IMG/VR virus record: IMGVR_UViG_3300028380_000482 | Location: 43,564 to 107,563 of that record | DNA: 64,000 bases | Direction: 5' to 3' (one strand) | Source: a virus | Lineage: Duplodnaviria > Caudoviricetes | In this document: piece by piece, positions 1 through 64,000 of the stretch | Position numbering within the stretch: the first letter of the stretch is position 1 | Layout of the letters: each line of letters starts with the position of its first letter | Program-made: the position numbers and the translations under genes | Notes under the pieces: model-generated | Seen by the model: the letters and a program-made list of their open reading frames with translations, nothing else | Databases searched by the model: none | What the model was told of the DNA's origin: nothing

Positions 1-389
1 CGGATGAAGATGAGGAGAAGGAAGCGAAACTCATGCGGTTCATTACAGGGGAAACGCGGGTGCTCGTCACGAAGCCTGTTTTGTTTGGGTGGGGCTTAAA
101 TCTGCAGCACTGCAATCACATGACTGTCTTCCCCTCGCATAGCTACGAGCAACTTTATCAAGCTATCAGAAGGTGCCACCGCTTTGGTCAAACACAGTCA
201 GTGACCGTAGATATGATTACGACCGAGGGAGAGCAACGGGTGATGACAAACGTACAGCGGAAGTCAAAGCAGGCCGATGCAATGTTCGCTACGCTCGTGG
301 CGGAGATGAACGCAGCGGCTCCAGTAGCACGAAGCTATCACGCGACGCGAGATATTACGGTGCCGACATGGCTATTAGGAAATGGATAA
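1..389 (+). CDS. SF2 (SNF2-like) helicase, C-terminal part (5' truncated by window)
   Basis: GWGLNLQ (motif V-like) and QAIRRCHRFGQ (motif VI); frame is open back to the window start. Confidence 0.85.
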   Translation, partial: DEDEEKEAKLMRFITGETRVLVTKPVLFGWGLNLQHCNHMTVFPSHSYEQLYQAIRRCHRFGQTQSVTVDMITTEGEQRVMTNVQRKSKQADAMFATLVAEMNAAAPVARSYHATRDITVPTWLLGNG

Positions 390-395
390 TTAACT

Positions 396-1235
396 ATGGA
401 TGTTCAAGGGCAGTGCGAATTTTGTCATCAACCAGTAAAGAGGAAGCAACAATCGGTATCGGCGAATGTACGAATGCATTTCTGTAACAACCAGTGCAAG
501 GGCGAATACCAACGGCTAGCCAAACCTGTCACGAAAGAATGGCTTGAGCAGAAATATCTCGTAGAGAAATTAGACACGAGTATCATTGGAAGGCTCGTCT
601 CTCGCGACCCTAAATCAGTATGGAATTGGTTAAAAGATTTTCACATTCCCACGAGAGGGCGAGGTGGGCACAACAAAAGAGTTGGCGGGCCTAAATGGGT
701 GCCGTGTCATATTGAAGTCATGCGACCTGCTCAAATTGATCTTGAGCGATGGTACCGAGAAGAATGGCAAAGTCTTGCTACCATCGCAGAAAGATTACAA
801 GTCGGAGAAACTACGGTAGGTCGATGGTTAAATCATTATCAAATCCCCTTACGTTCAATAAAGGAGTATCGCGCACGAGATGGCCGTGTTCCCTATCTTA
901 AAAATGGTGTTCATCATTTGAAGGGGAAGCGCGGGGTTGAAACTCCCAATTGGAAAGGCGGCATTACACCGGAGCGGCAAGCCTTCTATCGATCCGAAGA
1001 ATGGAGAATGGCGTGTATTACGGTGTGGAGAAGAGCAAAAGCGTATTGCGAACGGTGTGGAGAGAAGCAACGTAAGAAAGATCGCGGCACTTATCATATT
1101 CACCACGTCATTTCATTCAAGGTTCGGGAGTTGCGAGGAGTGCCAACAAACTTACTCCTCCTCTGTAGCCCCTGTCATCGATTCGTTCATAGCAAAGTAA
1201 ATGTTCATAAAGAATATCTAGGAGAAGTATCATGA
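396..1235 (+). CDS. HNH endonuclease with N-terminal Zn-finger and HTH modules
   Basis: CEFC...FCNNQC; two HTH-like segments; PNWKGG; CERC...HIHHV...NLLLLCSPCH. Confidence 0.85.
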   Translation: MDVQGQCEFCHQPVKRKQQSVSANVRMHFCNNQCKGEYQRLAKPVTKEWLEQKYLVEKLDTSIIGRLVSRDPKSVWNWLKDFHIPTRGRGGHNKRVGGPKWVPCHIEVMRPAQIDLERWYREEWQSLATIAERLQVGETTVGRWLNHYQIPLRSIKEYRARDGRVPYLKNGVHHLKGKRGVETPNWKGGITPERQAFYRSEEWRMACITVWRRAKAYCERCGEKQRKKDRGTYHIHHVISFKVRELRGVPTNLLLLCSPCHRFVHSKVNVHKEYLGEVS

Positions 1236-2215
1236 AAACGAACACTCAAGTTATCACTGATAGTTATGCTCTGTACAATAACGATTGCTTAGAGATTCTA
1301 CCTACATTACCTAGTAAAAGCGTGGGCTTATCGGTGTACTCACCTCCATTCGCGACATCCTCGGGGGCGTTATACACATATTCATCCTCAGACCGGGACC
1401 TGTCTAACAGTAAGGATTACGGTCAGTTTTTCGACCACTACCGTTTCCTCGTGAAAGAGATAGCGCGGGTAACAATGCCGGGAAGAGCAAGTGCGGTTCA
1501 TTGTATTGACATTCCCTCTGGCAATAGTGGGACGGATTATTTGATCGATTTTCCCGGCGATATTATCCGCCTGCATCAAGAGGAGGGGTGGAAATACGTT
1601 GCGCGTTATTCGATCTGGAAAGAGCCCCTTGCCGTCAGAAATCGCACGATGGCGAAGAATCTGGCACACAAAACCATTGTGGATGATTCCTCGCGATGCA
1701 GTGCAGCAGGGGCAGACTATCTGTTAGTGTTTCGGCGGGAGGGGGAGAACACGATCCCGATTGCGCACCCCAACGGATTGTTGACCTATGCCGGATCACG
1801 GCAGATGCCCGCCGATGTATTGCGCTATCGTGGCTGGACCGGCAACCAGATTGAGAACAAGTTCTCACATTGGATTTGGCGACAATACGCCAGCGCCTTT
1901 TGGGATGACGTGCGGATCGAACGCGTACTCCCCTACAAAGAATCACGGGAGGAAGAAGACGAAAAGCACGTCCATCCGTTACAACTCGATGTGATCGAGC
2001 GGGCGTTGGTCTTGTGGAGCAATCCTGGGGAAACCGTCTTAAGTCCCTTTGCCGGGGTTGGAAGTGAAATTTTTGGAGCGGTCCAGAACGGACGGAAGGG
2101 CATCGGCATTGAACTCAAGCACAGTTATTTTCGCCAGATGGTGAAGAACCTCGCTTCTGTTCAGACCTCGCAGCACGAGCAAGGCTCACTCCTGTTCAAA
2201 GAGAGCGTCGCGTGA
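1232..2215 (+). CDS. DNA methyltransferase (N4-C/N6-A, beta-class order)
   Basis: SPPF catalytic motif near N-terminus; HVHPLQ and VLSPFAGVGSE SAM-binding motif near C-terminus. Confidence 0.9.
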   Translation: MKTNTQVITDSYALYNNDCLEILPTLPSKSVGLSVYSPPFATSSGALYTYSSSDRDLSNSKDYGQFFDHYRFLVKEIARVTMPGRASAVHCIDIPSGNSGTDYLIDFPGDIIRLHQEEGWKYVARYSIWKEPLAVRNRTMAKNLAHKTIVDDSSRCSAAGADYLLVFRREGENTIPIAHPNGLLTYAGSRQMPADVLRYRGWTGNQIENKFSHWIWRQYASAFWDDVRIERVLPYKESREEEDEKHVHPLQLDVIERALVLWSNPGETVLSPFAGVGSEIFGAVQNGRKGIGIELKHSYFRQMVKNLASVQTSQHEQGSLLFKESVA

Positions 2216-2454
2216 ATGTCGATACTGATTCTCGGGGCCGCCGCTTCGATACCCGCCTCCGGCGGTCCCTGGCGGGAAAGAGACGCACGCTGTTGACGAC
2301 ACTCAGAGCAATGCATGAGGCCGGGATTGCAGATGAGGATATTCTCGCGTTGCTCGCACGGTTCGGGGCACGACCGGAGATGCTCACCTACCGACTAGCG
2401 GTCATTTTGTTAGACACCTGGGGAAAGTTTGTCAAAGACGGAAGGGGCTATTAA
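2212..2454 (+). CDS. hypothetical protein
   Basis: GTGA overlap with the methyltransferase stop. Confidence 0.5.
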   Translation: MNVDTDSRGRRFDTRLRRSLAGKRRTLLTTLRAMHEAGIADEDILALLARFGARPEMLTYRLAVILLDTWGKFVKDGRGY

Positions 2455-2479
2455 CATTAGGTTCAACTTATTGTAGTAT
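2451..2479 (+). promoter_or_regulatory. sigma70-like promoter with AGGTNCAAYTT spacer motif
   Basis: TTAACA-17-TAGTAT; AGGTTCAACTT at 2459-2469. Confidence 0.55.
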
Positions 2480-2513
2480 ATAAGAAGATCACACAAGAGA
2501 GGAGAGAACAAAG

Positions 2514-2756
2514 ATGCAATATTTACCCTCAGGCAAAGTGTCGGTGTTCATCAACGGGAAGTGGTCAGCGCCGATGACGGTGGAGGAGGGACAGGCGGTG
2601 GAGAACGCGGCGCGCTACGGGGCGGACTGGCGTGAGCAGCTCACAAGGCGGATCGAGGAGGCGGCAGGGGATGGGTGGAGTTGGTGGGAGGAGTTGGACG
2701 AAGCGGGGCGGCGGATGCTGGTCCGGGGGCTGTGGCGGCGGCGGTGGGCGGTGTGA
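2514..2756 (+). CDS. hypothetical protein
   Basis: GAGGAG RBS, downstream of a promoter. Confidence 0.65.
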   Translation: MQYLPSGKVSVFINGKWSAPMTVEEGQAVENAARYGADWREQLTRRIEEAAGDGWSWWEELDEAGRRMLVRGLWRRRWAV

Positions 2757-2757
2757 T

Positions 2758-2787
2758 TTGACTTCAGGTACAACTTTTTGCTACTAT
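2758..2787 (+). promoter_or_regulatory. sigma70-like promoter with AGGTNCAAYTT spacer motif
   Basis: TTGACT-18-TACTAT with extended TG; AGGTACAACTT at 2766-2776. Confidence 0.65.
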
Positions 2788-2958
2788 AGAAAAAGTAACA
2801 GAGAGTGAAGGGAGGACAGCCTATGCAACACAACTGAGGTGGTGTGGAGTAGGGGATGGGATTCGGTAGGGGCTCTGAGCAAGTCCCTACCGATATGGGC
2901 AAAAACACTACACACAGAGCACTATACCTGCCCTGTGTCTAACCGCAACCCTATCAAC

Positions 2959-3114
2959 GGGTGCAAGCACCCCGACAGAGGGTGCAAGCACCCCGACAGA
3001 GGGTGCAAGCACCCCGACAGAGGGTGCAAGCACCCCGACAGAGGGTGCAAGCACCCCGACAGAGGGTGCAAGCACCCCGACAGAGGGTGCAAGCACCCCG
3101 ACAGAGGGTGCAAG
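2959..3114. repeat. Perfect tandem repeat: 7 x 21 bp (GGGTGCAAGCACCCCGACAGA) plus a 9-bp partial unit
   Basis: Read directly; each unit contains the inverted repeat GGGTGC-AA-GCACCC. Confidence 0.97.
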
Positions 3115-3128
3115 GAGCTACGTCAGGT

Positions 3129-3533
3129 ATGCGATCGTTTATTGTTCGTTCTGCTTTGGCATTGGTCACTATTCTCAGTCTTAATCTTACCGTTACGTCG
3201 GGCGTTGAAGCCAAGGGCTGTCCTAATTGGTTTGCACCCACCTCGACCCAGTGGGCCACGTGGCGGCCTGAGCTTGGGCTGGTCAATTTCTGGATTGATG
3301 TCATCGATCGGGACCAACCAAATACCTCCGCACCGCTGCGAATCTACGTGAATGGGCAGCACTACACCGACATTCCAAGCAGGCCGGGGGTCGATCTCAA
3401 CGTCAACGTGCAGCCGAACACGGGTCTGGTTGAGTTCTATTATTTGGACCTCAATCAGTGCGTGGCGGTCCCGAACCCATTGCCGCCAATTTCTAGTTTA
3501 CAGTGGAAGCGGATGTTCGCGTATTGGTTCTAA
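3129..3533 (+). CDS. secreted hypothetical protein
   Basis: AAGGAG RBS; signal peptide MRSFIVRSALALVTILSL...VEA; start trimmed from the ORF track. Confidence 0.65.
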   Translation: MRSFIVRSALALVTILSLNLTVTSGVEAKGCPNWFAPTSTQWATWRPELGLVNFWIDVIDRDQPNTSAPLRIYVNGQHYTDIPSRPGVDLNVNVQPNTGLVEFYYLDLNQCVAVPNPLPPISSLQWKRMFAYWF

Positions 3534-3534
3534 C

Positions 3535-3621
3535 ATGCTGTTCGCTACGCTCATTCTTTTTACCCTGACGATGGTGTGTGTTGATGTCCTGACCGCGTAC
3601 ATCGCACGGCACCGCTCATAG
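3535..3621 (+). CDS. small hydrophobic peptide (28 aa)
   Basis: MLFATLILFTLTMVCVDVL..., begins directly after the upstream stop. Confidence 0.4.
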   Translation: MLFATLILFTLTMVCVDVLTAYIARHRS

Positions 3622-3679
3622 TCACACAAATAACAAACGGCCCCAAATACTGGGGCCTCTCGACAATAGGAGAAGCACA

Positions 3680-4273
3680 TTGAAAGCATTTATCTATACG
3701 TCAGCAATTGCTCTTACGCTCTTCACCGGGTCTGCCTTCGGTCAGACCTACAATCCCACTAAAAGCGACGAGGCTACGCGCAATACGGCCTCGGGTACAT
3801 TCGCAGTGCCGAACAACAGCGGCAAGGACAACACCGGAATCGGCCACCGCACAATGCCAGTCCTGACTACAGGTATCCGTGATACGGCGACGGGAAGTGG
3901 GGCAGGGGCGGGGCTCACTACGGGACAAGAAAACAGCTTGTACGGCTATCGGGCGGGAACCTCGCTCAAGTTCGGGTCGGCCAATACGATGATGGGCGCC
4001 GACGCGGGCTGGAGGATGACCAACGGCACCAGCAATACTATTCTCGGTTACTCCGCCTGTAATATGCTGACGACTGGAGCGAACAACACCTGCATCGGCG
4101 CGGGGGCGGGGGCAGCGGTCACCGGGATCGGCAATGTGATCATCGAGCATCCCGGGAAGGTGGGTGAGTCCTACGGTGTTCACATTGGCAGTGCAGCCCA
4201 CACCAAAGTGACGGTCGGGGCGTACGATTTGGCAGACTTCGATGCACGCTTAAAGGCGTGCGAAGCGAAGTAA
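3680..4273 (+). CDS. secreted Gly/Asn beta-roll repeat protein with C-terminal coiled coil
   Basis: Signal peptide; repeated NTxxG units; ends LADFDARLKACEAK. Confidence 0.75.
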   Translation: MKAFIYTSAIALTLFTGSAFGQTYNPTKSDEATRNTASGTFAVPNNSGKDNTGIGHRTMPVLTTGIRDTATGSGAGAGLTTGQENSLYGYRAGTSLKFGSANTMMGADAGWRMTNGTSNTILGYSACNMLTTGANNTCIGAGAGAAVTGIGNVIIEHPGKVGESYGVHIGSAAHTKVTVGAYDLADFDARLKACEAK

Positions 4274-4343
4274 TTTCACACTGTAACCCCCCTACAAAGG
4301 GGGCTAGCAAGGGGCCTCGCGGCCCCTGAAAGAAGAACGAATC

Positions 4344-5165
4344 ATGAAAGCATTTACGTCCTCCGTCCTTGCACTCACGTTGTGTAGCCTCACGAATCTT
4401 GCTCTGGCGCAGACGAGTGCGCAGCTTGCAACCCCAACCTATAATCCCACCGCCAGTAGCATGAATAATAACACCGCAGGCGGGACCGGAGCCGTACCGG
4501 CAAATAAAGGGGGGAACAATACCGCCTTCGGACGAAATGCGTTAGCCGTGACGACCGGTAATGGCAATGTGGGGATGGGAGTTGGCGCGTTACAAGCCTT
4601 GACGACGGGCAAGTGGAACACAGCCATCGGAACGAGCGCGGGCCGGATCATGACCACCCCTGCCGAAAATACCGTGGTCGGATTTCACGCGGGCTATTTT
4701 ACCACCGAAGGGGTCGGAAATACTTTTGTCGGATCACAAGCAGGCTTTGCCAATGCGACCGGCCTGAATAACACGTATCTCGGGGCGGGCGCGGGCAGCG
4801 GCTCGCGAGGAGATCGCAACGTCTTCCTCGGGGTCGCAGCGGGCAACAGTAATCTCTCCGGGTCGGGGAATATCTATATTAACCATGTCGGAGGAGAGCA
4901 AGCGGAATCGAACACCATGCGTTTAGGACAGCCCGATGGGATTTTTGAGACCTATATTGCTGGGATTTGGGGCACGTCGGTGTTGGGTGCCCTCCCCGTC
5001 GTGATCAATGCCGAAGGGCAACTCGGCGTGGCGATGCCATCGCTGAACGAGCAGGCCGAAGGGGCCACGGTCGATCCACAAACCGCCGCGCTGATTGCGA
5101 CCCTCATGCAGCGCATTGACCAGTTGGAAGCGCGGGTGGCGGAACTGGAAGCAGCGGGACAGTAA
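4344..5165 (+). CDS. secreted Gly/Asn beta-roll repeat protein (paralogue of 3680..4273)
   Basis: Both begin MKAF plus signal peptide and share TYNPT...NTAxGTxAVP; NTAFG/NTFVG repeats; ends RIDQLEARVAELE. Confidence 0.78.
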   Translation: MKAFTSSVLALTLCSLTNLALAQTSAQLATPTYNPTASSMNNNTAGGTGAVPANKGGNNTAFGRNALAVTTGNGNVGMGVGALQALTTGKWNTAIGTSAGRIMTTPAENTVVGFHAGYFTTEGVGNTFVGSQAGFANATGLNNTYLGAGAGSGSRGDRNVFLGVAAGNSNLSGSGNIYINHVGGEQAESNTMRLGQPDGIFETYIAGIWGTSVLGALPVVINAEGQLGVAMPSLNEQAEGATVDPQTAALIATLMQRIDQLEARVAELEAAGQ

Positions 5166-5267
5166 GCAATGGTTACAAACTATGAGCCGAGTGTCAGCCC
5201 GATTCATAGCCAACCAATAGACCACCACAAGAACCTCCACTAAAGGGGCGAACGAAAAGGAACAAAT

Positions 5268-5870
5268 ATGTCATACGAGAATTTCAGAACTGAGGCAATT
5301 ATTGCAAATTGGCGAGTCGGAACCGATAAGACGACGGCGCGCTTTACGGTCGAGCATCACAACAAGTTTGGTCAGCGGGTGGTCCGCACGGTGAAACATC
5401 CGTTTCGGGATGAGTGGCTCAAGCCAAGCGTAACGCGCTGGTGTACGCAAGCTGCCGTTGCTGACGATGAGAGCGGTGCACTCGTTGTGGTACTCATGCA
5501 CGAAGAATGTTTGGTCGTGGTTCTCAATGCCCGCGATTTTACGAAACAACTTTTTTGTTTTTATCCGAGCGATGAAGGAACAGGCTCCCTCATGTGCCAA
5601 TTGCAAGATTTAGCCGATCAAACTCCGCGTGCTGAGACCCGGACGATTGCCATTGAGACGCCCCTAGATGTGACCTTGCGCGCGGCTATTCATCGGCACT
5701 TGCGCCGCATTGCCGACATGCCGGGAGGCACGACGGGCGCATTAGCGAAACAGACAATCACGATCTTTTCACCGAAGGATTCACAGGCCGTGGAGACGGA
5801 GACGGCCCATACGTTAGCAGACCTGCTCCAGTCCGCCAGTGGTCGTGAATTTCAGTATTCAGTACGATAA
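5268..5870 (+). CDS. hypothetical protein
   Basis: 200-aa ORF with AAGGA RBS. Confidence 0.65.
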   Translation: MSYENFRTEAIIANWRVGTDKTTARFTVEHHNKFGQRVVRTVKHPFRDEWLKPSVTRWCTQAAVADDESGALVVVLMHEECLVVVLNARDFTKQLFCFYPSDEGTGSLMCQLQDLADQTPRAETRTIAIETPLDVTLRAAIHRHLRRIADMPGGTTGALAKQTITIFSPKDSQAVETETAHTLADLLQSASGREFQYSVR

Positions 5871-6116
5871 ACTAATCAGACTGTTTCTCTGTTCCATAAG
5901 GGCTTTCTCTGACTCTATTGACTGCGTTGATAACATTCAGTGAAGTCGTGAGAGTGTCTGACCGAGTACAAGCGGTCGAGCGGCAGAGAAACCACAGGCC
6001 GGGGCGCCGCATCACCCTTCGCGGCACCGATCATAAAGTCAGCCCCGGCTTTGTGACCTTCCCCCATAACAAGACCTTTTTTCTTTACAGCAGGTACATT
6101 TTTATTATCTCCCCTC

Positions 6117-6145
6117 TTGTCAACAGGTACAATTTAATGTATTAT
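6117..6145 (+). promoter_or_regulatory. sigma70-like promoter with AGGTNCAAYTT spacer motif
   Basis: TTGTCA-17-TATTAT; AGGTACAATTT at 6125-6135; degenerate copy AGGTACATTTT at 6092-6102. Confidence 0.65.
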
Positions 6146-6170
6146 TAGCCAAAGGAAGGAAGATCACAGC

Positions 6171-6434
6171 ATGTGCGTCTGTACGGTCGATGTTCTGTGT
6201 GAAGAAGCGAAAGAAGATTGGATTGCGTTGAACGAATACCGGGAAACGCCACAGAAGCAGCGCATATTGAATAACCGATGGTATGAGGAAACAAAAGCGG
6301 CGTTCGTTAAACATCGGACCTTTGCCCTACACATCAAGCAGAGGACCGGCGGGAGCACAGGCTACGCGTATTACCCCGACTGGCGCGAGCGATTGAAACC
6401 AGACTGGAAACCAACAAAGGAGCAGAAATCATGA
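6171..6434 (+). CDS. hypothetical protein
   Basis: AGGAAGGA RBS, first gene after the promoter. Confidence 0.6.
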   Translation: MCVCTVDVLCEEAKEDWIALNEYRETPQKQRILNNRWYEETKAAFVKHRTFALHIKQRTGGSTGYAYYPDWRERLKPDWKPTKEQKS

Positions 6435-6994
6435 CACCTGCCGAACGTGACTTTTTGTGCAGTATCCGCAAGGCCGAGGGACTCGAACCGGTCTTGCGCG
6501 TGTTACTGGATAATGGACAAACCAACAACGACACGGCACCAGGAAAACTGACACCGGAAGTGACAGCGCGCATCTTTGCTCTCCGAGGACAGGGGAAGTC
6601 CGCTCGTGAAATTGCGGACATGGTGAAGCGGTCGAAAACCTCGATTGACTCACTCTTTGCGGCAGAGCGGCAGAGATCGGCGTTACGGGCGGCGAAGGCC
6701 ACGGACGGACAACGCGACCCGCACGACCACAGGGTGTTGCCCGAGGTTCTTCCACGTGACCCTCGCATTGGCCGATTGCCGCTCGTCAAAGGTATGTCTC
6801 CCTTCGGCAAGAAGCAACCTAAACCACGCCGCCCGATCACGCCGAAGGAAGAATCTTTGATCCTCAGTCTTACGCGCCAAGGAACCAGCGTGGCCGACAT
6901 CTCCGACCAGCTAGAGCGATCAGAAACCGGCATTCGTCATGTCTTAGAGCGCAACGGATTGCAACCACAAAAGAGGAAAGGAACTTCCAAATGA
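6431..6994 (+). CDS. DNA-binding protein with two HTH domains
   Basis: IFALRGQGKSAREIADMVKRSKTSI and ILSLTRQGTSVADISDQLERSETGI. Confidence 0.75.
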   Translation: MTPAERDFLCSIRKAEGLEPVLRVLLDNGQTNNDTAPGKLTPEVTARIFALRGQGKSAREIADMVKRSKTSIDSLFAAERQRSALRAAKATDGQRDPHDHRVLPEVLPRDPRIGRLPLVKGMSPFGKKQPKPRRPITPKEESLILSLTRQGTSVADISDQLERSETGIRHVLERNGLQPQKRKGTSK

Positions 6995-7671
6995 ATACTC
7001 ACCATGAAGTGTTTAGCGTAACGGTCAGAGACGGAGAACTCGCGTTCGGTGTCCGAGAAATAACCGGCAAGGAAGTCTTTCGGGCGATTTTCACCAAACC
7101 GGCAGCGGAGGAGCTAGCAAAACTCTGTGACAAGTGGCCGGGGCGCGACTGGCCCTTTTATCGAGGTCTGCTGAGCACAGAGCGGTTCATTCTTCCGTGT
7201 GAGAGCGAAGATCCGACGCCCCTCGCAGAGCCACGATCAGAACAAGAGAAGACCGGATTGCAAGAGGTGCTCTCCAAACTGGAATCTTTAATCCAGACGA
7301 TGGAGGACATCGGCGTCGCGCGAGACTTCCTACCCCAAGAAGACTGGCTTGCCATCTTCTATGATCCCTCCGATCCGAGTTTTGATGATGTCGCGGAGCT
7401 ACTACATGCGTGGCAAGACAAAGCAGAGCAGCGCGTTGCTGAGGAAACGGCAAAGAAGGACGCGGCGAAACATGTTGATCGAGCGGCAGAAATCCTCAGG
7501 TTCTATCGGGGACTAACGCCGGGCGAGCTGCAAGAAACCGAAGGAACGATCACTTCGTTACTCGCCGATCTGCTGCACTACGTACAAGAAGACATGACTG
7601 AAAAACCGCAGGACGTGCTTGCTGAAGCGGTGGACAATGCCGTTCGGTACTTTGAGAGCGAATCCAAATAA
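6991..7671 (+). CDS. hypothetical protein
   Basis: ATGA-coupled 226-aa ORF. Confidence 0.65.
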   Translation: MNTHHEVFSVTVRDGELAFGVREITGKEVFRAIFTKPAAEELAKLCDKWPGRDWPFYRGLLSTERFILPCESEDPTPLAEPRSEQEKTGLQEVLSKLESLIQTMEDIGVARDFLPQEDWLAIFYDPSDPSFDDVAELLHAWQDKAEQRVAEETAKKDAAKHVDRAAEILRFYRGLTPGELQETEGTITSLLADLLHYVQEDMTEKPQDVLAEAVDNAVRYFESESK

Positions 7672-7721
7672 GCAACCCGGCTCCCCCGGACCGGGGAGCC
7701 GTACACAAGAAGGGAGGCGAG

Positions 7722-8108
7722 GTGGTACAGAAGCAAAAGAAGATACTTTCGCTTGAGGAAGTCAAAACCCGGACCGATGGTTGGGAATCGGCGCCCGTCC
7801 AGACAGAGACGTGGTGTGTCGATGTTCGCCCGCCGAAACCAATATTTAGGTTTATTGCAGGCGAACAGCATATTGCGATCCAGAGTCGCACACTGCTTGA
7901 TGCGTGGAACGCGCTGACCATTAAAGCAAAGCAGCAACCGCTCCCCATTGAATTTTCCCGGCAGGTTATCACTGCCTATGATACAGAGGGAACCGTGCTT
8001 GGCGCACGTTCGTGGATTAAATGGCAAGAGTTATTGTGGGAGGATACCTACGGCCCAAACTGGCGCGAAATTATGGATCATGCCGACAGTCTACGGAAAG
8101 GAGAATAA
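7722..8108 (+). CDS. hypothetical protein
   Basis: GGGAGG RBS after the GGCTCCCC/GGGGAGCC hairpin. Confidence 0.6.
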   Translation: MVQKQKKILSLEEVKTRTDGWESAPVQTETWCVDVRPPKPIFRFIAGEQHIAIQSRTLLDAWNALTIKAKQQPLPIEFSRQVITAYDTEGTVLGARSWIKWQELLWEDTYGPNWREIMDHADSLRKGE

Positions 8109-8109
8109 C

Positions 8110-8463
8110 ATGCTGCCCAGTGTCAAACCCGCCCACCCTACAAAGGTGGCAAGCGAATGCTATGGGTCGTTCGTAGCAGCTATGCTTATCTTTGTGACGG
8201 CGTTCGCGGCGGGCTATCTGTTCCCGACCCCGGAACCTGCCGCGCAGGCCGCAGAACGTCACTTCTGTGTGTATTCGTGGCAGCAGGCCGCAAGCATTGC
8301 TCGAAACTTCTCGCCTTCAGTTTCAGAGTTTGAATACCGCACGCCCGAGGGAGGAACGGTCATTTGCACGGAAGTCTGTTTGCAGGAAGGCTGCCCTGAG
8401 AACACATTTAGTGATAAAGTGAATCAGGGGGAAGTAACAGGCTGGCTGCGAAACTCGGAATAG
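8110..8463 (+). CDS. membrane-anchored hypothetical protein
   Basis: AAAGGAGA RBS; hydrophobic segment FVAAMLIFVTAFAAGYLF. Confidence 0.55.
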   Translation: MLPSVKPAHPTKVASECYGSFVAAMLIFVTAFAAGYLFPTPEPAAQAAERHFCVYSWQQAASIARNFSPSVSEFEYRTPEGGTVICTEVCLQEGCPENTFSDKVNQGEVTGWLRNSE

Positions 8464-8472
8464 GAGCCACAC

Positions 8473-8739
8473 ATGCCCGCAATAGTTTTCATTCTTTTCA
8501 CTTTGTATCTTACGTTATCTTTTGAGCCGCCGTTCGGAGATCCCTTCTTGTCGGACCAGCCAAGAAAATCCCCGCAAGAAATCGCAGCCTATCACATCCA
8601 AGTCTGCAATGATTTGTGGCGAGAGCATCCCGATAATACCCTGCTCGATGGTGAAATGTGTTCTGAATGGCGTCGGCGAAAAATTGCCGAAGGCGGCTTT
8701 ATTGCCGAGAAGGAGGACCCCCATGCTCACATCAACTGA
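8473..8739 (+). CDS. hypothetical protein with hydrophobic N-terminus
   Basis: AGGAG RBS; MPAIVFILFTLYLTLSF. Confidence 0.55.
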   Translation: MPAIVFILFTLYLTLSFEPPFGDPFLSDQPRKSPQEIAAYHIQVCNDLWREHPDNTLLDGEMCSEWRRRKIAEGGFIAEKEDPHAHIN

Positions 8740-9061
8740 AGCCTTATTCGTCGCCGATGCCGCCGAGAAATACCCAGTCGGCTGGGGCAAATATTGGCTC
8801 AAAAGCAACCCGTCGCATTATACAGCCGAGGACATTGCCAATCGGCAACCGGCATTCCTGAGCCGCTACGGCTGACCGGCTGTGCAACTCGCTCTGTATC
8901 GGGCGGGATCACGGAAACTGATAGAGGACGACCTTGTCAAAGCCATGACTGACATTAGCCGGACCGGGGGGTGGAAACATCCCGAGCATTACGCAGAGGC
9001 ACTGAATGAAAATCCATACGGCGTGGCAACCGTACTCCGCGCATACGCCGTGAAACAGTGA
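8723..9061 (+). pseudogene. hypothetical gene interrupted by an in-frame TGA (8873-8875)
   Basis: AGGAGG RBS; the frame stays open for 61 codons after the TGA, up to the next gene's RBS. Confidence 0.45.
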
Positions 9062-9070
9062 GGAAGAACA

Positions 9071-9271
9071 GTGAACACCTCGAAATACGTGCGCGCCTTA
9101 GAGAAGCATCGCCGCGAAACGCATAGCTGGCTCGTCATCTCCGGCATGGTGCGGATCTATTCTTCAACCAAGATTGAGCCGCAACTCATGTGCAATGAGT
9201 GCCAGCAGATTATTATAGTAGAGGAACCAAAAGAACCCGAAGATAAACCAGAAGGAAACGAACCACAATGA
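9071..9271 (+). CDS. hypothetical protein (CxxC)
   Basis: GAGGAAG RBS; MCNECQ. Confidence 0.5.
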   Translation: MNTSKYVRALEKHRRETHSWLVISGMVRIYSSTKIEPQLMCNECQQIIIVEEPKEPEDKPEGNEPQ

Positions 9272-9477
9272 AACAATCAACACGGACAAAGCAGAAAGCA
9301 AAACCATTTGCTGATCTGATGGAAATTAAAACTGAGACGGTCGCGCAATGTGGACTGTGTCTATGGCATCATATAAGTGCGTATCCCATGTCCGCGTGCA
9401 GCGAGGCGCTCAGTCATTTGCAGAATAGTCATCCGCTTGAATCGTCCCATCTGTCATTTTTTACAGGGGAATTCTAG
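9268..9477 (+). CDS. small Zn-binding hypothetical protein
   Basis: CGLC...H...H; ATGA coupling; last + strand gene before the convergence. Confidence 0.5.
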   Translation: MKQSTRTKQKAKPFADLMEIKTETVAQCGLCLWHHISAYPMSACSEALSHLQNSHPLESSHLSFFTGEF

Positions 9478-9546
9478 GCCGCTATTGCCGTGTGATTTTT
9501 TCGTAGTGAAGCGGAAGTGGGCGGAATCTTTCATCGCAGCTTCCCT

Positions 9547-9715
9547 AAAGAAAAACCCCCTACGCAATCGACCTGTTAGGATCGAATATCGAATAGGGGG
9601 AATTTTCTTACAGCTTCCTCTCGCCGGTTCGCATTCGCTGTTCGTGCCGCCGGACGGAAAGGGTCTCCGAGCCCCGCGAGCGTCCCTTTCAGGGCGACTT
9701 ATTACGGGGGAAGGA
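9547..9715 (-). ncRNA. candidate structured small RNA 2
   Basis: TTGACA at 9746-9751 with a weak -10; multiple stems; ends in CCCCCTA...TAGGGGG hairpin plus U-run; no credible ORF. Confidence 0.4.
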
Positions 9716-9777
9716 TAGGCATTCTTCTACGCTGTTCGTGAAATCTGTCAAGCCTGCACCCTTGGTCGGAATGCGCC

Positions 9778-9840
9778 AAAAGAAAGAGCCCTCGGCGGGG
9801 TGGGCAGGGGGCTCTTACAATGGGAATGGATATGTTGAGT
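9778..9840 (-). ncRNA. candidate small RNA 1
   Basis: TTGACA(9871-9876)-18-TATACT(9847-9852), then about 60 nt ending in AAGAGCCC...GGGCTCTT-TCTTTT terminator. Confidence 0.5.
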
Positions 9841-9879
9841 ACGGCGAGTATACGCTCGCTGTTGGCTGCATGTCAAATT

Positions 9880-10191
9880 TTACTGCGGAGCAACGTCGGG
9901 ATGGGGAGAGGGTTGCGGCGGGGCCGTCTCAGCGGGGGACGGGGCAGGAGTAGGGGCGGGCGGTGGTGTAGTGTCTTTGGTAATCCCTTCAAGCCGCGCT
10001 TTTTCTTGCATCGCCTGACGGAATTGCTGCTGCGCAACCGCAACATTGAGTTGCGCATTTTGTTGCAATAGGTTTTGCACCTGCAATTTTTCCTGCACAC
10101 ACTCCTCGGCCTGCGCCGGAAGGAGATGAATCAGGAAAGCAAACAATAACCCGACGACTACCCCCGCCCCTGCTTGAATCAGTTTGTTCAT
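9880..10191 (-). CDS. exported/anchored coiled-coil protein, possible spanin-like lysis accessory
   Basis: Follows the endolysin; N-terminal hydrophobic segment, Gln-rich coiled coil, Pro-rich tail. Confidence 0.5.
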   Translation of the reverse strand: MNKLIQAGAGVVVGLLFAFLIHLLPAQAEECVQEKLQVQNLLQQNAQLNVAVAQQQFRQAMQEKARLEGITKDTTPPPAPTPAPSPAETAPPQPSPHPDVAPQ

Positions 10192-10805
10192 ATTTCTTTC
10201 CTCCCTCTCGGCATTATACTCGCAGTGAGTATGTGGTCAAATTGTTGCGCAAGTCCTGCAATCTTGGCCGCCTGATCGGTCCCATTCACACAGCGGCGGG
10301 CGTCATAATAACTCCACGTCTTCCCATCAAGATACTGCCCGAGCCGTTTGCCAGTAAACAACCCTTCACACATCCCGAGCGAGGCAATGCGATAGCTATG
10401 TTCTGCCTCAAGCGCTAATTCAGGGGTAGTAAGGAGATCCACGCCCAAGAGGCCAGAGAACGTCTCAAAATGTCCCCGCCCAGTAATCTGCACGTACCCA
10501 TGCCCACAGTAGGTGTATGCGTCGGAGAGGGACTGATTCCCGAGCACGTTGCAAATCTTTTTGTTGTGCCAGTAGCGCCGCACGAAGTATTCCTTGCCGC
10601 CCCGTTCCCGGATCGGCTGCCAGGTATCCGCAGTTTCGTGTTTGGTTGTCGCTAGGAAGTAGCTCACATACCGAGGATTTGCAGTGAGGACTTGGTCTGA
10701 CTCGATGCAGGACAGGAGAGTCGTGAGGCCGTCGACTTGTGATTGCGAGAGCGAACCGAACGCCCGCCGATAGCCTGCGAAGAATTTTGCCCGGTCGATT
10801 TTCAC
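10188..10805 (-). CDS. endolysin, glycoside hydrolase family 19
   Basis: YFLATTKHET...PIRE; YCGHGYVQITGRGHF; ARRCVNGTD. Confidence 0.88.
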   Translation of the reverse strand: MKIDRAKFFAGYRRAFGSLSQSQVDGLTTLLSCIESDQVLTANPRYVSYFLATTKHETADTWQPIRERGGKEYFVRRYWHNKKICNVLGNQSLSDAYTYCGHGYVQITGRGHFETFSGLLGVDLLTTPELALEAEHSYRIASLGMCEGLFTGKRLGQYLDGKTWSYYDARRCVNGTDQAAKIAGLAQQFDHILTASIMPRGRKEI

Positions 10806-10806
10806 G

Positions 10807-11154
10807 TTACGGCCCTTCCCCCCCGAACACTTTTGCCGCCACGGCGCGAATCAACAAGGCACCAATCACTGCGGCCACCACTTGCCACACGCGGGCGTTA
10901 CTACTGGCTTTCTCCGTCACCAGTTTCTTCACCTCGTTTTCGATAGCGGCAATACGACTCGTAAATCCTCCACTGCCTTTCTCGTCGCCGCGTAACGTCT
11001 TGAGAATGTAGAATATCAGGTCGTGATCCTTCGCCTGTTCGGCTTCCATGTGTTTGGTATTGGCAGCGAGGATGGCGACCTGCTCCTTGAGGCTATCAAT
11101 GGCGACATGGAGCCGCTCGACATGGGCCTCAAGCCGAGCATCTCCGTTACTCAC
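10807..11154 (-). CDS. holin-like protein (coiled coil plus C-terminal TM)
   Basis: Directly upstream of the endolysin; TM VWQVVAAVIGALLI. Confidence 0.55.
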   Translation of the reverse strand: MSNGDARLEAHVERLHVAIDSLKEQVAILAANTKHMEAEQAKDHDLIFYILKTLRGDEKGSGGFTSRIAAIENEVKKLVTEKASSNARVWQVVAAVIGALLIRAVAAKVFGGEGP

Positions 11155-11155
11155 G

Positions 11156-11518
11156 TTACCTCCGCATCCAGGGCGGGAGCCCTTCGGGCGGAGGTTGGAG
11201 GAGTAAGCTATCCGGGGTGGGTTTCAACACGCCGACCACCATCCGAGGATGAGCGGTTTTCAGTGGCTGTGTGGTGAGGCGACGAAGAATGATATTGATA
11301 AACGCGGTCACTGTGGTGATAGTCCCAGGGGGAACGATGCCAAGGGTGCCGATAAGCTGGAGTGCTTCCAAGCTCGCCGCGCTGACGTTGAACCACACGG
11401 TTTTCGATTTCCACCATTCTTTGCCGACCACTTCGATTTCGACGGTATTGGTAGGCAGGTCCGTTCCTAACGGGGGTATCAGCGACCCTAACACAAAGGG
11501 CGGAGTCGGTTCGGTCAT
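11156..11518 (-). CDS. holin-like membrane protein
   Basis: KEWWKSKTVWFN plus two hydrophobic segments, then INIILRRLTTQP. Confidence 0.6.
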   Translation of the reverse strand: MTEPTPPFVLGSLIPPLGTDLPTNTVEIEVVGKEWWKSKTVWFNVSAASLEALQLIGTLGIVPPGTITTVTAFINIILRRLTTQPLKTAHPRMVVGVLKPTPDSLLLQPPPEGLPPWMRR

Positions 11519-11673
11519 AGCCAGACCCCAAGCAATCGAAGGAGGTAAATAATGACCGCAACCGCGACCACCACACGAAAGATGTTCTTGAGCTGGGCAT
11601 CGGAGACAAGGGTCTCAATCACATAGAGGACAAGGGCCAAAACCAGGATGAGAATGAGCAGTTGCATAATCAT
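11515..11673 (-). CDS. small two-TM membrane protein (52 aa; absent from the ORF track)
   Basis: MIMQLLILILVLALVLYVIE...IFRVVVAVAVIIYLLRLLGVWL; ATGA-coupled at both ends. Confidence 0.7.
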   Translation of the reverse strand: MIMQLLILILVLALVLYVIETLVSDAQLKNIFRVVVAVAVIIYLLRLLGVWL

Positions 11674-11957
11674 GGCTTATCTCCCCTCTTCTTCTCTTCA
11701 CGTTCGATCTTGGTAAACAGATCAGGAGTTGGGAGCGGATCGAACTGCCCCTCTTCCTCTGGCGGCGGGGCCGAGAAGAAGTTCCGTGCCACTGCCGTCG
11801 CCTCTTCATTATCTTTAGCCGCAAGTCCAATCACCGCTGTTCCTGCGGCTTGGATCGCCCCCCCAAGCACCGGATTGAATGCGACACTGACCACATAGCC
11901 CGCGATGTTGGTAATTCCCCCGACGGTCGTCCAGAGGTTCTTGCGTTTCTTCTTCAT
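11670..11957 (-). CDS. small membrane protein, holin-like
   Basis: AAGGAGG RBS; MKKKRKNLWTTVGGI...VIGLAAKD. Confidence 0.6.
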   Translation of the reverse strand: MKKKRKNLWTTVGGITNIAGYVVSVAFNPVLGGAIQAAGTAVIGLAAKDNEEATAVARNFFSAPPPEEEGQFDPLPTPDLFTKIEREEKKRGDKP

Positions 11958-11974
11958 GTGATGCCCTCCTTCCC

Positions 11975-14900
11975 TTACTGGTAATACCGGGCGGACGCCC
12001 GCCGTCGCACCGTTGCTGCCGTCACAGGATTGAAGCTCGCTCCCATTTGCGCCCAACTCGCCGTGGTATTCCCAACCGTCCAATTCATCGTAACACTCGA
12101 TCCCGTCGACGGTTCAGTCGACATGCTCCCTTCGACGTTACTTGATTCATTCGGATTCGCGGCAGTGGTTTGATTGACGCCAATCCCGGTTTGGAGCGGT
12201 CCGACGGCGAGGTTGGTCAGCGAGTTCAGCGCCGTCACACAATCGACCACGAGGTCTCCGCTGGCACTTCCAGTGACAGTGATGCCGGGGGGCGTGCTGC
12301 TCGTGCCCGTGCCGATCACCGCCGTATCGAACGGGGTGGTTGGGCTCACGTCTTTGAGAAAGAGAATCCCGCCGACGAGAAACTGATTAGTCGTGTTGGC
12401 CTGCATGGTAAAGGCATGTGGGCTGCCGTCACAGGTCGGATTGAGTTGATAGTACAGTTGGGCAAAGGTGCCGTTGTTCCCGGCCTCTTGAGCTGGTCCC
12501 CCAGGAACTACGGTCATATTCACACTATTCCACTGCGGCAGATTGAGTGTGATCGCCGAGGCCCCCGCCTTGCGGGTCGACAGACACGCCACGGCGACGA
12601 CATTGGTACTGCCACTGGGGCAGGTCGCGTTCACCGTCTGGAGGGCCATCGTCGCGGTTACGCCGCTATTCATCGTGACTGGCGTCCCGATCACAGAGGG
12701 GCTGGTGAGCGTCGTTGTCACGTACTCATAGGCACCGATGTCATAGGTGCCGTTTTGCGGACGCGTGGTGCCGACGAAATCGGTGGTCACGACCGATGAT
12801 ACGAGACTCGATCCTTGATCGATCGCGGGTGAGCCGACGAGGAGCGCAAAATTCCCCACCGCCGCATTGGCAAACGTCGGATTTCCCACCACGGCGCAGC
12901 CCGTGCCTGCGACCCCACAGAGATTCTGCGTGAACACTGTTCCTGTCCCCGTGTTTACGTTGGTCGTGGTGTTCTGATAGCAAATATTGTTGCGGATGAG
13001 CGCGGCACTTTGCGGGCTCTCAATCAGCATACAGCGTCCCCCGCCCGACTTCAGATTGTTCCAGATGGTATTGTTATAGATTTGATTATTGGTCCCGCCA
13101 AAGGCCAGCCAGAGTCCGTCGCCATTGGTATTATAGATCAGATTGTTATAGAACTGGCTGTTATCTCCAGACCCCAGGAGGATGCCATAATCAATATTAT
13201 TGCGAATGGTATTATAACGATAGATATTTCCGCTCACGCCACCCGTACCGAGGTAGGTATCAATCCCCGCCCGCCCGTTATCGTGGATGTCGTTATACTC
13301 GACAATCGAGTTGGAGGCGGTGATCCACAGTCCTGGCACGGTCGTGCGCGCATGGTGAATGTTGCAATGATCGATGAGGATCTCGGTCCCATTAGCGTAG
13401 ATCAAGCCGGTCGGGCTGGCGGTGACCCCGCCGTTCATAATTTCGGCATTGGTAATCTGCATGTGGCCGCTGGTGGCATTGAAGCCGCCGAGTTTATACC
13501 CCTCGCCGGTGGCAGCGGTCGCATCGCAGTTGATCCCGTCAAAAATAACGTACTGCTTGACACTGGTCGTGCCTAATGTCACACAGCGCGTGCCCGCCCC
13601 ACCGCTCGGCTTGAGCCACACCGAAGCGCCAGGGGCGGCGCGGACTTGTAAGGCATTCGCCCAACTGGTGCCGCCGTTGACGCTCTCATTTAAGTGTTCG
13701 GCATAATCGCCCGCCGCAATCTGTACGATCGAGCTTGACCCGGCTCCGCTGCCGGTGCCGATACAACCAAAGGCAGCAGTGATCGTCTGTTTAGGAGTGC
13801 CCGGATTCTGCGCCGCCGTACAGTCATTGCTATTACTCCCAGTTGTGGCGACATACAACGTCAGCGGCCCGCCCGTGCCCGTGGTAAACGACCAGACGGC
13901 GTCCGCCACCAGCGCATTCCCAGCAGAATCCTTAACCCCACTCGCCCCGCTCAGCACCGTCACGGTGTAGACCGTGCTGGCCGCAAGCGGACTATTCGGC
14001 GTAAGCAGTGCCGTGACCTGCCCCCCAGTATAGGATACCGTTGCTGGAATGGTCGTGAGCGCCGGATTTTTCAGCAGGATCTTGGTATTGGTGATGGTGG
14101 CGCTATCCATCGTCTCACTAAAGGTGACGGTCACGGCTGCCGTCAGGGGAACGCCAGTGGCGCCGTTGACTGGCGCTTGCCCGGTCACGGTGGGCGGCGT
14201 CGTGTCCGCCGTAGTAAATTCATAGGCCCCAATGTCGAACGCGGAGCCTTGGGGTCGGAACGTCCCTTCGAAATCACTCGTCAAGCCAAGCGACGTGAGA
14301 TTAAACCCCTGATTCACGGCGGCAGTGGAGGAGGCTTGCAAATGGAAGTCATCCGCAGCGGCGTTGACAAAATTGGGGTTGGTAGAAGAGTTATTACTCT
14401 GGGTAATGGTCGCAGAACTTCCACCGTTCACCACGCTATTCGATCCGGCATTGTTCCAACAGATATTGTTGCGCACCAGTGCGGTTCCCGAAGTCCCAGC
14501 CCCAATGTGAATACAGGCCCCATTCACGTACTGATCGCCCACCGTCCCGTAAATGGTATTGTTATAGATGGAGATATTCGACACGTCATAGTTGCTGGCA
14601 ATGCCTGCGCCGGTATTCCCATAGACCAAATTGTTATGGACCAGGGTGCCGCTGCCTTTGGTGATCATAATGCCGACGCCAACCTTGCCACCGGGAATTC
14701 CATTCGCCCACACGCTGTTATAGCGGGCAATCACGTTATTGGTGTATCCGGCAACACTGGAATTCCAAATGTCGATGCCGACGCTGGCGCTGTGATGGAC
14801 ATTGTTATACTCAAACAGATTGTTCGCGGCGCTGACGTAAAGCGCGGGCGGAAAATCCGCACCAGCGGGGAAATTTGCCCAGTTCCCATTGTTCCCGATT

Positions 14901-15490
14901 TCGTTGTTCAGATATTCATTGCAGCAGCCAGAGAGCGGATCAGTGGTGTTGGTGGTATTGAGCACGGCGCTCATCCGCGCCCGTTTCAGCGTATTGTTCT
15001 GTATGCGAATATGATCGGCCCGGTTGAAAATTCCGTCAATTTTAATCAAATGCGAGCCGTAGTTCGGGTCGCCCAACGAGTGCCCGCCAAGACCATCAAG
15101 GGTGAGATTCTGCAAAATAATATAGCGCTGCGCGGTCGCCCCCTGACCAAAGGTGAAGATTGCACTCTCGACCGTCGGGTGTTGGGTGAGGGTGGCGGTC
15201 TCTCCGGGATACGACATAATCGTGACGGGCGTGCTCCACGAGGTCCCGGTCGGGACATTTTCAAGATGTTCGGCGTAAGTCCCCTGCCGAATGTAGAGGG
15301 TATCTCCGGGTGCGAGACACGTGACACCGGACGCGACGGTCAGCTTGGGCGTTGCGAGGGTTTGTGCCGTCGCGCAGCTCCGCGCATCGCTGCCTCCAGT
15401 TTGCGCCACATAATAGTTGGCCGCTTGCGCAGAATGTCCCCACAACAGAGAGAACAGGACGAACACCCAGACGAGTGTGAATTTTGTCAT
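11975..15490 (-). CDS. signal-peptide protein with two right-handed beta-helices, an Ig-like domain and a C-terminal domain (spike/adhesin/depolymerase-like)
   Basis: Signal peptide ...HSAQA; duplicated YVA..GS..C...PK.T modules; NN.IY.N repeats; two RPQ..DIGAYE ends; Ig-like DTTPPTV...VTFSE. Confidence 0.8.
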   Translation of the reverse strand: MTKFTLVWVFVLFSLLWGHSAQAANYYVAQTGGSDARSCATAQTLATPKLTVASGVTCLAPGDTLYIRQGTYAEHLENVPTGTSWSTPVTIMSYPGETATLTQHPTVESAIFTFGQGATAQRYIILQNLTLDGLGGHSLGDPNYGSHLIKIDGIFNRADHIRIQNNTLKRARMSAVLNTTNTTDPLSGCCNEYLNNEIGNNGNWANFPAGADFPPALYVSAANNLFEYNNVHHSASVGIDIWNSSVAGYTNNVIARYNSVWANGIPGGKVGVGIMITKGSGTLVHNNLVYGNTGAGIASNYDVSNISIYNNTIYGTVGDQYVNGACIHIGAGTSGTALVRNNICWNNAGSNSVVNGGSSATITQSNNSSTNPNFVNAAADDFHLQASSTAAVNQGFNLTSLGLTSDFEGTFRPQGSAFDIGAYEFTTADTTPPTVTGQAPVNGATGVPLTAAVTVTFSETMDSATITNTKILLKNPALTTIPATVSYTGGQVTALLTPNSPLAASTVYTVTVLSGASGVKDSAGNALVADAVWSFTTGTGGPLTLYVATTGSNSNDCTAAQNPGTPKQTITAAFGCIGTGSGAGSSSIVQIAAGDYAEHLNESVNGGTSWANALQVRAAPGASVWLKPSGGAGTRCVTLGTTSVKQYVIFDGINCDATAATGEGYKLGGFNATSGHMQITNAEIMNGGVTASPTGLIYANGTEILIDHCNIHHARTTVPGLWITASNSIVEYNDIHDNGRAGIDTYLGTGGVSGNIYRYNTIRNNIDYGILLGSGDNSQFYNNLIYNTNGDGLWLAFGGTNNQIYNNTIWNNLKSGGGRCMLIESPQSAALIRNNICYQNTTTNVNTGTGTVFTQNLCGVAGTGCAVVGNPTFANAAVGNFALLVGSPAIDQGSSLVSSVVTTDFVGTTRPQNGTYDIGAYEYVTTTLTSPSVIGTPVTMNSGVTATMALQTVNATCPSGSTNVVAVACLSTRKAGASAITLNLPQWNSVNMTVVPGGPAQEAGNNGTFAQLYYQLNPTCDGSPHAFTMQANTTNQFLVGGILFLKDVSPTTPFDTAVIGTGTSSTPPGITVTGSASGDLVVDCVTALNSLTNLAVGPLQTGIGVNQTTAANPNESSNVEGSMSTEPSTGSSVTMNWTVGNTTASWAQMGASFNPVTAATVRRRASARYYQ

Positions 15491-16290
15491 TACCGCCCTA
15501 CTCCTAAGAGCATGAACTGTGGCACAGCGAGGGACGGCGGGATTTCTACAATCACGGGCGGCTGGTACCGCCGAAATTCCAAGAAGGGATCGCGGTAGAG
15601 ACTCTGAATTTCCTGGGCATCGAGCGCCCGGTTGTAAATCCGTACGTCGTCCAGCTTACCTTTGTAGAAATCCCCCAAATTTTCCGAGCCGAGATAGACC
15701 GGCGTTGTGCTGTCAAACATGGTTGCTGGCGTTGAGCCAGTCACAGTCCCCGGAAGCGGTGCGCCATCCCGATAGATGAGCTGAATCTGTGGGGTCGCCC
15801 CTCTCCAGACCCCCACAATGTGATGCCACACGCCTATCGTATCAGTCGTGAACGCTGCCGTACTGCCAAACCACACGTCCCCCGTGCTGGTGGCAGTGAC
15901 GGATAAGTAATACTTGTTATCTGTGGAGCGCAGCAATTCAAATGATCGTTGAGCGCCAGCAGAGAGAGACCATTTTGTCACGTAAGGTTGTATGACCCCA
16001 TTCTCTGCTTCATTGACCCATACGGAGACCGTCAACTCTTGGATTGGAAAGGGACGATCAGGAATGGTCACGTAATCATTGGTCCCATCAAAATTGATCG
16101 CGCCCCCAAACTGCCCCACATCCCAGGTCGGACCACCCGTCAGTACCCCGGTCCAGCCGTTGCCGCTCACATCATAGGCATTGAGGCCCGCGCCTTCGTT
16201 GCACATCCAGTGACCCATACAGCCCCGGTAGCGGGGGTGGCCGCGATGCCCGCCGCCCGAAATTTGCGCCAGTGAGGGCTTATACAGCAC
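15490..16290 (-). CDS. LamG/concanavalin-like lectin domain protein
   Basis: FDGTNDYV, WHHIVGVW, GKLDDVRIYNRAL. Confidence 0.88.
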   Translation of the reverse strand: MLYKPSLAQISGGGHRGHPRYRGCMGHWMCNEGAGLNAYDVSGNGWTGVLTGGPTWDVGQFGGAINFDGTNDYVTIPDRPFPIQELTVSVWVNEAENGVIQPYVTKWSLSAGAQRSFELLRSTDNKYYLSVTATSTGDVWFGSTAAFTTDTIGVWHHIVGVWRGATPQIQLIYRDGAPLPGTVTGSTPATMFDSTTPVYLGSENLGDFYKGKLDDVRIYNRALDAQEIQSLYRDPFLEFRRYQPPVIVEIPPSLAVPQFMLLGVGR

Positions 16291-16781
16291 TAGAGGCTTA
16301 CTCCCGTGTAGTTGAGGACGTGGTCGCCCGCCGTCGCACTGAGTGCCACGTTACTATCATGCACGACAAAGAGGCCATGAAATTTGGGCATCTGCCCACC
16401 GAAGGCTTGCGCGAGCGAAACTGGACCAAACCAGTACACTCGGCTTGCAGTCGTATCGACAAACAGCCGATCCACAAGCCGGAGGGCCCCGCGCTTGATA
16501 TTGGCGCTGGTAATCGTGCGGTTACCGGAAGTCCCGGTGAGGACATCAGGATAGGTCGGGGTGTCGTTCACGCTGCCGAACGCCCAAATCTCAATAGTAC
16601 GGTCCGCCGTCGCGGCGCTGCTGCCCATCGTGATCCTGCCGCCCACCAGGAAATCATTGTAGGTCGTCGTGGTATTATCAACCGTCGTGCTCTGCGTGCC
16701 CGCTAACAACACCCCAGCGGTCGTCGATGCCAAGCTAGTGAGCGTGATCGTGTAGGCTGCCGATGCCCCGTAGGTACTCAT
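16290..16781 (-). CDS. virion-associated hypothetical protein
   Basis: Thr-rich beta protein; AAGGAG RBS; coupled to the LamG gene. Confidence 0.7.
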   Translation of the reverse strand: MSTYGASAAYTITLTSLASTTAGVLLAGTQSTTVDNTTTTYNDFLVGGRITMGSSAATADRTIEIWAFGSVNDTPTYPDVLTGTSGNRTITSANIKRGALRLVDRLFVDTTASRVYWFGPVSLAQAFGGQMPKFHGLFVVHDSNVALSATAGDHVLNYTGVSL

Positions 16782-16798
16782 TTAGGATCTCCTTGGGG

Positions 16799-17311
16799 TC
16801 ATGGTAACTGCCACGCATTCAAGACATCGTCGTAGCTGAACGTGCCTTCAAAGGTCAGCGTGGAAGGGCTCGACGTACTGGCAGGGGATTGCGGCGTGGC
16901 ATAAATCTTCTCGCCGCGATTGGCGAGACGCCGTGCCATTGCCAGCAAATGTGTCCGTTGCGCCGTGCCTGGCCCCCCACTAAAGATGTCGGCCCAGCCT
17001 TGCCGGACGTTGGGCAGCGAGGGATTCACGCCCGCCCGATCCGAGAACATATCGCCCCAACAATCACGCTCCCCCTGCGAACGGGCAATGTAGATCGTAT
17101 AATTCCACGTCGTGCCATCGACCGAGGTACTACTAACAATCTCCGCTTTCGTGAGTGACGTGCGCCACACCCAGAAATCGGGCTGGGCAGGCAAGGCATA
17201 CATCGCCGCAATCATCGCGGCATTCTCGGTCGTGTGTTCGAGCGCATTCATGACCGGGTTCTTTGCCATATCCGCTTTGAGGGCGGACCATTGTTCTGGG
17301 GTCAGTGCCAT
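16799..17311 (-). CDS. virion-associated hypothetical protein
   Basis: AGGAGG RBS, position in the late arm. Confidence 0.7.
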   Translation of the reverse strand: MALTPEQWSALKADMAKNPVMNALEHTTENAAMIAAMYALPAQPDFWVWRTSLTKAEIVSSTSVDGTTWNYTIYIARSQGERDCWGDMFSDRAGVNPSLPNVRQGWADIFSGGPGTAQRTHLLAMARRLANRGEKIYATPQSPASTSSPSTLTFEGTFSYDDVLNAWQLP

Positions 17312-17324
17312 TGGTTCCTCCTCT

Positions 17325-18214
17325 AACTCTTCACGAGAGGCTGCCTCACAAACTGTGTGGCATTTGAAAAATGGTGGGGATGGGTTATAGTAGAGGGAGT
17401 CGTCTTACCGATGCTGACAACACCGGTAAGACAAGCACCACCATGAAAGGATACTTCACGATGGAACCTTCCTCTCGTTCTAGCAAATCCAATCCCGAAT
17501 TGACAGGTTTGACAAATCGCATGAAGGCTATCAAAGCCTACAATGCGAAAAAGTTGGCCGTGCCTGCCTATGTTCTGTCTAAGATCCCGGTTCCCCCTAA
17601 ACAGTGTATTGCTGAAGGATGCGAGAAGACGCGGTTTGCACGTGGGTTGTGTAGTACACACTACACCCGCGCCGTGCGTCGAGAAACTCTTCCGACCATC
17701 AGGGTTCGTCACGTTGATCCTACCGCCATTGTTATTGATCCTATGGAAGCCTCGTGGCTGGCCGGGTTCTTCGATGGGGAAGGGTCGATTTCTATTACCA
17801 AATGCGAACCAGGAAACTCGTTTCGACGTACTCCGGCGTTCAACTTGGTTGTGGCGATGGGAAACACAGACGAAACCGCTGTCCGGGCATACTGTTGTAG
17901 TTTTGGCGGGGCCGTTATTCCCCGACAAAGTGCGACCCCTAGTCGCCGAAAAATGTGGTATTGGAGCGCAGGACAGTGGAACGCCTTGCGATTTCTCAAC
18001 ACTCTTCGTCCTTATTTGCGAGTTAAACATCAACAGGCTGACGTTGCCGGACTTTTTATGGCAACCTTTCTTCCTTCGGGTTGGGGATGGGCTAAGCCCG
18101 TACCGCCAGATCTCATCGAACAGCGCCGTTGTTTGTATTTCCGTATGATGGAACTGAATAACGGTGTTGCGTGGCGTAAGCATATAGATTCACAAAAAGT
18201 TATCAACTCTTCAC
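17325..18214. mobile_element. free-standing LAGLIDADG insertion bounded by the 10-bp direct repeat AACTCTTCAC
   Basis: Repeat at 17325-17334 and 18205-18214; both copies encode VKS-stop on the - strand. Confidence 0.65.
17364..17460 (+). promoter_or_regulatory. promoter and structured leader of the LAGLIDADG gene
   Basis: TTGAAA-16-TATAGT; 12-bp hairpin GTCTTACCGATG-CTGACAA-CACCGGTAAGAC; small hairpin over the AAGGA RBS. Confidence 0.55.
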
Positions 18215-18237
18215 TACGACATACTCCGCGCTCATAA
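17461..18237 (+). CDS. LAGLIDADG homing endonuclease with N-terminal Zn finger
   Basis: WLAGFFDGEGSISI; LRPYLRVKHQQA; CIAEGC...RGLCSTHY. Confidence 0.88.
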   Translation: MEPSSRSSKSNPELTGLTNRMKAIKAYNAKKLAVPAYVLSKIPVPPKQCIAEGCEKTRFARGLCSTHYTRAVRRETLPTIRVRHVDPTAIVIDPMEASWLAGFFDGEGSISITKCEPGNSFRRTPAFNLVVAMGNTDETAVRAYCCSFGGAVIPRQSATPSRRKMWYWSAGQWNALRFLNTLRPYLRVKHQQADVAGLFMATFLPSGWGWAKPVPPDLIEQRRCLYFRMMELNNGVAWRKHIDSQKVINSSLRHTPRS

Positions 18238-19198
18238 ACACGCTCGAAACCCCTACGCTGAGCGCCCCATTAAAGGCGGTGTTTTCTGAGATGATTCTTC
18301 GCGACGGGCTGTAGTTCTCTCCACCACCGTTCGCTGCTGCCGCGAGGTAGGCAAACGTGGTCGCGCCGTCTTTCAAATCTACCCGTGTGAGCGTCGCGCT
18401 CGTGTTATAGGACTTGACCGTGCGGAGCATGATCGACTTATTTGCTCCTGGCGCCGCGACAATCGCGACATCCCCCGTGCCAGTGAGAGTTGCCACGGCC
18501 GGCAGCGACGGGGCATTAGAGCGTGAGCCATCGAGCACGGGTAACGGCCAGGGGTTCTTTTTACACTCAATGCGCAGTGTGGTCGTCAATGTTCCGCCGT
18601 TCACATACAGGACCCGGAAGAACTCACCAAACAAGTTGACGCTAAAAGAGGCGGCTTGTCCGGCGGCGACGTTCCGGTAATCGGCAATGTCCCAGTTGGT
18701 ACCGTCCACACTTTGTTCCACCGCCAGTCCATCGGCAGCCGAGGCGTGCGAAGACAGCACCATCACAGTGACACTGGCGTAACTGAGCGTACTCTCGCCC
18801 GTGCCGGTGAAGGTGGCCCCGCCCGCTAAGTTTGTGGTACTGCTATTCGCCGTTGAGATTACTGCTGGTGCCACTATATCTATCCAACTTGGGTTTTGAC
18901 TGCTTCCGTTTGTACTGAGCACCTGCCCAGCACTGCCGGGACCGAGCGGCACCCATGCACTTGCACTGCGGTAGAGAATCGATCCTTGGGTTGCAGAGAG
19001 CGTATCCAAAATGGCAGACGCCGCCGCGTTGATCGTCGCATCCCCTGTACCCGCATCGGCACCCGTAGCACTGATTGTGATGCCAGTTCCTTGAATAACT
19101 TTCGCCAGTACGGCAGAGCCGGACGTGGTGACATCGAGGTCAGACCGTTTGACTTCTCCCGCGCCAATTTGGGGTGAGCGAACCTGTGTAATTGCCAC
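18203..19198 (-). CDS. fibre-like virion protein
   Basis: GTGITISATG, QGSILYR...GQVLSTNG fibre motifs. Confidence 0.75.
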   Translation of the reverse strand: MAITQVRSPQIGAGEVKRSDLDVTTSGSAVLAKVIQGTGITISATGADAGTGDATINAAASAILDTLSATQGSILYRSASAWVPLGPGSAGQVLSTNGSSQNPSWIDIVAPAVISTANSSTTNLAGGATFTGTGESTLSYASVTVMVLSSHASAADGLAVEQSVDGTNWDIADYRNVAAGQAASFSVNLFGEFFRVLYVNGGTLTTTLRIECKKNPWPLPVLDGSRSNAPSLPAVATLTGTGDVAIVAAPGANKSIMLRTVKSYNTSATLTRVDLKDGATTFAYLAAAANGGGENYSPSRRIISENTAFNGALSVGVSSVFMSAEYVVVKS

Positions 19199-19214
19199 AA
19201 TGGAGTGTGCCCCT

Positions 19215-20366
19215 CTACGCGACCGCGTAGCTCACGCGGATTTTATCCCCGGTCTGCAACACAACGAGTGACGTGATTACTGCCGCCGCAATGGTATAGT
19301 CATTCCCTGCCCCTGGTTCCATGAGCAAACCGTTGACGAACACCTCCTCACTCCCGGCAATCGGCGTATTCGCTAGCGTGTAAGAAGTATTTGATCCATT
19401 CACTAATCCTGTGGGCGTTTCCCGCACAATGCGGCGTCCCGAGGTCACTTTCAGCCCGGTCGAACTACTTGTGAGTGAGGTGCCGTCGAGCTTCACCTGC
19501 AACGCGTCAGTGACAATTTCTATACCGCCCGCCGCCGCCACATTCACAGAAAGTGCAGTACCTGCGCCACCGGCGAGACCATTCCCCGCTACGGCGGCGG
19601 CAATCTGCGTAGCCGTGATTCCGGCGTCGGCGACTTTCGCACCGGTCCCACTCGTTGTGAGAGTCGTGCCATCGAGCTTGATTCTGACGCCGGTCGAAGT
19701 TTCTAATCCCCCCGTAGTATTGAGATTCACTGAGACGGCATCGGCAGCCACGGTCAGCGAGGTATCCGCAGTGACTACATCAAACGTCGAGCCCGTGAGG
19801 GTGAGCCCCGCCCCGGCTGAATAGGACGTTCCGCCTGCGAACAGCGTGAAGACGAGGGGAGTTGTACCAAGGGTAATCGGATCATTGGTAGTGAGGATGA
19901 ACTGCTTGTCGCCGTTCGTCGTCCCTTCGTTCACCCACATCATCATCCCGCCTTTGACTTCGGCGGACACATCGGCATCAAGAGCACGGGTCCACGCGCC
20001 CGAGGCCACGAGATAAATGCCGTTATTCTGACCTGTGCTTTGGTCTTTGACTAAACACCGATCATTGACGCTGAGGGCGACGCCATCAACCGTTTGCGTG
20101 CCCGAGAGGGTAATGTTCGCCGTGGTGGCTGCCCGCACCGGATCTTTGACAAGCACACCTTGCCGAGCAGCATCGACCTGGGCGACGGTTGCGGCATCGG
20201 TCCCCGCAACGCCTGCCAGCAGGTTAGTAATCTTAAACCCACCGTGTGACTGATCGGCGGTGAAGGCGTTGACACCGTCCCCTCTGATAATGCCACTATC
20301 CACGCGGGTCTTATCAATCGAGGCAGATTGTATCTGTCTGTTCCCATTTATTTGGCTGAGCGCCAT
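19215..20366 (-). CDS. tail/head fibre protein
   Basis: VRAATTANITLSGTQTVDGV...LVKDQ..NGIY domain; AGxGL shaft repeats; C-terminal ETPTGLVNG...VFVNGL domain. Confidence 0.8.
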   Translation of the reverse strand: MALSQINGNRQIQSASIDKTRVDSGIIRGDGVNAFTADQSHGGFKITNLLAGVAGTDAATVAQVDAARQGVLVKDPVRAATTANITLSGTQTVDGVALSVNDRCLVKDQSTGQNNGIYLVASGAWTRALDADVSAEVKGGMMMWVNEGTTNGDKQFILTTNDPITLGTTPLVFTLFAGGTSYSAGAGLTLTGSTFDVVTADTSLTVAADAVSVNLNTTGGLETSTGVRIKLDGTTLTTSGTGAKVADAGITATQIAAAVAGNGLAGGAGTALSVNVAAAGGIEIVTDALQVKLDGTSLTSSSTGLKVTSGRRIVRETPTGLVNGSNTSYTLANTPIAGSEEVFVNGLLMEPGAGNDYTIAAAVITSLVVLQTGDKIRVSYAVA

Positions 20367-20408
20367 ATTCTATTTTCCTTCTGAAGAAGAACCTGTTACA
20401 CTGATTAG

Positions 20409-20470
20409 GCGGCTAGAGAAGGCCTCTCGAACACTCAGTACCTCGCTGAGTTGCCGCGCACACCACGAGG
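20409..20470 (+). ncRNA. UA/GAA three-way-junction leader motif, copy 1
   Basis: GCGGC-UA-GAGA(loop)UCUC-GAA-C-ACUCAG(UACCUCG)CUGAGU-U-GCCGC; the loop can pair with downstream CGAGG. Confidence 0.6.
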
Positions 20471-20490
20471 GCATCATGAGGAGATGCGCC

Positions 20491-21099
20491 ATGTCTATCT
20501 TTCTTAATTACGCTACCCACCAAGCCGAAAAATTGCGTGTATTGTACCCCTTTCAACTCACGCCGAACGGGTGGAAATGGGTTGCGGTCTGTGAATGTGG
20601 GACAGTAAAAATTGTTCTGGGAGCCCATTTGAAAGTGCTGAAGAGTTGCGGATGTTGGAAACGTCAATATTGGCAGGCCCGCATTACCACGCATGGCCAA
20701 GGAGGAAATGGGAAAGCCAGAAGCAAAGTCTATAAAACGTATTTGCAGGTTAAAGAGCGCTGCGAGAATCCGCGCACCCAGCACTATCCTCTCTACGGAG
20801 CACGCGGCATCCGCTGCGAATTTCAGTCGTTTGAAGAATTTTATGCAACTTTGGGAGATCATCCGGGCACTGGCTATAGTATTGATCGCTACCCGAATAG
20901 AAGTGGCAACTACGCTCCTGGTAATGTCCGTTGGGCGACACTGGCAGAGCAGAACAATAACAAACGTACAAACATCAACATCACCTACGACGGAAGAACG
21001 CAGACCCTTGCGCAGTGGGCGCATGAAAAACAGATGAGCGTCCCTCGTCTCCACTGGCAATACTACCAAGGGTGGTCTTACGAGCGAATGCTGAGTTAG
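20491..21099 (+). CDS. HNH-type homing endonuclease, antisense to the late arm
   Basis: CECG...SCGC, THG, KERCENP...YGARGI, SIDR...GNYAPGNVRWAT..QNNN. Confidence 0.88.
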   Translation: MSIFLNYATHQAEKLRVLYPFQLTPNGWKWVAVCECGTVKIVLGAHLKVLKSCGCWKRQYWQARITTHGQGGNGKARSKVYKTYLQVKERCENPRTQHYPLYGARGIRCEFQSFEEFYATLGDHPGTGYSIDRYPNRSGNYAPGNVRWATLAEQNNNKRTNINITYDGRTQTLAQWAHEKQMSVPRLHWQYYQGWSYERMLS

Positions 21100-21131
21100 C
21101 TGCGTCGCTGGCATGCTAGTTGCCTTCCTGG

Positions 21132-21506
21132 TTATTGATAGACAAATTCAAGAACATCGCCCCCGCCGGGCACGAACCCCGTGACAGTTACTGTGCTTCC
21201 TGCCACTGTGAAATTATCGTTCGTCTGCCGTAGTCCGTTCACATACATAGACACGGTATTCGCAGCCGGAGTCGTACTGAGGACAAAGACCGTCTGATTT
21301 CCACCGAGCGTGAACACATCTTCATGCCACGGAACCGAGGTGCCGCTTCCTGGTGCTCCGGCTGGTCCGACCGGCCCCTGCGGCCCTGGCGGTCCGACAA
21401 TCCCCTGTGAGAGCAGCTCTGTGACGACAATCTCATGGACGACGGTATCGCCGTTGCTGGTCGAAAGAGATTCAGTCGTGACTTGTTGAATAAGAACATC
21501 ACTCAC
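21132..21506 (-). CDS. collagen-like repeat fibre adaptor
   Basis: GPPGPQGPVGPAGAPG; C-terminal YVNGL domain resembles that of 19215..20366. Confidence 0.75.
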   Translation of the reverse strand: MSDVLIQQVTTESLSTSNGDTVVHEIVVTELLSQGIVGPPGPQGPVGPAGAPGSGTSVPWHEDVFTLGGNQTVFVLSTTPAANTVSMYVNGLRQTNDNFTVAGSTVTVTGFVPGGGDVLEFVYQ

Positions 21507-21889
21507 TATGGCCTCGTCACGATCAGGTGAATATCCACCAGTCCTTTGCCGTCCGTCAGCTTGACTACGTCCTGCCCAGTCGGGAAGCTATACTTAATAT
21601 CGAATACGGCATCACACACGGGCGCGAGTTCCGCCGTCTGTTCTTCGGTCAGACTCAGCTCCAACACGCCCGGATCTATCAACACCAACAATCCATCGGT
21701 TGCCGTTGGGCTGGTCGAAAACCGCAGCAGCACCGTCTCAGAGGCTAAGGTCGGGCGCACTTTAATTTCCGCCGTCGTACCAGCCGGAAACGGAACCAGC
21801 ACCCCCTCGCTTTTCCATGTGATCGTCTCCGCGTAGGACGCACCAATCAGGATCGAGAGCCGTAAAGCGGAGACAATCTGTTCGGTCAC
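21506..21889 (-). CDS. BppU-like fibre adaptor
   Basis: GASYAETITW...LSLTEEQTAEL...VFDI pattern. Confidence 0.6.
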   Translation of the reverse strand: MTEQIVSALRLSILIGASYAETITWKSEGVLVPFPAGTTAEIKVRPTLASETVLLRFSTSPTATDGLLVLIDPGVLELSLTEEQTAELAPVCDAVFDIKYSFPTGQDVVKLTDGKGLVDIHLIVTRP

Positions 21890-24321
21890 TCCTCCTCCCT
21901 GCTTCCCTCATCATTTTTCTTTGGGGGTGCGACCGGCGGAGACGTTGCACTCGGCACAAACCCAAACATCGAATCATCGAGCCCCTTCCCACGGCGCAAG
22001 TAACTGAGCCGCGTCGGCCAAGGAATCGTCGATACAATTGGCGTGGCCGCTCTGGCAGCCCCCTTCTCGCTACTAGAGGGTGTGAGCGCCTCATACACTT
22101 GCGGCTCGTTATTGGTTTTGTGAAGTCCCGAGCCTGACACACTGCCGCCAATCCCCACGACAATGTTGTCTGACTCGCCGGTAATTTGCAGAATCCCTGG
22201 CGGCGTATTGCCTGGGACTTCCGCCATCTTCCCCACCCCGAAGAGGCCGATATTCTGCGAGTCGTGAATCAGGAGCGTCGGGCTGCGGCCTTCGCGCTTC
22301 ATGCCGAAGATCCGCACATTCTTAGCGCCCGTGATTTCATTGCCCGCGTGTGGAATCACGCACATCTTGCCGAACTCAGTATTGAGCCCGTAGAAGCTGA
22401 GCGGCTCCGTCGTCCCGTTCACATAGACTTGGCGTGAGTCGTTGTTGCGATCGACCATCTTTTGCGCGACCACCTGGAGTCCGTAGTGCTTGCCACCGCC
22501 GCCGCCGTTAAACCACACGGCGTAGCGTTTCTGATTGACGGGCGCCCCTGAAGCAAAGCAGTTCGCAAGGAAGGGGGCATCCAACGAGAGCCCAAAGGTC
22601 AAGGACTTCCGCCCCGCCCGCCAGCGCAGGTAATACATCCAGTCGTTGGCGATCGGCGCATTACGGAGAAACAACGTAAAGTCAGTGGCCGTAGTCGTAG
22701 CGGTCGGATCGTTGTCAGTGAGGAGCATGGGGACAGGAGACGGCGGTTGCCAGGACTTGTGAGAGGCGATGATCGACTTATGGAGGCCCGGCCCCATCAG
22801 GACGGTGTTCTTCTTGAGCCGAATGAGGTTGCTCGTGTAGATGGTCCCACGCGGGAGCCACACGCGCCCATGTCCGGCTGCTGCTGCGGCAAGAATGGCA
22901 TCTTGCAATGGCTTGGTGCTATCCGGCCCAGTATTGCCGACTTCCGGGTCGGTGCCGAGATAGCCGGTCGTGGGGCCGCCGTGCTCTTTGAGTTGGACAA
23001 AGGGGCCATCTTCGAAACTGGGAAAGTGACCGGGGACGTGTCGCGAAAGCAGATCGCCGACCGGCGGCCCTGCGTTCGCCATGATGTCTTGAGCGACAAT
23101 CGGCGCACTGCGTAACACACCGTCCACCACACTCCGCGATTCGAGCTTGTCGGTATTCTTCACGTAGGTCGGGAAAACCGAGGCTTTATTGCTGGCGTCA
23201 GCTTGGGTTTGGTCGTTATAGGCAAACTCCGCGATCCGGCTCCACGTGCCTTCCCCACAGATGACCGGGCCTCCGCATGCCATTGTCGCCCCACCCTTAT
23301 TGCGAAAGAGCTTGGTCGTACCCGTGACGAAGACATTGTGTATGTACAGATCCCGCCCGTTGGGATTATCAATCGCAATCATGCCCTGGGCAGCGCCCCG
23401 CATCTCAATGGTTCCGTCATAGAGGACCATCCCCGTCTTCGCTTCAATGGCCGGGGCAGGCGTCGCGGCAGTGATCTTGAATCCGACAAGCACAATCGGC
23501 GACGCGTCGGTGCCTTCCGCCGCCGATATTTTTTGGTCAAGCAATTCGACGCCTGCGGCCATCGTCCCGTTGGGCGTGAACGGAATGCTGCTCCCGATGC
23601 GGATACCGTAATCGCCGCCGACACATTTTAGTTTCGCGGCGGGTCCGGTGCGCCCGGGCAGCCCGTAGAAGCACGCGAGACTGCCGGTGGCCTCAATCTG
23701 TACATCCCGCATGGCGGAATCTTGCGCGGCAGAGAACGCCAGCCCGATAGCACCCGCGTTCCCATTGGTGTTGATACGGATGCCCTCCAATATTTCTCCA
23801 AAATTGGATTTCCCGAAGTCGTTGAAGTTAGCCGGAAGGCCGAGTGGGTCGAGTGGTTCCGCATTGGCTTTGGCATTCTGGTTGGCGGCTTGAAATGCAC
23901 GCCACGCCATGACGGGGCGGGGACTACTCTTATTGGTAAACCCAGTCACGGCGGAGGTTTTGAGTTTCAATTCCGGCCAGCCCTGCGGACAATCCGACTC
24001 TCCCCGAAACACATGGTTATGCGGGTCCTGTGGCAGTGGCCCGCCCTTTTTCCAATTCACCCATTCATAGAGCTTGACCGTGTTCGTGACAGCGTAGGTC
24101 CCACATTCAAGATAGGTGGCGAGCTGGTTCTCGTGCGCGTCCTCGATACAGGTATTGAGCCCATTGGTTGAATCCCCGCTAAAGTCCTTATTAACGCCGG
24201 GATATTTGTTGCAGACCAACAGCCCAAGAAGAAAGCGAGAGTCTGTCTTGGCGGAGTCGGGAATGGATGCGTGCGCCTGAACAGAAAAAAGCAGTAAGAA
24301 AAGGCTGATAATTAACGCCAT
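21886..24321 (-). CDS. signal-peptide pectate-lyase-like (GH55-like) tandem beta-helix protein
   Basis: Signal peptide ...VQAHA; two modules GDST.GLN...YLECGTYAVTNT and DSTKPLQDAI...VWLPRGT. Confidence 0.75.
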   Translation of the reverse strand: MALIISLFLLLFSVQAHASIPDSAKTDSRFLLGLLVCNKYPGVNKDFSGDSTNGLNTCIEDAHENQLATYLECGTYAVTNTVKLYEWVNWKKGGPLPQDPHNHVFRGESDCPQGWPELKLKTSAVTGFTNKSSPRPVMAWRAFQAANQNAKANAEPLDPLGLPANFNDFGKSNFGEILEGIRINTNGNAGAIGLAFSAAQDSAMRDVQIEATGSLACFYGLPGRTGPAAKLKCVGGDYGIRIGSSIPFTPNGTMAAGVELLDQKISAAEGTDASPIVLVGFKITAATPAPAIEAKTGMVLYDGTIEMRGAAQGMIAIDNPNGRDLYIHNVFVTGTTKLFRNKGGATMACGGPVICGEGTWSRIAEFAYNDQTQADASNKASVFPTYVKNTDKLESRSVVDGVLRSAPIVAQDIMANAGPPVGDLLSRHVPGHFPSFEDGPFVQLKEHGGPTTGYLGTDPEVGNTGPDSTKPLQDAILAAAAAGHGRVWLPRGTIYTSNLIRLKKNTVLMGPGLHKSIIASHKSWQPPSPVPMLLTDNDPTATTTATDFTLFLRNAPIANDWMYYLRWRAGRKSLTFGLSLDAPFLANCFASGAPVNQKRYAVWFNGGGGGKHYGLQVVAQKMVDRNNDSRQVYVNGTTEPLSFYGLNTEFGKMCVIPHAGNEITGAKNVRIFGMKREGRSPTLLIHDSQNIGLFGVGKMAEVPGNTPPGILQITGESDNIVVGIGGSVSGSGLHKTNNEPQVYEALTPSSSEKGAARAATPIVSTIPWPTRLSYLRRGKGLDDSMFGFVPSATSPPVAPPKKNDEGSREEE

Positions 24322-26849
24322 GTGCCTCCGGTCACCATGCCGCTCACGCGATCACTGCGGGGATCGACGATGCGCGCCCGTGGCATATTCGCGGCATTTG
24401 GGTAAGTGTTGAGGGGATTGCCGCCCGCTTCACGGACATAGAAGTAGATATTCTGCCCTTGTGTGAGGGTATCTTTGAATTTGAGGGCGTAAATACATTC
24501 GGCCTCACTCCCCGCCCCCGCACTCCCGGACATAGTGACGAACGGAATACTGTTGAAACTTTGAATCACCCCGCAGTCGATATTGGCGGTCTCATCACTG
24601 GCTAATAACTCCACACCGGGGATGAGAGAGCCGATGCCCAGCGCGGGCGTATAACAGACGGGGGCAGTACAGTCGTCTGTGACGGGGACGGCAGCAGTTT
24701 GCACGGTGGGGTCGGCAGGATCGACTTGATAGTAGAGCGGGAAGGGAACCGTCACATGACTGTTGACGGTATTGCGAATCTTGACAATGAGCCGGGCCTG
24801 CCCACCCGCGCTCGGCACCAGTTGCGCGTTCAAGGTGTTATAGAGCGGCGCGGTTGCGGCCCCGCCGACATTGGACTGCCACTGATACCTCGTCGTGGCA
24901 AGGATCGGCGTCCCACCATTTCCGCCCCCGAGGTTATTGGTGGCAGTGATTGCAGGAGAGATGGAAAGCGCGGGAATCTTCGGTCCCCCGTTAATGGTTG
25001 GTGTCCCTGCCGTGACAAACCCCGTTGCCGCATTGTAGGCCACAGTCACGACTTGGGAACTTGTCGTAATCGTGTTGGTCGCAAAGGTAAAGTGAAAACA
25101 CCGCAGCCCGGTAATAGTCGCAGGGCCGGTCGGAGTTTTCTGTACGCCAGCAACAACAAACGTCCAGCCTGTGAGGCTGGTTCCTTCCATTGGGATTGTG
25201 CCTTGATCATCTGCGTTCCAACAGACATCAACCTGATCGGCAGCGAATACTTTGGCTTGCAGCACGGTCGGGGCACGATGGACGTAGAACACATAGCCGT
25301 CATCGTTCACGGCATTCGCTCCAATCGTGACGACATTGCCACTTTGGCTGACGTAACCAGTGACACAGGTCGCCGTCGGGGTGCCATTATCTTGCACTTC
25401 CAAGAAATAGAAGGTCGTGCATTTGGCATCGACAATCTTCTCCGTACTGAGCAGGTTGAAGGTGAGGCCGGTGCCGCTATGCTTGGTAAAGAAGAGTTTG
25501 TGATTCTGTTCGTAGTCTTTGTGCCGACTCCACGCCATCTGCTGTGAGATAAAACTATTGGTGCTGGTATAGATATCCGTGCCTTCGGTCCACGTTCGCC
25601 CAGTGGCACCCCGTAAATTATCCCACGAGGGAATGGCCCGCAGCAAATAGATAGAGGTCAAGGCAAAGGTCGGATTGAGAGGCCCAATGAACCAGCCCCC
25701 CCACGCACTGATGCCCGTCGCGCCCCCAGAGGCCGCCGCCCGCCCTTCGATCAGTGCAGCTCCAGGGTAGCTCCGCTGGTGAAAGGTCGGTGCCGGTGAG
25801 GTGTTGGTGGGCGAGAGCCCAGTTTGCACCGCAGCGACGGGAACAGGGGCGTAGGTGGTCGTGTCCTGTGTTCCGCAGCCGTTCGGCCACGGGTCGTCGA
25901 GGTAGCCAAGGCAGTCGCAGCCGTCACAAGCCCCGTTGCCACCTTTTCCACCACTGGACTCATTAAAGAGTAATTGAAAATTGAGGTCGGGGTCTCCGTA
26001 GACAGGGAAATTGTCCATCGTATACGGATTGCCACTCATTCCCCCAAACGTGAGCCCGCCCGCGACAACGGCAGCGGCCATTTGGGTCCGCAAGTCCTTG
26101 GTGAATTTTTTCCGCCCGACTTCAAAACTGGCATTCGGGCTGGTCGCATTGGGGCAGTTCACTACAATCGGTTGCCCAGTAATAAACCGCGTTTCGTCAA
26201 GATATAATCCTGAATAGATTTTTTTGCCGCCGAGGTTGTCTTCGTGTAATTTTTTCACTCGCAGTTCTTGGTTAATATTCATTTGTATCCCGGCATCGTT
26301 GCGAAAATTGGGAACAAAAATGACTGCGTTCTTATTTTCCGCATGATAGAGCTGATATTTGAACGTGCCGGGATGGGCTTCGTCGTAGAGGTCGTTATAG
26401 GCCGAGGTCATCCCCCAAGCGGTCATACAGAGGGCCGTCTGCATGTCATCTAACACCTGCGAGGCCAGCGGAGAATTGAGCGGGAGGAAGCCCGCGCCGA
26501 TAGCAATCTTCGTGGGCGAGGAAAATCCACTACTATCACACGAGACCCCTGATCCCGGTTCGATACACGGATTATTGAGCCGCACCCATTTGGCGGCGCG
26601 GGCGTTGTTGGAGTTATATTGGACTTTGAGTCCTGCATCGACCGCCGCCGAGGCTTTGGCGGTGGCGTAGGGTTCACCGATGATCCACTCATAGCCAAAT
26701 TGTTTAGCAATGTTGGTAAACTTCGCCCAATCACTATTGATCTTGCCATCATCGAGGACCGCAAACTGATTACGGAAGTCACCGGGAACAGCCGCAGCTC
26801 GGCTAGACAGGCTTAAAACCACAAAAAGTGAGAAGAGAAAGGCGTACAT
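24312..26849 (-). CDS. signal-peptide multidomain protein (possible glycoside-hydrolase-like barrel plus beta-sandwiches)
   Basis: Signal peptide ...SRAAA; YSGLYLDE; many paired Cys. Confidence 0.65.
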   Translation of the reverse strand: MYAFLFSLFVVLSLSSRAAAVPGDFRNQFAVLDDGKINSDWAKFTNIAKQFGYEWIIGEPYATAKASAAVDAGLKVQYNSNNARAAKWVRLNNPCIEPGSGVSCDSSGFSSPTKIAIGAGFLPLNSPLASQVLDDMQTALCMTAWGMTSAYNDLYDEAHPGTFKYQLYHAENKNAVIFVPNFRNDAGIQMNINQELRVKKLHEDNLGGKKIYSGLYLDETRFITGQPIVVNCPNATSPNASFEVGRKKFTKDLRTQMAAAVVAGGLTFGGMSGNPYTMDNFPVYGDPDLNFQLLFNESSGGKGGNGACDGCDCLGYLDDPWPNGCGTQDTTTYAPVPVAAVQTGLSPTNTSPAPTFHQRSYPGAALIEGRAAASGGATGISAWGGWFIGPLNPTFALTSIYLLRAIPSWDNLRGATGRTWTEGTDIYTSTNSFISQQMAWSRHKDYEQNHKLFFTKHSGTGLTFNLLSTEKIVDAKCTTFYFLEVQDNGTPTATCVTGYVSQSGNVVTIGANAVNDDGYVFYVHRAPTVLQAKVFAADQVDVCWNADDQGTIPMEGTSLTGWTFVVAGVQKTPTGPATITGLRCFHFTFATNTITTSSQVVTVAYNAATGFVTAGTPTINGGPKIPALSISPAITATNNLGGGNGGTPILATTRYQWQSNVGGAATAPLYNTLNAQLVPSAGGQARLIVKIRNTVNSHVTVPFPLYYQVDPADPTVQTAAVPVTDDCTAPVCYTPALGIGSLIPGVELLASDETANIDCGVIQSFNSIPFVTMSGSAGAGSEAECIYALKFKDTLTQGQNIYFYVREAGGNPLNTYPNAANMPRARIVDPRSDRVSGMVTGGTWR

Positions 26850-29800
26850 TTATTCGCTCGTGCTATTCACGGTATAGAAGACTTTCGGCGTGGCGTTGAT
26901 GCGCACGTTCGCCATTCCAACGCCGGTCGTTGATAGTGTGGAGTTAATATCACAGTGCATATAGACGTGGTCGCCTGCTGCGGGCGTGTTCGTCAGGGTA
27001 ATAGGGGGACTCGTCGCTTGTTCTTCCCGACCCGTCGCCGCGAGTCCAAAGGTAATGAGCTGTTCATTGGCGACGGTGGTTGATCGCGCCGCAATCACTT
27101 CATTGTCGCTAATCGCTTGCCCCGAGCAGTGCATGGCGACGTTGCCTGCCGGTGAGCCTGCAACACTGTAGAGGGTAGGGCGAACCGTGACAGTGCCCGC
27201 ATTCCAATTGAGGGGCATGGTAAAGTCGAAATCGAAGCCGTCGTTGTCATTGGCGCCGCAGGTGAACACCCCGACTTTCGGCTTTCCGCTTGCCACCACT
27301 TCTTCGGTGTAGACGCAGCCACCAAATTCTTTGGCCCCGACTTCCACCGATTTGAGCGGCTGGGCAGCGGCAGTGGGATACTCGACTTTGCCCGTCACAT
27401 GATTTATCCGCATGTGGGTCAGATTACCAAGCTGAAAATTGATGTCATAACCAGGAGCAGTGGAAGGAGCCCGCACGTTGACATCCCCGTCAGGCTTCGT
27501 CACTAACTGGCACCCGCTGACCGGGTCGCAGTACAGCGTCATGGTCATATCGGTGGGATCGTTACAGTCGCCGTCTCCGGTAATGTCGGTACAGAACACC
27601 ACACCGTTGGCGAGAGAGCTAAGGCCGAGAATTTGCTTGCCACCGTTATAGGCTTCCTGCAAACTCGTGGCCCCTACAGTGTCGGTATCGACAGCAGGTA
27701 AGGAGATCGAAGTGCCAGCCGCGCACCCGCCAGTCGTCGGGCAGTAGAACAACAAGGCAGGATCGGGGGCGGACGCGGGTTGCATACACGTTTGCCCGGC
27801 AGAGAGCGCAACCGTAGTACAATCGGCGGCGGTAATACTCACGGTTCCTGTCCCAGTTCCACAGGCTGCCCCCGTTCCGGCAAAGTTGCCACTAGAATTA
27901 ACCGTAACGCACTCGTTGGCGGGAATCGTTTCGCTCATACGGAGGAGAGAGCCCGAGCCGGTCGGAGTTTTGAGAGACAGGGTATCAAGTACGCCGCTGG
28001 CCGTCTGTTTCGTTGCCCCCAACACGTTCAACTCGGTTTGCGTGGCAATCTGCGGATCGAGCAGGGTTGCTACTTGGGTTGCGGTGAGGTCTTCAGGATC
28101 GCCCGTTGCGGCTGTGACCCGGCCTTTGATCGTGGCGGTTGCCATATCAGCGGCTTTGGTATTGGTCACCGCGTTCGCGGCAATCGTCGTGGCTCCATCA
28201 CCAACTGAGGTGACATCGCCGGTATGGTTCGGAGCGACATAGTTATTGGCGCCGTCGGCGACGTTGATGATCGACCGGACTTGGGCGGGAGTCAGGTCTT
28301 GTGGATCGCCCGTCCCAGCAGCCATGCGTCCTTTGATCGTAGTAGTGGCAATATCGGCAAGTTGCGAATTGGTAACGGCGTTGGGTGCGATGGTCGTGAC
28401 GGTACCCGCTGAGGTGACATCTCCGGTATAATTCGGATGAACGTAATTATTCGCCCCATCGGCGACGTTGAGTAGCGTTCGGACTTGGGCGGGAGTCAGG
28501 TCTTCGGGATCGCCGGTTCCGGCTGAGACACGGCCTTTGAGCAGGCCAGAGGCCATATTGGCAAGGGTCGTATTGCTGACCGCATCCGGCGCCACACGCC
28601 AGTCACTCGCCGCGACTACGACATCAATCTGATTTTTCAGTCCGGTCGTCACCCCGCCGCCCGTCGCGCACGGACCGCCGAATGAGGTGAAGTTTCCGCT
28701 GGCATCCACTTTCACACAGGCGTCGGTGACAAATGCCCCGGTACTCCGCCGAAGGTCCGTCCCCGTTCCAATAATATTGAGGCCACCAAGGAGCGTCAGG
28801 TCATTATCAGCAACTTGTTTCTCGCTATCGAGTTCGGCCAGCGCAGCTTGGACTTGATTCGAGCCAATGGTTCCAGCGGGTATGACACTGATGGCGGACG
28901 CGGCGTGCGCTGCACTGGTCTGATTGATATGCGCCGCGAGTTCGGGTTCCGTCACAAACGACGGATCGAGCAGCGTGACGACCTGCCCGACAGTGAGGTC
29001 TTCAGGATCGCCAGTGGTCGCAGACACACGACCTTTAATCGTGGCGGTCGGCACGTTATTCAGTTTCGCGTTGGTGATGGCATCGGGAACCACGACCCAC
29101 GACGAGCCCGCACCGCCGCCGCCGGTGACAGCGATGTCCCCTTTGGTCCCGTCTACTACAGCACCAATGCCGCACGGCGCACCGACGCTACTCAAGTTAC
29201 CGTTGCTATCAACCTTGACACAATCGTTCGTCACAAAACTGCCAGTCCAGAGCCGAATATCCGCCCCGGTTCCCTGGAGAGTTTTCGTCGCCAGCGGGGT
29301 GAGGGTATCAGCATCGAGCGGCTGCAACGTCGCCACAACGGCATTGAGTTCAGCTTGCGTCGCGACATCTGCCCCGTTACTGAGATTCCCGGAGGCATCA
29401 GTTGTGACGTAATGCCCCGCCGTGAAACTGCCGGTACTGCGGCGCAAATCGCCCCCCGTACCGATGATCGTCAGTCCTGCCACGGTCGTGAGGTCAGGAT
29501 CGGACGGCTGAAGCCCCGTAATGGCTGCCGTCAGTTCGGACGGAATGACGACATCGAAACATGCCTCAACCGCGCCCATCGTATCCACGCCAAGGGGCGA
29601 AAAACCTGGGGAGCAGTTCCCGCCATTGTTGACGAGTGCGGCTGCCGTATTTGGGACAAAGGCGTTGAGTTCGGCCTGCGTCGCTACATCTCCACCGCTT
29701 ACGAAGTTGCCAAAGGTGTCCGTGGTGACGTAGTGGCCGATAGTAAAGGTGCTCGCGCTCCGGCGCAGATCACCGCCCGTGCCAATGATTTGCAATCCGG

Positions 29801-30506
29801 CCAGTATGGTGAGTTCAGGATCGGAGGGTTGCAGCCCGGCGACGGCGGTGGTGAGTTCAGACTGCGTCGCGAGTTGCGGATCTAAAATGGCCGCGACTTG
29901 GGCGGCGGTCAAATCTTCCGGGTCTCCGGTTCCTGCGGTCGTCCGCCCTTTGATAGTCCCATTTGCCATGTTCGCCAGTTTGGCGTTTGAGACGGCATCG
30001 TTGACAATGGTCCAGTTGGTGACCGCATCGACCACATTGATGTCTGCTTTGATACCAGTAGAAACGGTATTATCTCCATCGAGGAGATCGGCGGGCACGT
30101 TTTTGAGCTTGGTCCAATCGACGGGATTGGTCGGCGTATTGATGGTACCGGAGAGCGTGAGCCCGGTCGTCACGGCATCGAGTTCAATCTGACTCGCGAC
30201 ATCGAAACAGCCTTCGACAATCCCGCTGGCATCGATCCCGAGGGGGGCACTTCCAGCGACACAGTTGGCTCCATTCGCCGCAAGTGCTGCGGCGGTACTC
30301 GCCGCGCCACCTGCGGCCCCTTCCACGCGTACCCTGAGCCGTCCGGTGGTCGGATCGAAGTCACAGACGATGCCAGTGCCGACACAATCCATTTGAAAGG
30401 CCGTCCGCAAGAACGTCCCTTCGTCCATCATCCGCATGGGGGGCAGTTCAGCGGAGACGGGCGCAGCTAACAGAACAAGTAGGGAAAGCAGGAAGAGGAA
30501 TATCAT
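26850..30506 (-). CDS. signal-peptide long fibre protein with modular repeats
   Basis: Signal peptide ...APVSA; 5 x KGR...TGDPEDLT..QV; ATQ.EL repeats; paired-Cys units such as CVKVD..GN......C. Confidence 0.8.
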   Translation of the reverse strand: MIFLFLLSLLVLLAAPVSAELPPMRMMDEGTFLRTAFQMDCVGTGIVCDFDPTTGRLRVRVEGAAGGAASTAAALAANGANCVAGSAPLGIDASGIVEGCFDVASQIELDAVTTGLTLSGTINTPTNPVDWTKLKNVPADLLDGDNTVSTGIKADINVVDAVTNWTIVNDAVSNAKLANMANGTIKGRTTAGTGDPEDLTAAQVAAILDPQLATQSELTTAVAGLQPSDPELTILAGLQIIGTGGDLRRSASTFTIGHYVTTDTFGNFVSGGDVATQAELNAFVPNTAAALVNNGGNCSPGFSPLGVDTMGAVEACFDVVIPSELTAAITGLQPSDPDLTTVAGLTIIGTGGDLRRSTGSFTAGHYVTTDASGNLSNGADVATQAELNAVVATLQPLDADTLTPLATKTLQGTGADIRLWTGSFVTNDCVKVDSNGNLSSVGAPCGIGAVVDGTKGDIAVTGGGGAGSSWVVVPDAITNAKLNNVPTATIKGRVSATTGDPEDLTVGQVVTLLDPSFVTEPELAAHINQTSAAHAASAISVIPAGTIGSNQVQAALAELDSEKQVADNDLTLLGGLNIIGTGTDLRRSTGAFVTDACVKVDASGNFTSFGGPCATGGGVTTGLKNQIDVVVAASDWRVAPDAVSNTTLANMASGLLKGRVSAGTGDPEDLTPAQVRTLLNVADGANNYVHPNYTGDVTSAGTVTTIAPNAVTNSQLADIATTTIKGRMAAGTGDPQDLTPAQVRSIINVADGANNYVAPNHTGDVTSVGDGATTIAANAVTNTKAADMATATIKGRVTAATGDPEDLTATQVATLLDPQIATQTELNVLGATKQTASGVLDTLSLKTPTGSGSLLRMSETIPANECVTVNSSGNFAGTGAACGTGTGTVSITAADCTTVALSAGQTCMQPASAPDPALLFYCPTTGGCAAGTSISLPAVDTDTVGATSLQEAYNGGKQILGLSSLANGVVFCTDITGDGDCNDPTDMTMTLYCDPVSGCQLVTKPDGDVNVRAPSTAPGYDINFQLGNLTHMRINHVTGKVEYPTAAAQPLKSVEVGAKEFGGCVYTEEVVASGKPKVGVFTCGANDNDGFDFDFTMPLNWNAGTVTVRPTLYSVAGSPAGNVAMHCSGQAISDNEVIAARSTTVANEQLITFGLAATGREEQATSPPITLTNTPAAGDHVYMHCDINSTLSTTGVGMANVRINATPKVFYTVNSTSE

Positions 30507-30541
30507 GTGGAAGTATCCCGTTGCGTGTGAAAATCATGGTC

Positions 30542-30913
30542 TCACCAAACATTTATTTTGAGATTGACCGTCCCCGCCGTTTCGAGAATGCCGCAGAATT
30601 GCCCCGCCCATCCTGAGTCGATGGTGACCGTGACGGACGCGCCAGGATAGAGCGGCTCCCCAACCGGGGTCGTAATTAAGGTCGTACAGTCCCCTTGGAT
30701 CTTGGTAATCAGTAAGACGGTATTGGAGGACGAGAGCGAGTAGAACGTCACCCCTTTGCGAATCGAGGGGACGAGCGCAACAGCGGTCGCGGTATTGGTG
30801 AGGGCGGTGATCGTCGGGACTGAGGCCCCGTCTTTATAGGCGGGCGGCACTTGTCCCGAGGCAAGCAGCGCAGAAGAAAAAAAGAGCAGGGAGCAAACCA
30901 GGATTCGGAACAT
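30542..30913 (-). CDS. signal-peptide small beta-sandwich protein
   Basis: MFRILVCSLLFFSSALLASG; GEPLYPGASVTV; two Cys in the mature part. Confidence 0.7.
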   Translation of the reverse strand: MFRILVCSLLFFSSALLASGQVPPAYKDGASVPTITALTNTATAVALVPSIRKGVTFYSLSSSNTVLLITKIQGDCTTLITTPVGEPLYPGASVTVTIDSGWAGQFCGILETAGTVNLKINVW

Positions 30914-30974
30914 GATGAGGGGTCCCCCAGGGATCGGTGTAAGAAGGTGAATGCTCTAGCCTTAGTGTACTACG

Positions 30975-31472
30975 CTAGACCTCAGACTTTCTAGGTAGGG
31001 GTTTCTCGTAGTGTTCGATATGCGGGTCGAGATTTTCCACTGCGACCTGCCGATCTTCAGTTGGTTCATACGTGCTCCGCAGTTGCCATTCCGTAGTTCC
31101 ATTTTGATAGGGAGCCTCAGCCAGTCCCCCCGGCTCATCTTGATTGGCTATGAGAATTTGCTCGACGGCTTCGATAAAGACCGTGTACGTATCGAGTAAC
31201 GCGGCAATCACAGGGTCAGGATTGGCGAGATTTTGCGCGAGTGTCACCGTGCGCACGATGTCAGGAAACCTGGCTTTAATTGTATCGGGTGCCCCTTCGA
31301 CTGTGGCAGGCACGGTTTCTTGCACGCCCAAGTAAATGTTGTCTTCGGTCAGGCGGGCGGGCGCGAGATAGAAGCTCGCCGTTCGATTCCGCAATTCAAC
31401 CTCGGCACGCACCAGATATAAAACATCGTAAGTATCGGGATAAATGATGATAGGCGTATCAAGTTTAATCAT
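30975..31472 (-). CDS. hypothetical protein
   Basis: ATGA-coupled to the tail-tip gene; start trimmed to MIKLDTP. Confidence 0.6.
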   Translation of the reverse strand: MIKLDTPIIIYPDTYDVLYLVRAEVELRNRTASFYLAPARLTEDNIYLGVQETVPATVEGAPDTIKARFPDIVRTVTLAQNLANPDPVIAALLDTYTVFIEAVEQILIANQDEPGGLAEAPYQNGTTEWQLRSTYEPTEDRQVAVENLDPHIEHYEKPLPRKSEV

Positions 31473-34400
31473 ACTGAAACCCAAATATAGCCAATGATGG
31501 TACCGCCGATGCTGTAGAGTGGCAGACGGCGGTTTGGTGTCGTGCCAGGGGGCACGGAACTCTGTAAGGCATCCGTCCCGAGGCGGCCCCCGACGAAGGT
31601 CCCAGCCGTGCCGCTGGTACTGAAAATAATATTGTTCGCACTGGTCAGGCCAATCGAGGACCAACGAAAACTGCTCGTCCCGAGCTGTAAAATGATCCCG
31701 TTATTATTGGTGGACGGGCGCAGCTCCAACGCCCCACCCGTCCCGGCGACTTTGGACTGTTCGAGGCCCGCCCCATCCTGAAAGATCAGACTCGCGGGTG
31801 CGCCCACTTGACTTTCTATACGGATGGCCGCCGGGGCATCGATCATAATTTCACTGGCCCCGTTCCCGACCTGATTGACCCGCAGCATCCCGGTAATAAT
31901 TTTCGTCGCACTGAGATCATTGATCTTGGCATTGGTCACCGCCAAATCTTGGATCTTGGCATTACTCACAGCGAGGTCTTGAATCTTCGCCGTCCCCACC
32001 GCTAAGTCTTGGATCTTCGCCGTTCCGACTGCCAAGTCTTGGATCTTGGCCGAACTCACCGACAGATTTTGTAGCTTGGGATTGCTAATGGAGTCATCGG
32101 TGTGATCATCAGTAATCAGTCGCTGAATCAAAATGCTATTGCCAGAAGACGGAGAGAACGGACTCAGGTTTGCTGGGTTGCCCGTCGCGACAAACGTGTT
32201 ATCTCCCACCTTGAACCAGTAATAATACGTGATGCCATAAACAATATCCTGATCGACATGCTTGAGTTGCTTTCCTTGGGCGATGACGACCGCGCTGGCT
32301 GTGTCATTGACGGTATTGCGATAGAAGAGAATCGTTCCCCAATCAGGGGGCACGTTGACCACCGCCTGAATCCCGACCGCCTTGGCTCCGGCTTGCCAGA
32401 GGAGGACCGCACTTCCGGCGGCGGGCGTCGTGGCATCGCCAGGGGCCGGGAACGCCACAATGAGCACCGGCTGGCTAAAGCGGAAGTCCGCCGCGTTGGC
32501 GCCGTTGTAGCTGTAACAGGTAAAGTCATAGCTCAGCCCCGGCTCTAGATTATGCACCGCTTGCACGGCCGTTTGCCCCAGTGTCACTGGCTGCGTCACT
32601 TCGATGAATTGCGCCGACCCGACTACATTAGCCCGGAACTTCAAATCACTGACGTTGAAGTTGGGCGCATTCGCTTGCACCGTCACGGACACTTTCACCG
32701 TCCCGTCGCTGGTCTGAAATGGGACCGCCGCGACGATGGCAAACCCGATCGGTTGCGGGGGGATGGTAAATCGATAATCGACCAGCGGCGGAATGCCGAG
32801 CGACTGCACTGGTTGTGAGACGTAATTGTAAATGTTCGGGTCGAAGCCCTGCACACTGAACGCGAGCCCACCAGCAGACGAGGTCCGTTTCGAGACCAGC
32901 ATAACGCGCCCGTCCAAGTCCGGGTCGTTGCCCGTGTGAAGCTGGATAAGATCGTTCACCTTGACCGCTTGGAGTTCAAGACTATCGGCAGAGAACTCCG
33001 CCCGATACAACGCGGAGGCTTGGTTCTTGGTCAAGTAATAATAGACTTCGCGGTCTACACTACGGACCGCAAGATAGGGAAACTCGCGTGTCACAGTGGA
33101 CCCGTTCGCACTGCCGAGGCGGAGCTGACTGACCGCGTAACTTTCACTGCCACCGAAGTCCCGAATCAGTTGCGCCTTAAAGGTGAGTTGCTTGTATTGA
33201 TCGAGCAAGTTATAGGACGCTGGTTCAAAAGTGATGTTCTCCCAAAACGGCTCGATTTCGCCTTCTCCTGCATGAACCGCGTTCAGGACGTGAATCGCGG
33301 CGCTGTCAGCAGTATCGGTATACTGCCCCAAGTCGTTGACGCCAATCGCTTCGCCGTGAAACGTGAGATCGCCGATTACATCGAGGGCGAGCCGTTGCGA
33401 AGACAACCCCCCTTCGGCAAAGATCGCCGCGCCGTCGAGCACCATCGCTGCGTCTCCGAACGACACGGTATCAATCGGCACCCCGCAGCCATCAATCGGA
33501 TCACTGAGCAACGCTTGCTTTATCGCAGCGGGGTTGTTGCCGTACTCGGTGGAGGTAAACGTAGCACTGATAACGGCGGGTCCACCGTTGGTATCCCGCT
33601 GTGGCGTCGTGAAGCGAACAGTGGTCAGTCCGGGGAGTGGTTCAGCAACGCTCGCGTCGAACGTGACCGCATTACTGCGATACACACTATGAATGCTCAA
33701 TGCGCCTGGCGTCAGCGGCGTGCGAAACGGGCCGTAGTCCCAGGTGTTGGACTTGAACGAACCTGACGTGTTGCCGACCGGGTTGCTCGTCACCGTCGAA
33801 AAAAGGGTCGTCGTCAGATCATCGAAAATGGTGAGTTGCAATTCTCCCTGACTATTGACAATCCGAATATTCCCGAAGTGGGCACCGTATCCGCCGGTGA
33901 CGTTGGATTCACAGCCGAGGGTATAATAAAAAAGGGTCTGCCCGACTAAGGCAGACAGAGAGATAGTCCGCCGATACCACTGATTAAACGCGACCGCGTT
34001 CAGGTCCGTTGCCGGATGGACCGAGAGGCCCGATTGATCGACGGTGCCAGAGGCGCGTAGCGTGATCCCACCAGCGGTGGCGAGGTCAACGGCAATCTGT
34101 GAAGACGGAATGAACCAGCGGACATCGTATTCGAGCACGTCGCCAAACTTAACGAGGTACTGCGGGACGTTATCCATGTTGACGTAACAGAACGACTCGG
34201 CACTGCCGACCATCTGAAACTCAATGTGGAGATAGGGACGCTGGCAGAGCGGGAGGGGAACTTTGTACATCGTCCCCCACGGCCAGATCACAGCCGGGTC
34301 GCCGCTCACGCCCAGATTGGAGAAGTCTGCCGAGGGAAAGACGTCGCGAACCAGTCGTTTCGGAATCTGCACTTGCAGTGGGGCGGCGGCGTTTTCTTCG

Positions 34401-34816
34401 ATGGTGAGGGTTTGTCGTTCTGGCCCGCTATTGATCCGCGTAATGATGCCGCTCTGTCGTTCTAACAGCCTGTTGCTTTCGACTTCCCACAGTTCTCCGG
34501 TGGCTGAGAGTCCGAGCAGTTGGCGAGGCGACGGACCTTTGTTAATGTTGATATTACTCGTGACAGCGGTGATCCGACGCGTGCCGGGCGTCCCGTCGAA
34601 GGTATCGGGCACTTCCTGTTCGAATACGAGCGGACTCAGGAGCTTGGTTTCAATATTGTCGGCGAGCGGAGATTCTTCGACGTAGTCATCGACCTGATAG
34701 CCAGTCGCGTCGTAGCCATCGGCTTCGTAGCCGCCAGGACGAGGAATCGCAGCCGGGTAAAAATCGGCAATCGTTGGGTATCCAGCAACACTCAGGCGAG
34801 AGAGTAACGTCGTCAC
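31469..34816 (-). CDS. tail tip/central fibre protein (hub, inserted carbohydrate-binding-like module, FN3-like domains, 10-aa repeats)
   Basis: Position after the distal tail gene; YYYWFKV FN3-like motif; AV..AKIQDL repeats at about 31915-32090. Confidence 0.75.
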   Translation of the reverse strand: MTTLLSRLSVAGYPTIADFYPAAIPRPGGYEADGYDATGYQVDDYVEESPLADNIETKLLSPLVFEQEVPDTFDGTPGTRRITAVTSNININKGPSPRQLLGLSATGELWEVESNRLLERQSGIITRINSGPERQTLTIEENAAAPLQVQIPKRLVRDVFPSADFSNLGVSGDPAVIWPWGTMYKVPLPLCQRPYLHIEFQMVGSAESFCYVNMDNVPQYLVKFGDVLEYDVRWFIPSSQIAVDLATAGGITLRASGTVDQSGLSVHPATDLNAVAFNQWYRRTISLSALVGQTLFYYTLGCESNVTGGYGAHFGNIRIVNSQGELQLTIFDDLTTTLFSTVTSNPVGNTSGSFKSNTWDYGPFRTPLTPGALSIHSVYRSNAVTFDASVAEPLPGLTTVRFTTPQRDTNGGPAVISATFTSTEYGNNPAAIKQALLSDPIDGCGVPIDTVSFGDAAMVLDGAAIFAEGGLSSQRLALDVIGDLTFHGEAIGVNDLGQYTDTADSAAIHVLNAVHAGEGEIEPFWENITFEPASYNLLDQYKQLTFKAQLIRDFGGSESYAVSQLRLGSANGSTVTREFPYLAVRSVDREVYYYLTKNQASALYRAEFSADSLELQAVKVNDLIQLHTGNDPDLDGRVMLVSKRTSSAGGLAFSVQGFDPNIYNYVSQPVQSLGIPPLVDYRFTIPPQPIGFAIVAAVPFQTSDGTVKVSVTVQANAPNFNVSDLKFRANVVGSAQFIEVTQPVTLGQTAVQAVHNLEPGLSYDFTCYSYNGANAADFRFSQPVLIVAFPAPGDATTPAAGSAVLLWQAGAKAVGIQAVVNVPPDWGTILFYRNTVNDTASAVVIAQGKQLKHVDQDIVYGITYYYWFKVGDNTFVATGNPANLSPFSPSSGNSILIQRLITDDHTDDSISNPKLQNLSVSSAKIQDLAVGTAKIQDLAVGTAKIQDLAVSNAKIQDLAVTNAKINDLSATKIITGMLRVNQVGNGASEIMIDAPAAIRIESQVGAPASLIFQDGAGLEQSKVAGTGGALELRPSTNNNGIILQLGTSSFRWSSIGLTSANNIIFSTSGTAGTFVGGRLGTDALQSSVPPGTTPNRRLPLYSIGGTIIGYIWVSV

Positions 34817-36600
34817 TGTGCCACCCTCACCACCGAGAACTCCGGCGACCGCGCCGCCGTGGCGTTAATATTCTGGTTCCCCCCTGCCGTGTGAGAAACG
34901 CAGAGTTCTACATAGTCTCCGATGTTCATATAGAGGGCGATACTGGGACAACAACAACGAATCTCTGCCGAGCCACCAACTGGACCGCCCTCAATAGCCA
35001 CTTCCACCGTGCCGTTATGGCGGATATGCGCATAGCGTGAGCCGACCGAGCTGCCTGCTGCCCATTCAACCGAGCCGCTCAACATGAACCAGCCTTCCAC
35101 GTCCACTGTCACACGAGAGTTATTTACCGTGGTCGAATGCCAGCCCGGAGCATCGTTTCGCTCCAAATCAAAGCCGATGGGCGTGACAACCCCACTCACA
35201 ATCCCCCCTTGCCCTGTGGTCCGCGTAACTCGACAGCCAAGCATCCCCGGCGCGCCGCGCGCATACTGCTTCGCAGGAGTGCCCCCAACTAAGGTATTGT
35301 CATGGACCGAAGCCGTTGCATAGTTTGCTGGAAGCGAAAGGCCCCATCCCATGAACGCATTGTCGGCGATAATATGCCAATCGTCGGTGGTAATGCTGAG
35401 AAAGTTTCCTGTTCCACTGCCTTTGTCGCTGGTCCGGCAGCCCACCAGGGAGAGCCTCCCACTGGTTTGCAGGATCGTCGAGCTGGTAAAGCTAATATTG
35501 GCATCACGAGGGAAGCTACATCCGGCGACTGTCACTTGCCCGCCGCTCACATGGAGGCAGGTCGTGTTGACGCCTTCGGACGTGTAGAGGCGGCAGCCTG
35601 CCATACTAAGGAACCCGCCCGACACTTGAATCGAGGCCAGGGAATCCGTGACCACCGTCGCGACATGCGATCCGCCAATATCGACCGTACCGCCTTGAAT
35701 AAGAATCGCCTGCTTGCCCGCCACCCCATGCCCAATCGAACAGCCCGCAAGCGAGAGCCGTCCCTCAATCATGATGATGCCACACGAACTATCGAACGTG
35801 CAGGAGGTCATGGTCGTCCACGTCGGACCGGTGGCCCCTAAGAAGAACCGAACCGCCCGCCCACCATTAAACAAACAGTTAGATATGTGGAGGTCATCCA
35901 TCCGGCCACAGTTGATCGGATACGTGGTCGTCGAGGCCGAGAGCGCGGTAATTTGATTCGCATTGCAGCCAAACACCCACGCATGGAGCGAGTCGATATA
36001 GACACTGTCTAAGGAGCCATCGATATGAATCCCGACGTTAAAGGCCGACATCTCCAGATTTTGGATCACAGAACCGCCACTATTGCCGCGCATGTCGATC
36101 CCATCCCAAGCGCGAACAATCCGCACACCGTCCACGCGAAACCGAGGGCAGTTCTGGGCATAGATCGCCGGTACGTAATGGGTCATCGCCGCGACCGTGG
36201 TCACATTGGGTTGATCGAAGACGATTTGCAGATGTTCAACTGAGGACCCGAGTTCGCCACCCCGGAGATGAATCACCCCCGGTGTCGCCGTCGTTCCTGC
36301 CGGGACATGAATCTTGGTTTGGTCGGCACCCGCGCCGATCAAACGGACTTGGCGGTCGGTGGGGAAGACGATAGCCGTGACAGAGCGATAGGTTCCCGGT
36401 GGTACAAAGACGCAGCCACCTGAAAGCGGAACCGCATTGATCGCGGCTTGAATCGCCGTCCCGTCGTTGCCGGTATCATTGCCGAGGGCTCCGTAGGCCG
36501 CTTCTTTGACATCGAAGTGCAGATTATTAGCAAAGTTAATGACCGCCGTGGTATCTTGCGGCTGATATTTGACGGGAGGAATCCGGGTAACAAGTGTCAC
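34813..36600 (-). CDS. tailspike, pectate-lyase-like beta-helix (no signal peptide)
   Basis: YGALGNDTGNDGTAIQAAINA...VFVPPGTY; C-terminal C1q-like sandwich. Confidence 0.82.
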   Translation of the reverse strand: MTLVTRIPPVKYQPQDTTAVINFANNLHFDVKEAAYGALGNDTGNDGTAIQAAINAVPLSGGCVFVPPGTYRSVTAIVFPTDRQVRLIGAGADQTKIHVPAGTTATPGVIHLRGGELGSSVEHLQIVFDQPNVTTVAAMTHYVPAIYAQNCPRFRVDGVRIVRAWDGIDMRGNSGGSVIQNLEMSAFNVGIHIDGSLDSVYIDSLHAWVFGCNANQITALSASTTTYPINCGRMDDLHISNCLFNGGRAVRFFLGATGPTWTTMTSCTFDSSCGIIMIEGRLSLAGCSIGHGVAGKQAILIQGGTVDIGGSHVATVVTDSLASIQVSGGFLSMAGCRLYTSEGVNTTCLHVSGGQVTVAGCSFPRDANISFTSSTILQTSGRLSLVGCRTSDKGSGTGNFLSITTDDWHIIADNAFMGWGLSLPANYATASVHDNTLVGGTPAKQYARGAPGMLGCRVTRTTGQGGIVSGVVTPIGFDLERNDAPGWHSTTVNNSRVTVDVEGWFMLSGSVEWAAGSSVGSRYAHIRHNGTVEVAIEGGPVGGSAEIRCCCPSIALYMNIGDYVELCVSHTAGGNQNINATAARSPEFSVVRVAQ

Positions 36601-36609
36601 AAGTAGTTC

Positions 36610-37392
36610 CTATGCGATAGTCCGAAAGCCCGTATCAATTTCCTGACTAATTCCCTGCCGTGAGATCGACACGCCCCGGTTCCGTTCCCACAAGTACACT
36701 TCCGAAGAGTCATCCAAATTGAAATAGGCCAGAATCCGCTCAGACGGACGAATGAGCCGCAGCCGATGCCACTGCGCGGATTGGGTCGTGCGAAACCGCT
36801 GGCGTGGGGCGAGGGTCTTATAACGAATCCCTGCCGGATAGCCTTCGGTCCAGTCTTTCCCTTCGACACGGTACTCGGGGTCAACGTAGTCTTCAGTCAG
36901 CGGAGCAAAGAAGTTGTGGCTCATGGTGACAATCGAGTTCCCCCATGCGGCGAGACCAATGCGAAAATACGGAGCGCCGTCGGTGGTCGATTGGGCGGGA
37001 ATCTCGAAACGCCCGACGCTGCCACTGTAGGCCGTGGGCAGAAAGAACTTGTAGTAGCCTTCCGGGTCCTGCAAATCCTGGGTGATGGTCCGCATCGTAA
37101 AGGACGGGCTGCCGGTCATGATGTCGGTAAACGTCGTGCCATTGCCGATCCCAATACCGAGCGTGGTGAAGTTGGCGTTCAGAATCGCGACCCAGGTTCC
37201 CGAGCGCACCCCACCGAAGGCGAAGTTGATGGCATTCGGAGTGATGCCACCCGCACGCCATGCTCGCACGAGCGGGCGCGTCCCGTTCCAATCGCCCATC
37301 AACGTCGGTGGAAATCCGGTGAACGAACCTGCCGCCGTTGGTGTGTAGGAGAAGAAGTTATTGGTGGTAATGTACTGGAAGGGACCGGCCAT
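36610..37392 (-). CDS. distal tail-like protein
   Basis: Immediately after the tape measure gene; beta-rich. Confidence 0.6.
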   Translation of the reverse strand: MAGPFQYITTNNFFSYTPTAAGSFTGFPPTLMGDWNGTRPLVRAWRAGGITPNAINFAFGGVRSGTWVAILNANFTTLGIGIGNGTTFTDIMTGSPSFTMRTITQDLQDPEGYYKFFLPTAYSGSVGRFEIPAQSTTDGAPYFRIGLAAWGNSIVTMSHNFFAPLTEDYVDPEYRVEGKDWTEGYPAGIRYKTLAPRQRFRTTQSAQWHRLRLIRPSERILAYFNLDDSSEVYLWERNRGVSISRQGISQEIDTGFRTIA

Positions 37393-40300
37393 TATCCTTT
37401 CCCTCCCTGCTTCAGTGCGGCGCTGATCTTGCCACCCTTTTTCAAGTCGCTGACCACCATCTGAATAATGGCATTCTCTGTAACGTTGGTGTTCTGACTG
37501 ACGGCCCCACCAACTTGCACGGGAACTGATACGTTGACGGCAATAGCATTGGTCTGTCCTGCGGTCGTACCATTCCCACCCGTAGAGCCAAGCACGAATT
37601 TTTGTCCGCTCGGTCCGCCTGTGGTGCTTGGTCCGGTGGAGATAATGTCGGTGAGGAAGTTACCAATCACGCCAGTCAGGGTGTTGATGCTCAGGTCCAG
37701 CCGCCCCAGCACGTCAATTTGCTCTTGGGTCAGTTCAGCCTCGCGCAAAGCGCGGTCTCGCTGATCGGCAAGAATCTGATCTTCGATGACGGCGAGATTG
37801 CGGATTTCGTCGGCGGCCTCGATCCGCAGTTTGTTAATTTCAATCGTGGTTGCGGCGGTAGCAGCTTGGACGGCGGCTTGCTCTTGCTGTGACAGGGCAT
37901 CGGCTTGGGCTTGAAAGGCCAGTTGTGCAGCGGCGGCCTCAGCTCGTTCCTGTTCGATCCGGGCATCAATTGACAACAAGGCTGCCGCACTTTGGACGGT
38001 CGTATCGGCAATTTGTTGCTGGATAGCTTCGACCCGGCTCCCTGCTTCTGTGGCCTGCGCCCGTGCCTTCTCCAATTCTCCGACCACGGAGTTGAAAAGA
38101 TTATTGAACGCGGTCGGGTCCAAGAATCCTTTGCCAACATCGAGCTGCTGCGTGAGATTGCGCGAGAGTTGTTGGAGCAAGTCTGGGAGTTGTTCTGGCG
38201 TGGCTCCGGCGATCCGCCCCCGAATGCCCGAGGCTTGCTGTTGCAAGAATCCGAGCTGCTCAGGCTTCGATAAATTGGACGAGGATTGCACGAGCCCGGT
38301 AATGGTCTGATTGAGGTCCTCCGCCACACGCCGGAACTCTTGGGCGAGTTGTAACTCTTCTTGGAGGGCGTCGATCCGCGCTTGGAAGAGTTCTTGTACT
38401 TGGTCTTTCTCATTTTGGAGAGCATTGATACGCTGTTCACTAGCCGCCCGCGCGGCTTCCGCTTCTTTCTGGAGCGATTGCCGTTTGGCATCGAACTCCG
38501 CGTTGATGTCGCGAATCCGGTTTTGCAGTGCGTTCTGGGCTTCCTGCTCCTGGGCTTGAAACAGTTCGACCGTAGCCTGTCGGAGAGAACGAACAGCCTC
38601 GCGTCCTTGTGCTAACTCCGCGTCCGTAAACGTGGTCCGGGTACTCGCCCCTAATCCCGAGAGCACCCCCTGTTGCCCGGCAATCCTCCCCCGCGCCGCC
38701 TCGACCGGCGAAATTGCGCCGATGGATTGCAAGTCGCCGATCACATTGAACCGGAGATCGATCCGCTGTTGGGAAATATCACGGATAGTGTCAAAGAGGT
38801 CGGTCGCTTTCTCGGTCGCGTCGGCGGCGGCGTCTGCCACTTGTCCGAAGGCATCCCGAATCTCGCCAACCGCTCCAGCGGCAGCTTCCGCTCGTTCTTT
38901 GAGCTTGGTAGCTTCGCCTTCATCGATCCCGTTACTGAGGTCAATCCCTTCGAACAGTTGGTTCTCGATAAAGTCCTTGAGAAAGCGATCAATCGCCAAG
39001 TCAACAAACCCATCCCGAATCTGCTCTGCTAAGAGCTTGCCGACATCCTCCCCCGGCTTCGCGGCCTTCACGACATCGACGAAACTACTTGTGATGACAT
39101 CAAAAATATCAGTCACCTCTTGTAGGTCTCGCTGGAATTTCTCCACATCGAAAATCCCGGCCTCATTGAAGGAACGGAGTGTGATCGCGGCAACGTTGAT
39201 GGCAGCCGGTAAATCTTGATTGAAAATATCGACCGTTCCTTGGATGGCATCCTGGTAGAATTCAATGCCAATCAAGTTGTCTTCGAACAAGCTGTTGAGT
39301 TTGGTGGCGAGTTCGGCAAACGAGAGTCCAGCTTTTTGGACCGTCTCTTGAATGGCGCCGCCAATTTTTTCGGGGTCTACTCCGAGGTTATCTAACAACA
39401 AGTTACCAAAGGTGGTCCCGGTCTGCTCAATCGATTTGCCCAATTTTTTGGCCTGATCCGCCGTCAGCGCGGCCCCCAGTGCTTGGAGTTGTTTGGAGAG
39501 TTCCGGCCCGATCTTGTCTTCGAGCACGATCTTGGAGGCTTTCAAGAAATCCTGTCCGTCACTGCCCCCGAACATTTTCTGCGCGAGCTTCTTGGTTTCT
39601 TCGAAGAAGTATTCGCCGGAGTCAATTTCTGAGGCGAAGGTAACTTGAATGTCTTTAAGGAGGTCCTTTACGCCCTTGCGGATTTCGGTCCCCTTACTGG
39701 GCGTGGACTTGAACAGCCCGCCGATGATGGAGCCAAACAAACTCCCCACGCCACCACCAATGGCCGCGCCTAATGCCGTCCCCCCAGGACCAAAGAATGA
39801 GCCGATGATACCGCCGCCGATGGCTCCCACGGTGCCACCGATCGTTCCCCCAAGCCCAGCCTGTTTACTGCCACCGAGCCCAAGCGCCCCCGCAAGCCCT
39901 TTCCCTAATCCGATCCCAGCAGCCCCTCCGGCTGCGGCCCCGAAGATTTCCCCGAACGAGGTCCCAGCGGTAGCGGCACTTGCTTGTGAAGAGGCCAGCG
40001 GCGCACTCCCAGCAGCAAACACTTCGTCTGAGATTTGCGTGAATCCCCCTTGAAATCCGGTCCCAAATACCTCCCCGAAGTTTTGCCCTTGAGTGAACAC
40101 CAGCCCTTCCGTCCCACCGCCACCTCCTGCTCCGCCGAAGAGATTGCTAAAGAGTCCCTGTCCCCCTTGTCCGATGAGACTACTCAGAATGCCGTTGCCA
40201 CCGAACAGATCACTGACGTTCTCGATAATCGGCTTGTCGAATCCTTCCTCTTTACCGACCAATAACTGCGAAAAGAACCGCGTTGAAATGGATTGGCCGA

Positions 40301-43300
40301 GGTCATCGAAGATGGCGCCGAGTTTCTGCCCTCCTTCGGCAATGCCGCTGGCGAAGTCGGTAAAGAAGTCACGAATAGTGCCAGTGCTGACGAGCGCCCG
40401 TTCGGCCTGTTGTTTCTGCAAATCGAGAATGGTCTGCTGGGCTTTGATCCCTTCCACAGCAGCAGCGCTCTGCGCGCCAGCGAGGGTCGTTTGCGCGCCG
40501 GTTAAGGCAGCAACGGCATTTTGTTCTTCGAGGAGAAGTGTGTTGAGCTGTCCTTGCAACTCAATCGTTTCCCCCGTCGCGGCAATCTGATCTCGTATCT
40601 GCGCTTGTCGGGCTTGGACGGTAGAGAGCTGTTGTTGCGCGAGTCTGACGGCGTTCTCTGCGGCCCGGATGTCGGCTTGCGCCCGCTCTTTGGCGAGGGC
40701 AATGAGCCGATTCTGCGCGGCGCTCAGGGTCTCGAACGAGGCCCCTTGGGCTTTCAGTAAGTTCAGTTGTTCTTCTTCGAGCGCGATGCGATTATCGAGT
40801 CCGGTTTGCGCTTGTTGTTGTTGGGCTTGTTCGACAGCGGCGGTCGCTGCCCGGACCGCTTCAATCTGTTGCGTTTGTTTGAGTTGGGTCTGAAAGTTCT
40901 CTTGCTGTTGTTTCAGAACTTCCTGTTCGCCATTGATTCGGGCGATCACACTCTTACTTTGTTCACTGGTAATCTCAGCCCCTAATGCCTGCACTTTTGC
41001 CTGTGATTGCGCCAGTTCAGTATTCTGTTGGGTGATCCCCTGCGTAATTTTCGCAAGATTCGCGGCCTGGGTCAGAGCTTCGCCTTGATTCCCCTGGGCA
41101 ATCGGACGACGACGTTCTTCTTCCGCCACCCGCTGAAGCAGAGAAATGGAGTTTCGCAAAATCTCTTGTCGTGCCCGTTCGGCGCTAATTTGCGCTTGTA
41201 CCGACCCCACGCGGGCCTGCCCGACCGTCTGTTCTTGTTGCGCGGCCTGTTGCGTGAGCGTAGCCCGTTTGTCTTCGACATTGGCCAACCCCGCAAGGGC
41301 TTGGATTTGCGTATTGGTCAATGCCAGTGCGGCTTCAGCAGACGAGAGCCGCCGCCGTGCTTCCGCCTCAGCCGCTTGGGCACGGGTTTCGGCTTGAGCT
41401 TGCGAGGCTTGAGTGATTCGTTGCTCAGCACTGAGCTTGATTTCGACAATCTTGCCCGTAATGGCCGTTTGCTGATTCAAAAACTTCTCTTCAATCGCCG
41501 CGCGTTGATCGACGTTCGTGACCGTCGCGAGTTCCGTCCGTCGCGCCGCCTCGATGCGGGAGAGGGCGGCATCCTGAAAAGCAGACGCATTCCCAGTTGC
41601 AGCGGCGCCTTCTTCGATCAGTGCCGCACTCGATTGCGCTGCTGCGAGCTGCGCCGCCCGGATGGCTTTGGCTAACTCTGGACTAATCTCAACAGTCTTC
41701 TGCGCTTCGACGTTATACTGAGCGGCGGCCTGCGCGAGCCCGAGCATCGCACCCGCCGCAAGACTGAGATTCGACGGGAGGTTTTTCGCCGCGCTCGCAG
41801 TGTCAGTCAGTGACCGCGCCACCGAGGCAAACTGTCCGCTTGCCCGTTCCGCAGCAGTCGCCCCGACACCAAACTGCGAGGTAAATTCTTGCGTGGCGTC
41901 GGCACTGTCTTTGAGTGCGCGGGTCAGATTCTGACGGAGGACGAGGGCAGACTTTGCGAATGTGTCTGCCGTTTTATCTGCCCCGACCAAGTTCGCCGCG
42001 AGTTCGGCAACGTCAGTCGCTCCGGCGGCAGCTCCTGTGGCCAGCGTTTGCACACCAGTTTCAACGATCTTGAGTTCCGTCCCCACACTAGAGAGCACGT
42101 CTCGGAAGAAACTGTAGACTTTAATCGCATCCTGAGCCGCCGCAGCAGCTTGTGAGGTTTGCTGGGTCGCCGCACCAGCGCCACTGCCTGCCCCAATTTC
42201 CACTCCGGCCTGAGTTTGCGGGAGCTTAATCTGCGGAAGAATTTCTTTCGTGTTATTGAGTTGCCGGTTGACTTCGAGGAGAAATTCCAACACTCCCTGG
42301 AGCGCATCTTTGAGCAGGTCAAACGGCGCCTGAAAAGCCCGGCCTAAGAGTTGACCGCTAATATCGGCGATCGATGAGGTCAGTCCGTTAAAACTGTTTT
42401 GGACCGCAGTGCCTGCCAGTGCAAATGCGGAGAGCCGCTCATTGATAAACTCAAACAGGCGCCCTTGTTCACGCGCGGCAACGACCTCGCGTTGGCGGAT
42501 TTGCAGGGCGTTGGCCAATCGAGCATTCTGGTCAATCTGCCCATCGGCAATAGCACGGACTTCCTGGCTCACTTGGCGCAGCGGAATCCCGATCGCGGTA
42601 GCTGCCTGGACAATGAGGGTCGTTGCCTGTTGCGCTTCTTTGAGGGACAGACCAGCCGCCGTCAGTGGCCCTTTCGCTTGTTGAAACGCATCCACGAGCT
42701 GCTCTGTGGTGGCGACCGTTTCGAGGGCGTCTTTTTGAATATCCTTGATAATCCCCGACGCAACTTGCTGCGCAGCGGCAAACTTCTCTGCGCCTTCGAC
42801 CGTCCGCCCCTGACTATCGACAATCTTATCTTGCGCGGCGACTAGCGAGGCGAGCCCAATCCGTTGCTGCTCAAGGGTGGCGTTATAGCGAATACCCTCT
42901 TGCGCGATAGCTTTCACGCCATTCAGGAGTCCGGTGACCGCCGTTGCCGCCGTGATGCCGGTAAACACCCCAAAGGCTTGTTGCAGGATGGGACCAAGGC
43001 CACTCGCCGCGACCCCGGTTTGTTGGGTCGCGTTGCGAACTTCCTGCAACGATTGGGCGTTCTTGGCGAATTCCTGCCGTGCAGTCGAGAGTTGTTGGGC
43101 GAGCTGGCGATTACCGGTTGCAGCAAACAACGCGGCTTCGCCGACGCGCCGTTCCGCCTCGGCTAACGAAATCGCCCCTTGCTTGGCTTGCTCTTGAATA
43201 GCGATCTGTTGACGGAGAAGACTCAATTCTCCGAATCCGCCCGTAGCACCTTGCGCTTGCGCGGATCGGAGGCGGCGTAAGGTCTCGGCAATCTTCTCAA

Positions 43301-43409
43301 CGTCGGAGACCGTCCGCTCCGCAGCGTCCCCCATCGCATCGGTCGCACGAACGAACTCATTGGCTCCTTGGGTTGCGCCGCTGGCATCGATGGAGACATT
43401 CAAGGCCAT
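37392..43409 (-). CDS. tail tape measure protein (2005 aa)
   Basis: Ala/Gln-rich coiled coils, Gly-rich hydrophobic segment; follows the chaperones. Confidence 0.92.
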   Translation of the reverse strand: MALNVSIDASGATQGANEFVRATDAMGDAAERTVSDVEKIAETLRRLRSAQAQGATGGFGELSLLRQQIAIQEQAKQGAISLAEAERRVGEAALFAATGNRQLAQQLSTARQEFAKNAQSLQEVRNATQQTGVAASGLGPILQQAFGVFTGITAATAVTGLLNGVKAIAQEGIRYNATLEQQRIGLASLVAAQDKIVDSQGRTVEGAEKFAAAQQVASGIIKDIQKDALETVATTEQLVDAFQQAKGPLTAAGLSLKEAQQATTLIVQAATAIGIPLRQVSQEVRAIADGQIDQNARLANALQIRQREVVAAREQGRLFEFINERLSAFALAGTAVQNSFNGLTSSIADISGQLLGRAFQAPFDLLKDALQGVLEFLLEVNRQLNNTKEILPQIKLPQTQAGVEIGAGSGAGAATQQTSQAAAAAQDAIKVYSFFRDVLSSVGTELKIVETGVQTLATGAAAGATDVAELAANLVGADKTADTFAKSALVLRQNLTRALKDSADATQEFTSQFGVGATAAERASGQFASVARSLTDTASAAKNLPSNLSLAAGAMLGLAQAAAQYNVEAQKTVEISPELAKAIRAAQLAAAQSSAALIEEGAAATGNASAFQDAALSRIEAARRTELATVTNVDQRAAIEEKFLNQQTAITGKIVEIKLSAEQRITQASQAQAETRAQAAEAEARRRLSSAEAALALTNTQIQALAGLANVEDKRATLTQQAAQQEQTVGQARVGSVQAQISAERARQEILRNSISLLQRVAEEERRRPIAQGNQGEALTQAANLAKITQGITQQNTELAQSQAKVQALGAEITSEQSKSVIARINGEQEVLKQQQENFQTQLKQTQQIEAVRAATAAVEQAQQQQAQTGLDNRIALEEEQLNLLKAQGASFETLSAAQNRLIALAKERAQADIRAAENAVRLAQQQLSTVQARQAQIRDQIAATGETIELQGQLNTLLLEEQNAVAALTGAQTTLAGAQSAAAVEGIKAQQTILDLQKQQAERALVSTGTIRDFFTDFASGIAEGGQKLGAIFDDLGQSISTRFFSQLLVGKEEGFDKPIIENVSDLFGGNGILSSLIGQGGQGLFSNLFGGAGGGGGTEGLVFTQGQNFGEVFGTGFQGGFTQISDEVFAAGSAPLASSQASAATAGTSFGEIFGAAAGGAAGIGLGKGLAGALGLGGSKQAGLGGTIGGTVGAIGGGIIGSFFGPGGTALGAAIGGGVGSLFGSIIGGLFKSTPSKGTEIRKGVKDLLKDIQVTFASEIDSGEYFFEETKKLAQKMFGGSDGQDFLKASKIVLEDKIGPELSKQLQALGAALTADQAKKLGKSIEQTGTTFGNLLLDNLGVDPEKIGGAIQETVQKAGLSFAELATKLNSLFEDNLIGIEFYQDAIQGTVDIFNQDLPAAINVAAITLRSFNEAGIFDVEKFQRDLQEVTDIFDVITSSFVDVVKAAKPGEDVGKLLAEQIRDGFVDLAIDRFLKDFIENQLFEGIDLSNGIDEGEATKLKERAEAAAGAVGEIRDAFGQVADAAADATEKATDLFDTIRDISQQRIDLRFNVIGDLQSIGAISPVEAARGRIAGQQGVLSGLGASTRTTFTDAELAQGREAVRSLRQATVELFQAQEQEAQNALQNRIRDINAEFDAKRQSLQKEAEAARAASEQRINALQNEKDQVQELFQARIDALQEELQLAQEFRRVAEDLNQTITGLVQSSSNLSKPEQLGFLQQQASGIRGRIAGATPEQLPDLLQQLSRNLTQQLDVGKGFLDPTAFNNLFNSVVGELEKARAQATEAGSRVEAIQQQIADTTVQSAAALLSIDARIEQERAEAAAAQLAFQAQADALSQQEQAAVQAATAATTIEINKLRIEAADEIRNLAVIEDQILADQRDRALREAELTQEQIDVLGRLDLSINTLTGVIGNFLTDIISTGPSTTGGPSGQKFVLGSTGGNGTTAGQTNAIAVNVSVPVQVGGAVSQNTNVTENAIIQMVVSDLKKGGKISAALKQGGKG

Positions 43410-43858
43410 CAGCTAATGACCCCCCTCGGCTCAGGCTTCGCCAATTCCGATGGCTGCTCTTTCAGTTCTTTTTCTTCATCCTGGCGCTTGTGAACGAGCG
43501 AGACAAATTCAATATCGAGCCCCCGTACACAGTGCAGCAGCCAATCCCGATGGGCAAAGTTATGCATCCCGAGATGATTGCGGAGATAGCCAATGATCGC
43601 CGACGTCGGAATCGCGCCGATGCTGAACCCCGTCTGCCGGTCAGCTTGCAGCATCCAGAACGTGTCCCACGGCAACTGGAGGTGGGGCGGGAGCCGGGGT
43701 TGGTCGATCAGCGGTTGCACGTCATGCGGCATCGTCTCTCCGGTCGGGTCATCCTCTAGCGCTTCCAGAATGTAGCCTTGGAAATCTTCGATGATGGGAC
43801 GGTCGGTGTCCTTATGCTGTACCTTCCAGTGATAGTGCCATTGGAGGTACTCGGTTAG
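43409..43858 (-). CDS. tail assembly chaperone, -1 frameshift extension (G-T-like)
   Basis: Frame is open from the slippery site into PPHLQLPWDTFWML...RQTGFSIGAIP. Confidence 0.78.
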   Translation of the reverse strand, partial: LTEYLQWHYHWKVQHKDTDRPIIEDFQGYILEALEDDPTGETMPHDVQPLIDQPRLPPHLQLPWDTFWMLQADRQTGFSIGAIPTSAIIGYLRNHLGMHNFAHRDWLLHCVRGLDIEFVSLVHKRQDEEKELKEQPSELAKPEPRGVIS

Positions 43859-44280
43859 TTTTTTAAGTCCGCCCTCAGTTGGGCTTTGCCAAACCGCGAC
43901 TTGTCACGGGCAATACGAAAGATGGCATCCCGGAGCCGGTCGTAATTCGCCAGAATCCGCAGTGCCTCACTTTCCGAATACGGCACATCCACCCCGTTCT
44001 CTTGCAGCCCGCACCAGTCTTTGACGAGGTGTTTCGCCCCCGCCGTGTTCTCGATCGAGCGGGCAACTTTGGTCGGAAACTGTCCGCCGTTGGCGTCCGA
44101 GAGGTGCATCTTCTCCCGCATGATGTGGGTCAGAAAATCTATGTACTTGGGGGAATCGGCAGAGGCGATTTGAAACCACGTGCCGGTGCGATGGCCGTTG
44201 TTCTCGGCATCTGCGGACATCGGCACCCACACGCCTTCTTCTTCGGCGAGTTGGTCACTGAGAAATTCGTTCAGATCCAT
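43855..44280 (-). CDS. tail assembly chaperone
   Basis: EEEGVWV...LVKDWCGL...VPYS; CAGGAGG RBS. Confidence 0.82.
   Translation of the reverse strand: MDLNEFLSDQLAEEEGVWVPMSADAENNGHRTGTWFQIASADSPKYIDFLTHIMREKMHLSDANGGQFPTKVARSIENTAGAKHLVKDWCGLQENGVDVPYSESEALRILANYDRLRDAIFRIARDKSRFGKAQLRADLKN
43858..43864 (-). other. programmed -1 frameshift site A AAA AAC
   Basis: GAC TTA AAA AAC TAA at the chaperone end; the -1 frame joins ORF 43409..43732. Confidence 0.78.
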
Positions 44281-44338
44281 GCGGGGGGTCCTCCTGATTA
44301 GCGTGCTCCTGTTCACGAAACCGTCATGAGTGAATAAA

Positions 44339-44405
44339 GTGGGCTGACGGACGACACAGGAGGTGAGACATCGCCGGTTCGGGTCGCGCACCCTAGCCAG
44401 CCCAC
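44339..44405 (-). ncRNA. UA/GAA three-way-junction leader motif, copy 2
   Basis: GUGGGCUGGC-UA-GGGU(loop)ACCC-GAA-stem(CACCUCCUG)-GUCAGCCCAC; the loop is complementary to the RBS CAGGAGG. Confidence 0.6.
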
Positions 44406-44411
44406 AGCGCC

Positions 44412-45614
44412 TTACGCGTGAATTAAATCGACCTGAAACATGCTGGCCGTGAGGTTATCGCGTACAGCGGTCCACGTGAGGTTTTGCAACACTGGCTGGT
44501 TCTGCCCTTGCTTCCGTAACTGCCCGGTCAAATACATCGCCGGAGCGGTAAAGATCATGTAGTTGGGCGGCGTCGAGCCATCCTTAAACGGCAGTACCAG
44601 CGACGTGAGCGTGTGATTGAGCACCTTGCTCAGCATGGTCACGTCTTCAAAATACGCTTCGAACGGGCCGGTACAGGAGAACGTACCATCAATCAGCGCC
44701 GCTGCGGCTGCGTTGGCGATCGCTTCCGCTTCCGTCACGTTACCGTTGACCGTGACGCCGATTTGCCGCAACCGGGTCAAGAGCGGCGTGTTCCCTTCGT
44801 ACACAATCGGCACGTTACTCGTCGCGTTCAGCACGGGGGCGGTATCCGCCGCGACGATGGAGCCTGAGCCTTTCATCGAGGACGTTTGCGTGGTGACGTT
44901 ATTGCCCAAGAACCGTGTCGTCCCGGTGAGCTTTTGCCGAGCTTGGGCGGTCATGGCAAATTCCACCGGGCGGAACCCGACGCCGCGCTGGTAAGTGGTG
45001 GTCAAATCGGAGAAATTCTCTTCGACGGAGAAGGACGTTTGCGTGGCGATCCCCGTCCGGGCCATCTTGCCTTTGAGCGTCACTGAGGGGCCAGCAGTCT
45101 GGGTCACAATCGTGGCGGCGCCACTCGCTTTGAAGAACAAACCAAAGACAATCTTTCCAGCGACCACGCTGTCTACTTGCCCGGCTCCGTCATTGAGCCC
45201 GCCGGTCGTGCCGCTCACTCGTAGCCACTGCTTCACGACAACGCCAGTTGCCAGAAGTCCGTTGGCGGAATCGTTCACTGAATTATCCACACTGGAAAAG
45301 GCGAGGGTCGTGCCGGTGAGGGTAACTGTCACCACCGCGCCGCAGAGGGTCGCGATGATAAAGTCGTCGAACGCCCCGCCTGCCGAGACTTCGTAGTTAA
45401 TGGCGAAGTTAGCGGAGTAGCCGACCGGAATTTGATCGGTGACTAACCGAGACGCGTCGATTTCTTCCGACTGCACATTCTGTTCGGTCCGCACGAGACC
45501 GTCGCCGCCAGCGGTGAGACGGACGGTTTTAATGTTGGGGTTGGTCGGGGTGACCCCGTAGGTAGATTCTTGAATGTAGTAGGTGCCGACGCGACTACTG
45601 CTCGCTAAAGGCAT
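44412..45614 (-). CDS. tail tube (major tail) protein
   Basis: ESTYGVTP..., SEEI...R, SFSVE pattern; position before the chaperones. Confidence 0.85.
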   Translation of the reverse strand: MPLASSSRVGTYYIQESTYGVTPTNPNIKTVRLTAGGDGLVRTEQNVQSEEIDASRLVTDQIPVGYSANFAINYEVSAGGAFDDFIIATLCGAVVTVTLTGTTLAFSSVDNSVNDSANGLLATGVVVKQWLRVSGTTGGLNDGAGQVDSVVAGKIVFGLFFKASGAATIVTQTAGPSVTLKGKMARTGIATQTSFSVEENFSDLTTTYQRGVGFRPVEFAMTAQARQKLTGTTRFLGNNVTTQTSSMKGSGSIVAADTAPVLNATSNVPIVYEGNTPLLTRLRQIGVTVNGNVTEAEAIANAAAAALIDGTFSCTGPFEAYFEDVTMLSKVLNHTLTSLVLPFKDGSTPPNYMIFTAPAMYLTGQLRKQGQNQPVLQNLTWTAVRDNLTASMFQVDLIHA

Positions 45615-45642
45615 AGGATTTTCTCCTCAAGTTATTCAGGGT

Positions 45643-45825
45643 TTAAGTGTCGGCATCTTTCGGTGGAACAAGGTAATACTTGCCGTCGTGATGTCTCCAG
45701 ACCGTGCGATGGGCGCCGGTTCCCATGTGACGAACAAACGAAGATCCATCATTCCATTCCTCGATAATTTCCCAGTACGGCCCGGTGAGCGTAGAATCTT
45801 CGATTGCCACATGATCACCTACCAT
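45643..45825 (-). CDS. hypothetical protein
   Basis: Fills the gap in the operon; start trimmed. Confidence 0.45.
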   Translation of the reverse strand: MVGDHVAIEDSTLTGPYWEIIEEWNDGSSFVRHMGTGAHRTVWRHHDGKYYLVPPKDADT

Positions 45826-45829
45826 CGCG

Positions 45830-46330
45830 CTACTCGACGAGTCTCCGCTGTGTCGCCTTTTCGTTATCGACCCACGAGATGACATCGATCTTTGGCTCCC
45901 CTTGCTCGATGTCGTAGCGGGTGAATCCGTCTTCGGTGACCACGAGCCACACCCCGGTCCCTTGGTTCATCGACTCTTCCCGTTCGACATAGATCATGCT
46001 CTTGGGCACGTTGACGGCGGAGACAATCCAATCGTTGGCGTCCCACTCGATTTTGTCTCCTTGCCGGACGGGTTCAGTACGGCGAGGCTCGCCGATGGGT
46101 TGCGGTTCGGAACCTTCTTCCTCAGATTCTTCGTCCTCCTCATCCTCCTCCTCCGGTTCATCTTCTTCAGGCTCAGGGTCGGTGGGTTGCCGTCCAGCAG
46201 CTTTTGCTTGTTGGCGGCGCATTTTTTCGCGTTGCGCTTCCTCTAATTCTTCGGGTGTCAAATCAATTACGGACGGGCGCGGGTTTCTGACCCCTATCGG
46301 GGGTGTTGGTGTTTTTGGCGTATCGACCAT
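45830..46330 (-). CDS. acidic hypothetical protein
   Basis: AAGGAGG RBS; poly-E/D tract. Confidence 0.6.
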   Translation of the reverse strand: MVDTPKTPTPPIGVRNPRPSVIDLTPEELEEAQREKMRRQQAKAAGRQPTDPEPEEDEPEEEDEEDEESEEEGSEPQPIGEPRRTEPVRQGDKIEWDANDWIVSAVNVPKSMIYVEREESMNQGTGVWLVVTEDGFTRYDIEQGEPKIDVISWVDNEKATQRRLVE

Positions 46331-46334
46331 CGGG

Positions 46335-46769
46335 CTAGCCTCCTTGGGCGTATTCGTCGCGCTGGTATTCAATCGTGACGTTGACCTGGTAGCGGTCGTT
46401 GCTCTGTCCGACCTCGATAATGTTTCCCGCCACACACGCAAGCCGTTCGGTAGGGGAGATGGCAAAGGTTTTCACTCCTTTCCCAAACAACGCGAGCCAC
46501 TGATCGGCCAGGGTCAGGATCGGCCCTCGGCCTCCGTTCCCAATCCCGAACACTTGCCCGGTAATGAAGCCGGGAAAGCGGTAGAGTTGGGTCTCCTGTA
46601 CGTTGCCTGTGGTGATCGGCCCGCCCAGCGTATTCTCAAGCATGGTGAGGGCGACATGCGGAGCATTCGGTGGTTCAGCAAATGCAGTCCCCGGAAACTT
46701 GACGGGTGTTGCCGTCCAGTTGGCGAGGACAAAGGTTTCAATCGTGACCACCGCCTGGGGATAACTCAC
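46335..46769 (-). CDS. tail terminator-like protein
   Basis: Position; ITGQVFG..G.G, YQVNVTIEY. Confidence 0.65.
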   Translation of the reverse strand: MSYPQAVVTIETFVLANWTATPVKFPGTAFAEPPNAPHVALTMLENTLGGPITTGNVQETQLYRFPGFITGQVFGIGNGGRGPILTLADQWLALFGKGVKTFAISPTERLACVAGNIIEVGQSNDRYQVNVTIEYQRDEYAQGG

Positions 46770-47167
46770 AGCCCCTCCTCCGCTGCGACCTGCGCAAAGA
46801 TCGTTTCGGCTTGGGCTTCCGTGGCCTGCACGGCTTGGGCAAGCAGGAGTTTAGGAGCAACGTAGCGCGTCCCGTACTCGATAAACTGGGCGTAGTTGGC
46901 ACCGTTGGCGACATAGACGGGTGCGTAAGGATCATCGGGGAACACATTCGCAACCCCGGTAACGGTCCCAGTGGGAATATCGGTGGCCGGTTCCGGGGCA
47001 ATATGCCATTGTGCACGCGAGAATCCCGTATCGACGGGCCAGGGTTCCACCACGGCACCAAGGACGTTCACCGCCAGGGCATTGCGCGCCACACCAGACA
47101 CGCGCCGGACTTTGACGGTGTAGTTGGCAATCTCGGCTTTGAATGCAGGGAGGTTCGTGACTGGCAT
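46766..47167 (-). CDS. HK97 gp10-like neck/tail completion protein
   Basis: PVDTGFSRAQW; NYAQFIEYGT. Confidence 0.85.
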   Translation of the reverse strand: MPVTNLPAFKAEIANYTVKVRRVSGVARNALAVNVLGAVVEPWPVDTGFSRAQWHIAPEPATDIPTGTVTGVANVFPDDPYAPVYVANGANYAQFIEYGTRYVAPKLLLAQAVQATEAQAETIFAQVAAEEGL

Positions 47168-47173
47168 ACGTTC

Positions 47174-47545
47174 CTACGGACGGGCGTGCATAATCCAGGC
47201 AACACGGTTACCGATGGGATGGGCGGTCTGGACGGTGTACCGCGCCCCATTGGTGACAATCGTGTCGTCCGGTTTGGGTTGATAATTGCCGGGCACATCG
47301 GCCCCGAGGACAAAAAAGTTGTGATCGCTCGCCAGCACATTCACGTTATCGATGCGGCTCTTCCGCACGCGGTACATGATGGCGCGGATCGCACCGTAGC
47401 GGATCGGCTCACTGAGCCCCGTCGCCGGGTCATACACGCCACTCGCCGACGGAATAATATCGACGGAGACCACCGGCCCTTGTGGTCCGCTGAAGGTGCC
47501 GACATCGAAGCGCGCCAGAGAGTCCCACAATAGATTGTAGTTCAT
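47174..47545 (-). CDS. head closure/stopper-like protein
   Basis: YDPATG, PKPDDTI; position in the neck module. Confidence 0.6.
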   Translation of the reverse strand: MNYNLLWDSLARFDVGTFSGPQGPVVSVDIIPSASGVYDPATGLSEPIRYGAIRAIMYRVRKSRIDNVNVLASDHNFFVLGADVPGNYQPKPDDTIVTNGARYTVQTAHPIGNRVAWIMHARP

Positions 47546-47991
47546 CGGTTTGTGTCCTCTTGGCCTGTGACCTCGGTCGAATCAAATTGGCCTTGCGGGA
47601 GGAGGGCCGGGACCCGGTCAGGATCTTGGTTGCGGGTATCAACATCGGCTTGGGAAATGCCGCCCGCGAATGGGGCAATAGCAAGACTGCTCACCGCCCA
47701 CTCGCCGCCGCCTCGTTCAATGTAGAGCGTGGCGAGCTTGCTATAGTGATCGAACAACTGACCCGCACTCACACTAATGTCACCGCCGATACTGTGATCG
47801 ACGACTTGGGCATACCTGGCAGCCAGGGATTGCGCGGCCAGTCCGGTCGAGAGGGTCACGCTTGCCCCTGACGCCAGGAGTGCGCCAATCTCCTCATCCG
47901 TGAGGAGCCACGTTTGCGGTCCCACATCCCCTAAGTTGAAGCGGACCTTGTCTTTGTCGGTTGCGAGGGTTGGATTGTAGCCGCAGGCCAT
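47542..47991 (-). CDS. head-tail adaptor
   Basis: DKVRFNLGD...LLTDEEI. Confidence 0.75.
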   Translation of the reverse strand: MACGYNPTLATDKDKVRFNLGDVGPQTWLLTDEEIGALLASGASVTLSTGLAAQSLAARYAQVVDHSIGGDISVSAGQLFDHYSKLATLYIERGGGEWAVSSLAIAPFAGGISQADVDTRNQDPDRVPALLPQGQFDSTEVTGQEDTNR

Positions 47992-48000
47992 GATCCGCTC

Positions 48001-48309
48001 CTAGCGCAAGACCAGATATTTCCAGGCGCCCGAAGCGAGATCGAGCAACCCGCCGGATTCATTCTGGACGCGAATCGAAATCACGTTGGCAGCTTTGACA
48101 TAGCCAGTGACCACGACGCCCGCCAAATTATACGGCGCCGAGACGAGGACGAAGTCTCCAAAAGCCGCCCCCGTAGCGGGAATATCTGCTGAGGTTTCAC
48201 CGACTCCATCGGCGAGACTGGATGGGTCATAGGTCGCGGTGCCTTTGGCGATCACCGCCAAGCTGCCGTTGCCGAGTTGGGCACGTCCGCGTGTATAGAG
48301 ACTACTCAC
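48001..48309 (-). CDS. small virion protein
   Basis: SLADG...GAAFGDFVLVS domain seen in fibre C-termini; GAAGGAGG RBS. Confidence 0.6.
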   Translation of the reverse strand: MSSLYTRGRAQLGNGSLAVIAKGTATYDPSSLADGVGETSADIPATGAAFGDFVLVSAPYNLAGVVVTGYVKAANVISIRVQNESGGLLDLASGAWKYLVLR

Positions 48310-48331
48310 GAGTCACCTCCTTCAGGTGATA

Positions 48332-48610
48332 TTATTTTCTCCGGTCCTGCTGACGGACCTCTTGCGGGTGCGCCGCCCGGACGGGCGTCTTGCCTTCCGT
48401 CCGTTTGACCTCCGTATCCGCTCGAATGGCGTCAGCCTCAGGCCGGTCGATCACCGGCAGCAAGTAGCCTTGCCGATGGAGGGCGGCGATATTGTTCACC
48501 GGATATTCACTTGCAGTGAGTATCGTGCCAATAGGCAACAACGCTCCCTCAGCAGCGGGAATCGCTTTGGCGACGAGATAGAAGGTAAAGCCGGGCGCGC
48601 GCATAGACAT
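48332..48610 (-). CDS. hypothetical protein after the capsid gene
   Basis: GGGAGA RBS; position. Confidence 0.55.
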   Translation of the reverse strand: MSMRAPGFTFYLVAKAIPAAEGALLPIGTILTASEYPVNNIAALHRQGYLLPVIDRPEADAIRADTEVKRTEGKTPVRAAHPQEVRQQDRRK

Positions 48611-48621
48611 CTCCCTGAGGG

Positions 48622-49581
48622 CTAGGCAACAGCATTCTCAAAAAAGTAGCCGACATCCGGCGCGACGACTTTGTTGTCCCACGCCATTTCGATTTCCAGC
48701 CGGTCACTCTTGATTTCGGGAATGTAGAAGCGCGTCACGCCGACATTGAGTCCTAATCCTTGCGAGACGCCTTGCCACATGAAGGTATAACCGCCGCTTG
48801 GGGTATCGAGCGCGGGCGTCGGTGAGGCATACACCACCAGGGCGTGCTTGCCTTGGATGAAGTCATAGTTCGGGGACCCGCCTTCCACGTTCGTGGCTTT
48901 GACGGCACCGGAGACCAACACCCGATCAATGCCGAGGATGTTCGCCATCATCTCTTCCGGCAGAATGCGCGTAGTCGTGGTGCTAATACGGTCGATAAAC
49001 TGCGGATGATCTTGGAGGATATTCCACACGTCCCACCCGAGCACGAGGCGATTGGGTTTCATCCCGGAAATCACCATCACTTGCCGGATTGCCGCGCGAA
49101 TATTGGCAATCGGATCACTGCTGGTGTAGTCCGACCATTTGATAAAGTCGGTCGTGCCCGTCTTCGTCGTCCCCCACACACCTGCTTTGAAGTAGTCGTT
49201 GGCAAACTGCACTTCTTGTTTGATGAGGCCCATTTGGGTGAGCCAAGTCGTTGCATTGCGGTCCGGGTCATTGGGCGGCATCGACGCGGCACGGGTCTGA
49301 TGGTCGATGTCCTTATGCAAAGCAAACACATCGACGGAATAGCCGTCCGTGGATTCCCGGTAGCCCGAGCCGGCAGACTCCGTCCCTGGCGGGCGAACCT
49401 GCATCTGGTCGCGCATGAAGTCATTTTTGTCGAAGATAAAGTATTTGCCGGTGGGCCGATCCACCGGCACGACTGGAAAGACTTGGGTCGCAATGAACCC
49501 GGTCTGCATCTGCATGTAGGCCACGGAGATGTTGGTCTGGATTTCGTCGATATACACTTGCCCGATATGTGGTTGCGGCAT
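48622..49581 (-). CDS. major capsid protein (lambda E-like HK97 fold)
   Basis: TNISVAY...FIATQVFPVVPV; KWSDY..SDPI; KPNRLVLG. Confidence 0.9.
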   Translation of the reverse strand: MPQPHIGQVYIDEIQTNISVAYMQMQTGFIATQVFPVVPVDRPTGKYFIFDKNDFMRDQMQVRPPGTESAGSGYRESTDGYSVDVFALHKDIDHQTRAASMPPNDPDRNATTWLTQMGLIKQEVQFANDYFKAGVWGTTKTGTTDFIKWSDYTSSDPIANIRAAIRQVMVISGMKPNRLVLGWDVWNILQDHPQFIDRISTTTTRILPEEMMANILGIDRVLVSGAVKATNVEGGSPNYDFIQGKHALVVYASPTPALDTPSGGYTFMWQGVSQGLGLNVGVTRFYIPEIKSDRLEIEMAWDNKVVAPDVGYFFENAVA

Positions 49582-49627
49582 GATGTAGGTTCCTCAAGAA
49601 GATGTCGCACCCACCGGCAGTGCATAG

Positions 49628-49701
49628 CCGAGAAGAAAATTCGCGGGCCGACGCGGGCTCGGTGCTCCCCGCGTATTCGGTAGCGAGCCTAGACCCGCGA
49701 A
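49628..49701 (-). ncRNA. UA/GAA three-way-junction leader motif, copy 3
   Basis: UUCGCGGGUC-UA-GG(loop)CC-GAA-U-ACGCGGG(GAGCACCGAG)CCCGCGU-C-GGCCCGCGAA; loop CCGAG can pair with downstream CUCGG. Confidence 0.6.
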
Positions 49702-49709
49702 ACTTTTTG

Positions 49710-50105
49710 TTACGTCGCCCGATGGACCGAGCCTGCTTCAATCGAGACCGTCGCAAACTCGTTGGCGTTCGACACCCCCTCGACCACGCGTCCACAGACA
49801 TAGTGCGTCGTATCGGTGCCAGGGACTTTGACAGCGCCGCGCCCATCGGCAGCAGTGCCATAATGCGTCCCTTGCGCCATTGCGGCGCTCGCAATCAGTT
49901 TCGACATGCCATCAAAACAGACCGTCGCCCCTTGTCCCGCGAGCGGGGCATTCTGGAGGATGCCACACGGAGGGTCAGTGAGGGCGGCACACAGGATTAC
50001 GGTGTTATTGGTCCCGCTCCACTTCACCAGCTTATATTGATGGGCACTGAGGTCCGCTCCAGCGATGGTCCCGGCATAACACGTCATGACTGCTTCGTAG
50101 GCCAT
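49710..50105 (-). CDS. capsid decoration/cement protein
   Basis: AGADLSAHQYKLVK...GILQNAP..G. Confidence 0.8.
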   Translation of the reverse strand: MAYEAVMTCYAGTIAGADLSAHQYKLVKWSGTNNTVILCAALTDPPCGILQNAPLAGQGATVCFDGMSKLIASAAMAQGTHYGTAADGRGAVKVPGTDTTHYVCGRVVEGVSNANEFATVSIEAGSVHRAT

Positions 50106-50134
50106 ACTCGTCTCCTTACGTATAACTAAGTGTT

Positions 50135-51538
50135 CTAGTGACCGAACGACCGATTCCGCAGTTCGGCGGTATAGCGTGCGGCCAGCTCCGGGTCCGCCTT
50201 CGTTACCATATCAATGGCAATTGGCTTTGAGGTCGCTTTCCCCTCTTTCACCAACTGTTCGGCCCGTGCCATCAACTGGCCGTAGGCGCTGGCATCGCCG
50301 GTCACCATCTCTGAGCCGCCGATTTCTTTGAACAGGTTGCTGGTCTTCAGTTGCTCGTTGGCCGCCTTGAACGCCGTCACAACGAGGGCGGCTTCCTCTT
50401 TGGTAAGCGTAAGCGGCGTCTCGCGTTTGCTATCCAGTTTCCACAGCAACACGCCTTTGACGGTCGGGGTTCCCTGAATATGGGACAGGTCGTTTTTGGC
50501 GAGGGTGACGAACTCCACTTGCTCACGCCGATCCTGTTCAGCTTTCGCCATTGCGACGGCCTCGCCTGCGGTCTTGGTGGCTTCCGCTGCTTCTTTGCGC
50601 GCACTCTCAGCGTCAGCCTGGGCTTTCTCCACATAGGCACGGGCTTCCGGCGAGAGACTCTTTAGTACGTCGTCCGCAGATTTTGCGGTTGCCTGATGCG
50701 GGGTCGGCGGCGCAGGGGGTGGGGTCGGTGCAGGCGGCGGCGTCGGATGAGGAGCGGGAGGAGTCGGATCTTGCGGATCGGCAGCCGTGAGTTTTTTTTC
50801 ATCAGGGGGCATAGTGTCATCTCCTTTTGCTTGCACCGTTTTTGCTGGTGGCATGGGACGGGGCATAGTCTTATCGTCTTGGTAGTCCGGCTCTTGTTCC
50901 CGGATCATGGCCTTCAGCGTTTCGAGCATCCGTTTCATTTCGGCCATACGGGACGTGCTAATTTTACGACCGGCCTTCGTCATCTCGTCAGACTTCCCGC
51001 TTTTGAAGTCCGCCACACACTGGTTGACGGCCTCGGTGAACTGCCCGATGGATTGCTGCACCATCGCCGGACGATTGGCGCTGCTATCATTCATGATCGA
51101 GGACATCGATTCTTGAAACGCGCCGTAAATATCCATGAGCTGGTAGCTCATGCGGCGCATGGCTTTTTCTTCCATCACGTCATCGAAGGTTTCAGCCTTG
51201 GGGCTCTCGCCATAATCTTTCTCAATATCAGTAGCTATCTGTGTGGTGTCCTCAGCGGACCAGCCGAGTTTTTTGCCTACCGCAGCGAGCAGCAGGCGCG
51301 GCCATGAGGAAGACTCAGTGCGCTCAGGAGGTGATGATGAGTCGGTCCCCCCAACAGAGGGGGTAAACTCGGCTGGTCCAGCGGAGCTTTTGGGGGGCGT
51401 CGCGTCGGATGCCCCCGCACGAGGAGAGTCCTCTGGCGAGGTCTCCTTCTTGAACAAGAAAATTTTCGCGCTTTTATTCGCGGGCGAAGACACAAAGCTA
51501 CCTTCGTTGACTTCGAGGTCAGTGAGTTGATTAGGCAC
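50135..51538 (-). CDS. scaffold protein (protease-associated N-terminus)
   Basis: GTG start with GGAGG RBS; LTDLEVNEGSFVSSPAN; coiled coil; ends FKEIG...PELAARY. Confidence 0.75.
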   Translation of the reverse strand: MPNQLTDLEVNEGSFVSSPANKSAKIFLFKKETSPEDSPRAGASDATPPKSSAGPAEFTPSVGGTDSSSPPERTESSSWPRLLLAAVGKKLGWSAEDTTQIATDIEKDYGESPKAETFDDVMEEKAMRRMSYQLMDIYGAFQESMSSIMNDSSANRPAMVQQSIGQFTEAVNQCVADFKSGKSDEMTKAGRKISTSRMAEMKRMLETLKAMIREQEPDYQDDKTMPRPMPPAKTVQAKGDDTMPPDEKKLTAADPQDPTPPAPHPTPPPAPTPPPAPPTPHQATAKSADDVLKSLSPEARAYVEKAQADAESARKEAAEATKTAGEAVAMAKAEQDRREQVEFVTLAKNDLSHIQGTPTVKGVLLWKLDSKRETPLTLTKEEAALVVTAFKAANEQLKTSNLFKEIGGSEMVTGDASAYGQLMARAEQLVKEGKATSKPIAIDMVTKADPELAARYTAELRNRSFGH

Positions 51539-51941
51539 TTGTGGGTATCCTCCGCCCGGTTCCACCGATAGAGAACGCGGAATACTCGCCGCTCTTGATG
51601 CGGCTCCAGGTCTCATCGTCGTCGACTTTGTAGCCGACCCACCACGCACACTCCGGCAGAATGCCAGGGGCGATCCCGAGGGCGGCGGCTTTCTCTTTGG
51701 TGAAGCACATGGACTCCACGAGTCTTCCGACGCCAACCCGCTGATGCATGTCGCCTGCGTTTCTCGCAAACAAGTTATAGTTGTAGACCGCCTTCTCTAA
51801 TTCTTCGGGTTCGATGTAGTCATCCTGGGCATCGACGATGAGATGCCCGTGTTCATCTTTGGAGACGGAGAGGAAGCCGAACACGAGCCGTTGGTCGGTA
51901 TCGACTTTTTTGACGGTCAGTGGAAGTTCCCAAGTTGCCAA
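51531..51941 (-). CDS. XkdF-like prohead serine protease
   Basis: QRLVFGF, DAQDD, GDMH, IKSGEYSAFSIGG. Confidence 0.85.
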   Translation of the reverse strand: MATWELPLTVKKVDTDQRLVFGFLSVSKDEHGHLIVDAQDDYIEPEELEKAVYNYNLFARNAGDMHQRVGVGRLVESMCFTKEKAAALGIAPGILPECAWWVGYKVDDDETWSRIKSGEYSAFSIGGTGRRIPTSA

Positions 51942-51964
51942 GCGAGGTCCCCCAAACGAATAAC

Positions 51965-52013
51965 AAAAAAGCCGCGCCCCAAAAGTAACGAGTGGTTACT
52001 CTGGAACGCGGCT
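51965..52013 (-). terminator. intrinsic terminator in the leader of the head genes
   Basis: AGCCGCG...long stem...CGCGGCT followed by a T run. Confidence 0.55.
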
Positions 52014-52090
52014 CATAAACTTGCGCCGCGAATCTCACACCCGCTGTGTGAGTGAGACGTGACTACAAACGATGTCTCTATGTCTGATTT

Positions 52091-52119
52091 ACGCTACAGA
52101 ACAGGACGCTGACTTTCAA
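52091..52119 (-). promoter_or_regulatory. sigma70-like promoter upstream of the head genes
   Basis: TTGAAA-17-TAGCGT. Confidence 0.45.
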
Positions 52120-52148
52120 GAGGCTTTCCCCTCCGACTGCGAGTCGTG

Positions 52149-52541
52149 TCACTTGCGCGCGCGGTCTTCGAGTATCTGCGCCCGAATCCGTTCTTTCTCT
52201 GACAATGAATCTTTTCCAAGGAACGCCACACCAAAGGGAATCGGCTGGCCGTCTTTCGTTATTCCTTCGGCGATGGCGGAGGCGCTCTCACTAGGGACAG
52301 GCAAATCGACGATTCTGAGAATGGCTCTAGTCGGGATAGTCATATCACCGCAGCCTTGCTGCTTCATGTGTTCCTGCGTCGGGAAGGTCAGATGTGGAAC
52401 CACGACTTTGCATTGATCAGTGTCGTGCAAGAGCCAGCCTACCGAGCGACAAAAGAGCGGGGCTGGTGCAGGAACAGCAATATCTTCCCACTGTGACGAA
52501 CAGCCAAATGAATCAAGCCATTCAATGAATACGAGACGCAC
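52149..52541 (-). CDS. conserved phage hypothetical protein
   Basis: VFIEWLDS...W...CRSVGWLL...IP pattern. Confidence 0.7.
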   Translation of the reverse strand: MRLVFIEWLDSFGCSSQWEDIAVPAPAPLFCRSVGWLLHDTDQCKVVVPHLTFPTQEHMKQQGCGDMTIPTRAILRIVDLPVPSESASAIAEGITKDGQPIPFGVAFLGKDSLSEKERIRAQILEDRARK

Positions 52542-52550
52542 GAGAGTATC

Positions 52551-52961
52551 CTATGGACGGCGGCCTTGTTCTTGCGGTTTCGGGGCTTCGCCTGGCTTCT
52601 TCGTCTCGGTGCTGGCCTTCTCTACGGCCTCAATTCCCGCCTTCACTTCTTCACCGTGCTTCTTCAGCGCTTCACGGGCCTCGGGCGTCATTTCCACTTT
52701 GGGCTTCTCGGGAAAGCCGGACTCAATCAGACGGCTGAGACTATCGCGCGCGCTGGTGATCTTTCCTTCCATACTCTCCTGCTGATGTACGGCCTCTTCG
52801 ATGGACGCCTGGGCTTGTTTTTTGGGATCTTCAGCGGGCTGCACCTCTTCCGTTTTGAGAGCTGCCAGCGCCTTTTTCATCCCTGCGGCTTCCTTCTGTG
52901 TTTCGGTGAGTTGTTGCGTGAGGAAATCGCGGACGCCCGTGAGGTCGTGTGCTTGTGCCAT
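52551..52961 (-). CDS. coiled-coil hypothetical protein
   Basis: AAGGAG RBS. Confidence 0.65.
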   Translation of the reverse strand: MAQAHDLTGVRDFLTQQLTETQKEAAGMKKALAALKTEEVQPAEDPKKQAQASIEEAVHQQESMEGKITSARDSLSRLIESGFPEKPKVEMTPEAREALKKHGEEVKAGIEAVEKASTETKKPGEAPKPQEQGRRP

Positions 52962-53012
52962 GAGATACTCCTTTAAGAACAATAAGTGAAGTTGGAGCCC
53001 GATAGTGGTAGG

Positions 53013-53222
53013 CTACCCTACACGGCGTCTCTTTTCAATTGCGATGGCGGCGGTTGATTTACGAAAGCCAAGGTCAGGCGTCAACACGATGTCTGAAATA
53101 TCCTGATCTTCGTTGAACCGGAGCACGAGCCGCAAGCCACGGAGCGAGGGCTTATTCAAGAGATCGTAATAATCCCCGAGATGGGCATTGATCGCATCGC
53201 TGATGTCTTTGGCTTGTGACAT
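53013..53222 (-). CDS. hypothetical protein
   Basis: Tightly packed in the operon; start trimmed. Confidence 0.5.
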   Translation of the reverse strand: MSQAKDISDAINAHLGDYYDLLNKPSLRGLRLVLRFNEDQDISDIVLTPDLGFRKSTAAIAIEKRRRVG

Positions 53223-53224
53223 TA

Positions 53225-53617
53225 TTATGAACCAATTCCCAAGTCCGTTTGCAATTCCTCGGAACACGAAGACAGCACGAGCGTATCAGACAGCGCAACC
53301 AACACCGCAAACCGTTGGAACCAGACGCCGGGCGGCTCCCCGAGTTTTTGCAGTTCTTGCACGAGCCCCTCGCCACAGAGGATTTGTTTGGTGTTCCCTA
53401 AAAATTCTAAGGTTGCTACTGTTTGGTGTAACACAAAGCGGGACGCGAAAAAAAGAGAGCGGGACGTGGGCACGTCTACCACCACACCGAAGAAGTGCGG
53501 TTTCACGGGTTCATTCTGGTGGTTCATGGTTTTGACGAACTTCCAATCGCGAATCTGGCCAAGATAGCCCCAGGTCTCCTCGGGGTCGTGAGAGTAAGCA
53601 AAAAGGTGGTCAGTCAC
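53225..53617 (-). CDS. hypothetical protein
   Basis: GTGA coupling to the upstream gene. Confidence 0.55.
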   Translation of the reverse strand: MTDHLFAYSHDPEETWGYLGQIRDWKFVKTMNHQNEPVKPHFFGVVVDVPTSRSLFFASRFVLHQTVATLEFLGNTKQILCGEGLVQELQKLGEPPGVWFQRFAVLVALSDTLVLSSCSEELQTDLGIGS

Positions 53618-53970
53618 GCGTGTTCACATACGGTATGCCCACAGGACGGGCACTGGGGCGTGACTTCCGCATAGCGCAGCCCATGTCGGTACACCGCGCC
53701 GTGCCTCCTCGCCGCCCTGAATTCTAATAACCACAGACATGCTTGTAACATCCACGTAATCAATAGATTTTCGAAGCAATCTTTTTGTCCTCGCAAATAC
53801 CGCACCCGATCGAGACAGGCGCGGAGGACACTTTGCAAGTTTGTTCCAGGAGAGGTTGTGGTATTGCCGGGATACCCAGGCCCGGTCCGCTTGACGAACT
53901 GCAACACACGAGTTTCATTCCCGTCGAGACACAACAGACTATACGCGTGTCCCGGATCAAGGATGACCAT
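53614..53970 (-). CDS. Tad1/Acb2-like cyclic-nucleotide sponge protein (putative anti-defence)
   Basis: GHAY...LQFVK...GTNLQSVLRACLDRVRYL...CFEN...LWLLEFRAARR parallels the Tad1 pattern H.Y, I.FQK, G....LL...DRL, REN, ALMW..R..DR. Confidence 0.55.
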   Translation of the reverse strand: MVILDPGHAYSLLCLDGNETRVLQFVKRTGPGYPGNTTTSPGTNLQSVLRACLDRVRYLRGQKDCFENLLITWMLQACLWLLEFRAARRHGAVYRHGLRYAEVTPQCPSCGHTVCEHA

Positions 53971-53987
53971 TTACGCAGATGTCCCCA

Positions 53988-54725
53988 CTACGACTTACTC
54001 CGATCTTTCTGGAGTTCGCGATACTTCCACATAGGAATAGGAACGGGCTGTGCATCTGGGTATATCTTTCGAATTTCCTCTAGTGAGGGACGGAATACAG
54101 CAGGAGATTTTTCGAGCTGATTGAGAAAATGATTGACGATATCAGGCGGCGCCCCGCAGGGTGGCATCGCAACCGGCTTAGGCGGTTGCCACAGTGAGGC
54201 TTGCAGATCGTTCTTTTCCTTCGCTTCCGTCGTCTGAATCTCTATCTCATAGGCATAGCGCACAATAGACACAGCGGCTTGGAATCGGCGCAATGTAGTC
54301 TCAGAATGGGCCAGTCGGACCCGATCGGTAAGCTTCGCGAGTAGGGTATCGGCCTCAGCCCGCAAGATAGGCGATTCTAGTTGTGGCGCGGGCATAATCC
54401 GACCAAATGAGATATGTCGAGCCGGAAAAGTACGGACCGCAATTATACGCGTCGGCTCAGGGAGCGTGGTAAGAGTCGCCGCTTTCGGTTGGTGAACAAG
54501 GGAATGCGTCGGAATGTCCTGCGTTTCTTTCCACCAGCCTTTAGCCTTCATGCGTTCGTAGAAGGTGGTCGGGGTATGCCGATTGAGTTCCGTCGCAGGA
54601 AACTGAATCGCCGGATCGGAGGAATTGCGAAAGAACACGCCAGTATCAGACTGGTACTCGAACCCAAGGCCGTCGAGCAGCATTTGCGAGACTGACGCGA
54701 ATCTATTTGGATTAAACACAGCCAT
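53988..54725 (-). CDS. hypothetical protein
   Basis: AGAGGT RBS before MAVFNPNRF. Confidence 0.6.
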   Translation of the reverse strand: MAVFNPNRFASVSQMLLDGLGFEYQSDTGVFFRNSSDPAIQFPATELNRHTPTTFYERMKAKGWWKETQDIPTHSLVHQPKAATLTTLPEPTRIIAVRTFPARHISFGRIMPAPQLESPILRAEADTLLAKLTDRVRLAHSETTLRRFQAAVSIVRYAYEIEIQTTEAKEKNDLQASLWQPPKPVAMPPCGAPPDIVNHFLNQLEKSPAVFRPSLEEIRKIYPDAQPVPIPMWKYRELQKDRSKS

Positions 54726-55090
54726 GTTGCCTACCTCTCTTCTGAAAAAGTATTGTACTAAATCGGCCTTGGATAAAAAAGGCAGAAGCTGTATAGTGGC
54801 CCTCACAGACGCTAGAACTCGGTCCTATATGGTTTCAGCCGCCGATTCTCCTGCCTGTTCACAGTCTTAGCTCAATCACGCCCTTCAATTCTCCCCTGCT
54901 TCGCCCCTATATATAGAAATTTCATAGAGGCCCCTCTCAAAATTACACAGACGTGTAATAAAAATGCGAGCGAAGAAGAGTTAATTCCGCAATGATTCCG
55001 CTGGGTTGATACGTGTCTCTATAACTTTTGGGGGATGCCTGTTTGTAACAGTACAATCTCTGCACGCATTATCGGACGTAAGGGGGGTGG

Positions 55091-55134
55091 CAGGTAAAGT
55101 CAGGTAAAGTACACAAATCTGTATTTTACCTGAC
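55091..55134. repeat. direct and inverted repeat (operator-like)
   Basis: CAGGTAAAGT twice; GTCAGGTAAAGTACA (55099-55113) inverted with TGTATTTTACCTGAC (55120-55134), one mismatch. Confidence 0.7.
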
Positions 55135-55157
55135 GAAGGGAAAGAGTTGGGGGAAGG

Positions 55158-55436
55158 TTAGGCTGTGTGACGATCGAGTTCTTTACGAACGAAGCGTGCC
55201 CCTCGGTAGAGTACGGCGCGTTTTAGTTCGTCAAAGGCAGCTTGATCTTGGGCACATAGAGGCTGTGGCGTATGGTGCGGCTTAAGAGGCTGTGGAAAGA
55301 GGCGGTCCATCGTCCGCACTTCATCGGGGGTCAGAGGGACATAGGCAATGTGACCGCCGGTATAGTGGCATTCAGCCTTAAGGACTTTGTTGGCATTCCG
55401 GAAAATGCGCTTGATGGAGTTCTGAACGGGGGTCAT
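55158..55436 (-). CDS. hypothetical protein
   Basis: Start trimmed to MTPVQNS, just after the upstream stop. Confidence 0.5.
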   Translation of the reverse strand: MTPVQNSIKRIFRNANKVLKAECHYTGGHIAYVPLTPDEVRTMDRLFPQPLKPHHTPQPLCAQDQAAFDELKRAVLYRGARFVRKELDRHTA

Positions 55437-55440
55437 AAAA

Positions 55441-55740
55441 TTACTGTAGTCTTTTCTGCTTCTTTTGGGGCGAGCAAAGACCTCTAGGAATTTTCTTATC
55501 CCGGTGTGGCGGAGGCTGAATCCAGAGTTGTTGGATTGCTTTCCCTGGATGCTCGGGGTCTGGTCCGAGATACAAAAAGGAATTTCGTTCGGTATGCGCA
55601 GTTTTATCAATGATGATGGTATGCACCAGAAAAATGTCTTTGTGTGGATCAAGCAGAACCGGAATCGTCCCAGGAAAGCTGATCTTTGTGCATGCGGCAA
55701 TGGCTTGTTCTGTAATACGAGCGGCATCGCTTTTTTTCAT
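55441..55740 (-). CDS. hypothetical protein
   Basis: ATGA-coupled to the Mu-F-like gene (MKKSDAAR). Confidence 0.5.
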   Translation of the reverse strand: MKKSDAARITEQAIAACTKISFPGTIPVLLDPHKDIFLVHTIIIDKTAHTERNSFLYLGPDPEHPGKAIQQLWIQPPPHRDKKIPRGLCSPQKKQKRLQ

Positions 55741-56669
55741 AACACAAGCCTCAGTACGCAAAAACAATTCGGGTGAACAGGCGGCCTTTGTATCTGACGA
55801 TTATCTCCCGTAGTAAAGAAGTCGCCCATAGCCACAGTTTGCTTATGCATAGGGCGACAGATGGGACATGGAGAATCGGCACTTCTTTCTTTTATTGCTG
55901 TCAACCATTGCTTCTTCGTGGTACTGGGTAGCTTGCCCTCCTGTACCGCAGTTTCGAATACAAGGCGCTGGCTTTCGTTTGTAGCGACCATTGCCTCAGT
56001 CCGCGCAATGGTCTCGGCTCGTCGGTTCAGGGCCTTCACGGCCATCCTCGTCACTTTACGGTCTATTCCCGGCTCACCCCTCTTCTCTAGTCGCTCCCGG
56101 TAGCGTGTCAGAGCTAAGGTTTGGCGGTCTGTGAGGCCGATGAGGGGCCTAATCGTCCGAGCAATCACACGGGGATTGTTCCCGGCTTCTATGCCAGTAG
56201 TAAGCACCTGCCGGATGGCTTGCCGGGTTCCTTGGGTAATCTCCACAATCAACTCGCCGCTATGGTTCTGTACCCACTGCACAATCCTTGGATTCACGGA
56301 ACGAGGATCAAACATAATCTTCTTGTTTGCCAGGGTCCCTACGGTTGCGGTGACCGCCCTCAGCGCTAAGGCTGCCAGTTCGCGGGTGAAGGCTTGGAAC
56401 AGACCACCAAAGCGGGTTTGATTGAGGAGGGCGGTTGCTGAAGCAATGTCCCCATTCGTCAGGGCACGGAGCATGTCGGACTGGGTGTAGTCTGCGAGAC
56501 CGTCTATGGCTTCGAGGAATCGGCGTTTGAGCTTAGTCTCGGCGAGGTCAGCAAGGCGGGTGAGCAAGGTCGGAGAAGAACGAGCGGCTTTCTCTAAGAG
56601 AGCCTTCATCACTTCGCCGTGGTCTATGGGCGTGCGATCTTCACGCGGAAAAAGAAGAGTCGAAGGCAT
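55737..56669 (-). CDS. head morphogenesis protein (Mu gpF / SPP1 gp7-like)
   Basis: RAETIARTE, KKQW, CPICRPMH, PPVHPNCFC. Confidence 0.9.
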   Translation of the reverse strand: MPSTLLFPREDRTPIDHGEVMKALLEKAARSSPTLLTRLADLAETKLKRRFLEAIDGLADYTQSDMLRALTNGDIASATALLNQTRFGGLFQAFTRELAALALRAVTATVGTLANKKIMFDPRSVNPRIVQWVQNHSGELIVEITQGTRQAIRQVLTTGIEAGNNPRVIARTIRPLIGLTDRQTLALTRYRERLEKRGEPGIDRKVTRMAVKALNRRAETIARTEAMVATNESQRLVFETAVQEGKLPSTTKKQWLTAIKERSADSPCPICRPMHKQTVAMGDFFTTGDNRQIQRPPVHPNCFCVLRLVL

Positions 56670-56672
56670 CGG

Positions 56673-56843
56673 TTACTTCTTCTTCCGGCTCACCTTGCGC
56701 CCTTGCGCCAGTGCAATGGCTTTCGCCTGAGATGGCTTGGTGACAACAGGGCCAGTCTTTGATCCGCTATGGAGGTCACCCGCATAAAATTCGCGCATCA
56801 CACGGGCGACCTTTTTCGCGCCTTTGGTTTTGGTCTTTGCCAT
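56673..56843 (-). CDS. small basic protein (DUF6496-like)
   Basis: KVARVMREFYAGDLHSGS..GPVVT...QAKAIAL; AAGGAGG RBS. Confidence 0.7.
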   Translation of the reverse strand: MAKTKTKGAKKVARVMREFYAGDLHSGSKTGPVVTKPSQAKAIALAQGRKVSRKKK

Positions 56844-56862
56844 TTTATTCCTCCTTGCTGCA

Positions 56863-57225
56863 TCACGACTCTTCAGACGGAAATGGGGACGGACCAAGAA
56901 GACCAGGATGATGATAGTTCTTTACGGATTTTGCCGGGCCGCGGTGCCAATTGCAGGAATAACAGACAGGCTCCACATTCAGGGGCTCATTATAATCTCG
57001 ATGGTCGTACACCTCAGCAGGGTTACCACAATCACAGCACGTAATACTTCCATCAAGCTTTGGTAACAGACCCTTCTTTTTTGCTCTATTCACTTTAGAG
57101 CTAGCATTTCCCCGTCGAACTTTTGCAGCTTTCATTTGCACATTTACAATGCAGAGTCGGCAATACTTGGGCCGCTTGACGCTCATCCCATACCCACGAT
57201 CTTCCCCACATAATAAGCACCTCAT
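56863..57225 (-). CDS. HNH-like Zn-finger endonuclease
   Basis: CCDCG...DHRDYNEPLNVEPVCYSCN. Confidence 0.7.
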   Translation of the reverse strand: MRCLLCGEDRGYGMSVKRPKYCRLCIVNVQMKAAKVRRGNASSKVNRAKKKGLLPKLDGSITCCDCGNPAEVYDHRDYNEPLNVEPVCYSCNWHRGPAKSVKNYHHPGLLGPSPFPSEES

Positions 57226-57350
57226 TTCGGCTTCTCCACGTTCCAGTAGGCTGACTTGCATTTTGGACAGATTCGGATTTCGGTTTTTCGCGGATGCCAT
57301 TCATAGGTACAACGGAGACATTTTAACGGCTTCGGTAATTGTATTTTCAT
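57222..57350 (-). CDS. Zn-ribbon microprotein (42 aa; absent from the ORF track)
   Basis: MKIQLPKPLKCLRCTYEWHPRKTEIRICPKCKSAYWNVEKPK; ATGA-coupled to the HNH gene. Confidence 0.7.
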   Translation of the reverse strand: MKIQLPKPLKCLRCTYEWHPRKTEIRICPKCKSAYWNVEKPK

Positions 57351-57388
57351 TCCTCATGTGTATACGTAAAAGGAATAAAAAGCAAGCA

Positions 57389-58795
57389 TTACTCTTCGGC
57401 GAGGTCCTCTTGCTCTGGGCGCGGAATTCCCAGTTCTTTTCCTACCCAGTTCAGCAGATCGGGGAACTGACCAACGACATCGAAGCCTGCCGAAGCAAGG
57501 GTATTCATCATCGTAGAAACCATCGTAAAATCACTCTTTGTCACTGCGCTATGTGCCAGCTTTGGCATGCGTGCGATGTCCATACCATTGAGGCGGAGAA
57601 GCCGAGGAATCAGATAGGAATTTACGATGCTCGTCGGTTCGTCGAGAATTGAATTTACAGCTTGTGAGAACAAGTCGGTCATGTTGGTAGACAGGGCATA
57701 TGAGCCTCTGGATTCCATTCCCAGGAACAACCATTGGGCTAACACACTTTGCGCAATGCTGTGTTGATACCGTGTGATCGCCTCCGCACTCCCCGCCGCA
57801 AACCCGCCGTCTCCTCCACCGGTCAACAGGGTGAGGTCATACATTTTGTTATTGCTCTTATCGTAGGCCAGTGGATAGACGATGCCCCGCTGCTCGTTCA
57901 TCCCGATTGAAGTCACCAGTTTCTCAAAGGCAGGCTTCTGTTTTCCGGCTTCCGTAGTGGGGTCAAGGGTAGCGGGTGGCACCCACGCAATCACGAGCCC
58001 CTCACAGTTGCGAGAGATACCAATAGCCTCCGCCGTTTGAATTCCTTTCAAGTACGCCCATGAAGGATAGGCAGAACGCAGTAAGGGTTTCCCTTCTGGG
58101 TTGTTCTTAGTGGTACGAAATCGATAGTGCAACGCTTTATCGATGGGAATGGTTCGTTCGCTCGCGCCGTAGATGGCCGACTGCCGAAAAGCGAGGACAT
58201 CGCCTTGCTCGGTCAAATCCCAGCGGAGCAGGGTATCTGCCGGACGTAAGGCGATCCGTCGTAAGCCAATCCGGTTATCGTCGAACTTGCTATTGCGGTT
58301 CGGGTCTTGTGGCTGGTCTCCCCCTCGCACCTTGTAGACGATCTCGTGATAGGCGAAGCCGTAGGACAGGTTGGCATCCATTGCGGCAACCACATGCTGA
58401 GGCCAGGCGTCTTCCATATCCTCGAATAGCACTTCCGAGATGAAGGTCGCTTGGTCTACGTCTGCTTGGAGGGTCTGGTCAAAGGGAACGATTTTCCATT
58501 GCACGCCTCTCACGAGTTGTTCTATAACGAAGAAGATAGCGCCTACCGTGTCGTTGTTCTCCCGGAACTCTTTCAATTTCTTGTAGCGTTGTGAGCCTTG
58601 CAGCTCCTTTATTATCTCCTCGAAGATTTGGCCGCCAAAATGACGAACGCCAGAAACGCCTAACTCTTCGAAGAGCTGTCTCCCTGATGTCCCCTCTTGC
58701 GGCGTATCGGGCGGTGTAGGGCCAGAAGGAGGTCCCCCCGGAGGAGGGGGCGAGGGAGGGACTGCCTTTAAAATTCGATTATTCCGACGTGCCAT
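57389..58795 (-). CDS. portal protein (DUF935-like)
   Basis: ELGVSG, YGFAYHEIVYK, NNPEGKPLLRSAY, IAQSVLAQWLFLG...GSYAL. Confidence 0.9.
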   Translation of the reverse strand: MARRNNRILKAVPPSPPPPGGPPSGPTPPDTPQEGTSGRQLFEELGVSGVRHFGGQIFEEIIKELQGSQRYKKLKEFRENNDTVGAIFFVIEQLVRGVQWKIVPFDQTLQADVDQATFISEVLFEDMEDAWPQHVVAAMDANLSYGFAYHEIVYKVRGGDQPQDPNRNSKFDDNRIGLRRIALRPADTLLRWDLTEQGDVLAFRQSAIYGASERTIPIDKALHYRFRTTKNNPEGKPLLRSAYPSWAYLKGIQTAEAIGISRNCEGLVIAWVPPATLDPTTEAGKQKPAFEKLVTSIGMNEQRGIVYPLAYDKSNNKMYDLTLLTGGGDGGFAAGSAEAITRYQHSIAQSVLAQWLFLGMESRGSYALSTNMTDLFSQAVNSILDEPTSIVNSYLIPRLLRLNGMDIARMPKLAHSAVTKSDFTMVSTMMNTLASAGFDVVGQFPDLLNWVGKELGIPRPEQEDLAEE

Positions 58796-58997
58796 GATCG
58801 TCCTTTGTGAGGGGGAAGATATTCAGGAGGTGGTTCGGACAGAGATAGGCAATGCGACCAGAGAGGGGCGGCTCGAACCACTGCCACCCTTCTGGCGCCA
58901 CAGGGAGGGGCGGCAGAATCCGTGCGTCGTGTTCGAATGTAGCGAGTGTCTCGATATGACACAGGTCACAGTGAAAAGTATAGGTGACTTTGAGCAT
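58779..58997 (-). CDS. small Zn-finger protein, paralogue 3
   Basis: CDLC...PEGW...LCPNH. Confidence 0.7.
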   Translation of the reverse strand: MLKVTYTFHCDLCHIETLATFEHDARILPPLPVAPEGWQWFEPPLSGRIAYLCPNHLLNIFPLTKDDHGTSE

Positions 58998-59008
58998 ATC
59001 ACACCATG

Positions 59009-59230
59009 TTAAGGAGTTTGCGCCAGCAACAGCAGCGTATCAACGTGCTTCGGACACAGATACACAAGGAACCGACTGCCCGACGCGTGCACGGGCGGAT
59101 CGAAACACGCCCACCCATCGGGAAGCGGAGGAGTCGGCGGAGGATCAGTGTGTCGAATACAGGCGAACCGCGCAGTGGCATGGGTATCGCACACATCACA
59201 GCCAAAGAGAAAAGCGACTTCAAGCATCAT
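59009..59230 (-). CDS. small Zn-finger protein, paralogue 2
   Basis: CDVC...PDGW...LCPKH. Confidence 0.7.
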   Translation of the reverse strand: MMLEVAFLFGCDVCDTHATARFACIRHTDPPPTPPLPDGWACFDPPVHASGSRFLVYLCPKHVDTLLLLAQTP

Positions 59231-59444
59231 TCTGTATTGTCTCAGGTGGGGCAAAGATATTAAAGAGATGCTTCTCGCACAACAGGAAGATATGTCCGCC
59301 TTCTACGGGGACAGGGGGAAAGAACGCCCGCCAGCCTACGGGCGGAGTAGGGACTGGAATAGGCCCGTGTCCATTGTACGCCAATCGAACATCCTGCCGT
59401 GCATCGCACCCGTCACACTCAAATACGTAGGCGGCTTTGAGCAT
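59220..59444 (-). CDS. small Zn-finger protein, paralogue 1
   Basis: CDGC...PVGW...LCEKH. Confidence 0.7.
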   Translation of the reverse strand: MLKAAYVFECDGCDARQDVRLAYNGHGPIPVPTPPVGWRAFFPPVPVEGGHIFLLCEKHLFNIFAPPETIQNDA

Positions 59445-59453
59445 TCCTCACCC

Positions 59454-61256
59454 TTACCCTACCGTCAGATTCCAGACGCTGGTCTTCTGCATCCCCTCCC
59501 CCTCGAAGGATGGAGCCACAACCACAGGCATGAGGAAGGGGGCCACAATCTCTGCCACCAGGTCGTAAATTTCGGCAAAGAAGTAATCGTCGCGGCCTGA
59601 GTTCCGTTCGGTCCAAATATAGTACCGCTCGCCTCGGCCTTCTTGTTCCACCCGAATCGGGCACGTCATCTCCTTATAGTATTTCCCGCTATCCAGGGTG
59701 TGCGCGTTACTGGGCAGGACGCACTTCTTCGTCGCGTAGACAGACGCCAGCCGGTCACAGATCATGGTCCGGTCAATACTCACCGTCTGTGTGACTTGGT
59801 CAATCTTCGTTTCGTGTCCTTTGCTAATGTCACTCCGGACAAACTGCGTCGCATACAGGAAGGGGATCTTCGCTTGCAGTTCTCGCACTTTGCGGGTCTC
59901 CGGGTTCAAGTCGATACACGCGGCTTTCACTGAGTAGCGATCGAATAAATCCCCCAGGTCGGAGAAGTCTAACACCTTGCCAATGAAGACGGCTTTCCGT
60001 TTCCCATCAGTATGGACCGAGATCCGCACATGCAGATAGCGTTTGCCCACGTCCACACCAGCAGTGACCACGCCGTTACTGAGGAGCGAGTCAGGCATGA
60101 GGTAGTCCGTTTCTTTGCACGCATTCAATACGTCTTCTGTGAGGCCTGCCCCTTCCGGTCGGTAGGGTAAGCCTAAGTCTGAGTTGTAACAGACCATCAA
60201 CTTAGACGCGTCGCCCTCAGCATCTGCAAACCCCTTCTCTTCGGGATTCGTCCACAGTTGAGAGAGCGGCGTCTTGGGATCTAACAATCGGTGTAAGAAG
60301 AATCCAGGCCGCAGAGAGTCAGGATTCTGCGGTTCCCATCGGCCTGTGGGCATCAGCGAGAATCGATCCTCCCACGGACTGCCACACTCACGACAGAAGA
60401 GGAAAATGTCTCGTCCTGATTCGATGTTCCAGTCTCGATCTAACAGCGTGACCTTCCCGCCTGATTCTTCGACCATGTTCGTAAAGAAGGAAATCGGCTG
60501 CCATTCGCCACAGGAAGGACAGGGGACCATCCATTCCCGTTGGTCTGACTTCTTGTATTCAGCATCGATGCCGTAGTCTGGGAGTGTAGGAGTGGAGACC
60601 TCAATCTTGTAGATTTCCCGACCTGCACCCTTTCCTGGGGTGTCGCCAAAACTGGACTTGAGACGATCATAGGCTAACTGAATGTTGTCTTGGTCACAGC
60701 GGTCATACTCGTCAATGATGACGTAGTCGGCAGGATACTCGATAAAGGACGAGGCGCTATTGGAACCGACGAACTTGAGTCCGCCTTTGCCGATGTGTTT
60801 GAGCACGCCAGAGTTGGAGCCTTCGGCTGAATGAATCAACTCGTTGTAAAAGGGGCTGGTGAGAATCGAGCGCCCAATGCGGTTCGCAACGAAAGTATAC
60901 ATCCCGCGTTCAATCGGCATCACATAGAGACCGTTCAATCCGCGTGAAGATAAGTGAAAGGCTTTCGCGGTGAGCCATTCCGTGACCCCGATTTGCGCCG
61001 ACTTGCGTACGACCATCGATTGCGCGGGACATTCGTATAACTGCACGAGCCACGGCAGATGAGTAAAGTCGAGCGGAACGCCTTTATGGGTACGATGGTA
61101 TTGTGCGGCCCAGGGAAAGAAGGCAGCGTTAGGAAGTGAGGTCTCCGTGGTCAGTTCCGTCAGGTAGCGCGAGACCTTGCGCTCGAAAACGCTGACTAAT
61201 GGCAAACTGAAGTCGAGTGAGTTGGCGTTGGTCCGTGATGACTTCGAGAATCGCAT
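59454..61256 (-). CDS. terL: terminase large subunit (lambda gpA-like); start uncertain
   Basis: RKSAQIGVTE (Walker A), VIIDEYD (Walker B), STPT, SDQREWMVPCPSCG, AGVDVG nuclease motif. Confidence 0.92.
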   Translation of the reverse strand: MRFSKSSRTNANSLDFSLPLVSVFERKVSRYLTELTTETSLPNAAFFPWAAQYHRTHKGVPLDFTHLPWLVQLYECPAQSMVVRKSAQIGVTEWLTAKAFHLSSRGLNGLYVMPIERGMYTFVANRIGRSILTSPFYNELIHSAEGSNSGVLKHIGKGGLKFVGSNSASSFIEYPADYVIIDEYDRCDQDNIQLAYDRLKSSFGDTPGKGAGREIYKIEVSTPTLPDYGIDAEYKKSDQREWMVPCPSCGEWQPISFFTNMVEESGGKVTLLDRDWNIESGRDIFLFCRECGSPWEDRFSLMPTGRWEPQNPDSLRPGFFLHRLLDPKTPLSQLWTNPEEKGFADAEGDASKLMVCYNSDLGLPYRPEGAGLTEDVLNACKETDYLMPDSLLSNGVVTAGVDVGKRYLHVRISVHTDGKRKAVFIGKVLDFSDLGDLFDRYSVKAACIDLNPETRKVRELQAKIPFLYATQFVRSDISKGHETKIDQVTQTVSIDRTMICDRLASVYATKKCVLPSNAHTLDSGKYYKEMTCPIRVEQEGRGERYYIWTERNSGRDDYFFAEIYDLVAEIVAPFLMPVVVAPSFEGEGMQKTSVWNLTVG

Positions 61257-61800
61257 CTTGGTGGACTTTCAAAAATAACACAAGCTGTTCGGCGGTCGCG
61301 ACCTGTCCCAATTCTAACGCTCGGCGGCGCTCACTTTCAATGAGGCGCTGCTTGCGATCAATCTGCTTGCTGGCTTCTTCCCACGCGAGGTAGTCCTGCG
61401 TCCCACGGGCAATGAGGGTATTCATGTCGGTGAGGGCAGTACGAATGCCGTCCTGATCTTGTTCCCGGAGGGCCGCCGTGAGGGCATGAAAGGCGGACTG
61501 TAACTGACGCCACAAATGGCCGGACTCACCAGAATCGACCCGCTTAATAAGATCGAGAATGCGGGTGTGAACAACCGAGACTTCATCGCGCAGTTCCAGC
61601 AAGTGAGGATCGAGGCGGGTGTGTTCGTAGTCGGCAACAAGACGGGTCGGCAGGTCGCGGGAGTATCGGCCTGTTTTGGTGGAGGGATGGGCGAAGCCAC
61701 GAGGGGTCTTGCCGCCATGCATATAGCAGGTTGGACGCCCAATCATGGCGTGACGGGTACATTGTTGCCCGGATCGTTTTGACTTCGCCGTACATTGCAT
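61129..61800 (-). CDS. terS: terminase small subunit-like protein
   Basis: CTAKSKRSGQQC...CYMHGG motif; TGRYS; directly upstream of terL. Confidence 0.75.
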   Translation of the reverse strand: MQCTAKSKRSGQQCTRHAMIGRPTCYMHGGKTPRGFAHPSTKTGRYSRDLPTRLVADYEHTRLDPHLLELRDEVSVVHTRILDLIKRVDSGESGHLWRQLQSAFHALTAALREQDQDGIRTALTDMNTLIARGTQDYLAWEEASKQIDRKQRLIESERRRALELGQVATAEQLVLFLKVHQDAILEVITDQRQLTRLQFAISQRFRAQGLALPDGTDHGDLTS

Positions 61801-61848
61801 AACCAACCAAGTACACTCTCTACACCAAGAGGGCTATAGCGAGGGATG

Positions 61849-63609
61849 CTACTCTGGCGAAGCAGGGGGGAGAAGGTCAGGCACCTCAATGGTGCCGAAC
61901 TCTTGAGGGATTGCTTTTACGTTGCCCCGGTAAAAGACAAGTACGTTTTGATGAGTCTTTCCTAATTTTCGGTAGCTCCCGAATTGGCGGCCAATGCGAA
62001 TAGGGAGCGAACCAACCGCCGTCACTAATATCGCCTCATTATAGAGGGTCATTCCGGCATCCTGAAACGCACGAATGGTTTCGCTGACAAAGTTTCGGTA
62101 ATAGCCATGTGAATCGCGGAAGTCACCGACGACGAAACAGGCAAATCGGTTGGGTTTCAACGAGGTGAGACTCTGAGCAATGATCTCTCGGTACTTCGCT
62201 AAGAATTGCTCGTAATCGAGGGTGCTCAAATCGCGGGGGTCATCGCTATAAACTTCTAAGTCACCGTAGGGGGGGCACGAGAAAATAAAGTCATATTCTC
62301 CAGGCGCAAGGGCTTGTGAGTCTCGGCTATCGCCGACAATCCAGTGCGGTCGGGGTGGCTCCTGAATCGTGCTGCCATGTTTAATGGCATCATTATCTAT
62401 GAGCTTTTGGTAGGTCAGTCTGCTCATGGGTGCAATAATATCGCCGCCTCCATCAGCAAAATGTTTACATATCCGTTCGGCCTCTGTGGAACCAAAGAGC
62501 AAATCAAGCGAAGCGCGAAAGGCCACATAGGCCGGGAGTTTATTGCCGTCATCGTAGCACTTCAGCAGTTTGTACCGATTTCTGACAATCAAGGTTCCGT
62601 TCTTATTGAGAGTAAAAGGCGAGGCGATACAGCCAAAGGGTTTATCGGGAGTATCATGCAGCCCACAGAGATCAGCCGTAGTTTTGAAAGGACATTTGTG
62701 ACAGCCAGGGAGAGGTTGTAAAAGCCCGTCGATAACCTGCCCTCCTTGAGATTCGATAGCCGGTTGCTCAGTCGGGTGAATAGTAATCAATGTTCCGGTG
62801 GTGCTCGTACTACTTTCGCAGCACGTAGCATGACAGGTCGTCCGAATATACTCAGGATCACAGCCGTTGAATCGGAGCCGTGCCATTGCCTCAGAAACTT
62901 TAACAGGAACAACCTCGTCTCCGGGACCGCGCGTCAAAATACGGTCTGCCTGTTGTTTATTGGCTGCTACTTGCTCGGGCCGAAGGTCAATGCCCGTGTA
63001 CTGATACCCAAGGATAGCGGCGACAATGCCACGGACACTGCCACCGGCAAACGGGTCAAGGATGCTCCCACCAGGGGGACAGAACCACTTATAAGCCAAC
63101 TCGCAGAGAACAGGGTCGAAGATCGAGGTTCCGGTTTGTGACTGTTCGTTGCCAGCGTCTTCGCTCGGAGCGAAGACGCTATTGATTGGCAGATTCCCCA
63201 TTGCTGGCTGCCGACCAGCCGCAAGATTCTTGCGGCTGGTGTCGTCGAGGTTCTCACGGGCGCCTTTGACCCAGGTCAGATTCTCTTGTTTTGATTGACG
63301 GCGATCGCCGTCAATCCGCAGTTCTTCGTTGGTATCTTGAATTCCCGCGTTTGCCATCCGTGATTTTTTATATTTGGCCTCAACGCCAACAGTGCGTGGC
63401 TCGGCCAACGCACTGTTGGCCCCCGTCCCACCAGGGGCGAGTTTATTGGTTTTCATCCGATGCTCACCGCGCATCAAATCTTGCCCGTGTCTTTGGGCAA
63501 GATTTGATGGTTTGGGATTTTTCATATGCAAGTCGCCCCTTGGGAACTTCCCATCTTTTCCCATCTTTGCCGCTGGCCATCGCCCCCCCCCTGGAATCGC
63601 TTTCGCCAT
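61849..63609 (-). CDS. DNA methyltransferase with an inserted YkgJ/FliB-like Cys-cluster domain
   Basis: SIFDPVLCE, ILDPFAGGSVRG, FIFSCPPY; insert of about 190 aa with C-x8-C-x3-CC and CPF...C.LH...KP..C..SPF. Confidence 0.85.
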   Translation of the reverse strand: MAKAIPGGGRWPAAKMGKDGKFPRGDLHMKNPKPSNLAQRHGQDLMRGEHRMKTNKLAPGGTGANSALAEPRTVGVEAKYKKSRMANAGIQDTNEELRIDGDRRQSKQENLTWVKGARENLDDTSRKNLAAGRQPAMGNLPINSVFAPSEDAGNEQSQTGTSIFDPVLCELAYKWFCPPGGSILDPFAGGSVRGIVAAILGYQYTGIDLRPEQVAANKQQADRILTRGPGDEVVPVKVSEAMARLRFNGCDPEYIRTTCHATCCESSTSTTGTLITIHPTEQPAIESQGGQVIDGLLQPLPGCHKCPFKTTADLCGLHDTPDKPFGCIASPFTLNKNGTLIVRNRYKLLKCYDDGNKLPAYVAFRASLDLLFGSTEAERICKHFADGGGDIIAPMSRLTYQKLIDNDAIKHGSTIQEPPRPHWIVGDSRDSQALAPGEYDFIFSCPPYGDLEVYSDDPRDLSTLDYEQFLAKYREIIAQSLTSLKPNRFACFVVGDFRDSHGYYRNFVSETIRAFQDAGMTLYNEAILVTAVGSLPIRIGRQFGSYRKLGKTHQNVLVFYRGNVKAIPQEFGTIEVPDLLPPASPE

Positions 63610-63834
63610 TTACAGTGCGTACCGTTCTTTAAGGGCGGCAATCCCCGCGTCAATCAGCGTTTGGGGATCACGACCGAGCTGCCGTTGAAAGTCAGGCCGG
63701 GTTGTGGCTTCCCAGGCGCGCATGATCGCCGTTTTATGTTCGCCTAACAGAGGAAACTTACTGGCAATCCGTAACACGCAAATCCAGTCTTGTTGTGAGG
63801 CCGCCTTTTTGAGGAGCGAGAGTTTAGTAACCAT
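63610..63834 (-). CDS. hypothetical protein, possibly leaderless
   Basis: ATG lies about 7 nt after the -10 box; abuts the methyltransferase gene. Confidence 0.65.
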   Translation of the reverse strand: MVTKLSLLKKAASQQDWICVLRIASKFPLLGEHKTAIMRAWEATTRPDFQRQLGRDPQTLIDAGIAALKERYAL

Positions 63835-63840
63835 GCCCTC

Positions 63841-63869
63841 AATATACAATAAGTTGCACCTATTGTCAA
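63841..63869 (-). promoter_or_regulatory. sigma70-like promoter with AGGTNCAAYTT spacer motif
   Basis: TTGACA-17-TATATT; AGGTGCAACTT in the spacer. Confidence 0.7.
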
Positions 63870-64000
63870 CTCTCTGTATATCTGCATATTGATTCTTTAT
63901 TGTACAAAAGCTCTCCCTGCTCCATCACCCCTCACCGTATGTCCGCTGTCGGTCAATTGGGCTGCCGGTCTCGGACTCCCTCCAGGTGCCCCCCCCCCCC

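Follow-up and report, generated by a model that had tools for sequence, protein, structure and literature searches.

Putatively Sec-exported glycanase- and fibre-like proteins with paired cysteines in the late operon of an uncultured soil siphovirus

The five-gene set and its surroundings

The 107.6-kb metagenomic genome of an uncultured soil siphovirus contains five minus-strand late genes (P0001 to P0005) that sit between the tail tip and the lysis cassette and encode proteins summing to 4,168 aa. The original prediction had singled out five genes totalling about 4,100 aa, and all five open reading frames are present on the minus strand with the coordinates below. Positions refer to the window, the whole 64,000-nucleotide stretch of DNA that was analysed.

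30542..30913, minus strand: P0001, 123 aa, small exported-type protein; predicted signal peptide at about residues 1-18 (30860-30913)
26850..30506, minus strand: P0002, 1218 aa, repeat fibre; predicted signal peptide at residues 1-19 (30450-30506)
26853-27848: Cys-rich C-terminal domain of P0002, residues 887-1218
24312..26849, minus strand: P0003, 845 aa; predicted signal peptide at residues 1-20 (26790-26849)
25335-26786: TIM-barrel glycoside-hydrolase-like domain of P0003, residues ~22-505
24315-25337: beta-sandwich/Ig-like C-terminal domain of P0003, residues 505-845
21886..24321, minus strand: P0004, 811 aa; predicted signal peptide at residues 1-18 (24268-24321); pectate-lyase/rhamnogalacturonase-like beta-helix modules begin right after the predicted cleavage site
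18203..21889, minus strand: ordinary lateral-fibre set without signal peptides (g127, g124, g383 and g331; 0-1 Cys each)
11975..15490, minus strand: P0005, 1171 aa; predicted signal peptide at residues 1-23 (15422-15490), then a beta-helix, a Big_5 Ig-like domain, a second beta-helix and a C-terminal domain (CTD2)
11978-12724: CTD2 of P0005, residues 923-1171
9880..11957, minus strand: lysis cassette, directly downstream of P0005
11670-11957 and 11515-11673, minus strand: two small holin-like membrane proteins
10188-10805, minus strand: endolysin, with no signal peptide of its own
9880-10191, minus strand: i-spanin-like protein; N-terminal TM segment, Pro-rich tail

P0005 is the final gene ahead of the lysis cassette. 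The exported-type genes lie inside the tail-fibre block, the usual position for genes of virion parts, and show translational coupling to genes whose products lack a signal peptide. Besides this block, the phage encodes a full tail-spike/fibre set without signal peptides, including g127, which has a weak LtfC-like match, and the collagen-like g124. Predicted promoters and terminators were no more frequent than in shuffled sequences, which provides no evidence for separate transcription units, and no tRNAs were found. A galactose-oxidase-like secreted carbohydrate oxidase, which also has a signal peptide, maps to another part of the genome.

The host is a diderm, based on the presence of VirB9/CagX and VirB10/TrbI in the phage genome and of the endolysin together with a spanin-like gene. 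The phage TrbE is only ~28% identical to alphaproteobacterial plasmid genes, and the flank of L007, a prophage carrying a related block, is ~46% identical to Rhizobium and Ralstonia genes. Of two contig scans for a host, one gave nothing and the other a single 6-kb contig in a Bacillota MAG, which was not trusted as a host signal.

Signal peptides and paired cysteines

Signal peptides were called by a rule-based scan together with conservation across homologues. Sec/SPase I signal peptides combine, in the first 15-40 residues of a protein, a short n-region, an uncharged hydrophobic core of ~7-15 residues and a c-region with small residues at -3 and -1. All five proteins pass the scan, and their N-termini, with predicted cleavage at the slash, are MFRILVCSLLFFSSALLA/SG, MIFLFLLSLLVLLAAPVSA/EL, MYAFLFSLFVVLSLSSRAAA/VP, MALIISLFLLLFSVQAHA/SI and MTKFTLVWVFVLFSLLWGHSAQA/AN. 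In all five the hydrophobic core is uncharged, spans 13-16 residues, which is too short for a membrane anchor or TM helix, and precedes small residues at positions -3 and -1. Applied to the whole phage genome, the scan covered 100 non-overlapping ORFs with a minimum length of 100 aa and flagged 14 of them; its only late-operon hits were these five, in line with the hydrophobic h-regions and mostly AxA-type sites originally predicted for them. A positively charged n-region is absent in three of the N-termini, and inspection by eye revealed neither a lipobox nor a twin-arginine motif in any. The assigned starts are backed by GGAGG/AGGAG ribosome sites (P0004 and P0005) and by stop/start abutment (P0003). 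An internal start or dual targeting was considered and rejected, as Met codons occur right after the signal in P0002 alone and are not conserved in its homologue.

In the P0003, P0003 C-terminal-domain and CTD2 families, the signal property is kept while its sequence drifts. All P0003 homologues (47-67% identity) retain a signal peptide although their N-terminal sequence differs. The P0003 C-terminal domain forms at least 50 clusters at 50% identity, in which nearly every complete member has a signal peptide; among 33 N-terminally complete proteins with this domain, 29 have one and the 4 exceptions look truncated. Where the C-terminal domain of P0005 is a separate gene, it bears its own signal peptide (10/11 stand-alone CTD2 proteins), with a variable hydrophobic core and a conserved junction of AxA followed by AP(A/V)VIGTPV. 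The original prediction had named homologues lacking signals as evidence against itself; the homologues in these families retain them with few exceptions.

The mature parts of the five proteins have a Cys density of 1.3-2.0%, versus a median of ~0.3% in 12 tail/fibre proteins that lack the signal (Mann-Whitney p = 0.0045); the mature part of P0001 contains 2 Cys. Every Cys motif quoted in the earlier work is present in the sequences, and our count agrees with its 0-1 Cys in the interleaved neighbours without signal peptides. The proposed link between signal peptides and cysteines is strong but not absolute, since a 595-aa tail protein (34813-36600) has 17 Cys and no signal peptide.

In the P0003 family, the Cys pairs C311-C325, C477-C495, C543-C584, C727-C732 and C759-C785 each co-occur with phi of 0.81-1.0, while separate pairs vary independently of one another, such that gain and loss are strictly pairwise. 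The 24 Cys of P0002 make up 12 local pairs, and its homologue in the podophage L005 has 15 pairs. C37, C58 and C73 of P0004 are invariant in the 8 members with a signal peptide and are replaced by V, A and S in P0006, a P0004 homologue without a signal peptide that carries LamG and FN3-like N-terminal domains. Rhodobacter phage proteins sharing the P0002 repeat have 0 Cys and no signal peptide. Co-occurrence of signals and Cys pairs in homologues, which had been suggested as a check, is seen here: relatives without the signal lack those cysteines. The secretion signals and paired cysteines indicate that the five proteins very probably fold outside the cytoplasm, and their predicted export and disulfide folding are well supported.

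Domain content and mobility of the block

P0003 confidently models as a TIM-barrel glycosidase-type protein. The AF2 model, built on a 52-sequence alignment (pLDDT 85.3; a 4-sequence alignment gave pLDDT 35), has a TIM-barrel glycosidase fold followed by beta-sandwich domains. It matches GH66, GH168, GH191, GH114 and PelA-type TIM-barrel hydrolases at Z 10-13 (Z 10.4 for PelA, PDB 5tcb) and GH13 multi-domain enzymes with a Foldseek E of ~1e-8, and has VIA Z 12-13 over 283-337 residues. Sequence identity to all fold matches is 6-12%, and no one GH family stands out. The TIM-barrel domain is also found in a 2268-aa dockerin-bearing cellular protein.

P0004 and P0005 are, judging from their Pfam matches (Pect-lyase_RHGA_epim, PF12708; Beta_helix, PF13229; NosD, PF05048; Big_5), beta-helix, pectate-lyase-type proteins. 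One stretch of P0005 matches a PHROG annotated as "virion structural protein," and a distant P0004 homologue is located in the neck/fibre region of a T4-like phage. P0002 resembles a fibre and has a candidate receptor-binding-type tip, which we regard as a lead only. A Pfam search with P0002 gave no S74 or other match, and the mature N-terminal regions of its homologues share just a C-x6-C element. P0001, which is 100% identical in the sister phage L004, had no match in family searches.

The three C-terminal modules all fall outside PHROG families, and hhalign detected no relationship among them; that of P0003 occurs behind three different enzyme heads. A particle-binding anchor domain was not found N-terminal to the enzymes, as the mature N-termini run straight into catalytic modules. 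BLAST of the exported proteins against the phage's own tail proteins without signal peptides revealed no significant homology. A search of deposited phages returned no relatives of P0003 or P0004 and repeat-level matches only for P0002, and IMG/VR was scanned with P0003, CTD2 and the C-terminal domain of P0002, each scan yielding at most one weak locus.

The exported block recurs in SU10-type podophages (L005 and L013-L015) and in the prophage L007, and its fibre, CTD2 and enzyme proteins travel as one block. In L005 holin-like homologues come after it, placing the whole block directly upstream of the holins, while in L007 and the ERZ25039531 contig it does not adjoin lysis genes. It is also the fastest-diverging part between two near-identical phages: in sister phages the P0003 enzyme heads are 35-58% identical and the C-terminal domains 99-100% identical.

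Possible roles of the exported proteins

The signal features and their conservation and the Cys covariation, together with the enzyme folds and families, the mobility of the modules and a diderm host, are consistent with a portable, Sec-exported, disulfide-stabilised, glycan-acting module that would fold in the periplasm, be freed by lysis and then most likely act free; we give this reading a probability of about 0.5. The module would consist of three enzyme types (P0003, P0004 and P0005), a Cys-stapled fibre/adhesin (P0002) and a small accessory protein (P0001). The five genes would be transcribed late with the tail-fibre genes, and their products would cross the diderm inner membrane via Sec, lose their signal peptides and fold with disulfides in the periplasm, separately from the cytoplasmic virion. 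The neighbouring holin-endolysin-spanin cassette would provide the release route. Once freed, the proteins could serve as robust depolymerases or adhesins on host exopolysaccharide, capsule or matrix, where the enzymes may clear a path for progeny or destroy the receptor on debris.

The original prediction was that the proteins are exported, disulfide-folded and docked onto particles at or after lysis. Conservation and Cys covariation support the first two parts well, but we found no direct support for docking, and the secreted depolymerases or adhesins offered as its alternative are a better fit for P0003, P0004 and P0005. If docking did occur, proteins oxidised in the periplasm would join cytoplasm-built particles at lysis as outer fibres or spikes, an outcome we consider rather unlikely. 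This would suit the tight coupling of the exported genes within the tail-fibre block, their fast divergence between sister phages, as is usual for host-range determinants, and the co-travel of the fibre, CTD2 and enzyme proteins. The conserved C-terminal domain behind the variable P0003 head could be a handle, and its presence behind three enzyme heads, the fibre-like P0002 with its possible tip, the PHROG match of P0005 and the T4-like location of the P0004 homologue point the same way. Tentatively, we entertain the idea that tailed phages of soil diderms make part of their adsorption apparatus in a second compartment, as a fibre, lectin-like and glycanase block that is Sec-exported, oxidised and pre-assembled in the periplasm and joined at lysis via conserved C-terminal handles. 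However, we identified neither a virion-anchor domain nor a docking partner, the C-terminal modules lack PHROG families, and a complete fibre set without signal peptides is already encoded. No shared docking site suggests itself either, given that the siphovirus, SU10-type podovirus and prophage backbones carrying the block differ in their tails, and an enzyme joined to a beta-sandwich is equally typical of free secreted carbohydrate-active enzymes.

The exported enzymes might instead act before lysis, in the periplasm or on the surface of an infected or induced cell, where they would cut its nascent capsule, EPS or O-antigen, either to destroy receptors (excluding superinfection and sparing progeny from loss on debris) or to weaken an extra envelope layer for lysis. 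The proteins are of exported glycanase types, P0005 here and the whole block in L005 are directly upstream of holins, the genome encodes the further signal-peptide carbohydrate oxidase, and PelA and WceF (PMC7949094) are cellular precedents. This reading is less probable still, as it leaves unexplained both the fibre-like P0002 and the heavy disulfide investment, which suggests a long extracellular life, and the block is away from lysis genes in L007 and the ERZ25039531 contig. It is highly improbable that the proteins stay inside, with hydrophobic N-termini that are start-codon artefacts, membrane tethers or assembly helices of cytoplasmic tail proteins. The missing positive charge in three of five n-regions would fit, but the starts are backed by ribosome sites or coupling, the cores are too short for a TM helix, a Met just after the signal is confined to P0002 and not conserved in its homologue, and dozens of 50%-identity clusters retain the AxA junction and the Cys pairs.

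In the textbook account, the reducing cytoplasm is where tailed-phage particles and their depolymerases are produced and put together. A limited literature search found no description of signal-peptide tail-fibre or depolymerase proteins in tailed phages. Virion depolymerases and tailspikes of the P22 gp9 type (PMC5380687, PMC6966330, PMC6116005) resemble the exported block in their beta-helix/glycosidase modules encoded in the tail-fibre region, modular shuffling, fast divergence between related phages and likely host surface polysaccharide substrate. Known tailspikes, however, have an N-terminal particle-binding domain and no signal peptide and fold in the cytoplasm, whereas in the exported block the mature protein begins with the enzyme, the conserved module is C-terminal, the Sec signal is conserved and the cysteines are paired.

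Two cellular counterparts are WceF of Pantoea stewartii (PMC7949094), a tailspike-like EPS glycanase exported through Tat, and the PelA hydrolase domain, which is periplasmic (PDB 5tcb). Both are exported tailspike-like or TIM-barrel glycan cutters that have no capsid-binding domain and act on the producer's own exopolysaccharide. Unlike the phage block, these are single enzymes encoded in chromosomal EPS clusters without fibre-containing blocks, and WceF uses Tat rather than Sec. [quoted passage not shown] Sec-exported and SAR endolysins (fOg44 Lys44 and P1 Lyz; PMC6116005), along with spanins, are also late, Sec-using and envelope-held until the holin fires, and P1 Lyz is under disulfide control in the periplasm (PMC3556154). 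Those endolysins are small peptidoglycan-lysis proteins, whereas this block comprises 800-1200-aa polysaccharide-type enzymes and a fibre, beside an endolysin without a signal peptide.

Shiga-toxin genes lie just upstream of the lysis cassette; they are transcribed late, and their products fold with disulfides in the periplasm and leave the cell when the phage lyses it. Lambda Lom (PMC12309495) is an exported protein encoded among or after structural genes. Both belong to the small "moron" accessories that serve host-directed or virulence functions, unlike the conserved ~4,100-aa glycanase/fibre block described here, which evolves faster than the rest of the fibre region.

About 4,100 aa of fibre-region capacity appear to be built for export and disulfides; this capacity is conserved, evolves quickly and moves between kinds of phage. 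If the proteins work as free enzymes, soil phages would secrete a dedicated, oxidatively hardened glycanase kit, which would be relevant to biofilm and soil-aggregate turnover and could be a source of stable depolymerases. If they dock on virions, tailed-phage assembly would have a periplasmic branch, a two-compartment route undescribed for Caudoviricetes, and host-range prediction from "tail fibres" would need to weigh export. Either way, pipelines that label such genes simply as "tail fibre" overlook testable biology.

Late operon and its signal-peptide proteins

The window makes up the right-hand 64 kb of a viral contig from IMG/VR that is 107.6 kb long (completeness about 93%), and several metagenome assemblies contain this phage or others nearly identical to it. 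A siphovirus late operon lies on the minus strand of the window, and five of its fibre-region proteins have predicted cleavage junctions (arrows):

59454-61256, minus: large terminase
57389-58795, minus: portal
48622-49581, minus: major head protein
37392-43409, minus: tape measure, 2005 aa
36610-37392, 34813-36600 and 31469-34816, minus: tail-tip proteins
19 kb between tail-tip genes and lysis cassette, minus: fibre region
30542-30913, minus: P0001, LLA↓S
26850-30506, minus: P0002, VSA↓E
24312-26849, minus: P0003, AAA↓V
21886-24321, minus: P0004, AHA↓S
11975-15490, minus: P0005, AQA↓A
Beyond the fibre region, minus: lysis cassette of two holin-like membrane proteins, endolysin (phrog_181, E 1e-24) and i-spanin-like protein

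Translation confirmed these five ORFs, which the original prediction had singled out for Sec signal peptides and paired cysteines, and all of them (5/5) open with 13-16 uncharged hydrophobic residues and then have small residues at -3/-1. From P0001 to P0005, the predicted cuts fall after residues 18, 19, 20, 18 and 23. Start codons are supported by GGAGG/AGGAG sites for P0004 and P0005 and by direct stop/start abutment for P0003. We applied a simple rule to 100 ORFs across the whole genome, each of 100 aa or more and none overlapping another: an uncharged 10-residue window with mean hydropathy of at least 2.0 must begin within residues 2-21 and be followed by a -3/-1 site. Fourteen of the 100 were positive; those in the late operon are exactly P0001-P0005, and those beyond it comprise membrane components of the T4SS plus a few further secreted proteins. 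Interleaved with the five is a lateral-fibre set of ordinary type without signal peptides (g127, g124, g383 and g331), in which g124 is collagen-like and g127 matches LtfC weakly, with a score under the Pfam cut-off.

Two plus-strand ORFs (17371-18237 and 20260-21099) break up the minus-strand fibre operon, and in other assemblies genes of 258 and 202 aa are called at these places. The plus-strand ORF at 2961-3533 opens with (QAPRQRV)n, a peptide repeated in perfect tandem. Neighbouring plus-strand proteins at 3680-4273 and 4344-5165 share a TYNPT motif shortly after signal-peptide-like N-termini (MKAF...); a significant family match was found for neither. About 2.4 kb left of the window, genome positions 40890-41204 (plus) encode a protein of 104 aa whose signal peptide is clear (MKLLVVLLLLMTASVCDA↓A).

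The phage genome encodes VirB6, VirB8, VirB9/CagX, VirB10/TrbI, VirB11, a coupling protein and a TraF-type S26 peptidase. This T4SS gene set and the spanin-like gene mark the host as a diderm, so that Sec export leads to the periplasm. The T4SS set is P-type, lies just left of the window (L010; G000:C1:21000-40900) and also includes VirB4/TrbE; its VirB6 is TrbL/VirB6 and its coupling protein is TrwB-type. Plasmid homologues share only about 28% identity with the phage TrbE.

Conservation of the signal and pairing of cysteines

The first ~20 residues of three P0003 homologues (67, 56 and 47% identical) cannot be aligned, yet all keep a hydrophobic core and the small-residue motif, directly after which the mature start (D/E)FRNQ is conserved. 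Searching 1.84 billion representatives with a profile yielded 135 relatives, and P0003 consists of two modules that can be separated: its C-terminal domain (residues 505-845) also follows P0004-like heads (proteins of ~1100 aa) and P0005-like beta-helix heads (proteins of ~690 aa). Of 33 proteins that have this domain and a complete N-terminus, 29 satisfy the signal rule, and the four failures look like truncated gene calls.

Similarly, the C-terminal 249 residues of P0005 (CTD2) occur elsewhere as stand-alone proteins of 255-275 aa, 10 of 11 with a signal peptide. Their hydrophobic core is free to vary but the junction AxA↓AP(A/V)VIGTPV is conserved, which indicates that the signal is re-created whenever the domain becomes a separate gene. 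At the C-terminus of CTD2 lies a conserved basic motif, RRR-x(2-4)-P-(R/Q)-(Y/F)-(Y/L) (window 11978-12010, minus; P0143-P0153 C-termini), which could be a sorting or docking peptide. Most stand-alone members continue with a tail of ~20 residues rich in aromatics and proline, and P0005 ends right after RYYQ.

All the cysteine motifs originally quoted were found. Cysteine density is 1.3-2.0% in the five mature proteins versus a median of ~0.3% in 12 tail and fibre proteins without signal peptides (p = 0.0045). The sole Cys-rich exception among the cytoplasmic tail proteins is a 595-aa tail protein without a signal peptide (34813-36600, minus; 17 Cys, 2.9%). This protein has a pectate-lyase-like N-terminal module and tail-spike PHROG matches.

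In 137 family members aligned to the P0003 profile, cysteine columns are strictly paired, at C311-C325 (9/0/0/12), C477-C495 (21/0/1/51), C543-C584 (16/0/0/22), C727-C732 (24/4/1/21) and C759-C785 (36/0/0/14), and separate pairs are uncorrelated or even anticorrelated with one another. Such paired but mutually independent columns would fit disulfide partners, and would not fit shared ancestry alone. P0002 has 24 cysteines in 12 local pairs, mostly spaced 6-19 residues apart, and its homologue in a SU10-type podophage contig (L005) has 30 in 15 pairs; its repeat also occurs in fibre-region proteins of cultured Rhodobacter phages that have no signal peptide and 0 Cys. Eight members of the P0004 family with a signal peptide all have C37, C58 and C73, in place of which P0006, the only homologue without one, from a T4-like contig, has V, A and S. 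We consider export and oxidative folding of the five proteins very likely (probability roughly 0.85-0.9).

Predicted folds

The P0003 model (52-sequence alignment; pLDDT 85.3, pTM 0.79) was compared with known structures. Residues 22-525 match (beta/alpha)8 polysaccharide hydrolases, including GH66 dextranase and CITase (Z 12.4-13.0), GH168 endo-fucanase (Z 12), GH191, GH114 and the PelA hydrolase domain (Z 10.4), and the top Foldseek matches are multi-domain GH13 enzymes (E about 1e-8). No GH family stands out from the rest. Residues 525-646 match an Ig-like domain of the S-layer protein SbsC (Z 11.3). P0004 contains pectate-lyase/rhamnogalacturonase-type modules, and P0005 a Big_5 domain flanked by two right-handed beta-helices. 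In all three, the predicted catalytic module begins directly after the predicted cleavage site, and no tailspike-type N-terminal anchor was found. P0002 is a repeat fibre whose C-terminal domain, according to a language-model lead, may resemble viral receptor-binding tips; no relatives of P0001 were found. Outside the late operon, a 515-aa protein (L010:56-1603, plus; genome 21055-22602) that combines a signal peptide with galactose-oxidase/glyoxal-oxidase domains (Kelch, GO-like E-set) is, judged by sequence, an additional exported carbohydrate-oxidising enzyme.

Mobility of the block and its proposed fate

The exported block also occurs in other phages, and all contexts sampled are phage-like. 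In L005, the genes for four consecutive signal-peptide proteins (P0002-like, P0003 homologue, 161 aa and CTD2) are followed immediately by homologues of the window's holin-like genes. Three further SU10-type contigs (L013-L015) carry P0002-like, CTD2-like and beta-helix-plus-C-terminal-domain proteins, all with signal peptides, adjoining the adaptor gene. A prophage in a 185-kb bacterial contig (L007) encodes signal-peptide proteins of 683, 1119, 157 and 265 aa and then homologues of g127, g124, g383 and g331, an order found in one more contig.

In a comparison with a sister phage (L004), identity is 94-100% for the fibre proteins that lack signal peptides, 89% each for P0002 and P0004, and 67% for P0003, divided into 35-58% for its enzyme domain and 99-100% for its C-terminal domain. 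Between its P0004 homologue and g127, the sister phage has four extra small genes (L004:14956-16523) that the window lacks, encoding a lipoprotein-like protein of 87 aa (...FLCGC...), one DUF1353 protein and two that have membrane-like segments.

Known exported late proteins of phages include Sec or SAR endolysins (PMC3556154, PMC6116005), and Lom-type exported morons (PMC12309495), the tailspike-like, Tat-exported WceF (PMC7949094) and Bdellovibrio MAT fibres (PMC10769870) have been described. The literature searched yielded no description of a tailed phage that exports a fibre or depolymerase module. The original prediction offered docking at or after lysis and secreted depolymerases or adhesins as alternatives. 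Gene position, the conserved C-terminal 'handles', a fibre that co-travels with the block and divergence resembling that of host-range genes all speak for docking onto virions at lysis, an attractive reading that we nevertheless regard as rather unlikely. A third reading, in which the proteins act within the envelope before the cell lyses, seems improbable. We favour, at about even odds, free, hardened glycanases and adhesins acting after lysis, which would release the exported five in this form: they have no anchor domain and resemble secreted carbohydrate-active enzymes, the phage does not depend on them alone for receptor binding, and the block passes between tail types that are unrelated.

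Follow-up and report, generated by a model that had tools for sequence, protein, structure and literature searches.

Putative divergent relatives of the int-alpA RNA motif precede homing-endonuclease and late structural genes in an uncultured siphophage

What kind of RNA precedes a homing endonuclease, a tail assembly chaperone and a major capsid protein in one phage genome, each time with the same shape and a different sequence? The question is raised by a 64,000-nucleotide stretch of viral DNA (positions 43,564 to 107,563 of IMG/VR record IMGVR_UViG_3300028380_000482; hereafter the window, whose own numbering is used throughout), in which a first-pass annotation had described three three-way junctions, at 20409-20457 (+), 44339-44405 (-) and 49640-49701 (-). 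Checking of the letters bore out these positions and the P1-UA-P2-GAA-P3-P1' fold, that of the third copy via its orthologues, together with the identities of the downstream genes and the orientation of each copy in sense with the gene behind it. The same genome holds a fourth copy beyond the window, before a second HNH gene, so that the element held to be common to structural genes and a mobile endonuclease in fact involves two endonucleases. In each of the four copies, the unit consists of P1 closed by a C-G pair, UA, a small G..C hairpin (P2), GAA, a hairpin (P3) and P1'; two short stretches of the tail after P1' are the complement of the P3 loop, of which one is linear and the other usually lies in the loop of a small hairpin (P4).

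In the copy preceding the first HNH gene, P1 (20409-20413/20453-20457) encloses UA (20414-20415), P2 (20416-20428), GAA (20429-20431) and P3 (20434-20450; loop UACCUCG). Site 1, CGAGG, identified by complementarity to the P3 loop, occupies 20466-20470 (+) and is followed by P4 (GCAUC/GAUGC; 20471-20487, +), whose loop, AUGAGGA, holds both site 2 (UGAGG, counting G-U) and the Shine-Dalgarno of the HNH gene (20491-21099, +; AUG at 20491; phrog_374, 1.7e-39), which runs in the direction opposite to its neighbours. An extended -10-like box, TGTTACACT (20394-20402, +), read from the sequence 6 nt before P1, is a possible promoter for this HNH cassette; TGATAGACT occurs equally far ahead of P1 in the leader of the second HNH gene. 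A sigma-70 scan called no promoter at the elements, this box included.

The chaperone copy begins 6 nt past the stop codon of the tail-tube gene and has the P3 loop UGUCUCACCUCCUGUG. Here the order of the targets is reversed, the hairpin site coming first (site 1, ACAGGAG, 44306-44312, in the loop of P4, CGUG/CACG, 44302-44317; both -) and the linear site second (site 2, CAGGAGG, 44290-44296, -), the latter being the Shine-Dalgarno of the tail assembly chaperone itself (phrog_313; AUG at 44280). The capsid copy begins 8 nt past the scaffold stop codon, has the P3 loop GAGCACCGAG and displays a P2 of 2 bp only, with a 7-nt loop. Its site 1, CUCGG (49628-49632, -), is kept in two orthologues, L011 (UCUCGGU) and L038 (GCUCGG), and its site 2, CGGUG (49612-49616, -), lies in the loop of P4 (GCAC/GUGC; 49606-49624, -) and is not the Shine-Dalgarno of the capsid gene (AUG at 49581); both targets precede the capsid start codon by 31-51 nt and do not overlap that ribosome site. 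For the HNH and chaperone copies, the three-way junction is the minimum-energy structure of the single sequence; for the capsid copy alone it is not, the junction being backed by orthologues and RNAalifold, and single-sequence fold z-scores are weak (-1.5 to -1.8).

Is such a recurrence above chance? A strict descriptor (P1 of at least 5 bp, UA, a G..C hairpin, GAA and a hairpin of at least 5 bp), searched over the 107.5-kb genome, matched the three elements of the window and one weak coding site, against 0.72 loci per dinucleotide shuffle. The bare letters CTAG-N7-14-CGAA were not enriched (8 found vs. 11 expected), and the signal thus lies in structure and junction together. The pairing of loop and tail stands out similarly. 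Over eight elements, the longest loop-tail complements summed to 50 nt, against 28.2±5.5 nt for shuffled loops (0/2000), with a mean of 6.25 nt for a loop and its own tail and 3.8 nt for a loop and the other tails, while complementary sites of at least 5 nt numbered 18 against 3.6±2.1. The three pairs initially reported (CCUCG/CGAGG, CCUCCUG/CAGGAGG and CCGAG/CUCGG) are all present. In three of the four copies, namely both HNH copies and the chaperone copy, the Shine-Dalgarno is one of the loop targets; its presentation as a second site in a hairpin loop was seen in the first HNH copy and the fourth copy.

The claim that the stems differ in sequence and still pair was upheld by a structural alignment of eight sequences with orthologous copies from related uncultured phages, in which 97.1% of cells were paired and both sides had changed in 18 of 19 pairs, counts that are somewhat inflated because the alignment was fitted to the model, and that come from a small sample of about five phage lineages. 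None of 500 shuffles matched this alignment, and slid controls reached 23-45%. Independent MAFFT comparisons of orthologues, few in number, gave the same compensatory changes, which fall in P1, P2 and P3 and concern one orthologue of the chaperone copy (L031:2131-2189) and two of the capsid copy (L011:5888-5949 and L038:827-888). Relatives show a spacer of about 125 nt at the position of the capsid copy. The copy persists there at 90% DNA identity and still does so where the capsid proteins are 56% identical; P1 and P3 have undergone compensatory changes, and the loop targets co-vary. In capsid relatives of lower identity (L002-L009; 42-51%), both spacer and element are absent, and no match came from searching the phage collection with the DNA of the capsid region. 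These data confirm the three elements as real, with sequence changes that preserve their shape. Since all four copies are in sense, two of them with genes inverted relative to their neighbours, the helices of the eight-sequence alignment hold six G-U/U-G cells, and reverse-strand scores are far lower (17 vs. 76 bits), the sequences argue for a leader that acts as sense-strand RNA. Action at the DNA level, as inverted repeats bound by a protein or as a hairpin promoter, was rejected in view of stems that vary but pair, G-U pairs, and strand specificity with respect to the downstream gene.

The first-pass annotation could assign the element to no named RNA family. The Rfam search that it had proposed indeed gave no family-model match: none in the window at the gathering score, and none for RF02996 at E<=10 around the three elements (gathering score 35.8 bits), the best RF02996 match in the whole genome being unrelated (8.8 bits); L041-tube, the most canonical relative, also had no RF02996 match. 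Kinship was nevertheless apparent through a covariance model, R1, built from L041-tube, L031 and the first HNH copy only. R1 scored its own training sequence, the HNH copy, at 56.7 bits (52 bits to the model R2), the chaperone copy, outside the training set, at 40.8 bits, the capsid copy at 19.9 bits (E 0.008, filters off), and an RF02996-positive phage copy at 22.8 bits. Among its 10 best matches in 391 kb, 8 fell on bona fide int-alpA RNAs of Betaproteobacteria, which score 64-75 bits to RF02996. The int-alpA motif (Rfam RF02996), a leader RNA found in phages and mobile elements, originates in a survey by Weinberg et al. 2017 (PMC5737381), the main text of which carries no discussion of it.

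The int-alpA consensus agrees with the elements described here in (i) P1 closed by C-G, (ii) UA, (iii) a 4-bp G..C P2 with a 5-nt loop, (iv) the letters CUAG and CGAA with a GAA(AA) junction, (v) a 5-bp P3 with a pyrimidine-rich loop, then 1-2 nt and P1', and (vi) a tail complementary to the P3 loop. The C-UA-G junction with P1 closed by C-G is found in all four copies and all orthologues except L038 (AUAG); GAA is present in the three copies of the window, with GAC in L038; and the 4-bp P2 with a 5-nt loop is seen in the HNH (GAGA/UCUC) and chaperone (GGGU/ACCC) copies, the capsid copy departing from it. At 54 int-alpA sites chosen by pattern, all 17 tested exceeding the Rfam gathering score, the tail UGAAGG/GAAGG pairs with the loop CCUUCA, and exactly two downstream complements were counted in 36 of the 54. 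In the bona fide int-alpA copies read, the second complement lies in a hairpin loop at the ribosome site, immediately ahead of the start codon, a feature outside the Rfam model; the layout of P4 and site 2 in the first HNH copy matches these tails, as does the fourth copy. The differences are that the P3 stem and loop letters of int-alpA (GCGGG/CCCGC, CCUUCA) are not kept here, loops reach 16 nt, the P2 of the capsid copy has 2 bp, and neither site of that copy is at the ribosome site. The hosts also differ, int-alpA residing in Betaproteobacterial islands and the present elements in uncultured siphophages, as do the downstream genes, which here encode HNH endonucleases, the major capsid protein and the tail chaperone. 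A reference int-alpA sought in P22 and the E. coli O157 Sakai chromosome was found in neither.

Architecture and junction letters are therefore those of int-alpA, with cross-detection of bona fide members, though below the Rfam threshold: of the initial interpretation, the recurring, covarying sense leader with loop pairing stands, and the statement that no named family applies does not. Because the Rfam model scores no copy, it is from these likenesses that we infer homology rather than convergence, the elements probably being sequence-divergent, sub-threshold relatives of int-alpA. They are not a new kind of RNA.

How might such a leader work? We lean, with modest confidence, towards the four copies being one structured mRNA leader, a divergent int-alpA relative, that acts in cis on the next gene by two-site competition, the capsid copy apart. 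The P3 loop would pair with only one of the two sites at a time. Since the Shine-Dalgarno is one of these sites in both HNH copies and in the chaperone copy, pairing there would block the ribosome, while pairing with the other site, a decoy, would leave the Shine-Dalgarno free; translation initiation would thereby be under a brake, or a two-state switch, built into the leader. The capsid copy is more likely a stable 5' or intercistronic structure (stability, processing, insulation) or an exapted remnant. It counts against a brake at this position that the capsid copy and its orthologues miss the capsid Shine-Dalgarno, and that a brake on the most abundant virion protein makes little sense. The leaders may conceivably tune structural-protein stoichiometry, as initially proposed, only the chaperone and HNH copies being able to reach their Shine-Dalgarno.

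A precedent comes from phage T4, in which RNA structures that sequester the ribosome-binding site (RBS) hold down the translation of homing endonucleases and of certain late genes (PMC2988022). In the T-even phages they precede the homing-endonuclease genes I-TevI, I-TevII, I-TevIII, segB and mobE, and the T4 late genes soc, e, 25 and 26 (reviewed in PMC2988022). In both systems a free-standing HNH gene is immediately preceded by a structured leader that can occlude its Shine-Dalgarno, and such leaders also precede late structural genes on polycistronic messages. The T-even structures differ in being simple hairpins that hold the RBS in their stem and whose effect is lifted when transcription starts at an internal late promoter (PMC2988022), whereas a remote pseudoknot or kissing contact between loop and RBS, with a competing decoy site, is predicted here, and there is no sequence relationship. 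A loop-to-tail pseudoknot over the ribosome site is also shared with the Shine-Dalgarno-masking riboswitches of the preQ1 and SAM-II types; few junction letters, freely varying loops, unrelated downstream genes and no evident conserved ligand pocket set our elements apart from them.

Since the capsid copy does not target the ribosome site, a role in stability or processing is a possible, if rather unlikely, reading for the whole set. The junction and pseudoknot would then mark the 5' end of the downstream message, primary or processed, or shield it from 5'-end-dependent decay, or else protect the 3' end of the upstream message, setting relative mRNA levels and not translation, in keeping with the start of the chaperone and capsid copies 6 and 8 nt after the tube and scaffold stop codons. 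Moreover, both HNH copies begin 6 nt after a -10-like box, which would place P1 at the very 5' end of the transcript. Flavivirus-type xrRNAs stall 5'-3' exonucleases by means of a ring fold, with the 5' end threaded through a three-way junction, and a loop-to-tail pseudoknot; the likeness is one of topology only (three-way junction and pairing of the P3 loop to the tail), no sequence similarity being seen. A purely mRNA-level role leaves unexplained why there are two sites and why the Shine-Dalgarno is targeted in three of the four copies, as it is in the bona fide int-alpA tails read. More doubtful is a portable, self-contained expression module for any gene, more than a translational brake, whose fold would cap the 5' end against decay while the loop, timing events during transcription, moves on from the decoy, which is transcribed first, to the site that comes later; if true, it would explain why one fold heads selfish nucleases, morons, integrases and a capsid gene.

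It is improbable that the capsid and chaperone leaders are harmless remnants of former homing-endonuclease or moron cassettes, with only the HNH copies functional. In its favour, two of the four copies head HNH genes whose products are 43% identical and whose promoter-leader regions resemble each other; the spacer is absent from capsid relatives at about 50% identity, and the link of the capsid copy to the ribosome site is lost. Against this, retention of the capsid-position copy to 56% capsid protein identity, with compensatory changes and co-varying targets, indicates selection on the fold. In addition, the HNH genes have no close relatives in IMG/VR, and 80 loci there with distantly homologous HNH genes showed no leader, either by R2 (default filters) or by the structural descriptor, so the leader does not travel with this HNH family.

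A partial intrinsic terminator or attenuator, in which a GC-rich P1 and a U-rich tract would halt part of transcription between late genes, is very improbable: UUUUCUUCU follows the capsid copy, UCUUUCUUUCU its L011 orthologue, and the Rfam consensus of int-alpA has a U-rich run after P1', but a U tract is missing from both HNH copies (the first and the fourth copy), from L031 and from L041-tube, a terminator scan called none of the elements, and it is hard to see what termination would achieve ahead of the capsid gene or where the HNH message begins. Least credible is a trans-acting small RNA, or a site bound by a protein of the phage or host, as the Rfam type label of int-alpA ('Gene; sRNA') and the P2 loop NCGCG, kept in the tube/chaperone-position copies of three phages, might suggest, given that in every copy the loop is matched by targets a few nt downstream that co-vary with it, which argues for cis action.

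Self-cleavage, also raised initially, found no support, as the three elements have no Rfam match even at E<=10 to self-cleaving ribozymes (hammerhead, twister, pistol, hatchet, twister-sister). The catalytic core of the hammerhead comprises CUGANGA and GAAA; the P1-P2 junction of the elements is UA only. Hammerhead, tRNA-like and 5S-like resemblances were dropped, their defining cores being absent. ARAGORN found no tRNA or tmRNA in the window, and the acceptor-UA-D-arm-like start is the only resemblance to a tRNA.

The full unit exceeds the Rfam model in comprising the junction, the decoy site and a hairpin presenting the second site, often the ribosome site, which gives int-alpA, a catalogued motif, a concrete hypothesis that can be tested by mutation. 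A putative divergent branch of int-alpA, invisible to the Rfam model, precedes both late structural genes and genes for homing endonucleases in this clade of soil siphophages. This suggests that the int-alpA family is much broader than its Rfam seed, and hence that many 'orphan' phage leaders may belong to it. A sequence pattern of the capsid-copy core had 14 matches in IMG/VR, all due to chance save one (L024/L047), which is an int-alpA-type element.

The IMG/VR virus record is a siphovirus-type genome of 107.5 kb, of which the window is the final 64 kb. The gene identities and the letters of the three elements given by the first-pass annotation both hold: the genes code for an HNH endonuclease (20491-21099, +; phrog_374), a tail tube protein (44412-45614, -; PF18906) and a tail assembly chaperone (43855-44280, -), a scaffold-like protein (49710-50105, -) and the major capsid protein (48622-49581, -). 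Element 1 (20409-20457, +) occupies the divergent gap preceding the HNH gene, itself inverted relative to its neighbours; element 2 (44339-44405, -) and element 3 (49640-49701, -) begin 6 and 8 nt past the stop codons of the tube and scaffold genes, respectively. A second tail-chaperone gene (43409-43732) is separated from the first by a 122-nt gap (43733-43854, -); a G/GT-type frameshift overlap is usual for siphophage tail-chaperone gene pairs.

The shared fold, P1-UA-P2-GAA-P3-P1', is the minimum-energy structure of elements 1 and 2, while element 3 folded alone prefers a different structure to the three-way junction, and the single-sequence fold z-scores of the elements are unimpressive. 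The letters CTAG-N-CGAA showed no enrichment by themselves; a descriptor requiring the three helices too found, in the whole genome, the three elements and one weak coding match, versus 0.72 loci per shuffled genome.

The decisive evidence that the elements are real comes from comparison. In L011, a relative with 90% identity, element 3 shows compensatory changes, a single one in P1 and three within P3, the CUAG, CCGAA and loop all being the same. Element 2 is present in a phage whose tube protein is 69% identical (L031); there, three pairs of P1 and one of P2 have changed in a compensatory way, and the P3 hairpin is entirely unlike that of element 2. In two other phages, L038 (62% capsid identity) and L041 (56%), an element lies in the approximately 125-nt spacer preceding the capsid gene. 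L041 harbors two copies (12978-13036, +, and ~7893-7945, +), one before the capsid gene, with a weak P1, and one before the tail tube gene, which is near-ideal and precedes a tube gene of another family (PF16460). The next intergenic gap of L041 (13518-13571) again contains a CUCGGA-type target motif.

A covariance model (R1) trained only on the L041 tube copy, the L031 copy and element 1 recovered copies outside its training set, namely element 2 (40.8 bits), the L011 copy (27 bits), and the L038 copy and element 3 (19.9 bits each). In an alignment of eight sequences, 97% of the cells are paired and 18 of 19 pairs show changes on both sides, counts that are flattered by the fitting of the alignment to the model. 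None of 500 shuffles reached this pairing, slid registers gave 23-45%, and RNAalifold predicts the same three helices; the same compensatory changes are visible in plain MAFFT comparisons of orthologues.

A second model (R2), built from the eight sequences, scored elements 1 to 3 at 52-54 bits in a whole-genome search and found an additional element outside the window (G000:C1:9145-9202, -, equivalent to L051:1501-1558, -; 20.7 bits, E 0.014). This fourth copy lies immediately 5' of a second HNH gene (L051:771-1463, -), likewise inverted relative to its neighbours and of the same PHROG family (phrog_374, 3e-79), the two proteins being 43% identical. The leaders of both HNH genes are alignable over their full length, and each carries TGnTAnACT 6 nt upstream of P1, TGTTACACT and TGATAGACT (window 20394-20402, +, and L051:~1567-1575, -). 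This motif looks like an extended -10 box, from which, if used, the transcript would start at P1; a consensus promoter scan called no promoter there. The leader is absent from 80 loci with homologous HNH genes, so it does not generally accompany that family; it is therefore a trait of this phage lineage, reused ahead of different genes. A plus-strand ORF within the minus-strand late operon (17371-18237, +) matches LAGLIDADG_1 only weakly (E 0.0097, short of the Pfam cut-off), and no int-alpA-type leader was found ahead of it.

The three complementary loop and tail pairs claimed at first pass are all present. Across eight elements, the longest complements of the P3 loops to their own tails sum to 50, versus 28.2±5.5 for shuffled loops (0/2000), and the loops match their own tails over 6.25 nt and those of other elements over 3.8 nt. 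With a 5-nt exact cutoff, at least two complementary sites exist in 7 of the 8 elements (18 sites of at least 5 nt overall, versus 3.6 expected); the second site of element 1 depends on a G-U pair. The loops vary (CCUCG, CCUCCUG, UUCCUGC, CCGAG, CUCUCC) and the tail sites change to match. A small hairpin, P4, usually holds one of the two sites in its loop; it is formed by GCAUC/GAUGC in element 1 (with the HNH Shine-Dalgarno within the loop), CGUG/CACG in element 2, GCAC/GUGC in element 3, GGCAU/AUGCC in the L041 tube copy and CGCAU/AUGCG in L031. In the fourth copy, the loop UCCUUG is complementary to the tail segment CAAGGA, and the Shine-Dalgarno is again in the hairpin loop. Site 2 is the Shine-Dalgarno within P4 for element 1 and the fourth copy, and a linear Shine-Dalgarno for element 2; in the capsid-position copies, the ribosome site is neither site 1 nor site 2. 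In L038 (~915-945), site 2 (UCGGAGG, P4 loop) is followed 6 nt later by an AUG opening a short frame that overlaps the capsid start out of frame; this may be an upstream ORF or reflect translational coupling, and is not conserved in the window.

The sense-strand RNA fold is conserved, and either of two downstream sites can pair with the P3 loop. These pairings would be mutually exclusive, translation being off with the loop on the ribosome site and on with the loop on the decoy. Because of this exclusivity, and because the loop can reach the ribosome site in three of this genome's four copies, we infer that the most likely role of the leader is to set the translation initiation rate. Candidate triggers of such a switch are a protein, co-transcriptional order, or upstream ribosomes that terminate 6-8 nt short of P1. 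In T-even phages, RNA structures hiding the ribosome site are the established restraint on homing endonucleases and on certain late genes (PMC2988022). The capsid copy does not match a brake, so that a role in stability, processing or insulation, or exaptation, is a live alternative for it. Termination fits only element 3 and its L011 counterpart, which have U tracts.

The elements represent no new kind of RNA but a sub-threshold variant of the orphan motif int-alpA (Rfam RF02996), itself already known. The first-pass annotation could not assign them to a named family. The RF02996 model matched no copy of this genome, nor the L041 tube copy. One IMG/VR contig found with an element 3-derived pattern scored 28.9 bits to RF02996, and the family consensus visible in that alignment comprises an 8-bp P1 that a C-G pair closes, UA, a G..C hairpin of 4 bp with 5 nt in its loop, GAAAA, a P3 of 5 bp whose loop contains CCU, 2 nt, P1', a tail rich in U and then AGG; this is the architecture described at first pass, with the same junction letters throughout. 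A pattern drawn from this consensus yielded 54 sites in genomes of bacteria, the majority of them Betaproteobacteria, and all 17 loci tested scored 42.6-74.6 bits to RF02996. R1, trained on this clade only, placed 8 of its 10 best matches in 391 kb of those bacterial loci exactly on int-alpA RNAs. Exactly two downstream loop complements occur in 36 of the 54 pattern-selected copies, and in those read the second is in a small hairpin directly ahead of the start codon, the layout of element 1 and the fourth copy. Our conclusion is that the elements form a divergent int-alpA-type branch; scoring below the Rfam threshold, they are not formal members. What is new is the capsid, tail chaperone/tube and HNH gene contexts for an int-alpA-type leader, and a fuller picture of the unit, with the decoy site and P4 in addition to the junction. 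An IMG/VR phage with a near-threshold RF02996 copy (L047) showed two more weak matches, of 16-17 bits to the models built here (L047:1857-1907, -, and G010:C1:15554-15602, -), which may be extra leaders.

Follow-up and report, generated by a model that had tools for sequence, protein, structure and literature searches.

A DpdM-like cysteine-cluster domain inserted in the catalytic part of a split ParB-type phage DNA methyltransferase

The gene at 61849..63609 of the window, a 64,000-nt stretch of a Caudoviricetes genome (positions 43,564 to 107,563 of IMG/VR record IMGVR_UViG_3300028380_000482), encodes the catalytic part of a ParB-type amino-DNA methyltransferase that is split over two ORFs; an eight-cysteine domain, INS, is inserted in its core. 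On the basis of profile comparisons, we assign INS as an autonomous domain to the YkgJ/CxxCxxCC superfamily, where its closest family is DUF3109, the family of DpdM. By analogy with its characterised relatives, a two-activity enzyme with a product beyond m6A or m4C is plausible.

Methyltransferase core, insert and companion genes

The features of the locus are listed below with their window coordinates.

61849..63609, minus strand: 586-aa ORF (P0001), catalytic subunit of a split ParB-type amino-DNA methyltransferase with an inserted Cys-cluster domain (Pfam and PHROG profiles)
63133..63609, minus strand: aa 1-159, linker of low complexity with short motifs kept in relatives (homologue alignment)
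62932..63132, minus strand: aa 160-226, SAM-binding half (MT_N) with motifs X, I and II (HMM boundaries)
62353..62931, minus strand: aa 227-419, INS, DpdM/DUF3109-like, YkgJ superfamily, eight Cys (HMM boundaries, profile comparison, AF2 model)
62818..62862, minus strand: N-terminal Cys motif of INS, C250-x8-C259-x3-C263-C264 (homologue conservation)
62629..62694, minus strand: second Cys block of INS, C306 (CPF), C315 and H318 (LCGLH), K323-P324, C327 (KPFGC) (conservation, hhalign)
62557-62559, minus strand: C351, after the second Cys block
61852..62352, minus strand: aa 420-586, catalytic half (MT_C) with motif III (WIVGDS), motif IV and motifs V-VIII (HMM boundaries)
63610..63849 (TTG start) or 63610..63834 (ATG start), minus strand: 79-aa ORF separating the ParB part from the methyltransferase part (phrog_18237)
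63841..63869, minus strand: sigma-70-like candidate promoter, TTGACA-17-TATATT (consensus match only)
63897..64000, minus strand: 3' tail of the ParB-like N-part ORF, the remainder lying outside the window at record bases 1-~633 (L046) (PHROG profiles)
61129..61806, minus strand: 225-aa ORF preceding TerL (phrog_3678, function not annotated)
59454..61256: gpA-type TerL (GpA_ATPase, E 3e-27)

The 586-aa product scored 38.1 bits with PF01555 (Pfam cut-off 26.7) in two stretches, MT_N covering positions 163-219 of the 221 in the profile, and it matched phrog_498 (E 9e-78) and phrog_12517 (E 2.2e-98). Both PHROG profiles flank the insert and leave it unmatched. The product is an amino-type (N6-adenine or N4-cytosine) DNA methyltransferase. 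Its Rossmann core has the motif order X-I-II-III-IV..VIII, with SAM binding assigned to DPFAGG and the catalytic loop to CPPY. A Cys in the first position of CPPY is usual in this family, being present in 138 of 140 F..PPY catalytic-loop matches among the collected proteins. The core shares 63% identity with a protein of Microcystis phage Mae-JY30. In the linker, relatives share GQDLMRGEH (aa 42-50) and LTWV..G.R (aa 111-118); a run of nine G at 63583-63591 lies in codons 6-9 of the ORF.

The original prediction of a methyltransferase split by an internal domain at about 62360-62925 was borne out. Motif I (DPFAGG, aa 185-190, nt 63040-63057) and motif IV (CPPY, aa 445-448, nt 62266-62277) are 260 aa apart, compared to 67-80 aa in insert-free relatives. 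The HMM boundaries of the insert are practically equal to the predicted ones, and the two Cys strings quoted at the time were found at aa 249-264 and 303-332. With ~193 aa, INS sits in a short turn between motifs II and III. Residues C250, C259, C263, C306, C315, H318, C327, and C351 are invariant in all 79 insert-carrying homologues, and C264 is conserved in at least 90% of them, indicating that the Cys pattern is not due to chance. Beyond the Cys residues, the family also conserves H318, K323, and R345. The domain is not basic (pI 6.3).

AF2 models reached a pLDDT of 92.3 for INS alone and of 89.7 (pTM 0.79) for aa 150-586. A Foldseek search of the insert, recommended along with the original prediction, gave no PDB match (best E 2.9). 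Likewise, VIA-align against 48,161 chains yielded a best Z of 2.3, and a PDB sequence profile search found no match at E<=1. As a whole, the methyltransferase model matched only generic Rossmann methyltransferases.

A complete ParB-methyltransferase is longer: the ORF at 61849..63609 corresponds to its C-terminal two-thirds, which had been missed before. The ParB-like N-part is a separate ORF across the end-to-start poly-C junction of the record; its length of 242 aa presumes removal of the 8-nt poly-C overlap at the record ends. It matched phrog_15396 (ParB-like, E 1.7e-18), and the 633 positions of phrog_498 are distributed over both ORFs, with 34-205 in the 242-aa ORF and 351-612 in the 586-aa methyltransferase. 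The one-protein layout of phrog_498, consisting of ParB domain, PPFSVL..WQ.RK element, and methyltransferase, is thus split in two. A Pfam ParB_N screen of the genome gave no match, which was a false negative, since PHROG ParB profiles match the N-part ORF. Phage ParB-N6_N4 methyltransferase fusions (phrog_498) have been surveyed (PMC12704722). They contain the same core enzyme, with the CPPY..DLEVYSD catalytic block in common, and also adjoin terminase genes in several phages. Unlike these fusions, the present enzyme has a separate ParB part, a 79-aa gene in between, and INS in its core.

The small upstream ORF noticed in the original prediction proved to be real, as it matched phrog_18237 (E 7.8e-9) and its stop abuts the methyltransferase ATG. 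Six of 11 related viral loci have a homologue beside INS/methyltransferase genes, on one strand or the other, and two loci (L047 and L048) have the identical split with the 79-aa gene in between. We conclude that this ORF is a conserved companion gene. Its earlier description as leaderless fits the promoter-like site, which agrees with 11 of 12 consensus positions and leaves 7 nt to the ATG at 63834. Rfam had no match in 61000-64000 and thus gave no indication that an intron separates the gene halves. Downstream, the presumed terS is possibly a small terminase by position only: the ORF at 61129..61806 does precede TerL, but phrog_3678 was its sole profile match. No evidence was seen here for the suggested packaging-linked modification.

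Family membership and architectures of INS

The superfamily assignment relies on family-level comparisons. Using hhalign, 234 INS segments aligned with 32 PF03692 members at 93.8% (E 2.9e-8, 114 columns), motif on motif and including the C-terminal C...C..H..KP..C block. With eight DUF3109-like members, the match was the best of all profile-profile comparisons (96.7%, E 3.2e-10, 137 columns), and all four N-terminal Cys were aligned on C-x4-C-x3-CC. The earlier YkgJ/FliB-type assignment therefore holds and becomes more exact as DUF3109/DpdM-like. The best BFVD match of INS was a stand-alone phage protein of 184 aa, named as a 'zinc- or iron-chelating domain' protein (TM 0.85/0.90, rmsd 1.7 A). 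The nearest Atlas clusters are PF03692-bearing and mostly viral; an Atlas search with the insert as query gave no usable match.

Detecting the homology to YkgJ required a family alignment, as a single E. coli YkgJ sequence gave no significant hhalign result. INS matched no Pfam family even at E<=10, and the 586-aa methyltransferase reached the Pfam threshold of neither PF03692 nor PF11307. Eight of 79 relatives had below-threshold PF03692 matches (best E 7e-4). PF11307 matched weakly in the L057 protein (22.5 vs 33.5 bits) and in phiCTP1 gp50 (E 0.022). NCBIfam profiles did not match the insert, and neither PHROGs nor PADLOC holds a family for stand-alone INS. The literal CxxCxxCC motif is absent; INS has C-x8-C-x3-CC instead, and the motifs of FliB (CX4CX3CC) and DpdM (CxxxCxxCC) also depart from it. 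The CPF...C..H..KP..C..P block is common to YkgJ/PF03692 and INS, whereas the second Cys of CxxCxxCC is replaced in INS by an upstream Cys, and INS is extended by a C-terminal helical half of ~70 aa. An intein, already disfavoured in the original prediction, was rejected: the Pfam search at E<=10 gave no Hint/intein match, the junctions lack Cys/Ser and His-Asn-nucleophile residues, and the domain also occurs terminally or free-standing.

The closest characterised relative is DpdM (DUF3109, PF11307), a phage dPreQ1 DNA N-methyltransferase with two predicted metal pockets (PMC10516641). Both DpdM and INS are phage-encoded, comprise about 180-200 aa, and combine an N-terminal C..C..CC-type motif with four further Cys. 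In sequence, the Cys order of INS is the same as in the DpdM models, which are deposited as ModelArchive ma-tqgw7 and ma-1l7yh, and the spacing is similar. DpdM acts on DNA, as INS presumably does. In contrast to INS, DpdM carries the motif CxxxCxxCC, is tied to a transglycosylase rather than a Rossmann methyltransferase, and stands alone in dpd clusters with DpdA and preQ1 genes; INS remains below the Pfam threshold. No TGT/DpdA was found at E<=1 in the 107.5-kb genome. The 7-deazaguanine (DpdA/preQ1) pathway was therefore rejected, and the known DpdM substrate is absent here. The second relative, FliB, is a flagellin lysine N-methylase with a [4Fe-4S] cluster that uses SAM and has a CX4CX3CC motif linked to PF03692 (PMC8598068). 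It belongs to the same superfamily, has eight conserved Cys, and uses neither a Rossmann nor a SET fold for its SAM-dependent methyl transfer. FliB differs in its protein substrate, its larger size, its membrane-associated oligomeric state, and in having no link to DNA or a second methyltransferase.

To examine the contexts of INS, we took a census of 253 collected proteins. The inserted architecture (MT_N-INS-MT_C) occurred 96 times, INS-MT 25 times, and MT-INS 24 times; ~74 proteins were stand-alone INS. Eight of nine inspected stand-alone genes adjoin a CPPY methyltransferase gene, in either order; the exception (L041) has no methyltransferase within 6 kb. Split forms include L048 and Clostridium phage phiCTP1, with INS as gp50 and the methyltransferase as gp51. 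The sequence identity of INS correlates with that of the methyltransferase (r about 0.5), and pairs are equally similar whether their architectures differ or agree. On a FastTree phylogeny with 234 leaves, the position of INS relative to the methyltransferase required 68 Fitch changes. The INS branch is compact and almost virus-only (295 clusters at 50% identity). From gene architecture, we infer that INS is a dedicated, co-evolving partner module of the CPPY methyltransferase lineage. It is an accessory and not part of the core, because cores 55-63% identical to the present one lack it, and no copy was found in the genomes of these insert-free relatives.

Other enzymes occur in the same company. 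The survey of the insertion site recommended earlier revealed a turn of 2-3 aa in insert-free relatives; Pseudanabaena phage Pam4 and phage ZS04 carry PALP in that very loop. In mycobacteriophages Vincenzo and AlanGrant, the methyltransferase is gp1 and PALP is gp2. Fusions of INS to PALP (PLP) were seen in P0134 and P0154, and fusions to an AspH-like 2OG oxygenase in P0155 and P0157; P0155 was not found in viral and metagenome contigs. A single 796-aa protein has the order methyltransferase-DUF3109-like-PALP. One further fusion partner is a protease-like domain, a combination that suits an adaptor role better than catalysis.

Proposed function and alternative readings

With confidence that is about evenly balanced, we propose that the DNA handled by the Rossmann module undergoes a second chemical step through INS, one that depends on metal and SAM. 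By analogy with DpdM and FliB, its eight Cys would form two four-Cys metal sites, most likely C250/C259/C263 with C351 for a probable [4Fe-4S] cluster and C264/C306/C315/C327 for Zn or a second cluster. In all arrangements, as an insert, as a fusion to either terminus, or as the product of a neighbouring gene, INS would dock onto the methyltransferase to work, and the separate ParB-like N-part would target or load the methyltransferase on DNA. The second step could be a further N-methylation or a SAM cleavage chemistry of the FliB kind. In that case, the phage DNA would bear a mark beyond plain m6A or m4C, probably protecting it against host restriction. A second chemistry is favoured because the characterised relatives FliB and DpdM both methylate, and because INS has PLP and 2OG-oxygenase domains as fusion partners or neighbours.

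Alpha-class (Dam-type) methyltransferases have their recognition domain between the half that binds SAM and the catalytic half, the place that INS occupies here. It is possible, though in our view doubtful, that INS is a non-catalytic, metal-stabilised recognition, clamp, or docking module, that is, a plug-in specificity subunit of a methyltransferase making only m6A or m4C. The core itself has no obvious recognition domain, the fusions of INS to unrelated enzymes and to the protease-like domain are adaptor-like, and the DpdM models have a positively charged groove that was proposed to bind DNA (PMC10516641). INS, however, is not basic, and its conservation reaches residues beyond the Cys, namely, H318, K323, and R345. 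The 55-63%-identical cores manage without it, its only characterised relatives are enzymes, and the PLP enzyme domain found elsewhere in the same loop is hard to see as a recognition domain. Compared to the internal domain of the alpha class, INS is unrelated in fold and Cys cluster, dispensable in close relatives, movable to either terminus, and able to stand free. An ordinary target-recognition domain is thus an unlikely identity for INS.

A redox- or oxygen-sensing Fe-S domain that toggles the methyltransferase, an idea also contained in the original prediction, appears improbable. The FliB cluster is oxygen-sensitive (PMC8598068), and the only cultured phages with INS, phiCTP1 and FA88, infect an anaerobe, but no sensor-type partner or regulatory logic was seen, the PLP and 2OG fusions point to a pathway rather than regulation, and we obtained no evidence for redox sensing here. 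A selfish, intein-like or homing insertion useless to the host enzyme would account for the frequent position changes and the split forms, but we dismiss it as extremely improbable, given the missing matches to Hint, intein or nuclease families and to solved nuclease folds, the homology to YkgJ/DUF3109, the co-divergence with the methyltransferase, and the strong purifying conservation of Cys, His, and Lys.

Returning to the proposed second chemistry, a wider interpretation may be offered tentatively, and we consider it rather unlikely as it stands. The CPPY ParB methyltransferase, the DpdM-like domain, the phrog_3650 ACC-deaminase-like PLP enzyme, and the AspH-like oxygenase could form an interchangeable toolkit for post-replicative DNA hypermodification, in which the Rossmann module would present an exocyclic amino group and accessory enzymes would build or tailor an adduct beyond methyl. 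If so, the 586-aa enzyme would be the two-module version. The phrog_3650 PLP enzyme is phage-specific.

Significance for phage DNA modification

To our knowledge, FliB and DpdM are the only members of the YkgJ/DUF3109 superfamily that have been characterised; each is a methylating enzyme, and neither has a solved fold. Three kinds of fusion together with gene adjacency tie the INS lineage to one methyltransferase lineage, and the free permutation of domain order in this co-evolving enzyme pair is unusual. A cultured phage, phiCTP1, carries INS. Whether restriction and other host defences succeed depends on the modifications of phage DNA, which have also yielded useful enzymes. The architecture and company of INS point to a DNA-modification step not yet described. 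Hence, INS and its methyltransferase are a candidate for a DNA modification that is new or, failing that, for a new kind of methyltransferase accessory subunit.

Methyltransferase core and locus of P0001

Pfam assigned P0001, the catalytic part of a split ParB-type amino-DNA methyltransferase, to N6_N4_Mtase alone, in two stretches that score 38.1 bits (cut-off, 26.7). The phage methyltransferase profiles phrog_498 (E = 9e-78) and phrog_12517 (E = 2.2e-98) each gave a strong match to either side of a gap in the protein. Motif I (DPFAGG, aa 185-190) is separated from motif IV (CPPY, aa 445-448) by 260 aa; among the best 120 homologues, this spacing falls into two groups, 67-80 aa or 250-280 aa. 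Local HMMs made for the two methyltransferase halves (MT_N and MT_C) and for the insert (INS) placed the latter at aa 227-419, nt 62353-62931. Because only 2-3 residues lie between the end of MT_N and the start of MT_C in the insert-free relatives compared (Microcystis phage Mae-JY30, Listeria phage B054, Enterococcus phage phiFL3A, and mycobacteriophage Vincenzo), the domain is cleanly inserted in the turn that links motifs II and III. The methyltransferase motifs of P0001 are intact. The original prediction, which put a Cys-cluster domain at approximately 62360-62925, had the coordinates, motifs, and Cys strings right. Since P0001 shares 55-63% core identity with phage enzymes that lack the insert, and examination of these phage genomes revealed no INS gene, INS is an add-on domain. 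Its pI of 6.3 is not basic.

Features in the window
1328-2143, plus strand: second methyltransferase, ordinary beta-class PF01555 (54.3 bits)
57389..58795, minus strand: portal candidate, by position only
61129-61806, minus strand: 225-aa ORF before TerL, with a Cys/His-rich start ending in HGG and phrog_3678 as sole match; small-terminase candidate, by position only
61849..63609, minus strand: P0001, 586 aa
63610-63849, minus strand: 79-aa ORF, profile match to phrog_18237

The order on the minus strand is ParB part, promoter-like site, 79-aa ORF, P0001, 225-aa ORF, gpA-type TerL, and the portal candidate. The IMG/VR record of 107,563 bp, whose last 64 kb form the window, starts with C8 (bases 1-8) and ends with C12 (window 63989-64000). 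At the record start, a minus-strand ORF running off the end encodes a ParB-like domain (phrog_15396, E = 1.7e-18; phrog_498 positions 34-205), followed by a PPFSVL..WQ.RK element that precedes the methyltransferase core in relatives. Without the 8-nt poly-C overlap, this ORF runs in frame into window 63897-64000 and stops after 242 aa, its tail aligning with the linker of full-length homologues. Because of this in-frame continuation, the genome is closed at the poly-C tract and the methyltransferase is split. The restored ORF across the junction also places a G12 run within the coding region; this run may be prone to slippage, or may just have caused the assembly to break there.

The N-terminal linker of P0001 (window 63133-63609, minus strand) is disordered. 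Its short motifs (GQDLMRGEH, IPGG, and LTWV.G.R..LD..SRK) are conserved in relatives, vary in order and number, and resemble short linear interaction motifs. A G9 run (window 63583-63591, minus strand) falls in codons 6-9 of P0001 (IPGGG). Homopolymer G tracts can give phase variation in bacterial methyltransferases; relatives retain the IPGG peptide motif here, and the run may be incidental.

The 79-aa protein had no match in Pfam, PADLOC, or PDB. Two related viral contigs have the same layout of ParB part, 79-aa gene, and methyltransferase, although in one of them the small gene is inverted. Its phrog_18237 homologues (L047 5319-5528, L048 5410-5634, L049 2894-3124, L052/L054 5764-5973, and L057 8332-8556) adjoin INS/methyltransferase genes in six of 11 related loci, on either strand. 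The gene is a conserved companion of such loci, sometimes situated between the ParB and methyltransferase parts.

Superfamily of the inserted domain

The insert alone gave no match of its own in Pfam, NCBIfam, PHROG, or PADLOC. All 79 homologues bearing the insert (53-67% identity) have C250, C259, C263, C306, C315, H318, C327, and C351, and nearly all have C264; the conserved Cys/His pattern also holds in 74 stand-alone relatives. AlphaFold2, run with the homologue alignment, modelled P0001 aa 150-586 (pLDDT 89.7, pTM 0.79) and the insert alone (pLDDT 92.3, pTM 0.87) with confidence. The insert model had no match in the PDB (Foldseek best E 2.9; VIA-align best Z 2.3, 48,161 chains), and a PDB sequence profile search found nothing. 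The model superposes, with TM 0.85/0.90, an rmsd of 1.7 Å, and 33% identity, on a stand-alone protein (184 aa) from an uncultured phage, named zinc- or iron-chelating domain protein in UniProt.

Sub-threshold matches to PF03692 (CxxCxxCC) occurred in eight of the 79 insert-bearing relatives, two of which bear the JGI label 'Fe-S-cluster containining protein'. For profile-profile comparison, true PF03692 and DUF3109-like members were gathered from bacterial genomes. INS matched 32 PF03692 proteins (93.8%, E = 2.9e-8) in an alignment pairing the Cys motifs, the ...E...I segment, and the C..H..KP..C..P block. The match to eight DUF3109-like proteins (96.7%, E = 3.2e-10) covered 137 of ~190 columns; the four N-terminal Cys all fall within the aligned region, as does the C-terminal half. 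Moreover, the stand-alone member P0173 groups with mostly viral Atlas clusters bearing PF03692. These matches and clusters place INS in the YkgJ/FliB superfamily, the level at which the predicted YkgJ/FliB likeness holds. The nearest named family is DUF3109.

The phage protein DpdM, a DUF3109 member described as 'E. coli homolog YkgJ' with the motif CxxxCxxCC, methylates dPreQ1 in DNA; of its two predicted metal pockets, one comprises the first three Cys and a distant one, the other the fourth Cys and three later ones (PMC10516641). INS resembles DpdM in having eight invariant Cys in the same order and with similar spacing. By this resemblance we infer two metal sites in INS, putatively C250/C259/C263 with C351, and C264/C306/C315/C327. 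TGT/DpdA was not found in this phage genome.

An autonomous, permutable partner of CPPY methyltransferases

When 1.84 billion representatives were searched exhaustively with phmmer, only 295 clusters matched the insert. When the three HMMs were mapped on 253 collected proteins, 96 had the order MT_N-INS-MT_C, 25 INS-MT_N-MT_C, and 24 MT_N-MT_C-INS; approximately 74 were stand-alone INS proteins of 165-245 aa. On viral and metagenome contigs, the stand-alone gene directly precedes or follows a CPPY methyltransferase gene in 8/9 cases. In Clostridium phage phiCTP1, gp50 (INS) overlaps gp51 (methyltransferase; L003 4025-5525), and INS is present in just two of 50,697 deposited phage genomes, those of phiCTP1 and the related FA88. 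One contig (L048 5680-7135) holds a natural split, with MT_N-INS in one ORF and MT_C in the next.

A FastTree built from 234 INS segments shows thorough mixing of the architectures (68 parsimony changes). INS and methyltransferase identities co-vary (r ~0.5), and similarity in both parts is equal for different-architecture and same-architecture pairs; an N-terminal and a C-terminal form, for example, share 74% identity in INS and 83% in the methyltransferase. Because identities co-vary and architectures intermix, the two units evolve together even as their order changes again and again, which fits two mutually docking units rather than a selfish insertion. INS is autonomous, its partnership with CPPY methyltransferases is tight and permutable, and it is a likely dedicated partner of this lineage.

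Possible roles of the insert

ParB-methyltransferase fusions have already been surveyed (PMC12704722), and ParB-like proteins have been shown to activate DNA-modifying dioxygenases of phages (PMC13229309). In the searched literature, we found no published description of the Cys-cluster partner, and DUF3109 only in PMC10516641 and its bioRxiv preprint.

We prefer the reading that INS carries out a second step on DNA, one that depends on SAM and metal, and give it roughly an even chance. INS might instead, with clearly lower probability, be a non-catalytic recognition or docking module. Dam-type methyltransferases carry their recognition domain at a topological position matching the INS insertion, and in one case INS is fused to a protease-like domain; both would fit such a module. 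A redox switch is improbable, and a selfish insertion, at odds with the co-evolution, very improbable.

INS is also linked to other enzymes. P0134 and P0154 are fusions of the domain with an ACC-deaminase-like PLP domain (PALP), and P0155 and P0157 are fusions with an AspH-like 2OG oxygenase; a single 796-aa viral protein unites methyltransferase, DUF3109-like segment (PF11307, E = 1.1e-4), and PALP. In Pseudanabaena phage Pam4 gp70 (L004 2101-4590) and Erythrobacter phage ZS04 gp7 (L005 2074-4512), PALP takes the place of INS in exactly this methyltransferase turn, and in mycobacteriophage Vincenzo the ParB-methyltransferase is followed by the PALP gene gp2 (phrog_3650; L061 1406-2275). Inserted in the turn or as the next gene, PALP/phrog_3650 occurs in cultured phages, namely a cyanophage, an Erythrobacter phage, and mycobacteriophages. 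Marine metagenome contigs (L084-L091) contain conserved operons with, in this order, AspH-like 2OG oxygenase, PALP (phrog_3650), and small methyltransferase-like genes, some of the last with SPPD or SVPD replacing SPPY. On contig L082, a stand-alone INS gene comes after an AspH-like oxygenase gene. These PLP and 2OG links suggest, without proving, that INS may belong to a modification pathway.
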